Shown here: piece by piece, positions 1 to 36,159 of the stretch
Layout: the number at the start of each line of letters is the position of its first letter
How positions within the stretch are numbered: position 1 is the first letter of the stretch
Source: a virus
Lineage: Duplodnaviria; Caudoviricetes
Strand: one strand, 5' to 3'
Virus record (IMG/VR): IMGVR_UViG_3300046719_000042
Location: 1 to 36,159 of that record
Length of the DNA stretch: 36,159 bases
Program-made: the position numbers and the translations under genes
Notes under the pieces: generated by a model
Databases searched by the model: none
Told to the model about the DNA's origin: nothing
What the model saw: only the letters and a program-made list of their open reading frames with translations

Positions 1-1
1 G

Positions 2-1495
2 TGTTTCGAGGAGGTGACCAACTGGAGTACCCCCGATGCCATCAATAGGCTGCGCGGCACTCTCCGATCCAGCGCGGGAGTGACGCCAGAATTAATAATG
101 ACCGGCAATCCTGGCGGCAGTGGACACTGCGTTCCGTATGGCCTTGTCCGGACGCCCACCGGCTGGACGGATATCAAGGACTTGAAGGTCGGAGATGCCG
201 TAATGACGGTGACCCCGTACGGCGAGATCAAGGCCTCCCGTGTCAGCCAGACCCACAAGCGGCATTACAGCGGTCCGATGATGACCCTTGCCCAGGACGA
301 CATGAGCATGGTGTTCACGCCCAACCACAAGATCGCGGTTGTTGGGCCGGACGGGAAGATCTCTCTCGTTGCCTTCAATGAGATGCCGGATGAGTTCACG
401 ATTCCCAGGAGCCTGTTCTTCGATGGCACCCGTCTCAAGATGGACCAATATCTCAGGGATGACCTGGAACTCACCACCGCTGCCCTGGAGACGTATGACT
501 ACGAGGGGGATGTCTACTGCATCGGGGTCCAGGAAACGCACAGCTTCATTCTTCAGCAAGACGGTTCGGTCTGGGTCAGTGGGAACTCCTGGGTCAAGGC
601 GAGATACATCTCTCCCGCGCCCCAGGGCTGGACGCCGATCAAGGACGAGGAAACCGGGGAGTTTCGGATCTATATCCCGTCCAGGCTGACGGACAATTCC
701 GCGATGATGAAGAACGACCCGACCTACGCCAACCGGCTGCGCGGGACGGGATCGGCAACTCTGGTCAACGCCTGGCTGAATGGCGACTGGGATATCGTTG
801 CCGGCGGATTCTTCGACGATTTGATCATCCCGAGCAGACACTTCCTCCAGCCCTTCTCCATCCCGGCGGGATGGAGCTGGCGCCGCTCGTTCGACTGGGG
901 CAGCGCCGCCCCGGCATGGCTTGGGATATGGGCCGTGTCGGACGGCAACCCAGTCTCTCAACTGGATGGTTTCGTGTTTCCCAGGGGCTCCCTGATCCTG
1001 GTCAAGGAGTGGTATACCTGTGCCAAGACCAAGTCTGGAGACATCATCCCCAACGACGGCCTGCGCCTGACCAATCTCGCGCTGGGGAAGGGTATCGCGG
1101 AGCGTTCCCTGGGCCATCGGTTCTCTGGATGTGTCGCAGATCCATCGATTTACTCAAAGCTCGGTAGAGAAAGCATCTACGACGAGATGCGCAAGGGCGC
1201 CAAAGAGGCCGGTCACAACCTGATCATGGCTCCGGCAGACAACAACAGAGTCGCCGGTTGGCAGAAGATGCGCGACATGCTGGAGAGTTCCAGTCAAGAG
1301 AGGCCGGAACGTCCTGGCCTGTGGGTATTCGAGAGTTGCGTTCATTGGTTGAGAACGGTGCCCGTCATGCAGAGATCTGACAATGATTTCGACGAGCTTG
1401 ATACAACCCAGGAAGATCACTGCGCTGATGGCACCCGTTACGCGTGCATGACTGGCTCAAGGACGCTAAAGATAGGGGATCTGGTCGGGAGATGA
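2..1495 (+). CDS. terL: Terminase large subunit (5' truncated by window edge), intein-containing
   Basis: The frame is open from nt 2 (CFEEVTNW, Walker B-like). Coupling motif MTGNPGGSGH, then YIPSRLTDN, WLNGDWD, nuclease motif SFDWGSAAP, ADPSIY, DNNRVAGW and C-terminal EDHCADGTRY. The GTG at 14 is not the true start. Confidence 0.95.
   Translation, partial: CFEEVTNWSTPDAINRLRGTLRSSAGVTPELIMTGNPGGSGHCVPYGLVRTPTGWTDIKDLKVGDAVMTVTPYGEIKASRVSQTHKRHYSGPMMTLAQDDMSMVFTPNHKIAVVGPDGKISLVAFNEMPDEFTIPRSLFFDGTRLKMDQYLRDDLELTTAALETYDYEGDVYCIGVQETHSFILQQDGSVWVSGNSWVKARYISPAPQGWTPIKDEETGEFRIYIPSRLTDNSAMMKNDPTYANRLRGTGSATLVNAWLNGDWDIVAGGFFDDLIIPSRHFLQPFSIPAGWSWRRSFDWGSAAPAWLGIWAVSDGNPVSQLDGFVFPRGSLILVKEWYTCAKTKSGDIIPNDGLRLTNLALGKGIAERSLGHRFSGCVADPSIYSKLGRESIYDEMRKGAKEAGHNLIMAPADNNRVAGWQKMRDMLESSSQERPERPGLWVFESCVHWLRTVPVMQRSDNDFDELDTTQEDHCADGTRYACMTGSRTLKIGDLVGR
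128..586 (+). mobile_element. Mini-intein (153 aa, Hint domain, no homing endonuclease) in TerL
   Basis: Starts Cys (CVPYGLVRTPTGWTDIKDLKVGDAV, block A). Block B TPNH, block F YEGDVYCIGV..HSF. Ends SGN followed by +1 Ser. Excision restores GNPGGSGH|SWVKARYI, the normal terminase sequence. Confidence 0.93.
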
Positions 1496-1594
1496 GTCCG
1501 AACTTGGGACAAGTTCCGATCCGGGAAGATCTTCAGGTCGCCAGTGGAAGAAGACTAGGTCTATGATTTCTCGACCGAAAACCCGGAGGACATC

Positions 1595-1972
1595 ATGATC
1601 ACCGTGGATCTTGAGCAGATCGGATACATCAAAAGCGCGTGCGGCAGGACCACGACCTATCTGTTCGCCGTCCCGCCCCATGTCTCGACCCTGACCTTCA
1701 GCCGCTTCAGCGACAGCATCATCTGCTGTCTTTTCCGGAAAAGCCGCCAAGCCGTCGAAGTTACCCTGCTTGCTGGAGAGAGGGAGGATTTCTTCGTCGA
1801 CTTCGAAGCTTCGTTCGTCCCTGACGTTTTCGGGGAGGTCTCGGGAAGCACCATGCTCGGCACCTTTATCGGGGCCTGGGACGACAACCGGGAAACGGAT
1901 CTCCCGCATATTGTCAAGAAAGTAGACTACGCGGAAATCACCAAGCAGATCAGCACAGGGTCTATGTCATGA
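1595..1972 (+). CDS. Hypothetical protein (125 aa)
   Basis: Strong RBS (GGAGGA) before ATG; ATGA overlap with the next gene; C-terminal VDYAEITKQI motif shared with the next ORF. Confidence 0.75.
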   Translation: MITVDLEQIGYIKSACGRTTTYLFAVPPHVSTLTFSRFSDSIICCLFRKSRQAVEVTLLAGEREDFFVDFEASFVPDVFGEVSGSTMLGTFIGAWDDNRETDLPHIVKKVDYAEITKQISTGSMS

Positions 1973-2472
1973 TTGCCTCAAGGAAAAGCCTGATCACGGT
2001 GTCGACCATCGATTGTGCGTTGCGCATGTGGCTCAACGAGGCGGTTACCTGCGGTGGCACGCACGGGTCTGGAGCCGTCTTCTGCCCCACGGAAAAGCAG
2101 CGTGACGATTACCTGGTCCGGGCCAACGCCGTCCTGCCCGCTCACGAGAGAACCCGTATCTTCCATGGCCCGATCACCTACCGGCTGGCCTCAAACGCCA
2201 GTCTGTCCATTCATGTGGTCAAGGATCTCCAGGAAGCCGCAGGGATGGTAGAGACCTGGCCTTTCGTCATCATAGACGATCCCATGTCGTGGATAGAGCC
2301 TCGGTTCCTGCGTTTCCTGACCACTCGGCTCAAGCCTCGCTTCCGGACCAGGATGACCCTTGTCACGGTCGGCAGCCCGCTTAATCCGGACTCCGTGCCA
2401 ACGCCACAGTTTGACGACGGCGTTGCTCCCAGGGAGATCGACTATTCTGCCATCACCCGGTCCCTAGCCTGA
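1969..2472 (+). CDS. Hypothetical protein, possibly a degenerate terminase-ATPase-like domain (167 aa)
   Basis: AVFCPTEKQ...TYRLASNASLSI...WPFVIIDDPMSW...LTTRLK...MTLVTVGSP parallels the terminase ATPase region from the post-Walker A strand through Walker B to the TGNP motif. No Walker A is visible. Confidence 0.6.
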   Translation: MIASRKSLITVSTIDCALRMWLNEAVTCGGTHGSGAVFCPTEKQRDDYLVRANAVLPAHERTRIFHGPITYRLASNASLSIHVVKDLQEAAGMVETWPFVIIDDPMSWIEPRFLRFLTTRLKPRFRTRMTLVTVGSPLNPDSVPTPQFDDGVAPREIDYSAITRSLA

Positions 2473-2475
2473 CCC

Positions 2476-2679
2476 ATGGCCATGCTCAACAGAACCGTCG
2501 TGGTCCAGGGCCGCGAGTACAAGGTTCCCATCACCTACGCCTTCGAGGGCGGCTACTACGTGTTCAGCGCGCCCTCCTACAAGCTCACGGTTTCCCGGCA
2601 GGTACGAACGGCTGCCTGGAAAGAGTTCGACGGCCGGCTGAAGGATGCCGTCCTTCTCGCGATCCAAACCCGCCTGTGA
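2476..2679 (+). CDS. Hypothetical protein (67 aa)
   Basis: Starts 3 nt after the previous stop, phage-like codon usage, followed by a terminator-like hairpin. Confidence 0.65.
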   Translation: MAMLNRTVVVQGREYKVPITYAFEGGYYVFSAPSYKLTVSRQVRTAAWKEFDGRLKDAVLLAIQTRL

Positions 2680-2719
2680 TTCCCGACCCCGTTTGACGCC
2701 ACCGCCCCACCACCCCACC

Positions 2720-2748
2720 GGCCCCTCGGTTATCCCGCGGGGCCTTTT
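2720..2748 (+). terminator. Putative intrinsic terminator
   Basis: GGCCCCtCGG-loop-CCGcGGGGCC stem followed by TTTT. Confidence 0.55.
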
Positions 2749-2785
2749 GATGTGCCTGATTTGCTCGGGCGCAGCAGGAAGAACC

Positions 2786-4330
2786 ATGCCTATAACGGAT
2801 TTGCATCCGTCTTACATCGAAAGACAGATCGAGTGGCAGATGATCACGGATTGCCTCGGCGGCCGACGGGCCATGATTCGCGCCGGTGAGAGTTATGTGC
2901 CGAAACTGACCGGCCACAAGAACGAGATCGAGTACCGGGATTACCTGAACCGCGGGAGCTGGTATGGCGCTCTCGCCAAGACGGCCACCGCTTTCATCGG
3001 TCAGATCTACAGAAAGGTCCCGATCGTGACTCTGGCCGGACGCTTGCAGGCGAGGGAGGAGAACATCACCAATACCGGCGACTCCATCCACACCTTCACC
3101 AAGAACGCCACCTTCGACGTTCTGACGAAGGGGCGCTACGGCATGTTGATCGATGTCGAGGAAGACGCCGGAGACCGCACCCGGACGCCGATCCCGTTCA
3201 TCGCCGGGTATTCCGCCGAGTCGATCCGCAACTGGCGCTTCCGCTTGGTCAACGGCAGCCGTGTCCTCGATCAGGTCATCCTGGAGGAGTCGGTCGACTA
3301 TCCGGCCCCGGATGGCTTCGGCTCCATCTTCAAACCGCGCTTCCGGGTTCTCGAACTCGACTCGGAGGGCTACTACTCCGTTCGCTTCTTTGGCAACAAC
3401 GGCGCCGGCATGTTCGTCCAGATGGGCGGCGCCGTGCGACCACCGCTCAGGATCGGCGGCAAACCGATCAGGTACATCCCGTTCATCTTCATGGGGCCGC
3501 GCAACCAGCGGCCGGAACCGGAGCAGCCGCCGATGCTCGCCATGGCGGAGGCCAATGTCGCCCATTGGCGCTTCAGTGTAGATGTCAACGCGGGCCTTCA
3601 TAAAACGGCCTTTCCGGTGCCTTGGATCCAGGGTGTCGATGCAGACGACCAACACAAGTTCGTCATCTCGGAAAGCATCATCTGGCTTCTCCCGGCTGGA
3701 GCCAGCGCCGAATACCTGGAGTTCCACGGCGACGGGCTGGGGGCACTGGAGCGCGCCCTCGACCGCACGGACCGGCACATGGGCAAACTCGGCGCCCAAA
3801 TGCTGGAAGATAAGAAGAAGGCCACGGAAACGGCGGAAGCCCTCAACACGCGCTCCAGCGGGGAGACGGCGTCCCTGGCAGATATCGCCATGTCGTGCTC
3901 TGAAGCCTACACCAACGCCCTTCGGATCATGGCGACCCTGGTCGATGAGGATCCGGAGAAATTCCAATGCACCCTCAACACGGACTTCGAGGCGGGCGGC
4001 ATGACCAGCCAGGATCTCCTCGGACTGGTGACGGCCAAGAGAGAGGGCCTGCTTACCATGGAGGACTATGCCTGGAACCTGATGCGCGGCGAGTTGGTCC
4101 AGCCGGGCCGCAGCCTTGAGGAACTGGTCGATGCCCTGGAGAAGGAGAAGCCCATGCTTATCGGCCTGCCCGGAACGGCGACGGCCACTGGTCAGACGGC
4201 GGCCGGCCAGACCGTCGGCGGGGCGGGAAAACCGAATGCGTCTCCTGGAGCCAACAAACCGATGATGAGACAGCCGGGGGGCGTCCAGACCGGCGTCAAG
4301 GCTCCCCGCAGAGACAACCAGCGGGGTTGA
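2786..4330 (+). CDS. Portal protein (DUF4055-type)
   Basis: HPSY..WQMITDCLGG..AGESYVPKL..YRDYLNRG; TKGRYGMLID; IPFIFMG..PPMLAMAEANVAHWR; AEYLEFHGDGL; LNTDF. Located after the terminase. Start moved to ATG 2786 (AGGA RBS) because the ORF-track extension runs through the terminator. Confidence 0.9.
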   Translation: MPITDLHPSYIERQIEWQMITDCLGGRRAMIRAGESYVPKLTGHKNEIEYRDYLNRGSWYGALAKTATAFIGQIYRKVPIVTLAGRLQAREENITNTGDSIHTFTKNATFDVLTKGRYGMLIDVEEDAGDRTRTPIPFIAGYSAESIRNWRFRLVNGSRVLDQVILEESVDYPAPDGFGSIFKPRFRVLELDSEGYYSVRFFGNNGAGMFVQMGGAVRPPLRIGGKPIRYIPFIFMGPRNQRPEPEQPPMLAMAEANVAHWRFSVDVNAGLHKTAFPVPWIQGVDADDQHKFVISESIIWLLPAGASAEYLEFHGDGLGALERALDRTDRHMGKLGAQMLEDKKKATETAEALNTRSSGETASLADIAMSCSEAYTNALRIMATLVDEDPEKFQCTLNTDFEAGGMTSQDLLGLVTAKREGLLTMEDYAWNLMRGELVQPGRSLEELVDALEKEKPMLIGLPGTATATGQTAAGQTVGGAGKPNASPGANKPMMRQPGGVQTGVKAPRRDNQRG

Positions 4331-4335
4331 CCGCG

Positions 4336-4569
4336 ATGTATTCTGACGACGAAGTCAGACAAAAGGGGGCGCGCAAGCGCTCCCTCTCCGTTCTCGGCAA
4401 ACCAACCAGCATTGCCATCTCCGATGCGATGTGGGCTGAACTGAGGGCCGTGGCGTCCAGGGACAGGATCAGCGCCAATCAGCTCGTCAGCCGGATTCGG
4501 TCCGGCAGCCACGGCAATCTCGGCCTCGCCATCCGGCTCTACATCGTCAACCGGCGGATGGAAGGCTAA
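4336..4569 (+). CDS. Ribbon-helix-helix (RHH_4-like) DNA-binding protein
   Basis: KRSLSVLGKPTSIAISDAMWAELRAVA..ISANQLVSRI..GNLGLAIRLYIV matches the KRSxxIxGHxTSxSLE..W..L..NLSSAIR pattern common in Alphaproteobacteria. Confidence 0.85.
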   Translation: MYSDDEVRQKGARKRSLSVLGKPTSIAISDAMWAELRAVASRDRISANQLVSRIRSGSHGNLGLAIRLYIVNRRMEG

Positions 4570-4675
4570 GCCGCCGGAAAATCCGGCCTGCATGCCAGCG
4601 TGAAGATGGACAGGCCAGCACTTATCCTGTTTCATCCGGTTCGGGAAAGAAAACAACAACCGGAGACAACCACTG

Positions 4676-5566
4676 ATGATCACCCAAGACTCTCACAACA
4701 CCTCTGACAGAAGCCCCCACAGCCCCCCTCACAGCGCTTCAGCAAGCCTTCCCAGTTCTTCCCTGCCACAGCATTTGAATACCTCCCTGTACCGGACGCT
4801 CCATGCGCTGGGCCTGTTCCGGTCCCTTCGCGCCGTATCCCGCCGCGTCTACCGGTTCCGGAAACAGCGGCAGGCCTTGCGTGGCCGGGGCCTCGTTCCG
4901 GAGCAGCACCTCACGGCAACCTATGTCGAAGCCATCACGATCCTGAGGGAAAAACTCGGTCCCAGGATAGGAGATTATCTCGAATTCGGCGTGTGCCATG
5001 GATCCAGCATGGCTTGCATGCACGACGCCCTGATCCTAACCGGAACCGAGATGACCAGGAAGTTTGGGTTCGATAGCTTCCAGGGTCTGCCGCCGGAAGC
5101 GGACCACCAGGACCTCGGCTTTTTCAGCGAAGGCCAATTCGACAGCGACGTCAGGTTCACCAGAAACCTGCTGAACCAACGCGGCATCGACTGGAAAGAG
5201 ACGTTCCTGATCGAGGGATGGTTCAAAGATACCTGCACGCCGGCCATGGCTCGGGAATGCCACATCCGCAAGGTCGGCATCGTGATGATAGACTGCGATA
5301 TCTACACGGCGGCCAAGGAAGCCTTGGATTTCGCGGGGCCGCTCCTGGCGGAATGGTCCGTCATCGTCTTCGACGACTGGAACTCCGGGGACCTGGCGGC
5401 CAAGAACCTCGGGGAGAAGAAAGCGTTCCTCGAGTTCATGGAAGAAAACAAAAGCCGCTTCGAGGCAGATCAACTGCCATCCCTCTATCCCAGTTCTGCC
5501 GTGTTCCTGATGAAAAGGATAGGGTCTCCAGGAACCGCAGATCGACAGGGAAAGGATGCCTCCTGA
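4676..5566 (+). CDS. TylF/MycF (macrocin O-methyltransferase) family SAM-dependent methyltransferase, copy 1
   Basis: GDYLEFGVCHGSS, FGFDSFQGLP, LIEGWFKDT, VMIDCDIYTAAKEAL, IVFDDW. The exact start is uncertain (low-complexity N-terminus). Confidence 0.88.
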   Translation: MITQDSHNTSDRSPHSPPHSASASLPSSSLPQHLNTSLYRTLHALGLFRSLRAVSRRVYRFRKQRQALRGRGLVPEQHLTATYVEAITILREKLGPRIGDYLEFGVCHGSSMACMHDALILTGTEMTRKFGFDSFQGLPPEADHQDLGFFSEGQFDSDVRFTRNLLNQRGIDWKETFLIEGWFKDTCTPAMARECHIRKVGIVMIDCDIYTAAKEALDFAGPLLAEWSVIVFDDWNSGDLAAKNLGEKKAFLEFMEENKSRFEADQLPSLYPSSAVFLMKRIGSPGTADRQGKDAS

Positions 5567-6384
5567 TGTTCAAGCAAATCCAGGGTTCCGGAAGCCTTGG
5601 AACGAAAGCGTCCGAGCAGGTCTATCGGGTGCTCGATCGTCTCCACCTGCTTGAACCCCTGCGCCGGATATCCCGCCGCCGCTACCTTCGCCGGATGCAT
5701 CGCTGCGCCCTGGTCGATCGCAAGGGCCTCGTGCCGGAAAAGGAACTGACGAGATGCATGATCAACGCGATCGAGGTGCTGCGGAGACTGAGGACGGACG
5801 TTCCAGGCACGGACAAGTACATCGGGGACTACCTGGAGTTCGGGGTCTGTTTCGGGTCTTCGATGGCCTGCATGCACGATGCCTTGACGGAAACCGGAGA
5901 GAGCGCCGTCAGGTTGTTCGGCTTCGACAGCTTCGAGGGACTGCCGGAAGAAGCTTCCGGCCAGGACGGCGACCTGTGGACTCCCGGCCAGCTCGCCTCT
6001 CCGATAGAGTTCGCCAGCCAACTGATGACCCGGCGTGGGGTGGATTGGAAACGGACGTTCCTGATCCGGGGATGGTTTTCCCAAACCCTGACCAAGGATC
6101 TGGTCTGGCAATTCAGGATCGGCAACGTCGGAATCGTCATGATCGACAGCGATCTGTACATCTCTGCCAAGCAGGCGCTCACTTTCGTGGCCCCGCTGCT
6201 GGCCTCCCATTCCATCATCATGTTCGATGACTGGAAATGCGGCGGCCTGGACGAAAGAAACCTCGGGGAGAAGAAAGCGTTCGACGAGTTCATGGAAGAA
6301 AACCCAGACTTCAAGAGCGAGCCGCTCGAGCCCTATTCTGAAAATTCCATGGTGTTCCTGATGACCAGAACACTGCCGGCCTGA
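5566..6384 (+). CDS. TylF/MycF family SAM-dependent methyltransferase, copy 2
   Basis: GDYLEFGVCFGSS, FGFDSFEGLP, LIRGWFSQT, VMIDSDLY, IMFDDW. Starts at the TGATG overlap at 5564-5568, not at 5218. Confidence 0.88.
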   Translation: MFKQIQGSGSLGTKASEQVYRVLDRLHLLEPLRRISRRRYLRRMHRCALVDRKGLVPEKELTRCMINAIEVLRRLRTDVPGTDKYIGDYLEFGVCFGSSMACMHDALTETGESAVRLFGFDSFEGLPEEASGQDGDLWTPGQLASPIEFASQLMTRRGVDWKRTFLIRGWFSQTLTKDLVWQFRIGNVGIVMIDSDLYISAKQALTFVAPLLASHSIIMFDDWKCGGLDERNLGEKKAFDEFMEENPDFKSEPLEPYSENSMVFLMTRTLPA

Positions 6385-7376
6385 TGACCGCCAATTCCGA
6401 TCTCCGGGACGAGGCTATAAAATTAGGTCTCGTCCTGGATGCTCTGGCTCAAAACAGCTTCGGCATCGTGATGGACCGGCTGATGCAACTAAGCGACGAC
6501 CTTGCCATGCTGGTGGTCAAGCTCGACCCGACCGCTGTGATCCGGGATGCCAACCGACGCGCTCGCCTGGAAATCCTGGTAGATCAGGCCAACCGGGTGA
6601 TCTCAGAAGCCTACGACGAGATCGAGTCCCAGGTCTCCGGCGATTTGGACGACGTGGCCGAACTTTCCCAGGACAGCCTGTCCGAGTTGCTGGCCCTGCT
6701 GCTCCTGATCAAGGGGCTGTCCCGCAAACTGGACGATGACGCCCTTGCCGCCGCGCGCCGGGATACGCTGGTGTCCGGTGCTTCCATCGAGGACTGGTGG
6801 CAGCGCCAGAGCGTCGACATGCAGTTCAGGACAGCGCGCGCCCTGCAAGACGCGATGCGCCTGTCCCAGATCGGCAAGGAGCCTGGGACAGGAGACCTGG
6901 TCAATGCCATTCGGGATACCGGTCCCGGAAGCCTGTTCACCGCAGCGCCGCGCAACGCCGAGGGACTGATCCGCAGCGCCCATCACGCGGTCGCCAACCG
7001 GGTTCGTTTCGAGACGGCGATCCGCCATCCGGAATTGTTTCGCGCCCTGGCACATCTATCTGTACTTGACATAAATACTTCCGATATTTGTCGGTCTAGG
7101 TCCGGGCTGCTGTGGACCCTGGACGGAACTCCGATTGGCCATAGCAAGGTTTTTATTCTTCCTCCTCTCCATTACAATTGCAGGTCGCATATCATACCAG
7201 TGCTACACGCTTTCAAGGATTTCCCGCCGCGTCTTCAGCGTCGGATCGATCCGGATGACTTCGACGGTCGGACAGCGGATAGCCCTGACCTCAAAAAATG
7301 GTTAGAACAGAGAAGGAGAGAACGGGACCAAGGTCCCACAGACTATTCAGGTGCTCGAAAGGAGTTAGGCCTATAA
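6384..7376 (+). CDS. Phage head morphogenesis / minor capsid protein (SPP1 gp7, Mu gpF-like)
   Basis: SVLDINTSDICRSRSG and PPLHYNCRSHIIP are the hallmark Cys/His motifs; long helical N-terminus; downstream of the portal. Confidence 0.9.
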   Translation: MTANSDLRDEAIKLGLVLDALAQNSFGIVMDRLMQLSDDLAMLVVKLDPTAVIRDANRRARLEILVDQANRVISEAYDEIESQVSGDLDDVAELSQDSLSELLALLLLIKGLSRKLDDDALAAARRDTLVSGASIEDWWQRQSVDMQFRTARALQDAMRLSQIGKEPGTGDLVNAIRDTGPGSLFTAAPRNAEGLIRSAHHAVANRVRFETAIRHPELFRALAHLSVLDINTSDICRSRSGLLWTLDGTPIGHSKVFILPPLHYNCRSHIIPVLHAFKDFPPRLQRRIDPDDFDGRTADSPDLKKWLEQRRRERDQGPTDYSGARKELGL

Positions 7377-7407
7377 GGTTGATCCCTTAACCTGGGCAGG
7401 AAAGGCC

Positions 7408-7662
7408 ATGAGAAAAAAAGCGATGCTGATAGCCGAGGGGTGGAATGAATACCGGGAACGCGTCATTCCGTCCGACGCCCACGAAAGTCAAGTGATCGGG
7501 AGTAAGAGAGCGTTCTACGCCGGTGCCCAATCCCTGCTCAGCAACATCCTCACTATGCTCGATCCCGGAGAGGAACCCTCTGAGAATGATCTTGCCATGA
7601 TGGATGACCTGGAATCCGAGATTGTCCAGTACTGCCTCGACGTGCTCGAGGGTAAAGAGTGA
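7408..7662 (+). CDS. Hypothetical phage protein (84 aa)
   Basis: AGGAAAGG upstream; contains KRAFYAGA and an acidic C-terminus. Confidence 0.7.
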   Translation: MRKKAMLIAEGWNEYRERVIPSDAHESQVIGSKRAFYAGAQSLLSNILTMLDPGEEPSENDLAMMDDLESEIVQYCLDVLEGKE

Positions 7663-7720
7663 TTCCTGAAGCAAAAGGATCGTTTTCGTTCCTATCGTTT
7701 CTGCCACCGGAGTTTTCTTC

Positions 7721-8062
7721 ATGAGTGACGACCACATGAGCGGCTATGCGACCAGCCCGCTTTCCCAACAACAGCCGGCGGAAGGACGCCAGGATTTGAC
7801 AGAGCAGACGGTCGTCAACCTTAACGAGGTCAGGGCCATCCGCACCGGCAATTCGACCCTGTGGTCTCCAAAAGAAGCGGCGGAAAAACTTCTCAGGGAT
7901 ATCAGGGAAGGAAAGAGAAACCCGACCGTGATGTATATCTGTGTGTCCGAGGATGCCGGGGATAGGCAGAAAATCTACCATTACTGCGCTGGGGGGACTA
8001 ACATGGAATACCTCGGCTTGCTGCACTATCACATCTCAGACCTGGCTCGGGACGGGGAATGA
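7721..8062 (+). CDS. Hypothetical protein (113 aa)
   Basis: GGAG upstream of ATG; fills the gap on the coding strand. Confidence 0.65.
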   Translation: MSDDHMSGYATSPLSQQQPAEGRQDLTEQTVVNLNEVRAIRTGNSTLWSPKEAAEKLLRDIREGKRNPTVMYICVSEDAGDRQKIYHYCAGGTNMEYLGLLHYHISDLARDGE

Positions 8063-8101
8063 GCCTATGGTCGAACACTTTGTTGGCCCAGGGGAAATTC
8101 G

Positions 8102-9202
8102 ATGGGGAGCTTCATCGTCACCATTGACACCGAAGGGGACGACCTCTGGAGCGGCCCCAGGGAAATCACGACGCGGAATGCCCTCTACCTTCCCCGGTTC
8201 CAGCGACTTTGTGAGCGCTTCTCCCTGAGGCCGACCTATCTCGTCAACTATGAGATGGCGATCTCCCCGGCTTTCGTCGAATTCGGGAGAGACGTTCAGG
8301 CCCGCGGCAAGGGAGAGATCGGCATGCACCTGCATGCCTGGAACTCCCCGCCCATAGAGAGGCTGACGGGCGATGACAACCAGCACAAACCATTCCTGAT
8401 CGAATATCCGGCAAAGGCGCTGCGGGCCAAGGTCGATTTCATGACCAAGCTGCTGGCCGATGTCTTCGGAACCCAAATCACCAGCCATCGCTCTGGGCGC
8501 TGGGCCATGAACGCGCAGTATGCCCGCACGCTCATGGAATATGGCTACCTGACGGACTGTTCCGTCACCCCGTATGTGGATTGGCGCAGGACGCTGGGAG
8601 ACCCGGTCTCTTCTGGCGGCAGCGACTATCGGGACTTCCCGACAGAACCCTATTTCATCGATCCGGAAGACATCAGCCGTCCTGGCAGTTCCTCCTTGCT
8701 GGAAGTGCCCATGACGATTTCGAAGCGCTGTCCTATCTCATTCCGGCCGCTGGTCCGAGCCATCCTGTCCCGCTCCGGGATGGCGCGCACCGTGATCAGC
8801 CGGATACTGAGAAACCAGTGGCTGAGACCCAACGGCTGCAACCGTGCCGCCATGATTTCCCAGGTGGAGGAAGCGGCGGCGGCTGGAGCGTCCCATGTCG
8901 AGTTTATGCTTCATTCGTCCGAGTTCTTACCGGCCGGTAGTCCGACCTTCCCAGATTCGGAATCTATCGAGAGGCTCTACGGCGACCTGGAAGCGCTGTT
9001 CGAGCGCGCAAGCACCCTGTTCACCGGTGTGACGTTGACGGAGTTCCGCCACGCGTTCGATCCCCCTCCGCGTGTCTTCGAGCAGGCCATGGGTAAAAGA
9101 GATGGCGCAGAACCGCGAAAGTCAGATCTTCCGTGTCAATTCCGCTCAAATGAGATCGCCTTGAGGGAAAGTCCTTGCACCGAAAGCAATATGACGGTAT
9201 AG
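8102..9202 (+). CDS. WalW-like carbohydrate esterase family 4 (NodB-type) polysaccharide deacetylase
   Basis: FIVTIDTEGD (motif 1), PTYLVNYEM, EIGMHLHAWNSPP (metal-binding His pair), SHRSGRW, YLTDCSVTP, LLEVPMT, WLRP, FMLHSSE. Confidence 0.85.
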   Translation: MGSFIVTIDTEGDDLWSGPREITTRNALYLPRFQRLCERFSLRPTYLVNYEMAISPAFVEFGRDVQARGKGEIGMHLHAWNSPPIERLTGDDNQHKPFLIEYPAKALRAKVDFMTKLLADVFGTQITSHRSGRWAMNAQYARTLMEYGYLTDCSVTPYVDWRRTLGDPVSSGGSDYRDFPTEPYFIDPEDISRPGSSSLLEVPMTISKRCPISFRPLVRAILSRSGMARTVISRILRNQWLRPNGCNRAAMISQVEEAAAAGASHVEFMLHSSEFLPAGSPTFPDSESIERLYGDLEALFERASTLFTGVTLTEFRHAFDPPPRVFEQAMGKRDGAEPRKSDLPCQFRSNEIALRESPCTESNMTV

Positions 9203-9284
9203 AACACCCCGTATAGCTCCGTTCAAAACAGATCGTCGAACGGAAACCTAGCACCGCCGTTCCAGCCCCAGCCCATCCGGACAG

Positions 9285-9324
9285 AGCCCTTGGCTCACCG
9301 GCATCGGGCGACGGGGCTTTTTTT
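9285..9324 (+). terminator. Intrinsic terminator
   Basis: AGCCC...CCG-GCAT-CGG...GGGCT imperfect stem followed by a run of 7 T. Confidence 0.65.
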
Positions 9325-9476
9325 GTGCCCGCGCCTTGACAGAGGTCCGGCCGAAGAACGGCGCTGGAACCAGCGGCCCACGGGCCGATACCCCACCCCC
9401 AAGAGTCCAGCATCCGCGCCGCGAAGCAGAGCCTAGCATGAGCCGGGTGGCTGGCGACGACCGGAGGTCGTTTCCC

Positions 9477-10349
9477 ATGGCTGTAGATAATCCGCGTCCC
9501 CTTCCCTACGTCACCGAAGAACTGGACAAGATCCCGGAATCCCTTAGAGACTATTACGCTGAACAGGATGACGGAAAGAGTTTCCGTCTCATGGTCAACG
9601 ATGTCGTGCCCAAGGAAACCTTCCAGGAATTCAGGACCAACAACACGAACCTGAATAAGGAAAAGGCTGAACTTGAGCGGCAGATGACCGTCTACCGGAC
9701 GATCAACGAAGACGCCGACAAGCTCCGCCAGGAATATGAGGAACTCGGCAAGCTTCGCCAGCGGGTCAAGGACAAGGATCTGATCGCCCAGACCGACTTC
9801 GAGAAGGCGGTCGAGATGAGAACCTCGGAAATGAAGTCCGCCAGCGAAGGCCAGATACGGGCTCTTTCCGAAGCGCTCAATCGAACCATCGCGGAACGGG
9901 ATGGAGCCATCAAGGAAAACGAACAGATCATCATCTCCAGGGCAATTACCGATGCGGCCCTGGCCGCCGGTGCCGTTCCCGGCGCGATCCCGGATATCCT
10001 GGATCGCTCAATTCGAGAGGGGTGGGTGCTGAGCGATAAAAAATTACCGATCATGATGAGGAACGGGACTCAGGTGTTTGGAGAAAACGGGGTTGATCCC
10101 TTGACGCCCAAAGAATGGGCCACCCGTTCCCTTCGCGATATGGCGCCCTGGTTCTTCAACCAGGCGTCCGGGACTGCGGCTACCGGTTCGAACACTTCGG
10201 GCGGAACCATCAATCCCTGGACAAAGGACAACTGGAACATCACGGAACAGTCCAAGTACATCATGAAGGAAGGCATGGCGAAAGCCGAGATGATGGCGAA
10301 CGGCGCCGGTTCCACCGTTCACGCGATCCATCCCCCGAAGTCCGCCTAA
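9477..10349 (+). CDS. Capsid scaffolding protein
   Basis: GGAGGT RBS before ATG 9477. LDKIPESLRDYYAE N-terminus, long coiled coil, APWFF, Gly/Ser linker and NPWTKDNWNITEQ C-terminal motif. Immediately upstream of the MCP. Confidence 0.85.
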   Translation: MAVDNPRPLPYVTEELDKIPESLRDYYAEQDDGKSFRLMVNDVVPKETFQEFRTNNTNLNKEKAELERQMTVYRTINEDADKLRQEYEELGKLRQRVKDKDLIAQTDFEKAVEMRTSEMKSASEGQIRALSEALNRTIAERDGAIKENEQIIISRAITDAALAAGAVPGAIPDILDRSIREGWVLSDKKLPIMMRNGTQVFGENGVDPLTPKEWATRSLRDMAPWFFNQASGTAATGSNTSGGTINPWTKDNWNITEQSKYIMKEGMAKAEMMANGAGSTVHAIHPPKSA

Positions 10350-10395
10350 TCCTTCTTTCTGACGAGCAACCAAACGTTCCCCACGGATCGATGGC

Positions 10396-10485
10396 CCGCC
10401 GCAGCCACCATGGCTGGGCGGTAACCAGTGAGCCGTCTCTTCGAGGCCCGGCGCCGGAGGCGCCGGGCAGCAGCCCGGTGGGCTG
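10396..10485 (+). promoter_or_regulatory. Cluster of three GC-rich triloop hairpins in the MCP leader
   Basis: CCGCCgCAGCCA-cca-TGGCTGGGCGG (10396-10421), GCCCGGCGCC-gga-GGCGCCGGGC (10446-10468), CAGCCC-ggt-GGGCTG (10471-10485). No U-tract. Confidence 0.55.
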
Positions 10486-10557
10486 TATTCCACCGCATTT
10501 CCCGTCGGCCAGCAGACGCCTGGTCCGAGTCACAGATCATCCCACCGAGGAATCGAG

Positions 10558-11541
10558 ATGGCATCGACGAGACTATCGAACATAATTGTGCCGGAGCGCT
10601 GGGTCCCCTACGTTGTACAGAGGACCGCTGAACTCTCGCAATTGTGGACTTCCGGTATTGTGCAGCCCGTCACGGACCTGAACGGTTTCGTCAGCGACGG
10701 CGGCAATACACTCAACATGCCGTTCTGGCAGGACCTCTCCGGTCAGTCGGAAGTGCTGTCCGCCACCGGCGCCGCCCTGAGCGTCAATCCGATCACCAGC
10801 GCCCAGGACCAGTCCGTCGTCATGGCCCGTGGTAAGGCATGGGGCGTAAACGAGTTGGCCGCCGCCCTCAGCGGTAGTGATCCGGCCTCTGTGATCGGGG
10901 ATCTTGTTGCCGCATGGTGGGCACGGGACATGCAGTTGACCCTCAAGTCGATTTTGACCGGGGTTTTTGCAGCCGCGTCGATGTCTGGCAACGTGCATGA
11001 TGTCTCTGGGGTTGCTAACGGTCAGGCCATTACCGCCGTTGGCTACCTCGATGCCATCCAAAAGCTCGGTGACGCCAAGGATCGCGTCGCTGCCGTCCTC
11101 CTGCACTCAGCGGTAGAAAATCAACTTGCCAAGCTCAACATGATCGACTACGTCACCTTCTCGGACAGCGCCGTCCGGGTGCCGTTCCTGATGGGCAAGC
11201 GCGTGATTGTGGACGATGGCGTCACTGTAACCGGAAGTGGCGCCACAGCCGTATATGATACGATCCTCTTCGGAGAAGGTGCAATTGGATATGCCGATGG
11301 GACCGGCACGAAGCTAACAGAAGTTGAAACTGACAGGGATTCACTCGCAGGAGAGGATTATGTCATCAACAGGAGACACTTCGTGTTGCACCCCCGTGGC
11401 GTTCGCTACATCGGTGCGGCCATTGGCGGCGGTCCAGATAACACGGTGCTCGCAACTGGCGCTTCGTGGAGCCGTGTCTATGAAAATAAGGCGATCAGGA
11501 TGGTGCTGTACCGCCATAGGTTGACCAGCGCGGCATCGTAA
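10558..11541 (+). CDS. Major capsid protein (HK97 fold, SPP1 gp13-like)
   Basis: TRLSNIIVPE..YVVQRTAELS..SGIV; GGNTLNMPFWQDL; RGKAWG..LSGSDP..IGDLVAAWW; MGKRVIVDD; ETDRDSLAGEDYVINRRHFVLHPRG. GAGGA RBS. Confidence 0.93.
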   Translation: MASTRLSNIIVPERWVPYVVQRTAELSQLWTSGIVQPVTDLNGFVSDGGNTLNMPFWQDLSGQSEVLSATGAALSVNPITSAQDQSVVMARGKAWGVNELAAALSGSDPASVIGDLVAAWWARDMQLTLKSILTGVFAAASMSGNVHDVSGVANGQAITAVGYLDAIQKLGDAKDRVAAVLLHSAVENQLAKLNMIDYVTFSDSAVRVPFLMGKRVIVDDGVTVTGSGATAVYDTILFGEGAIGYADGTGTKLTEVETDRDSLAGEDYVINRRHFVLHPRGVRYIGAAIGGGPDNTVLATGASWSRVYENKAIRMVLYRHRLTSAAS

Positions 11542-11609
11542 GGGTTGCGGCAGCGCTGGGATCCCCCGGCCCTGCTTCCTTCCATCCAGCCGGTCAGGAG
11601 ATCACTACC

Positions 11610-12455
11610 ATGAGTGCGACCAGCTTTAACCGCGCCCGCCGTCAGGCTGAGGCGCTGTCAGACGCCAAGGCCAGGGACGACGAGGCCCAGAACAAGCCGC
11701 TCAATCAGAAAATGAGCGTCGAGGAACTGAACGCCTTTGCCAGGGATCAGCTTCCGGACATGGCGTCGCCGCCCTATCCGGATATCCGCAAGCTGGTCAA
11801 TATCCCGTCCGGTTCGGACCGGGAGCGGGAAATCGCCGCCGCAAAGGAATCGGAACTTAACAAACTTCGTGTTCTCTCAGATGCCGCCCGCAACGAGTTG
11901 CAGAACGCCCATCTCCGGGACGACAAGGTCAAGGCCATCCCCGACCACGACGAGGCCGGTCAGGACCGCTCCACCGAGGGCATGAAGTCTCTCCAGGAGG
12001 AAGCGTACAAGGACTACGAGGATCCGCGGGCACCCCAGCACGACGGCCGTATCCGCGCCACGGAACCCTACGAGGACCGTCCGGACGCAGATACCAGCGT
12101 CTCGAAAAACTCCCGCACCAAGCCGACCAAGCTGGTGGAGGACGACAAGCCGGAGACGGTCGGCAAGATCGCGGACAAGCACGAGAGCCGGATCGTGCCG
12201 ACGGCGGAGACATTCGAGGCGACGGAAGAGAACGCCAAGGCCCGCAAGGCCGAGAAGGCCGCTTCCAGCCCGCCATCCAAGTCTGAGTCCAAGACAGACG
12301 CCCGGTCGGAATCCAAGCCGGAACCGAAGCCGGTTGAAACTCCAAAGGTGGCGGCCAGCGCGTCGGAAGCCAACAAGGAGGCGGCGACCAAGCCAGTCGA
12401 TGCACCCAAGGCGCAGCCGACTCCGGTCCCCGGCACCGTATCGAAGGATAAGTGA
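11610..12455 (+). CDS. Hypothetical charged/low-complexity protein (281 aa), possible head-associated protein
   Basis: AGGAG RBS; directly after the MCP; K/E/P/A-rich, likely disordered. Confidence 0.75.
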   Translation: MSATSFNRARRQAEALSDAKARDDEAQNKPLNQKMSVEELNAFARDQLPDMASPPYPDIRKLVNIPSGSDREREIAAAKESELNKLRVLSDAARNELQNAHLRDDKVKAIPDHDEAGQDRSTEGMKSLQEEAYKDYEDPRAPQHDGRIRATEPYEDRPDADTSVSKNSRTKPTKLVEDDKPETVGKIADKHESRIVPTAETFEATEENAKARKAEKAASSPPSKSESKTDARSESKPEPKPVETPKVAASASEANKEAATKPVDAPKAQPTPVPGTVSKDK

Positions 12456-12817
12456 TGATGGCCGATCCTGACAACGAACCGGCAGTACCGGAGCCCCAGC
12501 CGGAGCCGGAGCCGGAGCCACAGCCGGAGCCGACCCGTACGGAACCCAGCCCGCCGCCGCCCATCGTGACGCCGCCCCAGGCGCCGCAGCGCACCGTCGG
12601 CGGTGTCCATGACCTGAGCGACCATCCCGCCGTTCTTGCCGGGCAGGTCCTCAACACCGGGGACACCGTTTACAACCGGGATCCCAACGCCCCCGCCTTC
12701 AACCGGCCGGTCCTCATCGATGAGGGTACGGCGGAACGGACCACGACCACGAGCAATCCGGCCAAGCGCACGGTCAAGGGCAAGACCAAGAGTGACGGTG
12801 CCGGCCCAGAAAGCTGA
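12452..12817 (+). CDS. Pro/Glu-rich hypothetical protein
   Basis: Overlaps the previous stop (GTGATGATG). PEPQPEPEPEPQPEP is encoded by CCGGAG hexamer repeats at about 12488-12531. Confidence 0.65.
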   Translation: MMMADPDNEPAVPEPQPEPEPEPQPEPTRTEPSPPPPIVTPPQAPQRTVGGVHDLSDHPAVLAGQVLNTGDTVYNRDPNAPAFNRPVLIDEGTAERTTTTSNPAKRTVKGKTKSDGAGPES

Positions 12818-12828
12818 GGCTGTCGCCA

Positions 12829-12987
12829 ATGTCGGAGGATCTCAGTCGAATGCTGGCTCGGCTGATCGAGTCAAGTGAGATCGAGAGCGCCAGCGTAACG
12901 GTCGTTCTAAAATCCAAAGCCCCGCCGTCCCCCGATACGGAACCGGTCTGCACCTTTAGGATCGGACCGGTTTCCCCCAAGGAATAG
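12829..12987 (+). CDS. Small hypothetical protein (52 aa; below the ORF-track cutoff)
   Basis: ATG 12829 with GAGG upstream. MSEDLSRMLARLIESSEIESASVTVVLKSKAPPSPDTEPVCTFRIGPVSPKE closely fills the gap between its neighbours. Confidence 0.55.
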   Translation: MSEDLSRMLARLIESSEIESASVTVVLKSKAPPSPDTEPVCTFRIGPVSPKE

Positions 12988-12993
12988 CACCCC

Positions 12994-13401
12994 ATGCTCG
13001 TTTTGACAGCAGACCAGCAGGTCACGCTGACCGCCGTCTATACGGACAAGTACGGCAACACCGCCCCGATCGACGGCCAGCCGACCTGGGAAACCAGCGT
13101 CGACGGCATCGTCGTCGTCAAGCCCGCGGAAGACGCCATGTCGGCCGAGGTCATCACAGTCGGGCCGATCGGGCAGGTTCAGGTTCGCGCCATCGCAGAC
13201 GCCTTGCCCGGCGCTTCTGAAAAACTGATCATCGGTATCCTCGATATCGAAGTTGCCGGGGGCGAAGCCCGCATTGTTACGCTCAATGCTGGCACCGCGA
13301 TCTCCAAGGACGATGCGCCCGAAGAAGGTCCGACCGACGAGGATGTCGTCCCGCTCTCAGAGTCCGTGGAGCCTGCCGACCAGCCCTCAGAAACCCCCTG
13401 A
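12994..13401 (+). CDS. Ig-like domain virion protein
   Basis: QQVTLTAVYTDKYGN...PTWETS...GQVQVRAIAD pattern of bacterial Ig-like (Big) folds; acidic tail. Confidence 0.6.
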   Translation: MLVLTADQQVTLTAVYTDKYGNTAPIDGQPTWETSVDGIVVVKPAEDAMSAEVITVGPIGQVQVRAIADALPGASEKLIIGILDIEVAGGEARIVTLNAGTAISKDDAPEEGPTDEDVVPLSESVEPADQPSETP

Positions 13402-13601
13402 TGGTTGCCCGACGGACTTCGTCAGCCGGAAGCCGCTACGCAGCGGCGGCAGAGTCGAGCCGGGAAGCGAGAGGGAACCGCCTGCGCCGCGCCGGATGGC
13501 AGCCGGGGGAAGCCTATCCCCACGTGGACAGCCAGGCCGCAGACGTTGAGCCGGGCAGCCCTTCAAGCTTTTCTTCCGAGTTTTCCACGGAGTTCATCTG
13601 A
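13401..13601 (+). CDS. Small protein ending in an FSSEFSTEF motif (66 aa)
   Basis: TGATG overlaps at both ends; the C-terminal Phe-periodic motif recurs in the 31698 protein. Confidence 0.6.
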   Translation: MVARRTSSAGSRYAAAAESSREARGNRLRRAGWQPGEAYPHVDSQAADVEPGSPSSFSSEFSTEFI

Positions 13602-14017
13602 TGGCCATTGATACCATCGCCGGTCTTAAGGCCAAGATGCCGGTCGCAACGCCGGGCGGCACCACGGTCGCCGATATCTACGATCTGATCGACACGATGG
13701 AGGACCTGACCTCCCAGCAGGTTCTCGCCAAGACGGCGAGCTATACCGCAGCCTTGGCCGACAATCGCCGCCGCATCACCTTCAATTCCGCGACCGCCGT
13801 CACTCTGACCCTGCCCAACTCCGTGCCGGTCGGTTGGGAATGCGTCATCATGCAGCTCGGCGCCGGGGCCGTGACGGTAGCCGTGACCGGCGGAAATCTT
13901 CGCCACCTGAACACCCACGTCAAGACCGGCGGGCTCTATGCCCAGGCCTATCTGTTCGTCTACGCCAATCCCGGATCGGCACCGGAAGTCGCGTTCTCCG
14001 GGCAGACCTCGACATGA
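13601..14017 (+). CDS. Putative short fibre/adaptor protein, paralog A (138 aa)
   Basis: MAIDTIAGLKAKMP N-terminus and TLTLP..GW...IMQLGAGAVTV beta domain; same length as and clearly homologous to 14885..15301. Confidence 0.8.
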   Translation: MAIDTIAGLKAKMPVATPGGTTVADIYDLIDTMEDLTSQQVLAKTASYTAALADNRRRITFNSATAVTLTLPNSVPVGWECVIMQLGAGAVTVAVTGGNLRHLNTHVKTGGLYAQAYLFVYANPGSAPEVAFSGQTST

Positions 14018-14772
14018 TGCCGGGATGCGCGCTTATCGCCACCAACGATCCACCGGTCAATGTCTCTACCTTCAATACCGGCGGCGGAGACGGCGCCTAC
14101 AGCTTCGATCCGGATGCCAGGACCATTTCCGTCGCCTATGGCACGACGGCAACCAATATCCGGGGAAGCCATCCAACCATCATCGGAAATCGCTACCGCA
14201 TCTCCTGGACATACAGTGGAGCCACCGGGACCCAGGCCTATTTCGGCACGAGCGTCGGCAACATCCAGTATCGCCATGCGGTTGCCGGAGACAGTTTCTT
14301 CGACGTGACCGCCACCGCGCCGGTTCTTTACATCACATTCTCCCGCCCTTCCGCCGGGACGACCGTCGTCTCGAATATCGTCGCCCAGACCATTCAGGGC
14401 GTCACCTGGGTCGACACGGCGGCTGTCACACCCGCCGGATGGACGAATATCAGCGCCGGTGTCACCGTCGACGGGACCACCGGGGCGATCACGATCGCGG
14501 CGACCGGCACGAACATCTCCGCCCGCCAGCAGCTTACCACCGTCGCCGGGACCCTCTACCGGGTCAGATGGGTCAACACCGGCAATTCGACCCAGTGCGT
14601 CATCGGTAGCACGAGCGGCGGCAACCAGATGAAGACGGCGACTTTCAGCGACGCCATCGGAAGCCTAACCTACGAATTCCGGGCGACCAACACGACAACC
14701 TGGTTGCAATACCAGCGGTCCGCTGCCGGAACGGCAGTCGTATCCAACATATTCCTCCAGGTCACGGCTTGA
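14014..14772 (+). CDS. Putative lectin-like virion protein with two tandem beta-sandwich (CBM-like) repeats
   Basis: True start is ATG 14014 (ATGA overlap; MMPG). Two internal repeats: G.RYRISW..GTSVGN..ATAPVLYITFSRPSAGTTVVSNI and GTLYRVRW..GSTSGGN..ATNTTTWLQYQRSAAGTAVVSNI. Confidence 0.7.
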   Translation: MMPGCALIATNDPPVNVSTFNTGGGDGAYSFDPDARTISVAYGTTATNIRGSHPTIIGNRYRISWTYSGATGTQAYFGTSVGNIQYRHAVAGDSFFDVTATAPVLYITFSRPSAGTTVVSNIVAQTIQGVTWVDTAAVTPAGWTNISAGVTVDGTTGAITIAATGTNISARQQLTTVAGTLYRVRWVNTGNSTQCVIGSTSGGNQMKTATFSDAIGSLTYEFRATNTTTWLQYQRSAAGTAVVSNIFLQVTA

Positions 14773-14830
14773 CTTCTCCAAGTAAAAGACTCGTTTAAAA
14801 AGTATAATCACCTCTATTATTTAAAACTGT
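14773..14830 (+). promoter_or_regulatory. AT-rich intergenic patch, possible promoter
   Basis: Perfect TATAAT at 14803-14808 in an AT-rich stretch. The nearest TTGACT (14769) is 28 nt away, so there is no canonical -35. Confidence 0.3.
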
Positions 14831-14884
14831 CTCCGATCCATTTGTCGCGACTCGGACCCACCTTGCATCAGTCGGAGTCTCCTG

Positions 14885-15301
14885 ATGGCGATCGATACCA
14901 TTGCCGGGCTAAAGGCCAAGATGCCGCTGGCGACAGCCTCCGGCACCTCGGTCTCAGATATCCACGACTTGATAGATACCTTCGAGGATAGAACCACACA
15001 GTCCCTCATTCCGGTCACCGCCGCCTATAGCGTCTCCCTGCTGGACAACCGGCGCAAGGTCGTCGTCAGTGCCGCCGCCGCCGTGACCGTTACCCTCCCC
15101 TCCAACACTCCGGCCGGCTTCGAGCTGATGGTCGTCCAGACCGGCCTTGGCGCCGCCGTCGTCGCCGCCACCGGCGGCACCGTCCTGTCCAGGGACAACC
15201 ACACCCGCACCGCCGGACAGAACGCCGTCGCGTATCTGTTCTGCGTTTCCAACGCCGGGACCGCTCCCCAGGTCATCCTGACCGGCGATACCGCACCATG
15301 A
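14885..15301 (+). CDS. Putative short fibre/adaptor protein, paralog B (138 aa)
   Basis: First 14 aa identical to 13601..14017; GGAG RBS; ATGA overlap with its own downstream partner. Confidence 0.8.
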   Translation: MAIDTIAGLKAKMPLATASGTSVSDIHDLIDTFEDRTTQSLIPVTAAYSVSLLDNRRKVVVSAAAAVTVTLPSNTPAGFELMVVQTGLGAAVVAATGGTVLSRDNHTRTAGQNAVAYLFCVSNAGTAPQVILTGDTAP

Positions 15302-18132
15302 TGCTCGGAGGCGCCGTCGCCGCCCGCCGACGGCAAACCGCCGCGATCGTGCGGGTGGCGGCGGCCGAGCTTCCGGCCAACCGGGTCTACCAAAGATCCT
15401 CCGGCGTCTCCCTCGTTCCCCTGTCCGGCACCTATACCGGTGCGGCCAGCGCCGTATCCGCTCGCGTGATCGACGCCGTCACCAGTGTCGAGGCCAAGAC
15501 CTGGACGACCGTCGCCGCCGCTCCAACCGGCAATACCTGGTCGGGCACCCTCAGCGTGCCGCAGGGCGGCTGGTACAGGATCCAGTATCGCCTCGCGGCG
15601 GAGACGACCGCCATTTACACCGCCGTCAACCAGTTCGGCGTCGGTGATATCTGGATGTTCGCCGGGCAGTCCCAGCAAGCCCGCATGTCTACCCTCTCCA
15701 GTTTCCCACCCACCCCGGATACCCGAACCGTCTATTTCATCTCCGGGACCACCTGGACCGTCCCCGGCGTCACCGCCGGCACGAACGGCAACGGCGCCAT
15801 CACCTTTCTCAATCGCATGAGAGCCACCACGACCGTGCCGCAGGCCTGCATCCAGGTCAGTGTTGAGGGAACGGCGATCTCTGACTGGGAAGTGTCCGAC
15901 GCGGCCTACACCACGGCGATCTCCCGTCTGACCAGCGTCGGGGAAATCGCCGGAGTCTTGTGGCACCAGGGAACCTCAGACGTCGGCGTCACAACCAAGG
16001 CCAATTACAAAACCCGGCTGGCGGCGCTGAAATCCGGCTTGCAGTCCGCCGCGGCGATCCAGCGGTTCGCGGTCTATCCGCTGATGCACCAGACCACCGC
16101 CGCCGACACCGATGCCCAGATCCAGGAGATCAGGCAGGCGCACTACGAATATATCGCGGAAAATCCAGGAACCGTAAACCTGGGATGGCGTCCGGACATC
16201 TCGATGGCCGACGATGTCCATCAGACCGCCTCCGGGTCTGAACAGATCGGAACGACCTATGCCCACTCCCTGCTATTTTCCATGGGAGAGGTCAATACCA
16301 ACAGCCTTGGGCCGATCATCACTGGTGTCACGCGGGCAGGGCCGACCGTCACCCTGGCCGTCCAGCACCGCTCCGGCACTGCCCTCAAGATCAACGCGGG
16401 GACCCAGGCGACCGGCTTCCAGGTCTACCCGCGCGGCGCGCTCCAGAGCGACGCCACGGCCCTGGCGATCTCCAGCATTGTCCTGAACACCAACACGATC
16501 GACATCGCCCTGGCGGCTGATCCCTCAAGCGCTGTTGATGTCTATTATCAGTGGGGCCGGTTCGACCAGACATCCACCGTCTATGACAACACGACCTTCC
16601 AGGAACTCACGACCGGAAACGCGATGCAGCCGCTGATGCTGCCGGTCCAGAGCGCGGTCGAGGTCGGCGGCTTTGTCAATCCCGCCCTTACCTTCGACGG
16701 GGAGACCGGGCTCATCCGTTACCCCGCCACCACCGGCTGGAACTTCCCGGACGCGGACTGGACCGTCGGCGCCTGGGTTTCCATCAAGAACCCGGCCGGG
16801 ACCGCCTCCCAGTACATCATCTCGAGCGGATCCTACAACGGGCTGCAAACCTTCAATCTCCTTGTCTATGAAACATCGTCCTCGGGCAACGGCAGCGTCG
16901 TGGAATGCGCCGTCCGGGGCAGCGGAACCGGGTCCATCGTCACCGGACCTGTGCTCGCGTCTAACCTCGACACCGCCTGGAAGCTGTGGATCGTCGAACG
17001 CGTCAAGGCGACCGAGCTGATCAACATCTACATCCTGCCCATCAACGGTACCCGGACGCTTTACAAGTCTCTGAGCGTCGCCGGGCTGGGATCGATCACG
17101 CCCCCCGTCCTGACGGCACTTTCGACCAGGGCTCCCCCGATCGCGGCGAACGACCGCTGGCTCAACGGCAGCCTGCACAGCGTCTTCAAACTGGACGGCC
17201 TGCTGACCCAGGCGAACATGGAAGGTCTGGTCGGCGGCAATGACCTGATCACGAACCTCAACAAAAGTCCGGCCATCCTGACCAGGCTCAACACCCTGAC
17301 GACCCCGATTCCCAACAGCGGCACCGCTGCCAATGCCTCTGCGTCCGTCATCGGCGGCGTCACGACGACGGAAGGGCCGGTGTTCGAAGTTCCCTCCAAT
17401 GCCGTCCAGTTCAACGAAACCGCCATGGCCTACACGATGCCGGACAGTGCCAGCATGACCCTGCCGAGCGGCGACTGGACGCTCGGGTTCATGCTGGCGA
17501 TGGACGACAACGCCGGGACGGCGGCGCAGTATATCTGGAGCACCGGCGGCTACGGGGATCCACACTCGATCAACATCCTGTTCTGGGAGGCCAGCAGCAC
17601 TCTCACGCCTGAAAAGATAACCCTGTGCCTGGACGACAACGCGACGTCGATCGATCTCCAGGTCACCAGCACCAGCTCCGTCACGCCGACCGTCAACGGC
17701 TCGTACTATCTCTGGACTTTCGAAAAAGACAGTACCCTGGGAAAGATCAACTTCTACTACACGCCGATCAACGGTGTCCGCGTCCTGTTCCATTCCCACA
17801 CGCTGAGTGCTGCGGTCGGCGTGCTCAACGCGCCGGCTGCGGTCTCGACGATCGGTGGACGGTGGTCTGGGGCGGCTCCGGCGGGCCGCTACTTCGGCGG
17901 ACGCCTGCACCTGGCGTTTCAGATGAACGGCATCCTGAGCCAGTTCCAGACCCAGGACATCGCGCGGGGGAGGGACATGGTGACCCGGTTGAGCCTTGCG
18001 CCGACCTGGTACCATAAGTTCACCAGTGCCGCGACCACCCTCACAGACCTGAGCGGCAACGGCAATACCGCGACCCTGAGCGGTGGTCCGGCGGTCGTCG
18101 TCCCCGGCCCCAACTTCACGCCCAACGCCTAG
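15298..18132 (+). CDS. Virion-associated SGNH (SASA / sialate O-acetylesterase-like) esterase with two C-terminal LamG/ConA-like domains
   Basis: GVGDIWMFAGQSQ (block I, catalytic Ser), GVLWHQGTSD (block III), DDVH (DxxH). Two repeats: FPDADWTVG..AGTASQYI and LPSGDWTLG..AGTAAQYI. Confidence 0.8.
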   Translation: MMLGGAVAARRRQTAAIVRVAAAELPANRVYQRSSGVSLVPLSGTYTGAASAVSARVIDAVTSVEAKTWTTVAAAPTGNTWSGTLSVPQGGWYRIQYRLAAETTAIYTAVNQFGVGDIWMFAGQSQQARMSTLSSFPPTPDTRTVYFISGTTWTVPGVTAGTNGNGAITFLNRMRATTTVPQACIQVSVEGTAISDWEVSDAAYTTAISRLTSVGEIAGVLWHQGTSDVGVTTKANYKTRLAALKSGLQSAAAIQRFAVYPLMHQTTAADTDAQIQEIRQAHYEYIAENPGTVNLGWRPDISMADDVHQTASGSEQIGTTYAHSLLFSMGEVNTNSLGPIITGVTRAGPTVTLAVQHRSGTALKINAGTQATGFQVYPRGALQSDATALAISSIVLNTNTIDIALAADPSSAVDVYYQWGRFDQTSTVYDNTTFQELTTGNAMQPLMLPVQSAVEVGGFVNPALTFDGETGLIRYPATTGWNFPDADWTVGAWVSIKNPAGTASQYIISSGSYNGLQTFNLLVYETSSSGNGSVVECAVRGSGTGSIVTGPVLASNLDTAWKLWIVERVKATELINIYILPINGTRTLYKSLSVAGLGSITPPVLTALSTRAPPIAANDRWLNGSLHSVFKLDGLLTQANMEGLVGGNDLITNLNKSPAILTRLNTLTTPIPNSGTAANASASVIGGVTTTEGPVFEVPSNAVQFNETAMAYTMPDSASMTLPSGDWTLGFMLAMDDNAGTAAQYIWSTGGYGDPHSINILFWEASSTLTPEKITLCLDDNATSIDLQVTSTSSVTPTVNGSYYLWTFEKDSTLGKINFYYTPINGVRVLFHSHTLSAAVGVLNAPAAVSTIGGRWSGAAPAGRYFGGRLHLAFQMNGILSQFQTQDIARGRDMVTRLSLAPTWYHKFTSAATTLTDLSGNGNTATLSGGPAVVVPGPNFTPNA

Positions 18133-18150
18133 GTCGCCGGGAGAACCACC

Positions 18151-21100
18151 ATGCCAGACCAAACCCTCGACCAGCTTACCGAAAGCCCCAGCTCGGAAGA
18201 AACGGACAACCTCTACGCCACCCGGAATGGCAACTCGATCCGCATGAAGCTCGCGGTGGCGCTCTCGTCCAGGATCCCGGCAACCCGTCTCGTCGCCACC
18301 ATCAATGGCATCAAGGGCGGTGGCGACGGTACCGCCAACAGGACCCACGAACTCGACGTCGACGGCCTGGTAGAGGATCTGGCGCCCGATCTTACGTCCG
18401 ACTTCGTGCTCAGCCACGACACCTCGACCGGCCTGCCGCGCAAGGTCCGGATGACCCGGATCGCCGGAACCGGCACCGGAACCACAGCCAGCACGCCGGA
18501 TTTCGCGGTGATCGCCTCTCCCGGCCAGACCTCGGTCTCGGCGGTGGCCCCGTCTGAAACCGTCAATTTCGTCGCCGGCTCCAACATCCAGATTCAGACC
18601 GACCCGGCAACCAAGACGGTCCGCTGGCTCTTGACTGGTCTGGCCTCGAGCACGATCTCCATCAGTGCCGGCGCTGGGATGACGGGTGGCGGCAACCTGA
18701 CCGCAAACCGCAGCCTCGCCGTCGACATCGCCGGCCAGAGCGAGGACCTGACACCGGACCTTGGCGCGGACTATGTGATGACCCACGATGCGTCGAGCGG
18801 TCTGCTCCGGCGTGTCAAGCTTTCTCTTCTGTCGACCTCGTCCTTCACCCTGCTGACCGCGACCGCTACCCGGCTCGGCGGCATCCGGATCGGCAATGGC
18901 TTTACCTATGACGAAATCACCGGCATCCTGTCCGTCGTGCCGACCGGGACGTCCTACGTCCTGCCCGCCGCGACGGACACCGTTCGCGGCGGTGTCCGGG
19001 TCGGGACCGGCCTCACGGTTACCGGGGACATCCTGGCCAACGCCAACCCGACGCCCTACGTCCTGCCGGCTGCCGGGGTCAATGTCCTGGGTGGCATCAA
19101 GCAGGGGCCGGGCATCGAGATCGCGGCGGACGGCACCGCGTCTGTCAGCGGCGGCTCCAGCGGCACCGACAATTCCTTTCGTCCAGAGAGCTATGGCGCC
19201 ATCCGGGGCTCCGGCTTGACCCAGGCCCAGCGGGAATCCAACACGTCCGCGATCAACACCTGCTGGACCCAGGCATCGATCGTCAAGGGCCGCGTCGACA
19301 TGGGAGGCGGCACCTGGGAAATCTACGGAACCCTGAACCTGTCCAATACCACGACCTTGCGGATCGAAGGCGACTGGGCAACCATCCGACAGTTCCAAAG
19401 CTCCGTCTCGAACATCGCCATCACCAATGCTTCCCAGATCACGATGAGCGGCTTGCTTCTGGCCTACCAGAGCAACCAGACGACCGGCGCGGATCCGGTC
19501 ATCGGGGAAACCTACCTCGCGGCACTCCGCCTCAATGCCGTTTCAAACTGCCGCTTCAGCGACATCGACACGGTCAACGGCTGGGTCGGCATCGGGCTGT
19601 CGGGTGGCGCCGGTTCCTTCTCCAACACCTTCACCAACTGCCGGGTCAACATGTCCACCGGGCAGTCCTGGGGTCTCGTCCACAAGACCGGCAACGCCAA
19701 CAATTTCATCAACCTTCGGGTAACGGGCGGATTGTCGAGCCAAACGGTTTCCGGTGGCGTCCACGTTGGTTCCGCGGATCAGGTCACCTTCACGAACCTC
19801 GTGTGTGAAAGCCTCAGCGCGTTACGGCCGCTGTCCTTCTCCGGTGTCCGCGCCGCGACGATCACGGGCGCCGTGTTCAACCGGATCAGCCCCCGCGCCA
19901 CGGTCGGCTTCGGAACGCTGGTCAGCGCCTCCCTCGGCGCGGTGGTCCAGATAACCGGCGTCCATGTCGCCAACACGACGCTCTCGACGGCCAGCCAATC
20001 GATGGCGGACGCCGTGCTGTTCGCCGGTGAGGATGGCGCCTCGTTCCTGGTCGCCAGCATGACGCTGACCGGCACCATCAAGGACGGGGCCACGCGGTTT
20101 TCCCTGCTCGGGCATACCAGCAGCGCCGCCGCCAAGAACGTGAGCGGGACCTTCCAACAGATCCGGCTCGATACGACCCAGGCCAGTCCGCATCTCATGG
20201 ACGACCTTTCCATCGCCACGGTGGATCCGACAAGTGACTCCCTGGTCGGCCCGTTGCTGGCTTACAACAGCGTGCTGGGAGACGTCACCGGCTCCCTCTT
20301 CACGATCGGAGACGAGTCCCTGACGGTCTATCCCGGCGTCCAGGGCCGGCATGTCCAGTGCAATACCGCCCTGACCGCCGAGCGGACCGTCACCCTGTCC
20401 CGCTACATCGACCGGAGCTATGCCAGTGGCGCCTACACTGCCCCGAGGACCGTGCGGGGCGCCACCTTCCGAATTACCCGGACCGCCGTTTCGACCGGCT
20501 CTTCCCTGTTGACGGTGGCCAACCACAACGGTTCCTCGATCGTCGGCCTTGCGGCGAACCAGTCTGTCATCCTGGTCTTCGATGGCACGAACTTCGTGCA
20601 GGTTCCCGGTTCCCTCTCGACCGGCGGCGGTGGCGGCGCCACCGTCGTCTACGCCACCACGGCTGAGGCGATCACCGGAACCAGCACGACGACCGTCATG
20701 AACCCGGCCCGGACCAAGGAAGCGTTCAACGCGATGGCGACGGCCAACGAGATTACCGGCGTCGCCGGCCAGGTCCTAGGGTTCGACGCCTCCGGCAACG
20801 CCGCGGCGGTCAAGCTGACCCGAACAATCACGATCCCGCTGATCGGCGAATACATCCAGGTTACCACCGGCACCCAGGTACGCCGCATCATGATGCCGTT
20901 CTCGATGAAATTGACGGAAGTCCGCTTCTACATCGTCTCTGCCGGAACGACGGCGACGACGATGGACGTCAACGCAAATGGCGTGTCGATCCTCAACGCA
21001 CCCGTCTCCGTCGCCGCCAACACCCAGTCCACCACGTCCAGCAACTTCACGGCCCTGAGTACGGGAACGCTCGCCGTCAACACGCTGGTCGACTTCGACA

Positions 21101-21162
21101 TCGATGTCGCCGGAGCCGGAGCCAAGGGCGCTCAAATCACCTTGGTCGGGAACGAGATCTGA
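18151..21162 (+). CDS. Tail-spike/fibre protein with pectate-lyase-like parallel beta-helix (putative depolymerase)
   Basis: N-terminal fibre repeats (2x GGG..TANR...D.V..HD.S.G; 3x (LP)A(A)T...GG(I/V)). FRPESYGA..AINTCW..GGGTWEI beta-helix cap; Asn-rich coils (SNCRFSDI, SNTFTNCRV, NNFINLRV); YATTAEAITGT repeat; C-terminal beta-sandwich. Confidence 0.8.
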   Translation: MPDQTLDQLTESPSSEETDNLYATRNGNSIRMKLAVALSSRIPATRLVATINGIKGGGDGTANRTHELDVDGLVEDLAPDLTSDFVLSHDTSTGLPRKVRMTRIAGTGTGTTASTPDFAVIASPGQTSVSAVAPSETVNFVAGSNIQIQTDPATKTVRWLLTGLASSTISISAGAGMTGGGNLTANRSLAVDIAGQSEDLTPDLGADYVMTHDASSGLLRRVKLSLLSTSSFTLLTATATRLGGIRIGNGFTYDEITGILSVVPTGTSYVLPAATDTVRGGVRVGTGLTVTGDILANANPTPYVLPAAGVNVLGGIKQGPGIEIAADGTASVSGGSSGTDNSFRPESYGAIRGSGLTQAQRESNTSAINTCWTQASIVKGRVDMGGGTWEIYGTLNLSNTTTLRIEGDWATIRQFQSSVSNIAITNASQITMSGLLLAYQSNQTTGADPVIGETYLAALRLNAVSNCRFSDIDTVNGWVGIGLSGGAGSFSNTFTNCRVNMSTGQSWGLVHKTGNANNFINLRVTGGLSSQTVSGGVHVGSADQVTFTNLVCESLSALRPLSFSGVRAATITGAVFNRISPRATVGFGTLVSASLGAVVQITGVHVANTTLSTASQSMADAVLFAGEDGASFLVASMTLTGTIKDGATRFSLLGHTSSAAAKNVSGTFQQIRLDTTQASPHLMDDLSIATVDPTSDSLVGPLLAYNSVLGDVTGSLFTIGDESLTVYPGVQGRHVQCNTALTAERTVTLSRYIDRSYASGAYTAPRTVRGATFRITRTAVSTGSSLLTVANHNGSSIVGLAANQSVILVFDGTNFVQVPGSLSTGGGGGATVVYATTAEAITGTSTTTVMNPARTKEAFNAMATANEITGVAGQVLGFDASGNAAAVKLTRTITIPLIGEYIQVTTGTQVRRIMMPFSMKLTEVRFYIVSAGTTATTMDVNANGVSILNAPVSVAANTQSTTSSNFTALSTGTLAVNTLVDFDIDVAGAGAKGAQITLVGNEI

Positions 21163-21163
21163 C

Positions 21164-24124
21164 ATGGCGGGGTATTTCAAGAGTCCGGCAGGTCGCTACC
21201 TCAGAAGCCCCGGCGGAAAGGCGGTCAAGGCTGGGACCTTCGTCGCTCCCGTGGCGGATCGCACCATGCTGCCGACGACCCTGACGGTGGACACCAGCGT
21301 TTCCTCCGGGACGGCGATAGCGGATCTCATCTTCTCCGGCTTCCCGGTGTCCGACGTCAATCCCTTCACCTATGAGTTCACCAACGAGTTCTCCGGAGTC
21401 TCCTACACCGCGACCCTGACCGGGAATGCCGGCGGGCGCGTTGCCCTGACCGGAAACTGGGACCAGGGATACAAGCTGGTCGCCGGATTAACCGCCATGG
21501 CTGCCGGAACCTACCCGATCACGATCCAGGTCAGCGGCTTCCCGGAGACCTTCACCATCACCCTGACGGTCACCTCAACGGCAACGGTGGACGAGGTCCT
21601 GTTTACCGCCAAGGTCGAGAACCACGACACCGTGCCTTCCTGGTCTGACCAGGAAATGTCAATTGGCCAGTGGTTCGCTCCGGGAGACGTCAAGCCGGGC
21701 CGCATCGCCGTTCTTTCCGTCGATGGCATCCGCGTGCCGCAGCAGCTTTCCAACCGGACCTACTGGCTCGACGGCAGCCTCAAGCTGGCGCAGGTCCGCT
21801 TCCTGATGCCGGTGGTCGCCGCAGCCGGAATCAAGACGGTGACATGGCAGGCAATCGACGGATCCTGGACCACGACCGATGCCCCCTTCCATACCCAGAC
21901 CACGGCGATAACGTCGAAGGTCTCCCTCAACTATGCCTTCACCTCGTTCAAGGGCAGGACGGCGGCGGCTGTGCTGACCGCCGAGCGGGGGCCAAAAAAC
22001 TTCAAGTCGGCAGACATGTTGGGCTCCGGTAACTCCGCCTGGGTCGAGCGCATCGTGGCCGGGCCGGTGTGCACCGAATGGCGGGCCAGCGACATGGCGA
22101 CCGATGCTGCCGGGGTCCGCTCCGCGACCGAGAACCTCGGGGCCTTCCTCTACGCGCGGGCCTGGGGCGGCACCGTCAACAATCCGAAAAGAATCCAGTT
22201 CTTCTACCGATCGATCTATGGCTGGACGACCGACGTCGCGGCTGACGAGCAGGGCATCCGGGTCGATCTCAACCTGTCCGTCAATGGAACCGTGATCCGG
22301 GGAGCCGCCATTGGGACGACGGGATGGGGTGCCGTCAACGGCTGGAAGGGGGGATTCGTCGTCAGTGCCGGGTCTGAAGGAAAAATGGACTGGTTCGACG
22401 TCGCGACCAACGCCTTCGTGACGCCGCCGAGGTTGATCTACCGCCACGATATTCCGTATGGCGTCAGTGCAAAGTTCGTGCCGCCGTTCGATACCAGTAA
22501 TCCATCGTTTCCCATGACACCGGCGGTCCATACCTACCTGCCGGGACGGCGCGGTCCGCTCCGCCAGACCCAGGACGATGTTTCTGATTCCGCAATGCTC
22601 TGCTGGACCACCGCCAAGCCGATGGCCTGGTGCATTGCCGCACATGCCCGCGCCACGGCACAGCAGGTCTCTGACCACCAGCGGCTGGCCCGCGTCGCTG
22701 GTTTCGGCATGGGAGCGATGACCAACGTCTCGTTCAACCGGACGACTCGGAAGATCGCCTGTTACCTGCCACCGGTGAAATCAACCAACCAAGCGGTCAT
22801 CGGGGCTTCCGTCTGGAACGGTACCAAACCGGCGCAAGCCCCGGAATCCCTGCGGTTCGGCAATCCCGCGAGTGCCGATACCACCAGGGCGGAGATAGAG
22901 CATCTCGACAGCGCTCATATGCCGCAGCTTGCCCTGTGGCCGTATATCTCCGAGGGAGACCAGCACTGGCTCGACCTGATGTATCACGAGGCGACGTTGC
23001 CGGGGCTGAACGAGACGGCGGCCTATGGTTTCTATGGAACATCGGACAGGCTGAAGATCCCGTTCGGGGGAATCGTCTGGCGCGGTCAGATCCGCGGCGT
23101 CGGACATACCGCCCGTCCCATTGGCAATGCGCTGGGCGCCGGCAACCCGGCGGATCCGCATTGGGTCATGATTCGAGACATGCTCGACCACTGGGCGGAG
23201 ATGACCGAGGAACTGCCGCTCGAGGAAGACGCGTGGCGCGGCGGCCTGGCAAAAACGGACGGTCGGCGCTTTTCAGATTTGAAACTGCTGTGGCCGAACA
23301 ACGAGCCAACCTATAAAGTTTGGATGCATACTTTTGGATTACACGCAACTGCATACGCCTTTGGTATCAGTGAGTACCCGCGCCTCAAGTCCCGCGCCGA
23401 GTGGTGGGCGCACTGCCCGACCGTGATGGCGGGTGGCTGGCACAACGACACCACGCCCGAGTCCTACGTTATGAAGCCGGACCCACTGGCGGCAGCGGAC
23501 TATTCCGACGTCTGCATGTCGTCCCCTGGAAACGGCGTGATCGGGACCTCGACGATCGAGGATCGGCGGTACTGGCTTTACGGCCAGTGGAAGAGCGTCG
23601 TGACGGCGACGACCTATAAGGCCGACAACCAGACGCTGTCCTGGGCCGGTCCGATGCAGGGCACGACCGAGATGATGGATGGCATGATCATCACGATCAC
23701 CGGCGTTCGGGAGGCCAACGAGCCGTTCTGGGTCGCAGACATGACGAAGATGCCGGGGCTCCTGACGCGCAACATCCCCTACTACGCCGTCCAAAGCTCC
23801 GGCCTGACCTGCAAGATCTCGCTGTCTCCCGGCGGCAGCCCGGTCACCTTCAACACCTCCGGCGTCGATATCGTCGGCGCCTGCGTCCGAACGGCGGTCG
23901 GTGGACTGCATCCGCTGAGCACCGGCGCCCACGTATCCGTCGATGCCAACAACTACCTGATCCAAGTCTACGCGGCCTTGTCGATGTATCAGCACTACGT
24001 CGCGCCCACGAACCAGCGCGTGCTGTTGGCCCGCCAAAAACTCTTCAACTTAAAAAATACGTCCGCGGCTCCCAACGCCTGGGACGAGAGGGGTAAGGTT
24101 ACCGTGCCCTTGACCCTTCCCTGA
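21164..24124 (+). CDS. Large virion protein with PcRGLX/YetA (PL26)-like lyase architecture
   Basis: SIGQWFAPGDV..VPQQL..YWLDGSLKLA resembles the YetA/PcRGLX N-terminal barrel; AGPVCTEWR; helical region PYISEGDQHWLDLM..QIRGVGH. Start moved to ATG 21164. Confidence 0.6.
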   Translation: MAGYFKSPAGRYLRSPGGKAVKAGTFVAPVADRTMLPTTLTVDTSVSSGTAIADLIFSGFPVSDVNPFTYEFTNEFSGVSYTATLTGNAGGRVALTGNWDQGYKLVAGLTAMAAGTYPITIQVSGFPETFTITLTVTSTATVDEVLFTAKVENHDTVPSWSDQEMSIGQWFAPGDVKPGRIAVLSVDGIRVPQQLSNRTYWLDGSLKLAQVRFLMPVVAAAGIKTVTWQAIDGSWTTTDAPFHTQTTAITSKVSLNYAFTSFKGRTAAAVLTAERGPKNFKSADMLGSGNSAWVERIVAGPVCTEWRASDMATDAAGVRSATENLGAFLYARAWGGTVNNPKRIQFFYRSIYGWTTDVAADEQGIRVDLNLSVNGTVIRGAAIGTTGWGAVNGWKGGFVVSAGSEGKMDWFDVATNAFVTPPRLIYRHDIPYGVSAKFVPPFDTSNPSFPMTPAVHTYLPGRRGPLRQTQDDVSDSAMLCWTTAKPMAWCIAAHARATAQQVSDHQRLARVAGFGMGAMTNVSFNRTTRKIACYLPPVKSTNQAVIGASVWNGTKPAQAPESLRFGNPASADTTRAEIEHLDSAHMPQLALWPYISEGDQHWLDLMYHEATLPGLNETAAYGFYGTSDRLKIPFGGIVWRGQIRGVGHTARPIGNALGAGNPADPHWVMIRDMLDHWAEMTEELPLEEDAWRGGLAKTDGRRFSDLKLLWPNNEPTYKVWMHTFGLHATAYAFGISEYPRLKSRAEWWAHCPTVMAGGWHNDTTPESYVMKPDPLAAADYSDVCMSSPGNGVIGTSTIEDRRYWLYGQWKSVVTATTYKADNQTLSWAGPMQGTTEMMDGMIITITGVREANEPFWVADMTKMPGLLTRNIPYYAVQSSGLTCKISLSPGGSPVTFNTSGVDIVGACVRTAVGGLHPLSTGAHVSVDANNYLIQVYAALSMYQHYVAPTNQRVLLARQKLFNLKNTSAAPNAWDERGKVTVPLTLP

Positions 24125-24220
24125 CCGCCAAGATCGGACAGAAGATGACCCAAACCACCCCGAAACAGATCCAGGACGGGGCAAGAGACATCCCCGTCGC
24201 CGGTGCCGGGATAACGGATC

Positions 24221-25375
24221 TTGGTTGATACCTATGTCAACCTGCTCCGTCCCGGAGGGGCCTGGATTACCGGCGGCCCCGGCACGGTAACGATCGGCAG
24301 CGTAAACGGCCAGATGACGATCGTCGCGGATGGCACCGGCCTGGTATATGCGCGCCGTGGCGTCACGACCCAGGTCAACAAGACCTACCAACTGACCTGG
24401 AGCAACGACACGACCACCCTGATGTTTCGGCAGATTGGCACGGCGGAGGGATTGGGGGACATCCGGGCGGCCAACGTCTCCGCCATCGGGGACAACAAGA
24501 TCGAGTTCGTCGCGACCACCACCACCACCTGGGTCAGCTTCCAGAGAACCACCGCCGCATCCGTCACGATTTCATCCCTGCTTCTCCGGGAGATCCCAGC
24601 CGGCGCCAGCAGCGCGCGCCGGCTGAACGGCAAGAACCAGTATCTCAGCATCGATGCTCAACTGTCTGCGCTTAGGCTGTCCAATGCGAATTGGTATATC
24701 GGTGGGTTCGTGTCGTTCAACTACATGCCGATCGCCGGTGTATACTTTATGGATTTCGGCAGGCTGGATCCCTCGTCTCCGTCCGGCGGCGCAGGCCGGG
24801 TTCGACTTTTTTACGACGTCGACCAGGACAAGATCTCATGCTCCTCATCGGACAGTGCCGCGACGATCTACCGGGAAAACTATCTCATTAAAACCCTTGC
24901 ACTCGACACCTGGTACTACATCGGGATGACGGCGCTCACCAACGCGGATGTCCTCGTCAGGGTGGGGACGGAGAAAGGCTCAAGTTACATTGGGACCATC
25001 GTCCCCACCGTCTCGGTGAGTGACGTGTGCCGCGTTCTTCAGTTCGGTGCCAAGGTCGTCAATCCCAGGAGCAGTTTCTCTCCGTGCAATTTCAGCAACT
25101 GGATTTGGGCCTCAAACTGGATCCCGTCCGATGTCCAGATCAACCTCCTGGCGGGAGGAACGCCGCCAGCCGAAGTTCCTGGCCTTGCCGCTCCGACCGG
25201 AGCCACCCTCTATCACTGGCCCATGTTGGGAGCCACAACGGAGCCAAGCCTGATAGACACTGCCGCACCCCTCGTTTCGAACAGCACCTACGGATCGATC
25301 GTTTCCGTCGTCGGGCCGGTTCTCAACGTCACCGCTACCGTCGTTCCGCCGCAGCTCGACGTCATCATCACCTGA
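24221..25375 (+). CDS. Virion lectin-like protein: CBM-like domain plus LamG-like domain
   Basis: N-half homologous to the repeats of 14014..14772 (KTYQLTW..IGT..IEFVATTTTTWVSFQR). C-half ARRLNGKNQYL..NWYIGGFV..DTWYYIG is LamG-like. The TTG start is uncertain. Confidence 0.7.
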   Translation: MVDTYVNLLRPGGAWITGGPGTVTIGSVNGQMTIVADGTGLVYARRGVTTQVNKTYQLTWSNDTTTLMFRQIGTAEGLGDIRAANVSAIGDNKIEFVATTTTTWVSFQRTTAASVTISSLLLREIPAGASSARRLNGKNQYLSIDAQLSALRLSNANWYIGGFVSFNYMPIAGVYFMDFGRLDPSSPSGGAGRVRLFYDVDQDKISCSSSDSAATIYRENYLIKTLALDTWYYIGMTALTNADVLVRVGTEKGSSYIGTIVPTVSVSDVCRVLQFGAKVVNPRSSFSPCNFSNWIWASNWIPSDVQINLLAGGTPPAEVPGLAAPTGATLYHWPMLGATTEPSLIDTAAPLVSNSTYGSIVSVVGPVLNVTATVVPPQLDVIIT

Positions 25376-25387
25376 AGGAGCGACGAC

Positions 25388-25861
25388 ATGGCCCTGCTCC
25401 TCCAGAACGGAAGCTACCTGCAACTGCAAACCGGCGGTTCCGCCTCGGGCAAGATACTGCTGAAAGGAGATCCTGGAGCCGTGTTCCATGCCCTAGCCCC
25501 GCCATGGCGGACAGCCAACTTCGGGGACGGCACCACCATCGTCTCCTGGACCTCCGCCCTGGATCCATCAGAACGCAAGATCTACACCGTCAACGCTGCC
25601 ACAGAACTCAACGGCATCAACGACACGATCAGTTCCGTCAACGTCGAACTCTCCGGCCTGGCGGCTCTGGTCGGCCTCAGGATCTACGGTGTTACCAACG
25701 ACCTGACCCAGGTCAGCATCTGGTTCGAGATCAACCCGGCGGACCGGGCTCGGCCGGGTTGGGCATCTCCCGGAGAGACCCATCTTGTCACGGTCACCAT
25801 CACATCGATGGGTGGTCACATCTTCCAGAGAGACATCAGCCTCAGGATTCTCCAGCTATAG
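25388..25861 (+). CDS. Putative fibre-anchor/adaptor protein
   Basis: AAGGAG RBS; N-terminal LLLQNGSYLQLQTGG..ILL motif; the domain APPWRT..LDPSERKIYT..FQRDISLRI is repeated at the C-terminus of 26695..29997. Confidence 0.7.
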   Translation: MALLLQNGSYLQLQTGGSASGKILLKGDPGAVFHALAPPWRTANFGDGTTIVSWTSALDPSERKIYTVNAATELNGINDTISSVNVELSGLAALVGLRIYGVTNDLTQVSIWFEINPADRARPGWASPGETHLVTVTITSMGGHIFQRDISLRILQL

Positions 25862-25869
25862 GTAGCGCC

Positions 25870-26181
25870 ATGGTCTTCGAGGTTCCCCAGCAGCAGGAAC
25901 GCTACAAGGACACGGGTCGCAGAGAAATCGTCCTGCTTGGACGCACCGTCCTGGCTAGTCTCGTGAAGCTGAAGGAAGCCGACGCCAACGCGCTCAGAGC
26001 TTCCCACGAGATTTTCGTCGAGAAGTTGCCTGGAGTTCCAAACCAACAACTCCAGGGACAGGTAATAAACTTTGACGGTCGCGACTACCGCGTCATCAAG
26101 GTTACAGATCCCAAGATATCGGATCCGGTCATGCGCGGGCGCTACTTAAGATTGATATCCACTGCCGTGGCCCCCGACTAG
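25870..26181 (+). CDS. Possible head-closure/head-tail joining-like protein (103 aa)
   Basis: True start is ATG 25870. ASHEIFV...VINFDGRDYRVIKV.D...GRYLRLI resembles SPP1 gp16/lambda gpFII-type beta proteins. Confidence 0.5.
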   Translation: MVFEVPQQQERYKDTGRREIVLLGRTVLASLVKLKEADANALRASHEIFVEKLPGVPNQQLQGQVINFDGRDYRVIKVTDPKISDPVMRGRYLRLISTAVAPD

Positions 26182-26203
26182 AAGCCATCCACCCCAACGT
26201 CCC

Positions 26204-26235
26204 GCCCGCCCGGAGAAATCCGAGGCGGGCTTTTT
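26204..26235 (+). terminator. Intrinsic terminator
   Basis: GCCCGCC-CGGA-gaaa-TCCG-a-GGCGGGC followed by TTTTT. Confidence 0.75.
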
Positions 26236-26253
26236 CATGATCGGAGTTCTGAC

Positions 26254-26667
26254 ATGGCCCTAAAGATCACGACCGGCACCGCGGATTCGATGCTCACCAC
26301 CCTGGCGACATCGCTCAACTCCGGCCTTCTTCGGATTTATTCCGGGACAGAACCGGCCACCGCCGACACGGCCTTGTCCGGCAATACCCTTCTCGCCCAG
26401 CTCACATTCGGGGCGACCGCCTTCGCCGCCGCGACGGCTTCGGGAGCGGACCGCATCATTACCGCCAATGCGATTACACAGGATAGCAGCGCAGATGCAG
26501 ATGGCACCGCGACTTTCTTCCGCGCCACCAACACCGCCGGGACAACCACGATATACCAGGGAACGGTCGGCACCAGCGGCCAGCAGCTCAACCTGACGGC
26601 AACCAACATCGTTGCCGGCGGCGTCGTCAGCGTCTCTTCCCTATCGATCACCCTGCCGACGGCCTAA
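26254..26667 (+). CDS. Small conserved virion fibre subunit (candidate 'bead' protein, 137 aa)
   Basis: LRIYSGTEPATADTA...LLAQL...DSSADADGTATFFR...QGTVG...L.L.ATNIVAG..VSVSSLSIT; GGAG RBS; directly precedes a 24-aa-repeat protein. Confidence 0.7.
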   Translation: MALKITTGTADSMLTTLATSLNSGLLRIYSGTEPATADTALSGNTLLAQLTFGATAFAAATASGADRIITANAITQDSSADADGTATFFRATNTAGTTTIYQGTVGTSGQQLNLTATNIVAGGVVSVSSLSITLPTA

Positions 26668-26694
26668 CATTTCCCCTGACATGGGGGAAACCCA

Positions 26695-29600
26695 ATGACG
26701 ACCTACTACGTCAAGAACGGTGGCAACGACAGCGCCGACGGTCTGTCGGATGCCACTGCGTGGGCATCCCTTGGCAAAGCCGCCGGAGCCAATATCGGGG
26801 CCGGGGACTCCGTGCTGTTCAAGCGCGGCAGTCGTTGGAGAGAGGAGTTTGTCTGTTACAAGGGCGGGAGCAGTGTGTCCTCCCGCCTTACCTTCGGAGC
26901 CTATGGCACCGGCACAGCGCCGATCATCGACGGCTCAGACATCATCACCGGCTGGACGATGGAGTCTCCATCCGGCGGTTCATCCGGAGAGGACTTTACC
27001 GACACCAGCGGTTCCCGGCCCATTGCCTGGTGGGGATTTTCGGAAACCACCGGCACGCGGGCCAGCACGGCGGGAACCGGGAACGGACTCGTCCCGAGCA
27101 CAAATTCGCCGACGCGCGGGACTGGCCCCCACGGTCAGTTCTCCGCGGAGTTCGTCAAGGCGTCCTCCCAGCAGTTCACTCTGGCGGAAACCTCCATGAC
27201 GGCCGATTTTCCCGGTCGGTCAACTGTGCCGAACGCATCGGTCACGGTCGGGGGCTGGGTCCGGGTCGACGCTGAGACGGCCGGCGACGGCGGGATCCTT
27301 TCCAAGGACACCAACTACCAGATCATGATCGAGGGCAGCGTTGTCCAGTTCCGGGTATTCGGGGCGAACAACGCCGGGGCGGCGGCCTCCGGGGATAGCA
27401 CGACCTACAGCGCGGGAACCTGGAGGCATTATGTCGGGCGCTGGACGGCGGGTACCGGCGAGACCGTCCTGTTCGTCAACGGCGTCAAGAAGACCCCCGC
27501 GACGATTACCACCAGGAATACCTCGACTGGGGCCTTCCAAGTCGGCAACGCCACCTTCAAGTCTAATTTCGACGGCGCCCTGACCGAACTGTTCGTTTTC
27601 AATACGGCCCTGACCGATGCCCAGATCGCCTCCATCTATAACAGCGGGCTGAATGGCTCCAGAACGCAGGTCGGACCGACCTACTACTACAAGCCCTTTA
27701 CATCGAAACCCGGCGGCGTCTTCAGCGACGGCAATCCGCTCAGGCTCGTTGACCTCAAGGCGGACATGGGCCTCGGCAACGAATGGTGGGATCCGGTCAA
27801 CTTCAGGCAGTATGTCCGTCTTGCCGGTGATGACGCCCCTTCCGGCCACACCATGGAAATCGGGATAAGAACCTATCCCATGCGTATCCAGGGGACGGAT
27901 CACTGGACGATCGAGGATATCTGGGTCAGAGGAGCCTACAAGGCAAATATTTTCGCAGACACGAACAACGACGGCATCGTCCGCCGATGCATACTCACCC
28001 ACGCTTCCGAAAACGGCGTCCACATCTATACCCACACGAACCTCAGCACACAGGGGTTCGAAGTCAGCAACAACGTGTGCTATGCGAACGGCGCCTGTGG
28101 GATCACGGTTGCCGGACAAAACGCGATATCCATGGCTGGCATTCGCATCCGCAACAATGAAACATACGGCAACTGCTGGCAGCCGAGACGAAAAGAAAAT
28201 GACGAGTTTTCCTTTACCGGTGGCATCCGGCCGATCGGCAGGGAGATAAACGACTGCATCATCGAGGATAACTACGTTCACGACGAGGGTATAGATGGCA
28301 ACTATTCCCACGGCTGCGGTATATGGTTCGATACCGTAGGATTGAACTGTATTGCCAGGCGCAATCGTGTTGAGAGAACGTCATCCTGGGGCATCCAGAT
28401 CGAGGACTGTAATTCCGTTAAAGCACACTCAAACGTTGTCGTTGGAACCGTTTATTACCCAGGCATAGCCATCATCAGGAACTGTGACAATAATCTCGTT
28501 TATAATAATACACTGGTTAACTGCCAAGGGGGGTTCAACTTCTCCAATGGTGGCGGCGGATCTCACTTCGCCGGGAACCAGATCTTCAACAACATCGTCA
28601 GCCAAACGACAGGCCGTGTCATCCTGGCGGATACCGGGGTCAATACCGCCGCGAATGTTTCCTTCAACAAAAACCTCTTTGGACCGGCCAGAACCAACTT
28701 CATCTACTGGAACGACGACTACTCCAGCTATGCGGCCTGGGAGCAGGCCCTGGATGGCGCGAGCAATTCGATCCAAGTAAACCCGACCTTTGTCAACGCC
28801 GCCGCTGGGGATTACCATCTTGCGGTTGGATCGTCCGGCCGGAGCGCCGGTGCCGCCTTGCCGGCGGGGACGCTGGATTTCGTCAAGACGGAGTTCTCCG
28901 GCACCCCCAGCGTCGGGGCGCTGGAGCTGTCGTCCGCGACTACGATCCTTGGAACCTCTGCGGTCCGTCTCTCCGCCCTGAGAGGGGCCGGCGTTGGAAC
29001 CCGCGTTCTTCCCGCCCTGGTCGCCACGTCCGCCGTGCGCTTGATCTCCCTGACCGGAACCGGTTTCGGCACCCGGACGATACCGGCGAAAGATGCCACC
29101 TCCGCCGTGCGCTTGACCGCCCTGCGCGGAACTGCGACGGGGACCGCGAGCCTGCCGACCTTCAGGATTGGCGTCTCCGCCGTTTTCCTGACCGCGTTGC
29201 GCGGCACCGCCACCGGTGCCCGGACGATCCCGGCGCGGACCGGGACCTCCGCCTCCAGATGGCCGAACCTTTCCACGCTGGCCCTCGGGACGACCGGCAC
29301 GACGTCCGCCAGGATCGGTGCCTCTGCCGTGCGCCTGACCGCCCTGCGCGGAACCGCCATTGGCGCCAGGGCCATTCCGACGCGCACCGGTACCTCGGCC
29401 GTCGTCTGGCCCAAGCTGTCCGTCTCCGCTCTCGGGACAGCCGGAAACCCAACCTCCAGGATCGGCGTTTCTATCGTTCGCTTGGTGGCGCTGCGTGGCC
29501 TCGGGAACGGCACCAGGACGGTCCCCAACAGGATTGGCACCAGCGCCATCAGGTGGCTGAAGTTCGTCCATGCCGCACTCGGACTGCGGACGGTTCCGGG

Positions 29601-29997
29601 CGGCTTCGACATTGTTCCCCATATCAATGCTCCGGCCTGGAGAACCGCTGACTTTGGCGACGGCAGCGCGCGGGTGTCCTGGCGTTCCGCCCTCGATCCG
29701 GGAGAGAAGAAAGCCTACACCATCAACTGTGGCACGGAACTTGCCGGGGAAAACCGGATCGAGATCGTCAACGTTGCCCTGTCCGGCCTGGCCGTGCTGG
29801 CGGGGCTCCGCATCCGGGCGATGAGCAACGACTTGACCAACGTCACGCTTTGGCTGGAGGTCAATGCTACGGACAGAACGCGGCCCAACTGGAACGGAGA
29901 TGGAGAAACCCACACCCTGACTTGCACCATCGACGTCACGGACGGCCAGCGCTTCGAGCGGGACGTGGCCATCCAGATCAAGCAACTCGGCCAGTGA
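26695..29997 (+). CDS. Modular fibre protein: beta-helix with inserted LamG domain, 9 x 24-aa repeats, C-terminal anchor domain
   Basis: TYYVKNGGNDSADGLS..AW..GDSVLFKRG..FGAYGTG.AP.IDG (right-handed beta-helix start); LamG 26989-27657; Asn ladder; PTFVNAAAGDYHL..GALE end cap; repeats 28945-29601; anchor 29629-29994. Confidence 0.85.
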   Translation: MTTYYVKNGGNDSADGLSDATAWASLGKAAGANIGAGDSVLFKRGSRWREEFVCYKGGSSVSSRLTFGAYGTGTAPIIDGSDIITGWTMESPSGGSSGEDFTDTSGSRPIAWWGFSETTGTRASTAGTGNGLVPSTNSPTRGTGPHGQFSAEFVKASSQQFTLAETSMTADFPGRSTVPNASVTVGGWVRVDAETAGDGGILSKDTNYQIMIEGSVVQFRVFGANNAGAAASGDSTTYSAGTWRHYVGRWTAGTGETVLFVNGVKKTPATITTRNTSTGAFQVGNATFKSNFDGALTELFVFNTALTDAQIASIYNSGLNGSRTQVGPTYYYKPFTSKPGGVFSDGNPLRLVDLKADMGLGNEWWDPVNFRQYVRLAGDDAPSGHTMEIGIRTYPMRIQGTDHWTIEDIWVRGAYKANIFADTNNDGIVRRCILTHASENGVHIYTHTNLSTQGFEVSNNVCYANGACGITVAGQNAISMAGIRIRNNETYGNCWQPRRKENDEFSFTGGIRPIGREINDCIIEDNYVHDEGIDGNYSHGCGIWFDTVGLNCIARRNRVERTSSWGIQIEDCNSVKAHSNVVVGTVYYPGIAIIRNCDNNLVYNNTLVNCQGGFNFSNGGGGSHFAGNQIFNNIVSQTTGRVILADTGVNTAANVSFNKNLFGPARTNFIYWNDDYSSYAAWEQALDGASNSIQVNPTFVNAAAGDYHLAVGSSGRSAGAALPAGTLDFVKTEFSGTPSVGALELSSATTILGTSAVRLSALRGAGVGTRVLPALVATSAVRLISLTGTGFGTRTIPAKDATSAVRLTALRGTATGTASLPTFRIGVSAVFLTALRGTATGARTIPARTGTSASRWPNLSTLALGTTGTTSARIGASAVRLTALRGTAIGARAIPTRTGTSAVVWPKLSVSALGTAGNPTSRIGVSIVRLVALRGLGNGTRTVPNRIGTSAIRWLKFVHAALGLRTVPGGFDIVPHINAPAWRTADFGDGSARVSWRSALDPGEKKAYTINCGTELAGENRIEIVNVALSGLAVLAGLRIRAMSNDLTNVTLWLEVNATDRTRPNWNGDGETHTLTCTIDVTDGQRFERDVAIQIKQLGQ
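28945..29601 (+). repeat. 9 tandem 24-25-aa coding repeats (R.GTSAVRLTALRGTA.G.RT.P)
   Basis: 657 nt = 219 aa = six 24-aa and three 25-aa units, counted by hand. Confidence 0.9.
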
Positions 29998-30039
29998 CAG
30001 TATCCACCAATCACAAGACCCTGAAAGGAAGATGACATT

Positions 30040-30324
30040 ATGGCCGTTCTCTATGACGTAATAGCGTTGTTTGAAATGCTGTATCCAGATATTCCTGTGC
30101 AGTATACTGTTCCATCACCAACGTGGGAGCAAGTAGATGTAATGGCAATGGAGCAAATTCCTCAATGGCAGGGAGTCAGAGCTATACTGGATACTATGGA
30201 ATTCAAAATTACGGCTGGTGTTAAAACCATCTACCCTCCAACACAGCCGTGTGACGAAGAGGTTATAACTAATGCTGCACGGGGGGTTAATGTGACTGTT
30301 GGTGACTTTTCCAATCTTCCTTAA
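30040..30324 (+). CDS. Hypothetical protein, paralog of the next gene, low GC
   Basis: DV..LF..LYPDI...M.QIPQW.GV.A.L.T.E.KI..GV...YP..QP shared with 30346..30600. Confidence 0.75.
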   Translation: MAVLYDVIALFEMLYPDIPVQYTVPSPTWEQVDVMAMEQIPQWQGVRAILDTMEFKITAGVKTIYPPTQPCDEEVITNAARGVNVTVGDFSNLP

Positions 30325-30345
30325 CTAATCAGGAAAGATAAGACA

Positions 30346-30600
30346 ATGGCAAATACCATGGATGTCGCCACCCTGTTCGCCCTGCTGTACCCGGACATTG
30401 AGATTGTCTACGCCAATCCGACGACCATCAGTGAATCGACCATGTCCCAGATTCCTCAGTGGAGAGGCGTGCAAGCACTGCTCTTGACGGTCGAACAGAA
30501 AATTTTGCAGGGAGTCAGGGTGAATTATCCCTTGGCCCAGCCGCTCAACGAGGGTGGTGTCCTTCAAACCCTGATAGAGGTTCCTGCCGTCACGCCGTAA
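30346..30600 (+). CDS. Hypothetical protein, paralog of the previous gene
   Basis: Same LYPDI/QIPQW/YP.QP motifs; AGGA upstream. Confidence 0.75.
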   Translation: MANTMDVATLFALLYPDIEIVYANPTTISESTMSQIPQWRGVQALLLTVEQKILQGVRVNYPLAQPLNEGGVLQTLIEVPAVTP

Positions 30601-30627
30601 CAGGGAATCCGGAAGAGGCTTGGCCCC

Positions 30628-31602
30628 ATGGTAAATACAAAGATCTCCGCGCTGCCCGTCGCGACCACCCCTGTCGCCGGAACAGCCAAAATCCCCATCG
30701 TCCAGGGCGGGGCCACCAAAGTCACGACGGCGGCAGATCTCCGGAACACGCCCGAGCCGTTTGTGATGACCGCGCAGGCGACCGGCAGCGTAACCGCGTC
30801 TGAGACGAATACGATCAAGATGTTCGCCAGATCCTATTCCGGGCGCATCATGCCCGAGTTTGTCAGCGAAACCGGAGTTGATTGCTTCCTTCAGCCATCC
30901 TTGATCAACAACAACCTCATGCTGTGGCAGCCGTCCGTGGGAACCGTCGCCGGCACGATCCTGGGGAACACATTCACGTCCGTGGGGACGGCGAGTCATC
31001 CGGTTCTTGCTTCAACCAATATACAAACGGCGATGCGTCGCACCAACTGGGTCACTACGGCGACAACGGCTGCTACCACCTGCGGGATACGCGGAAACGT
31101 CCCACAGATTTGGCGCGGCAATGCCGCGAACCTCGGCGGATTTCATGCATTTTTTCGCTTCAGCCAGAATACCAATCTGTTGGGACACCAGACATTCGTC
31201 GGACTGGCGGTGTCCACGGCGGTTCTGGGCGGGGACCCATCGGCGCTGACCGACATGATCGGTATCGGCTATGACGGAGCGGATGCCATCGTGAACGGCT
31301 GGCAGCTCATGCGGAACGACGCCACGGGTGCCGCAACGAAGGTATCCCTCGGATCCTCTGCTCCCAGAGACACCAGCACAGTCCTTGATCTCTCCCTCTA
31401 CGCCCCGGCCAACGCATCGTTCATCGGGGTCCGGGTCTACAATCAGAGCACCCAGACGGTCGTTCTGGACAACGTCGCCTACACCACCGACCTGCCGACC
31501 AATACGGCGTTCTTGAACTTCCACGTCCAGACCCGCGTCGGCACCGCTGGAGCGAACCAGAATCTTCAACTGAATAAAATCTATATCGATTCCGATGTCT
31601 GA
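30628..31602 (+). CDS. Putative fibre/spike protein with KISALP-type N-terminal anchor and lectin-like body
   Basis: TKISALPVAT...IPIVQGGATK N-terminus typical of phage fibre attachment domains; beta-rich C-terminal domain ending TDLPT...IYIDSD. Confidence 0.7.
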   Translation: MVNTKISALPVATTPVAGTAKIPIVQGGATKVTTAADLRNTPEPFVMTAQATGSVTASETNTIKMFARSYSGRIMPEFVSETGVDCFLQPSLINNNLMLWQPSVGTVAGTILGNTFTSVGTASHPVLASTNIQTAMRRTNWVTTATTAATTCGIRGNVPQIWRGNAANLGGFHAFFRFSQNTNLLGHQTFVGLAVSTAVLGGDPSALTDMIGIGYDGADAIVNGWQLMRNDATGAATKVSLGSSAPRDTSTVLDLSLYAPANASFIGVRVYNQSTQTVVLDNVAYTTDLPTNTAFLNFHVQTRVGTAGANQNLQLNKIYIDSDV

Positions 31603-31697
31603 CCGTCCCCATCCGGGAGCCGCGCCCATGGCCGATGTCCATATCCTAGAGATGCGGCACCCCCTCTGCCGGAGATCCGCGACCGGGACCGTCTTCC

Positions 31698-34600
31698 ATG
31701 GGTGAAATCCTGATCCTGATGGAGAGCGGGGATACCCTCCTCGCCGAAGACGATTCACTTTTACAGCAAGAGCCGCCGCCTCCAGCGGAAAACTTTACGG
31801 ATGGCACGGGGGTAAAGCCGGTCGCGTGGTGGTATTTCAGCGAGACTTCCGGCAACAGAGCCAGTTCTGCCGGATCCAGCGATGTCCTGGTCCCCAGCGC
31901 CAGCGCACCGACTCGCGGTACCGGGCCGCACGACTATTACTCAGCCGAGTTCGTCAAGGCATCGTCCCAGCAGTTCAATCTTGCCGATGCCAGTATGTCG
32001 TCGACCTTCCCAGGCAAGAACGGCCTGACGAACGGCGACTTCACGATGGGCGGCTGGATGCGCGTCGACAGCGAAACCAGCGGTGACGGCGGCATTTGGT
32101 CGAAGGACACGAACTTTCAGTTCGTTGTCGAAGGCCCGGTGATCTTCCGGATTTTCTCCAGCGGAAACGGTGCCACTGGCTATTCCTACGATGACGCGGG
32201 GATGTCCTACGGGACGTGGAAACACTATGTCGGCCGCTGGACGGCGGCAACCGGTGCCGTCGAGCTTTTTGTCAATGGCGTCAAGCAGTCGAGGGTGGAT
32301 ACCGTCTCCACCCGCAATACCTGGACTACCGATATGTTCGTCGGTAACGCAACCTTCAAAAGTAATTTTGACGGTGCGCTTGCCGAGCTTTTCGTCTTCG
32401 ACAGCGCTCTCACGGACGATCAGATTCTATCCATTTACACGAATGGACTGGACGCGCGGCGAGCGGTTGTTGAAATCAGCGGCACCAGCGCTGTCATCTC
32501 TCCAAAGCTTACCGGTACCGCGTCCGGTTCAAGGACCATTCCGGACCGAACCGGCACAAGCGCCGTCACATCGCCTAAGCTTACCGGCACCGCAACCGCT
32601 TCAAGGACGATCCCAAGTAGGACCGGCACCAGCGCTGTCATCTCTCCAAAGCTTACCGGTACCGCGACGGCTTCAAGGACAATTCCAGACAGGGCAGGCA
32701 CCAGCGCCGTCACATCGCCAAAGCTTATTGGAGCCGCGTCCGGTTCAAGGACCATCCCGGACAGGACCGGCACCAGCGCCGTTATATCGCCGAAGCTTAC
32801 CGGCACCGCAACCGCTTCAAGGACGATCCCAGACAGGATAGGTACCAGCGCCGTATCCCTATTCCCTGTCCTCCACGTCGCCAACGTCCAACACTATGCT
32901 GGAAACGAGTTCTCCTACGAATTCTCCAGTGAGTTCACCGTTCAGACCATCGACGCACTAAGCGGCACGTCGGTCTCAACTCTTCCAAAAGCCACCACGA
33001 CCGCGACCGGCGGCAGAAGCATCCCGGACAGGATCGCCAGCGGTGCCGTCACATGGACAAAGCTGACCACGGCTTCCAGCGCCAGCCGGACCATCCCGGA
33101 CAGGATCGCAATCTCAGCCGTGACTTGGCCGAAGCTTACCGGCGTGGCGGCAGGTTCCAGAACCATCCCAAACAGGACAGCCACCTCCAGCGGAATACTG
33201 CCCAAGGCGACGGCGGCTGCGGCCGGAGCCAGGACGATCCCAAATCGGACAGGGACATCCTCTGCGACCTTGGTTGCCCTTTCCCAGACGGCGACGGGAA
33301 GTCGTCTGGCCCCGACGGTTATCGGCATCAGCGCATCCACGGTGCCAAAGGCAACGGGCAGCGGTGCCGGTTCCCGGACATCGCCGGCCAGGACTGGCAC
33401 CAGCGCTGTAACGCTGCCGTTGCTTGGTCACAGCGCTCTGGGCGGGAGATCCCTGCCCGGCAACACAGGCGCCTCGGCTATCATCCTGCCAATCCTGACA
33501 GGCACCGCAGCAGGCATCAGAACAGTACCGGCACGCACAGGCGGAAGCGCCGTCGTCCTGTCTGCACTGACCGGCACCTCTGCCGGGACCAGGACGATCC
33601 CCCAGAGAACCGGCTCCGGCACCGCCACATGGCCCAAACTGACGACGGTAACCGTCGCCTCCCGGACCATCCCGGTGCGTTCCGGCACCATCTCCGTGAC
33701 GTTGCCGAAAGCGACGAGCACCGCCACCGCGTTCCGGACCCTGCCCGACCGAACCGGCGGCAGTGCTGTCAGGTTGTCGTCCCTGGCAGGGGCCGGGACC
33801 GGCTCACGGACCGTCCCCGCCCTCTCCGGGAACAGCGCCGTGACGTGGGTTAAGCTGGCCGGTCTTGGCTCAGGAGGGAGATCTATCCCGACCAGATCCG
33901 GCACAAGCATTTCGATCCTGCGCTTTCCACAGACAGCGGCAGCCGGCTCCCGCACTCCTCCGATGCTGACCGCTACGTCGCTTGGGGCGCTGCCATTTCC
34001 CACTCACGGCGCCGCCGGTCAAAGAAGCCCGCCGGAGCGCATCGCCAGTTCAGGCGTCACGCTGCCTATGCCGACATCGTCGGCGACCGGGGCCAGGCAG
34101 CCTCCCGAGGCCATTGCGGTCTCCGCCGTCACGCTTCCCAAGCCGACCGTGGTCGCGATCGGCTCACGACAGCCCCCAGCAGCCGTCGTCACCAGTACCG
34201 TGACGCTGCCCACCATGACAGCGGCCGGAGCGGGCTCCCGCACGATCCCCATCCGAACCGGAAGTTCAAGCTCCACGGTCTCCAAACTGAGCCACTCCGC
34301 CACTGGACAGCGCGGTATCGGTGGACTCGATGGCCTCAGCAGCACCCGGTTCCCGAAACCGACCGGCACCGGCACGGGGTCCAGGACGATCCCGGCGCGG
34401 ACGGGAACGTCGGCCACCATCCTGCCGTTCCCGCTGGTCTCCTCCCTGGGCATCCGGATCGCCCCGGCAGCCGTCGGCACTTCCGCCGTCACGCTGCCCA
34501 GGTTGGGCCATGCGGCAGCCGGAGAGGCATTGCTGCCCGGCATCTACGCGGACAGTTCCGTCACCCTGCCGACCCTCACCGGAAGTGCGGCCGGGACCCG

Positions 34601-35126
34601 CTCAATCCCGTCCAGGGTTGCCACCGGCTCTGTCAGGTTCCCGACCTTCCGCACCAGTTCTGACGGGTCCAGGACGATCCCGCAGCGGACGGGATCAATC
34701 TCCGGCGTCCTGCCCTTCCTGCGCTCCAGCGGACAGGGACAACCGTTTCCACCCGGCATAACCGGCACGTCTGCTCTTTCCCTTTCTCTCCCGGCTCACG
34801 TCGCGGACGGCGCCACCATCCTTCCGATCAGGAACGGCGTCAGCCAGGTTGTCCTGCGTCGTCCAACCCATAGCGCGGAAGGCATTACTTCCCTGCCGCT
34901 CCGGGACGCGACCAGCTCCGTTACCCTGCCCTTCCCCCATCATCAGGCGGCGGGGAGATTCGTCGTTCCGGGCGCTATCGACCTTGTCTGGGAAGTGCAA
35001 ATGGAGGGCGGTACGCTGGCTCCGGACGCATCTCTGTCGGGAGCGGCATCCGTCGAGGTGGACATGGGCGGCGGGAAGTCTCCGGACGTTTACCTGATCG
35101 CCACCGTTTCCGCGGCCCCCCAGTAA
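31698..35126 (+). CDS. Long repeat ('rope') fibre protein: docking peptide, LamG domain, ~34 x 24-aa repeats
   Basis: N-terminal ILMESGDTLLAEDDSLLQQE; LamG 31788-32453 closely homologous to that in 26695..29997; repeats 32475-34973. Confidence 0.85.
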   Translation: MGEILILMESGDTLLAEDDSLLQQEPPPPAENFTDGTGVKPVAWWYFSETSGNRASSAGSSDVLVPSASAPTRGTGPHDYYSAEFVKASSQQFNLADASMSSTFPGKNGLTNGDFTMGGWMRVDSETSGDGGIWSKDTNFQFVVEGPVIFRIFSSGNGATGYSYDDAGMSYGTWKHYVGRWTAATGAVELFVNGVKQSRVDTVSTRNTWTTDMFVGNATFKSNFDGALAELFVFDSALTDDQILSIYTNGLDARRAVVEISGTSAVISPKLTGTASGSRTIPDRTGTSAVTSPKLTGTATASRTIPSRTGTSAVISPKLTGTATASRTIPDRAGTSAVTSPKLIGAASGSRTIPDRTGTSAVISPKLTGTATASRTIPDRIGTSAVSLFPVLHVANVQHYAGNEFSYEFSSEFTVQTIDALSGTSVSTLPKATTTATGGRSIPDRIASGAVTWTKLTTASSASRTIPDRIAISAVTWPKLTGVAAGSRTIPNRTATSSGILPKATAAAAGARTIPNRTGTSSATLVALSQTATGSRLAPTVIGISASTVPKATGSGAGSRTSPARTGTSAVTLPLLGHSALGGRSLPGNTGASAIILPILTGTAAGIRTVPARTGGSAVVLSALTGTSAGTRTIPQRTGSGTATWPKLTTVTVASRTIPVRSGTISVTLPKATSTATAFRTLPDRTGGSAVRLSSLAGAGTGSRTVPALSGNSAVTWVKLAGLGSGGRSIPTRSGTSISILRFPQTAAAGSRTPPMLTATSLGALPFPTHGAAGQRSPPERIASSGVTLPMPTSSATGARQPPEAIAVSAVTLPKPTVVAIGSRQPPAAVVTSTVTLPTMTAAGAGSRTIPIRTGSSSSTVSKLSHSATGQRGIGGLDGLSSTRFPKPTGTGTGSRTIPARTGTSATILPFPLVSSLGIRIAPAAVGTSAVTLPRLGHAAAGEALLPGIYADSSVTLPTLTGSAAGTRSIPSRVATGSVRFPTFRTSSDGSRTIPQRTGSISGVLPFLRSSGQGQPFPPGITGTSALSLSLPAHVADGATILPIRNGVSQVVLRRPTHSAEGITSLPLRDATSSVTLPFPHHQAAGRFVVPGAIDLVWEVQMEGGTLAPDASLSGAASVEVDMGGGKSPDVYLIATVSAAPQ
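32475..34973 (+). repeat. 72-nt (24-aa) tandem coding repeats: 5 units + 1 interrupted unit + 28 units
   Basis: Consensus RTGTSAVTLPKLTGTA.GSRTIP. The second block, 32958-34973, is 2016 nt = exactly 28 x 72. The first five units are near-identical in DNA. Confidence 0.92.
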
Positions 35127-35145
35127 TTCGAGTAAGGACCATCCG

Positions 35146-35499
35146 ATGGATTTCACGCTCTATCAGGGAGACACCAAGCGCCTTCACTTCTCCCTGAAGC
35201 GGGACGACGGAACAGCCCTCGAACTGACCGGCGCCACGCTGCGATGGCAGGCGTCCAAGCTTAAGGCCACCGGCGTATTTTCCTCGACTCCCGTCCTCCA
35301 GAAAACCGAAACCGACGGCATCCAGATCGACGACGAGACCGGCGGTCTCGTGACCGTCGTTCTCGAACCGGAAGATACGGTGAACCTCAGCGGTTTATTT
35401 TACCACGAACTCGAGGCAATCGATGCCAGCGGAGACGTGGCCACGGTCTTCACCGGAGAGTTCGAGATCAAAAAAGCCCTCATCAAACCCCCTACCTAA
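35146..35499 (+). CDS. BppU N-terminal-like adaptor/anchor protein (117 aa)
   Basis: FTLYQGDT..L.F.L....GTALELTGAT...GLVTVVLEPEDT..L.G.FYHELE..D..G.V.T...G.F.I pattern; AAGGA RBS. Confidence 0.65.
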   Translation: MDFTLYQGDTKRLHFSLKRDDGTALELTGATLRWQASKLKATGVFSSTPVLQKTETDGIQIDDETGGLVTVVLEPEDTVNLSGLFYHELEAIDASGDVATVFTGEFEIKKALIKPPT

Positions 35500-35512
35500 G
35501 GAACCCCAGGTC

Positions 35513-35710
35513 ATGAACCTGATCACCCTGATCGTCGTTCTGGTCGTCGTCGGCGTTGCTATGTACCTGATCAACAGCTACGTGCCGATGGATCCGAAGA
35601 TAAAAAACATTCTCAACGTTGCCGTCGTGATTTTCGTCTTGCTCTGGTTGCTCGTCACATTCCTGGGAGAAACAGGTATCGGCAATGTCGGGAGCACCAG
35701 GCTCGACTGA
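35513..35710 (+). CDS. Small two-TM membrane protein (Thivi_2564-like; possible holin)
   Basis: MNLITLIVVLVVVGVAMYLINSYVPMDPKIKNILNVAVVIFVLLWLL; true start is ATG 35513. Confidence 0.75.
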   Translation: MNLITLIVVLVVVGVAMYLINSYVPMDPKIKNILNVAVVIFVLLWLLVTFLGETGIGNVGSTRLD

Positions 35711-35772
35711 AGCTTGATGTCTGAAAACCATCTCCGATCTCTTGCCTGGAGCGCGCGGGGTTGGCTTTTGGA

Positions 35773-35806
35773 AAGGGCGGTTCCTCGCGGGACCGGCCTT
35801 CTTTTT
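35773..35806 (+). terminator. Putative intrinsic terminator
   Basis: AAGG.CGGTTCC-tcgc-GGGACCG.CCTT followed by CTTTTT. Confidence 0.55.
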
Positions 35807-35818
35807 GAGGATATGGAA

Positions 35819-36159
35819 ATGGCGTTCATCGTCGAAACGGGTGTGGGGCTTGAAGGGGCAACGTCATACGTCACGGTCGAATTTGCTGACGGATTTTCTG
35901 CCTCCAACGTCGACGGCCAGGACTGGGCCGATGTTGACCTGCCAGACAAACAGATCCGCATCATCACGGCGACCCGCATGATCGATACCTCGTTCGATTT
36001 CTTCGGCCACCGTGTATCCAGGCTTCAGGGACTGGAGTTCCCGCGCTGGGGTCTGAGAGACCGGGATGGCTTCATCATCCCCGCCGCTCCGCTGCCGAAC
36101 TTCCTCAAATGCGCCACCGCCGAACTGGCCCGCATCCTGGGAGGAAGGTTCGATGCCGG
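35819..36159 (+). CDS. Head-tail adaptor, DnaT-like ssDNA-binding family (3' truncated; absent from the ORF track)
   Basis: Hand translation: MAFIVETGVGLEGATSYVTVEFAD...W...DK...IITATRMID..F.F.G.RVSRLQGLEFPR...LPNFLKCATAELA; GAGGA RBS. Confidence 0.85.
   Translation, partial: MAFIVETGVGLEGATSYVTVEFADGFSASNVDGQDWADVDLPDKQIRIITATRMIDTSFDFFGHRVSRLQGLEFPRWGLRDRDGFIIPAAPLPNFLKCATAELARILGGRFDA

What the first reader, a model, noticed from the sequence alone, without database searches (positions are those of the whole stretch)
13401..32936. Apparent peptide docking code for a branched appendage tree
Seen: short, three-fold periodic peptides occur in numbers matching candidate partner domains. (a) FSSEFSTEF (13569-13595) and EFSYEFSSEF (32907-32936, inserted inside the long rope) vs two MAIDTIAGLKAKMP proteins, the first of which is translationally coupled to the motif-bearing gene. 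(b) LLLQNGSYLQLQTGG..ILL (25388) and ILMESGDTLLAEDDSLLQQE (31698) vs two fibre N-terminal anchors (TKISALP in 30628; TLDQLTE..DNLYATRNG in 18151). (c) YFKSPAGRYLRSPGGKAVK at the start of 21164, right behind the spike gene. Inference: monomeric pseudo-threefold peptides nucleate trimeric fibres, so ropes carry side branches and branches carry enzymes, forming a plug-and-play receptor-binding tree.
Basis: inference. Interest (0 to 1): 0.82.

Follow-up and report, generated by a model that had tools for sequence, protein, structure and literature searches.

The report
Peptide pegs that dock phage fibres
This uncultured phage carries short three-part peptides, inserted in several head and neck proteins, that turn up next to the same two kinds of fibre-base domain in many unrelated phages, so they likely act as reusable pegs that snap side fibres and sugar-cutting enzymes onto the particle, some of them onto long bead-on-a-rope fibres.

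Summary
The count-matching argument fails: there are three FxxEF motifs (a third at 21365), and peg:anchor counts in relatives run from 1:4 to 5:3. The pairing survives better tests.

(b) LLxEDG pegs go with KISxL/TLDQL fibre anchors: 25 of 52 motif clusters in unrelated viruses against 0 of 18 controls. 16 of 19 C-terminal pegs are directly followed by such a gene.

(a) FxxEF pegs move between host proteins in relatives and precede MAID-like anchors in unrelated phages, including cultured Ruegeria phage Tedan. In a tail-tip family the peg is present in 3 of 3 phages with the anchor and 0 of 4 without. The motif-first count is weaker (2-3 of 18).

(c) The SPxG peptide has no support outside this clade.

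No complex model could be run, so binding is inferred. The principle is known (Pa223, SU10). I did not find these two codes in print; the scan noted similar codes on other DNA.

The parts
13401..13601 (+). 66-aa peg carrier: basic N-terminal half, Pro-rich linker, C-terminal peg A
   Evidence: Orthologues end in the same peg; one carries two FxxEF pegs (L016); one adds an FD-x4-T triplet together with a T4 gp9/10-N fibre gene (L005)
13569..13595 (+). Peg A1, FSSEFSTEF (F-x3-F-x3-F)
13601..14017 (+). MAID-1: helical anchor A (aa 1-37) plus knob with the T4 gp9/gp10 XD1 fold (aa 39-137)
   Evidence: AF2 pLDDT 90.6; Z 15.1 to the Pa223 spike knob and Z 9.2 to CBA120 TSP4 80-180
14014..14772 (+). 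Cargo 1 (252 aa, no Pfam family), coupled to MAID-1 (-4), short hydrophobic N-terminal peptide
14885..15301 (+). MAID-2, anchor A plus knob (52% identical to MAID-1)
15298..18132 (+). Cargo 2: SASA-family acetyl-esterase protein coupled to MAID-2; carries an inserted peg A in relatives L005 and L010
   Evidence: PF03629 E 1.9e-16
18151..21162 (+). Spike or fibre with anchor B (MPDQTLDQL...) and a C-terminal domain
21173..21229 (+). Peptide C (YFKSPAGR YLRSPGGK AVK) at the start of gene 21164
   Evidence: Conserved in 7 of 7 clade loci behind the 18151 orthologue; no independent support
21365..21391 (+).
   Evidence: pLDDT <50 at loop 40-54 between strands; cadherin matches E about 1e-3; phenylalanines conserved in 6 orthologues
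25388..25861 (+). Collar-like (Gp77) protein with N-terminal peg B1 (LLLQNGSYLQLQTGG..ILL, 25394-25462)
   Evidence: PF23148 E 5.5e-5, 24 bits, below the 27-bit cut-off
26254..26667 (+). Bead protein, homologue of chain-fibre dimers
   Evidence: phmmer: 44NX_B (147 aa, the length of A1002 gp40) E 9.6e-13; 9RKV_A (phage 7-7-1) E 1.6e-7
26695..29997 (+). LamG + beta-helix + about 9 rope repeats (28927-29589) + C-terminal Gp77-like domain
30628..31602 (+). Fibre with anchor B (MVNTKISALP...)
31698..35126 (+). Long rope protein: peg B2 (31713-31772), LamG, about 33 repeats of 24 aa (32460-34961), inserted peg A2 (32907-32936)

Best explanation
The head-to-neck region of this tailed phage encodes a kit of appendage proteins that are likely joined by short peptide pegs, each with three repeated hydrophobic units, predicted to plug into the base of a fibre trimer. 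Two codes are used side by side: F-x3-F-x3-F pegs for helical anchor A (the MAID proteins) and LLx(E/Q)xG triplets for anchor B (KISxL/TLDQL fibres).

Shown by sequence: the pegs sit at termini, in loops or between repeats, change host protein between relatives, and travel with their anchor type across unrelated phages.

Inferred: the anchors trimerise and bind one peg each. The MAID knob would hold the enzyme or lectin encoded by the next, coupled gene through that protein's N-terminal peptide. The 24-residue repeats would be ropes coated by dimers of 26254, rooted (26695) on a Gp77-like collar. Pegs outnumber anchor genes here, so one anchor protein would serve several sites: a shared code, not one-to-one wiring. 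My odds: pair (b) 0.85, pair (a) 0.75, pair (c) 0.35, rope and bead 0.85, knob-to-cargo link 0.55.
For: Pair (b), motif first: a profile seeded only from this clade and one A1 hit finds anchor B in 25 of 52 LLxEDG gene clusters and 0 of 18 FSxEF gene clusters (Fisher p 1.0e-4). After iteration it is 34 of 52 against 0 of 18. Of 19 clusters with a C-terminal LLxEDG peg, 16 have anchor B in the very next gene and 0 have anchor A. G002 lacks both 30628 and the second peg B.

Pair (a), mobility: the peg is inserted in SASA-type proteins, rope proteins, a cadherin loop, or added at C-termini, differing between close relatives.

Pair (a), adjacency outside the clade: L163 and L186/L194 have C-terminal FSSEFSSEF followed by an anchor-A gene, and L097 has an anchor-A gene just before the peg gene. 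Ruegeria phage Tedan has a 39-aa ORF ending FSSAFGAGF directly before an anchor-A gene. These four anchors score above all 200 shuffles on a MAID-only profile.

Pair (a), gain and loss: the tail-tip J protein ends in the peg in Bas72, Eta and 3/49, which all carry the anchor-A 'neck protein', and in Ent1 (anchor not read in that record). It lacks the peg in DS8, phi5013-M1 and two Vibrio phages, where no anchor A was found.

Modularity: the same knob carries anchor A, anchor B or a gp9-type anchor in different proteins.

Precedent: three Trp of one loop plug a fibre trimer in Pa223 and SU10. Rope and bead.
Against: Motif first, anchor A was found in only 2 of 18 FSxEF gene clusters with the seed profile (p 0.063 against 0 of 52) and 3 of 18 after iteration (p 0.015). 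Only 2 of 9 C-terminal cases passed the threshold. G010 has a peg A and no anchor A in the 40 of 94 kb read. G004 has anchor B and no peg B in 60 kb, and G008 has four anchors A and one peg in 40 kb.

The Guernseyvirinae anchor is only weakly linked to MAID (2-6 of 200 shuffles reach its score; hhalign E 0.0026). The J-protein positives are related to each other, so they count as one or two events, and two of the four negatives were read over 24 kb only. Clusters at 60% identity do not remove all relatedness.

The MAID knob matches XD1, which the CBA120 paper calls a spacer rather than a binding module. Peptide C has no support outside the clade. Gp77 matches are below the Pfam cut-off.
Confidence: 0.7

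Rival explanations
1. One reading: each peg has one dedicated partner, the numbers match, and all three motifs, including SPxG, work as three-fold pegs.
For: Peg B and anchor B counts match in the window and in G002, G003, G005 and G006. Peptide C is conserved behind the 18151 orthologue in 7 of 7 clade loci.
Against: There are three pegs A for two MAID genes here, and 5:3, 4:2 or 1:4 in relatives. Of 120 pattern matches for peptide C, 7 were in frame at a gene start and only 1, a clade member, followed a 18151-type domain.
Confidence: 0.1
2. The pegs do dock something, but not these anchors: for example the XD1 knob, the neighbouring tailspike, the capsid or an assembly chaperone. Adjacency would then reflect shared module inheritance.
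For: No binding data exist. In Guernseyvirinae the peg lies 12 kb from the anchor gene and next to the tailspike gene. 15 of 18 FSxEF clusters gave no anchor-A hit.
Against: The Vibrio 1.064.O phage keeps a similar spike start but has neither peg nor anchor. The anchor-A genes after pegs in L163, L194 and Tedan do not appear to carry the MAID knob, so the shared part is the anchor. No cross-pairing was seen.
Confidence: 0.12
3. The peptides are low-complexity or structural motifs with no docking role (short tandem duplications, acidic metal-binding loops) that hitchhike in fibre modules.
For: 75 of 93 clusters matching the FSxEF DNA patterns were not in genes, or were tandem runs, so the pattern arises easily by chance.
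Against: The phenylalanines stay invariant while the spacers vary. The pegs are inserted in different proteins in different relatives. Some tiny ORFs consist of little but the peg (Tedan, 39 aa; several 44-70 aa ORFs). The identity of the next gene is predicted by the peg type.
Confidence: 0.08

Closest known systems
Tri-tryptophan fibre-dock loops: Pa223 gp59 FAL with fibre gp60 (bioRxiv 10.1101/2025.06.11.659172) and SU10 nozzle loop with gp16 (PMC9509320); passages read
   Same: One chain presents three hydrophobic residues in pseudo-three-fold arrangement to the base of a fibre trimer (3:1 mismatch).
   Different: There the loop is a fixed part of the tail hub, with Trp 7-10 residues apart. 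Here the pegs have Phe 4 apart or LLxExG units 7-8 apart, move between host proteins, occur several times per genome, and two codes coexist. No sequence relationship was shown.
Chain-like rope-and-dimer fibres: A1002 gp39/gp40/gp41 (PMC13730344, section 11 read), Bas63 collar/whisker (PMC12609058, section 9 read), GP4 fibre I (known to me only through these two papers)
   Same: 26254 is homologous to the A1002 dimer protein. There is a repeat rope, and in 26695 the rope is an N-terminal extension of a collar-like domain, as in Bas63.
   Different: Solved ropes hold 2, 5 or 11 dimers and no side branch is described in the sections read. Here there are about 9 and about 33 repeats, the ropes end in LamG or beta-helix domains, and a peg is inserted in mid-rope.
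Branched RBP systems: CBA120 TSP1-4 (PMC8825819, passages read) and KP32-type branching domain plus conserved peptide (PMC13352976, abstract read)
   Same: A T4 gp9/gp10-like domain is present, and a second protein is proposed to dock through a short N-terminal peptide.
   Different: The MAID knob matches XD1 (a spacer in that paper), not the XD2/XD3 branching domains. The pegs studied here sit on the scaffold and bind the fibre base, the reverse of the KP32 arrangement.
A-1(L) bead-chain neck fibre gp82-gp81-gp80 (PMC10966104, passages read)
   Same: Separately made proteins are chained into a neck appendage with a carbohydrate-binding tip.
   Different: It is a linear trimer-on-trimer chain with no monomeric peg described, and no homology was tested here.

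Membership tests
Pseudo-three-fold fibre-dock loop (Pa223 FAL / SU10 type) | Three regularly spaced hydrophobic residues on one chain | tested here: met
   Three invariant Phe in peg A; three LLx(E/Q)xG-like units in peg B
Pseudo-three-fold fibre-dock loop (Pa223 FAL / SU10 type) | Peptide is exposed, not part of a fold core | tested here: met
   C-terminal (13569), insert between repeats (32907), low-pLDDT loop (21365), N-terminal (25394, 31713)
Pseudo-three-fold fibre-dock loop (Pa223 FAL / SU10 type) | Partner is a homotrimer | tested here: inconclusive
   The MAID knob matches domains of trimeric proteins (Pa223 spike, TSP4, T4 gp9), but no oligomer was modelled and anchor B was not folded
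Pseudo-three-fold fibre-dock loop (Pa223 FAL / SU10 type) | Peptide inserts at the base of the trimer, 1:3 | not tested
   The complex prediction queue was full and no job ran
GP4/A1002/Bas63 rope-and-dimer fibre | Bead protein homologous to GP4 gp80 / A1002 gp40 | tested here: met
   E 9.6e-13 to 44NX_B over the whole length
GP4/A1002/Bas63 rope-and-dimer fibre | Extended repeat rope that completes the bead's beta-sheet | tested here: inconclusive
   24-aa repeats are present and co-occur with 26254 homologues in relatives; no sequence match of the rope to solved chains; binding not modelled
GP4/A1002/Bas63 rope-and-dimer fibre | Ig-like collar or adaptor (gp77 type) roots the rope | tested here: inconclusive
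   PF23148 at E 5.5e-5 and 1.6e-3, both below the cut-off; 31698 has no such domain
CBA120/KP32 branched RBP system | T4 gp10-like XD2/XD3 branching domain on a primary RBP | tested here: inconclusive
   The MAID knob aligns to XD1 (TSP4 80-180). The other appendage proteins were not folded
CBA120/KP32 branched RBP system | Secondary RBP starts with a conserved docking peptide | tested here: inconclusive
   Of 19 distinct knob-ending genes, 13 are followed by a gene coupled at -1/-4 that starts with a short hydrophobic, often RRR-ending peptide on varied cargo. Most are from one clade

The most novel reading that the evidence does not exclude
Tailed phages share a small set of mobile, mutually exclusive peptide-and-socket codes: F-x3-F-x3-F for anchor A, LLxEDG triplets for KISxL anchors, and an FD triplet for T4 gp9-type anchors. 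Inserting a 9-25 residue peg anywhere on a virion protein, even in mid-rope, adds a new branch. This phage then builds a multi-level tree on a mixed collar with a rope of about 33 beads, and the unexplained 'neck protein' of some 500 Guernseyvirinae-like records is in fact a tail-tip trimer held by the last residues of J.
Probability: 0.4. Interest if true: 0.8.

Novelty: new variant of a known kind. Interest (0 to 1): 0.6.

Why it matters
If true, the wiring of phage appendages could be read from sequence, and many 'hypothetical' fibre starts and tiny ORFs would get a function. About 480 stored IMG/VR stretches match just one strict LLxEDG pattern. It explains how receptor-binding parts are gained or moved with very small changes. 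It is directly testable in cultured phages (E. coli phage Bas72, Ruegeria phage Tedan). It also gives a lead on Jersey-type tail tips, where a 2026 study left the attachment of side parts unresolved (PMC13243795, passages read).

Tried and rejected

Count matching was rejected. Peptide C outside the clade: nothing (7 of 120 matches in frame, 1 with the partner, a clade member).

My first idea that the MAID knob is the gp10 branching domain was dropped: it aligns to XD1.

No solved relative was found by sequence for anchor A, anchor B, the ropes, 18151, 21164, 25388 or the Guernseyvirinae neck protein. The fold search did not test MAID residues 1-37. There is no curated Pfam family for either anchor, and Atlas neighbours of anchor B are unnamed. 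No MAID relative was found among 50,697 annotated phages.

FSxEF DNA scans were mostly chance matches (75 of 93 clusters). Three loci of the window's own clade and all loci under 3 kb were left out before counting. The FD-triplet regex missed the L005 case (period 7), so that pair rests on one observation by eye. An anchor-first search across bacterial genomes could not be set up.

Literature: searches found no paper naming these motifs. The library lacks most subscription journals, including the GP4 paper, and bioRxiv supplements are closed.
Full report
Setting. The window is a 36-kb viral contig. It holds a terminase-like first gene with a weak intein match, portal, head morphogenesis, scaffold and major head genes, then about 24 kb of accessory genes, then the head-tail adaptor. 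Relatives continue with genes I read as tail tube and tape measure (recognised by eye), so this is probably a long-tailed phage whose appendage kit lies between head and neck genes.

Observation. Every peptide quoted is present at the stated place. Loose F-x3-F-x3-F occurs 5 times in 33 genes against 0.51 expected. A third strict motif at 21365 was missed. AlphaFold places it in a disordered loop of a cadherin-like domain, with the phenylalanines conserved in six orthologues. Peg A to anchor A counts are 3:2 here and 5:3, 4:2, 4:4, 2:2, 2:1, 1:1 and 1:4 in relatives. Number matching is therefore not an argument.

The MAID proteins. 43 homologues were found. The model (pLDDT 90.6) has two N-terminal helices (anchor A) and a beta knob matching the Pa223 capsid-spike knob (Z 15.1), CBA120 TSP4 residues 80-180 and T4 gp9/gp10. 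That is the XD1 domain, described as a spacer. Among the 150 listed representative hits, this knob is found behind anchor A (10 by a loose pattern, one doubtful), anchor B (5) or a gp9-type start (2), so the anchors are interchangeable modules. Two such proteins (P0046, P0051) end in a peg A of their own. Of 19 distinct knob-ending genes in my loci, 13 are followed by a gene overlapping by 1 or 4 bases that starts with a short hydrophobic peptide on varied cargo. I infer, without a test, that this is how the enzymes attach.

Pair (b). A DNA pattern for LLxEDGxxLLxE gave 120 loci; 80 were 3 kb or longer and fell into 52 gene clusters and 8 others. An anchor-B profile seeded only from this clade and one A1 hit found the anchor in 25 of 52, against 0 of 18 FSxEF gene clusters (p 1.0e-4). 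After three blind iterations it was 34 of 52 against 0 of 18. Of 19 clusters with the peg at a C-terminus, 16 had anchor B in the next gene and none had anchor A. The two window anchors (TKISALP, TLDQLTE) fall under one profile: unrelated genes read MPDQKLSQL and MADTKISAL. G002 lacks both the 30628 orthologue and the second peg B. G004 has an anchor B with no peg B found.

Pair (a). Within the clade the peg moves: small ORF, SASA-type proteins, ropes, the cadherin loop, new C-termini. In G004 a C-terminal FTNQFTNHF precedes an anchor-A fibre at a second locus. In L005 the small ORF has gained an FD triplet and is followed by a newly placed T4 gp9/10-N fibre (one case).

Motif-first scans for pair (a) gave 163 loci and were dominated by chance. 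Anchor A was found in 2 of 18 gene clusters with the seed profile, 3 of 18 after iteration, 0 of 75 non-gene clusters and 0 of 52 LLxEDG clusters. Further next genes look anchor-like by eye (L044 family, L124) but did not pass or were not counted.

Anchor-first searches in cultured phages gave weak tblastn hits (E 0.02-10). One was Ruegeria phage Tedan, where a 39-aa ORF ending in the peg precedes the anchor gene. The rest were mostly the Guernseyvirinae 'neck protein' (phrog_3614), with no peg within 3 kb in 5 of 5 loci. The whole Bas72 genome has one strict peg, at the C-terminus of the tail-tip J protein. J also ends in the peg in Eta, 3/49 and Ent1. It does not in DS8 and phi5013-M1 (whole genomes) or two Vibrio phages (24 kb each), none of which gave an anchor-A hit. 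The anchor profile used there contained the Bas72 and 3/49 sequences. The positives are related to each other, and this anchor's link to MAID is moderate: 2-6 of 200 shuffles, hhalign E 0.0026 to MAID and 8.8e-5 to the bridging anchors.

Pair (c). The 8-residue repeat is kept behind the 18151 orthologue in all 7 loci found, all from one clade. A scan for it elsewhere gave no independent case. It stays open.

Ropes. 31698 has about 33 repeats of 24 residues, with peg A2 in a 41-residue insert, and 26695 has about 9. Gene 26254 is homologous to the A1002 chain-fibre dimer and to a chain of the 7-7-1 tail-fibre entry, probably the garland protein (my inference from its size). In A1002, GP4 and Bas63 such dimers wrap a rope by sheet augmentation, and in Bas63 the rope is the N-terminal extension of an Ig-like collar. 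26695 has that order (cargo, rope, Gp77-like domain), and 25388 is a Gp77-like domain with peg B instead of a rope (matches below cut-off).

Most likely mechanism (all joints inferred). A collar ring containing 25388 and 26695 sits at the neck. 25388 offers peg B to an anchor-B spike (18151 or 30628). 26695 and 31698 are ropes beaded with 26254 dimers; how 31698 is rooted is unknown. 31698 offers peg B at its tip and peg A in mid-rope. The small ORF and 21164 offer further pegs A. MAID trimers bind pegs A and carry the 14014 protein or the 15298 esterase. A role in binding or stripping host surface sugars follows from the SASA, LamG and beta-helix families, not from a test.

Known and new. The 3:1 pseudo-symmetric plug (Pa223, SU10), rope-and-dimer fibres (GP4, A1002, Bas63) and peptide-docked branched RBPs (KP32, CBA120) are published. 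I found no paper naming these two motifs or their mobility (limited library). Earlier AI notes in this scan describe like codes on other DNA; they gave me the Pa223, SU10 and A-1(L) papers, which I read, and are not evidence.

Noticed in passing
L459:19625-22192 and L459:9275-9889 (Bas72, PQ850621.1): The tail-tip J protein ends in F-x3-F-x3-F, and the gene after the adaptor ('neck protein', phrog_3614; 538 records match, some only in part) starts with an anchor-A-like segment. This predicts a tail-tip location for it.
   Followed up: partly
L005:8470-8565 and L005:8620-9951: The small peg ORF carries an extra FD-x4-T triplet and is followed by a T4 gp9/10-N fibre with a GDSL-like domain: a candidate third code.
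   Followed up: partly
window:14-1495: The terminase-like first gene contains an intein-like insert (PF14890, E 9e-4, below cut-off).
   Followed up: no
window:4676-6384 and 8102-9202: Two TylF-like methyltransferase genes (one scanned: PF05711, E 7.6e-13) sit between portal and head morphogenesis genes. A 366-aa gene with no family hit, which looks to me like a polysaccharide deacetylase, precedes the scaffold. Relatives carry other cargo at these places.
   Followed up: no
window:30040-30600: Two paralogous small genes (94 and 84 aa, sharing LFxxLYPDI...QIPQWxGVxAxL) lie just before fibre 30628. They are also present in G005 and were not seen in the G002 gene list, which also lacks 30628.
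   Followed up: no
window:35146-35499: A 117-aa protein (phrog_1084) follows the long rope gene in the window and in most relatives read; it may root or cap the rope.
   Followed up: no
L072:7812-9621: An anchor-like gene and a following small gene with FNREFNCEF both start with apparent signal peptides.
   Followed up: no
P0046, P0051: These MAID-type proteins end in their own peg A and could chain head to tail.
   Followed up: no
window:11610-13401: Two low-complexity genes and an Ig-like 135-aa gene after the major head gene are conserved in the clade; no family was found.
   Followed up: no

What the first reader, a model, noticed from the sequence alone, without database searches (positions are those of the whole stretch)
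26254..35499. Two-length 'rope-and-bead' filament system: one bead gene, two rulers (9 vs ~34 repeats)
Seen: a 137-aa beta-rich protein precedes two proteins with the same strictly periodic 24-aa Thr/Ser/Gly/Ala repeat (9 units; 33 units plus one interrupted). Each carries lectin or enzyme domains at the N-terminus. The short one ends in an anchor domain; the long one is followed by a separate BppU-like gene. Known (from memory, to be verified): in Ralstonia podophage GP4, chain-like fibres are small-protein dimers threaded on an elongated rope protein and held by a fibre adaptor ring. Inference: each repeat donates a strand to a bead subunit, so repeat number sets filament length like a tape measure. 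That would give a short enzyme-tipped filament and a roughly 4x longer lectin-tipped one (upper bounds about 70 and 270 nm if fully extended).
Basis: partly seen in the sequence, partly recalled or inferred. Interest (0 to 1): 0.85.

Follow-up and report, generated by a model that had tools for sequence, protein, structure and literature searches.

The report
Two beaded phage fibres, one bead
This uncultured long-tailed phage carries one small protein related to the 'beads' of known beads-on-a-string phage fibres and two repeat proteins with 9 and 33 repeats, so it likely builds a short and a long beaded fibre, the long one with about three times as many predicted bead sites as the longest chain in the structures I found (11 bead pairs).

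Summary
Largely confirmed; a new variant of a known kind. The 137-aa protein is a homolog of solved chain-fibre beads (A1002 gp40, E 1e-12; fold matches 7-7-1 garland, Sf14/Bas63 whisker, GP4 fibre I). Rope A has 9 units spaced 24/25 (not strictly 24) and ends in a GP4 gp77-like adaptor (Z 10.3). Rope B has 5+28 units and is followed by a BppU/LtfC-like gene. Such repeat proteins lie downstream of 39 of 50 bead homologs, upstream of 3 of 65. A bead-rope prediction gave only weak support (0.59; controls 0.00).
Corrections: one repeat likely binds a bead dimer (A1002: 20.5 aa per dimer), giving about 9 and 33 dimers, roughly 25-75 and 90-270 nm. 'Enzyme tip' is unproven. 'One bead' is true only at sequence level. 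The phage has a lambda-like tail and the module lies among head/neck genes.
Against: GP4's likely rope has 10-11 units but five reported dimers; AlphaFold coils the lone repeats into a low-confidence solenoid.
New lead: a rope-tip peptide may dock a separate receptor-binding protein. The scan found this fibre type before on other DNA (22 notes), including a long/short pair.

The parts
25388..25861 (+). Standalone gp77-like collar/adaptor protein (157 aa) with an N-terminal Leu-rich peptide like that of rope B
   Evidence: Pfam Gp77 E 5.5e-5, below cut-off; ortholog in L003 E 1e-8, above cut-off; 49% identical to rope A's anchor; peptide
25879..26181 (+). About 100-aa head-completion-like protein between collar and bead; role unknown, start codon not fixed
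   Evidence: Pfam Phage_HCP E 0.001, below cut-off; similar genes at this position in L002 and L003
26254..26667 (+). Bead: 137-aa chain-fibre subunit, predicted to act as a dimer
   Evidence: PHROG 3758 E 7e-34; PDB 44nx_B E 9.6e-13 and 9rkv_A E 1.6e-7; AF2 pLDDT 90.7; VIA Z 14.8 9rkv_A, 9.6 9c39_K, 6.8 8jou_a
26695..28947 (+). Rope A tip (res 1-751): right-handed beta-helix with an inserted LamG domain (27205-27630)
   Evidence: Pfam Laminin_G_3 E 7e-17, Beta_helix E 3e-11; N-cap like 7V6M/6KQS only
28948..29604 (+). Rope A array: 9 units of 24/25 aa (res 752-970)
29620..29997 (+). Rope A fused anchor: GP4 gp77-like Ig domain
   Evidence: Foldseek top hit 8jou_B E 4.5e-5; VIA 8jou_D Z 10.3, rmsd 1.8 over 89 residues; Pfam Gp77 precomputed on 12 of 15 homologs
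30040..30600 (+). Two small paralogous genes (94 and 84 aa) of unknown role; in sister phage G004 a second bead gene lies just before their orthologs
   Evidence: no Pfam or PHROG hit
30628..31602 (+). 324-aa candidate tip-docked receptor-binding protein (inferred)
   Evidence: PHROG 13925 E 1e-41; Atlas neighbours carry Mtd_N in 15% and 70% of members, one LamG-like cluster at TM 0.62; its N-terminal motif co-occurs with the rope peptide in window, L004 and L008
31698..32477 (+). Rope B tip (res 1-260): Leu-rich N-terminal peptide plus LamG domain
   Evidence: Pfam Laminin_G_3 E 7e-16; peptide
32478..32837 (+). Rope B distal block: 5 near-identical units (82% DNA identity; likely a recent amplification)
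   Evidence: TRF period 72, 5.2 copies
32838..32960 (+). Broken unit plus insert (41 aa, with a Phe-spaced motif)
32961..34976 (+). Rope B proximal block: 28 units of exactly 24 aa (46% DNA identity between units)
34977..35126 (+). Rope B C-terminal tail (49 aa), predicted to insert into the next gene's product
   Evidence: similar tails precede BppU-like genes in L002, L003, L004 and L073; a different 9-aa tail precedes gp77 genes
35146..35499 (+). BppU_N/LtfC-like Ig adaptor (117 aa), likely the anchor of rope B
   Evidence: PHROG 1084 E 4e-12; orthologs BppU_N E 1.1e-5 and 6.4e-5; Atlas TM 0.80-0.84 to BppU/LtfC clusters; no Pfam hit for this copy itself

Best explanation
The 137-aa protein is a homolog of solved chain-fibre beads and the two neighbouring proteins carry 9 and 33 repeats, so the phage likely builds two beads-on-a-rope fibres in which each 24-aa repeat is predicted to thread one bead dimer. 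Steps: (1) shown: bead homology, the repeat arrays, and a gp77-like fold at the end of rope A. (2) From solved relatives (A1002, Bas63): bead dimers have incomplete beta-sandwiches that an extended rope chain completes; the anchor is C-terminal and the cap domain N-terminal. (3) Inferred: each unit is strand-turn-strand-turn with mirror symmetry and gives one strand to each monomer of a two-fold dimer, so rope A holds about 9 dimers and rope B about 33 (25-75 nm and 90-270 nm). (4) Inferred: rope A attaches through its fused gp77-like domain, probably in a neck collar with the standalone gp77-like protein; rope B attaches by its C-terminal tail to the BppU/LtfC-like adaptor. (5) Inferred: the fibres hold sugar-binding tips (LamG; a single-chain beta-helix) away from the head/neck for first, reversible attachment, separate from the lambda-like tail tip. 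Repeat number sets the maximum bead count.
For: Bead. Anchor. Co-occurrence: among bead clusters (90% identity) with 5 kb or more of flank, a 19-30-aa Ser/Thr/Gly/Ala repeat protein lies downstream in 39 of 50 and upstream in 3 of 65; with 8 kb, 32 of 37 and 3 of 49. Of 59 ropes, 10 are followed by gp77, 5 by a BppU-like gene and 2 have gp77 fused. Calibration: A1002 fibre-dock res 243-468 holds 11 dimers, 20.5 aa each. In its 620/620-aligned ortholog KPP25 ORF005, a motif taken from the window's unit columns 8-11 occurs 5 times, all in res 250-351 (0 of 10000 shuffles of that region reach 5), and seven hydrophobic-Pro sites at about 20-aa spacing match the seven gp40 dimers (region chosen by eye). 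Bas63 fits two dimers before collar Cys52. Complex of 4 beads + rope B res 590-648: weak support, score 0.59, best of 3 controls 0.00; runs agree in at least 93% of contacts; rope pLDDT 70-72 with beads, 32 when the bead was replaced. The mark was reached by 116 of 157 solved complexes and 2 of 215 mismatched pairs, but at 0.60 or under by only 18 of the 157 and by both mismatches; like complexes are solved, so the pass may reflect likeness. Sister phage G004 has a second bead and a second unit type on one rope, as A1002 does.
Against: The complex pass is weak and gave no contacts, so stoichiometry was not read from it. The full repeat profile does not detect A1002's units (1430 of 2000 shuffles scored as high) nor any PDB rope; only the 4-residue motif does, and just 14 of 36 window units match it. 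GP4's probable rope (325 aa, 99.7% identical to Gervaise gp17) has 10-11 units of 20 aa, while five dimers are reported: either five were resolved or a unit serves one monomer. AF2 coils 7 lone units of rope A into a solenoid-like shape at pLDDT 30-54. The second-closest solved homolog is the 7-7-1/Milano garland, for which no string is identified. 36 of 59 ropes had no anchor gene that I could detect, and 11 of 50 bead loci no downstream rope. No virion, expression or host data.
Confidence: 0.75

Rival explanations
1. Same rope-and-bead fibres, but each 24-aa unit binds one bead monomer, giving about 4-5 and 16-17 dimers.
For: GP4's probable rope has 10-11 units of 20 aa and 8JOU holds 10 bead chains.
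Against: A1002, whose bead is the direct sequence homolog, uses about 20.5 aa per dimer. Bas63 has at most about 51 aa for four monomers. The unit is mirror-symmetric. GP4's rope identity is my inference and its distal dimers may be unresolved, as in VP1.
Confidence: 0.1
2. The window's bead coats only one rope or one block, and an undetected divergent second bead (gp41-like) coats the rest.
For: The closest relatives G002, G003 and G004 each have two bead genes. My broad profile misses KPP25 gp41 (E 44), so a remote bead would be missed. The small genes were not tested by fold.
Against: Rope A and both blocks of rope B are one unit type (similarity 23-35), unlike G004's second type (3-12 against type 1). 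The position of G004's second bead is empty here. No other window or G001 ORF scores below E 0.1. This rival changes the 'one bead' claim, not the fibre mechanism.
Confidence: 0.07
3. The repeats fold on their own as a beta-solenoid stalk (monomer or trimer), and the bead forms a garland or baseplate-type polymer independent of them.
For: AF2's lone-chain model coils the units and aligns to solenoids with trimming off (9h78_B Z 8.0). Ser/Thr/Gly/Ala-rich 20-25-aa repeats are typical of beta-helices (general knowledge). 7-7-1/Milano garland dimers have no identified string.
Against: pLDDT is 30-54 for that part (the alignment had only 2-3 rows there, so this is weak). Pro sits at column 22 in 35 of 36 units. 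Linkage to bead and adaptor genes is strong. The rope fragment gains confidence only with beads. The Milano authors themselves propose a string protein.
Confidence: 0.07

Closest known systems
Chain-like fibre of Pseudomonas podophage A1002 (gp40/gp41 dimers on nozzle-rope gp39; PDB 44NX, 26GP; PMC13730344)
   Same: Bead is a full-length sequence homolog of gp40 (E 1e-12). Rope follows the bead gene. About 20-24 aa per site, a shared hydrophobic-Pro motif, N-terminal cap domain, C-terminal anchor.
   Different: A1002: podophage, one rope fused to the nozzle, two beads, 11 dimers, irregular units, Ig cap. Here: lambda-like tail, two ropes, one detected bead, 9 and 33 regular units, LamG/beta-helix tips, Ig-type adaptors.
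Fibre I of Ralstonia podophage GP4 (gp80 dimers, separate rope, gp77 adaptor; PDB 8JOU; original paper not in the library, known here through PMC13730344 and PMC12609058)
   Same: gp77-like adaptor fold (Z 10.3) and bead fold (Z 6.8, rmsd 3.4 over 104). Rope B plus a separate adaptor mirrors GP4's separate rope.
   Different: Five dimers reported. Its probable rope has no lectin tip. Rope B's adaptor is BppU/LtfC-like, not gp77; rope A's gp77-like domain is fused.
Collar-whisker complex of myophages Bas63 and Sf14 (PDB 9MT4, 9C39; PMC12609058, PMC11821841)
   Same: Neck location; rope fused N-terminally to an Ig-like collar, as in rope A; whisker fold Z 9.6, rmsd 2.8 over 108.
   Different: Two dimers per rope and no tip domain.
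Baseplate arm and garland proteins: phi812 gp118 on arm scaffold gp117, A511 gp105, Milano gp125/gp127, 7-7-1 gp014 (PMC13433997, PMC10811340, PMC12796354)
   Same: Same dimer family threaded on an extended chain (phi812 six dimers, A511 three). 7-7-1 gp014 is the best fold match (Z 14.8, rmsd 2.6 over 133).
   Different: Baseplate of contractile tails; receptor-binding trimers dock on loops of the scaffold; garland string unidentified.

Membership tests
GP4/A1002/Bas63-type rope-and-bead chain fibre | Small subunit with N-terminal helix and incomplete beta-sandwich, homologous to gp80/gp40/whisker | tested here: met
GP4/A1002/Bas63-type rope-and-bead chain fibre | Linked rope protein with serial sites of about 20-25 aa | tested here: met
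GP4/A1002/Bas63-type rope-and-bead chain fibre | Rope units homologous in sequence to a solved rope | tested here: inconclusive
   motif test positive; full profile negative
GP4/A1002/Bas63-type rope-and-bead chain fibre | Bead binds rope by beta-augmentation | tested here: inconclusive
   weak support 0.59 against 0.00, no contacts given
GP4/A1002/Bas63-type rope-and-bead chain fibre | Subunit is a homodimer, one dimer per site | tested here: inconclusive
   inferred from A1002 and Bas63 and mirror symmetry; GP4 count disagrees
GP4/A1002/Bas63-type rope-and-bead chain fibre | Ig-like adaptor/collar (gp77) anchoring the rope's C-terminal end | tested here: met
   rope A; standalone copy:
GP4/A1002/Bas63-type rope-and-bead chain fibre | Beaded fibres present on the virion | not testable with these tools
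   uncultured phage; needs EM or proteomics
BppU_N/LtfC-like Ig adaptor (35146-35499) | Pfam BppU_N or LtfC at gathering threshold | tested here: inconclusive
   window copy and L004 ortholog have no hit; L002 ortholog 25.6 bits and L003 23.1 bits against cut-off 23.1; Atlas fold TM 0.80-0.84
Beta-helix glycosidase or lyase (rope A tip) | Right-handed beta-helix fold | tested here: met
   PF13229 43.6 bits against cut-off 25.9
Beta-helix glycosidase or lyase (rope A tip) | Catalytic residues of a named GH/PL family | not tested
   only res 2-78 align to 7V6M/6KQS
Milano/7-7-1 baseplate garland | Contractile-tail baseplate context | tested here: not met
   downstream genes of the same phage (G001) read as a tape measure and lambda gpM/gpL-like proteins, and relatives continue to gpK/I/J-like genes (named by eye, no family scan); the module lies between major capsid and head-tail adaptor genes

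The most novel reading that the evidence does not exclude
A lambda-like phage builds a programmable two-length appendage set from one bead: repeat number acts as a second tape measure (9 against 33 dimers, up to about 270 nm). The long rope ends in a plug-and-socket peptide that captures a separately encoded Mtd-like receptor-binding protein, so length, anchor and tip are three independently swappable modules. Relatives vary each part: 5-33 units, several anchor types, LamG or apiosidase-like domains spliced mid-rope, and a second bead with its own unit code in G004.
Probability: 0.3. Interest if true: 0.72.

Novelty: new variant of a known kind. Interest (0 to 1): 0.5.

Why it matters
Solved rope-and-bead fibres found here carry 2-11 dimers on podophage or myophage particles, and the A1002 paper never uses the word 'repeat' (0 occurrences). 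This locus suggests that the design extends to long head/neck appendages of lambda-like phages, that its sites can be counted from sequence, and that sugar-binding tips and anchors are exchangeable. It offers a candidate make-up for long flexible head fibres whose proteins are unknown (for example those of 7-7-1; a lead only, not tested) and a simple two-protein, length-encoded nanofibre that can be tested by co-expression.

Tried and rejected
1) Full-length rope B against PDB sequences: 0 hits at E<=1; rope profile A2: no relevant hit; anchor profile A3: no gp77 hit by sequence, found only by fold. 2) Window repeat PSSM on KPP25/A1002 gp39: negative. 3) Second bead in window or G001 by broad HMM and hhalign: none, but the test also misses gp41, so it is inconclusive. 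4) External control of 30 loci (440 kb) without a bead hit: 4 rope hits; two lie on contigs whose bead is just outside the stretch (L101, L110) and two are cut by a contig end (L105, L114), so the control is uninformative. 5) Bead length against rope period: rho 0.57 over 55 beads, but mostly one clade event (+4-aa hairpin in all 9 beads of the window's clade, 24-aa ropes); L071, L203 and L205 have long periods without that insertion and L192 has it with a 20-aa call; kept as a lead, not as co-evolution. 6) Assembly artefact of the 72-bp block: rejected, units differ (82% identity) and L001 is identical. 7) GP4's probable rope is absent from PDB sequences, so its identity could not be confirmed. 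8) Passages of PMC13252515, PMC13250141 (phiKZ) and bioRxiv 2026.04.21.720040 (Goslar) showed no rope-threaded fibre of this kind. 9) The rope detector's shuffle control (maximum 1.07 in 300 ORFs) used a 96-aa window; the counts used a 72-aa window with threshold 1.45 and were not re-shuffled.


Full report
Context. The window is a virus record of 36,159 nt. It runs from a terminase-like gene, portal, scaffold and major capsid gene to a head-tail adaptor at its right end. A longer contig with the same sequence over the finding (L001/G001, 48 kb, 60% complete; 0 mismatches in 9246 nt) continues into a tape-measure gene and lambda gpM/gpL-like genes, and relatives continue to gpK/I/J-like and tail-fibre genes (named by eye). 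The module therefore lies among head/neck genes of a long-tailed, lambda-like phage, apart from the tail tip.

Observation. The four ORFs exist. Rope A has 9 units at res 752-970 with spacings 24 x5 and 25 x3. Rope B has 5 units, a 41-aa interruption, then 28 units, all at exactly 24. Self-similarity is 1.94 and 1.70 against shuffle maxima of 0.14 and -0.20 (200 shuffles each). In 36 units, Gly/Ala dominate columns 2, 15 and 17, Ser column 4, hydrophobic residues columns 6, 8, 11 and 21, and Pro fills column 22 in 35. The column profile is mirror-symmetric about 9.5/21.5; 104 of 5000 column permutations reach that score. This modestly fits a chain crossing a two-fold dimer.

The bead. phmmer against 177,635 PDB sequences gave 3 hits at E<=1: A1002 gp40 (44nx_B, E 9.6e-13, full length), 7-7-1 gp014 (9rkv_A, E 1.6e-7) and one chance hit. 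The AF2 model (pLDDT 90.7) matches 9rkv_A (Z 14.8, rmsd 2.6, 133 aligned), the Sf14 whisker (9.6, 2.8, 108), GP4 fibre I (6.8, 3.4, 104), the phi812 baseplate (6.4) and the Bxb1 tail tip (6.2); values under 8 are weak alone. The family is large (2069 proteins).

The anchors. A model of rope A res 800-1100 has pLDDT about 90 in the last 125 residues and 30-54 in the repeats. Its best matches are GP4 gp77 (Foldseek E 4.5e-5; VIA Z 10.3, rmsd 1.8 over 89) and the 7-7-1 collar (Z 8.7). A second, standalone gp77-like gene lies at 25388-25861. The gene after rope B has no Pfam hit itself, but two of three orthologs reach the BppU_N cut-off, and the Atlas places it among BppU/LtfC-like Ig folds. Among 59 ropes in related loci, 10 are followed by gp77, 5 by this BppU-like family, 2 have gp77 fused, 6 are truncated and 36 have no anchor I detected; the rope's C-terminal tail differs in pattern between the first two groups.

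Linkage. From 170 bead-anchored loci plus the window, 174 bead ORFs fell into 117 clusters at 90% identity. With 5 kb or more of flank, a 19-30-aa Ser/Thr/Gly/Ala repeat protein of at least 5 units lay downstream in 39 of 50 and upstream in 3 of 65. Unit counts ran from 5 to 33 and periods from 20 to 29. Six loci had two ropes (L001, L004, L031, L039, L084, L205; L039's second is far upstream and may be unrelated), so the pair is not unique, and 28-33 units recur in this clade (L004, L016, L105). L006 has a LamG domain and L071 an apiosidase-like domain in mid-array. An external control was uninformative.

Binding. Four beads with rope B res 590-648 gave weak support: 0.59 against a best control of 0.00, runs agreeing in at least 93% of contacts, rope pLDDT 70-72 (32 with the bead replaced). 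The mark was reached by 116 of 157 solved complexes and 2 of 215 mismatches, but at 0.60 or under by only 18 of the 157 and by both mismatches. Like complexes are solved, so this may show likeness only; no contacts were given. The lone-chain AF2 model coils the repeats and, untrimmed, aligns to solenoids (Z up to 8.0), which keeps a self-folding rival alive at low confidence.

Stoichiometry. A1002's fibre-dock segment 243-468 carries 11 dimers, 20.5 aa each, with an Ig domain capping the distal N-terminal end and the anchor C-terminal. KPP25 ORF005 aligns to it over 620 of 620 residues with no visible difference. The window's full profile does not find its units. A 4-residue motif from the window's columns 8-11 does occur five times, only within res 250-351 (0 of 10,000 region shuffles), and seven hydrophobic-Pro sites are spaced about 20 apart, matching seven gp40 dimers (region picked by eye, and only 14 of 36 window units match the motif). 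Bas63 fits two dimers before collar Cys52. Against this, the gene after the bead in GP4's congener Gervaise (99.7% identical in GP4) has 10-11 units of 20 aa, while five dimers are reported for GP4; it is not in PDB sequences, so I could not confirm that it is the rope. I favour one dimer per unit: 9 and 33 dimers, 25 and 90 nm at A1002's mean packing, 75 and 270 nm fully extended.

One bead or two. G002, G003 and G004 each have two bead genes; G001 and G005 have one. In G004 the distal 14 units of rope B form a second type (47 within, 3-12 against type 1) and a second bead gene sits between the ropes. In the window that place is empty, and the distal five units are a near-identical block with similarity to both types (27 to G004's second type, 34-35 to type 1). 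This fits loss or non-acquisition of the second bead. My profile also misses A1002's gp41, so a remote second bead is not excluded.

Tips. Rope A's tip is a beta-helix with an inserted LamG domain; only its cap resembles GH136-type proteins, so catalysis is unproven. Rope B begins with a Leu-rich peptide shared with the standalone gp77-like protein. A gene with a characteristic N-terminal motif lies just upstream of such ropes in the window, L004 and the distant 29-aa clade L008; Atlas neighbours of this 324-aa protein carry Mtd_N in 15% and 70% of members. Docking of a receptor-binding protein at the tip is an untested inference.

Literature seen. PMC13730344: abstract, passages, sections 9, 11, 12. 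PMC12609058, PMC13433997, PMC10811340, PMC11821841, PMC13252515, PMC13250141 and bioRxiv 10.64898/2026.04.21.720040: passages. PMC12796354: abstract and passages. The GP4 and VP1 papers were not seen and are known only through these. No supplements were read; figures of rope-dimer register there could bear on stoichiometry. Seven searches listed no paper on repeat-counted ropes, ropes above 11 dimers, or this fibre in a lambda-like phage; most subscription journals are outside the library. Earlier notes of this scan report the type on other DNA (22 findings; a long/short pair).

Verdict. A real feature and a probable member of the GP4/A1002/Bas63 rope-and-bead class. It is a new variant by its length, two ropes with different anchors, lectin-type tips and head/neck position in a lambda-like phage. 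Mechanism confidence 0.75; interest 0.5.

Noticed in passing
window 31698-31772, 25388-25430, 30628-30660, 18151-18190; L004, L008: A Leu-rich N-terminal peptide on rope B and on the standalone gp77-like protein co-occurs with genes that start with a KISxLP-type or related motif; candidate plug-and-socket for hanging fibres or receptor-binding proteins.
   Followed up: partly
L004 13779-14195 and 15881-19168: Sister phage with two beads and one rope made of two unit types, an A1002-like two-bead code readable from sequence.
   Followed up: partly
L006 12910-16887; L071 2266-5964; L015 7296-9986: Ropes with LamG or apiosidase-like domains spliced mid-array, and one rope of reversed polarity (units N-terminal to a SASA esterase).
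   Followed up: partly
L210 2288-3265 (Ralstonia phage Gervaise gp17; 99.7% identical in GP4): Probable GP4 rope has 10-11 units of 20 aa although five dimers are reported; the real fibre may be twice the modelled length.
   Followed up: partly
L092 5465-6682; L093 5831-7612: Cultured mycobacteriophages Charlie (gp22) and Papyrus (gp32) have 21-aa arrays two genes upstream of a bead homolog, with C-terminal tip domains; testable systems.
   Followed up: no
window 12994-25375: About 12 kb of further decoration genes between capsid and collar: a SASA esterase protein (944 aa), two proteins of about 1000 aa, two 138-aa paralogs and a 384-aa protein.
   Followed up: no
window 4676-6384: Two TylF/Methyltransf_24-type methyltransferase genes between portal and head-morphogenesis genes.
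   Followed up: no
window 14-1495: Terminase-like ORF with a weak intein-splicing hit, E 9e-4, below cut-off.
   Followed up: no
window 32838-32960 and within 21104-24124: A Phe-spaced short motif occurs in rope B's insert and near residue 90 of the 1006-aa protein; possibly another docking peptide.
   Followed up: no
L025, L030, L036, L051, L064, L075: Many 21-aa ropes end in an acidic-then-Leu-rich C-terminal motif instead of a gp77 or BppU tail: a further, unidentified anchor type.
   Followed up: no
L089, L090 9992-10549: Roseomonas beads carry about 50 extra residues inserted near the C-terminal end, and L090's rope has an Ig-like domain fused at its end.
   Followed up: no
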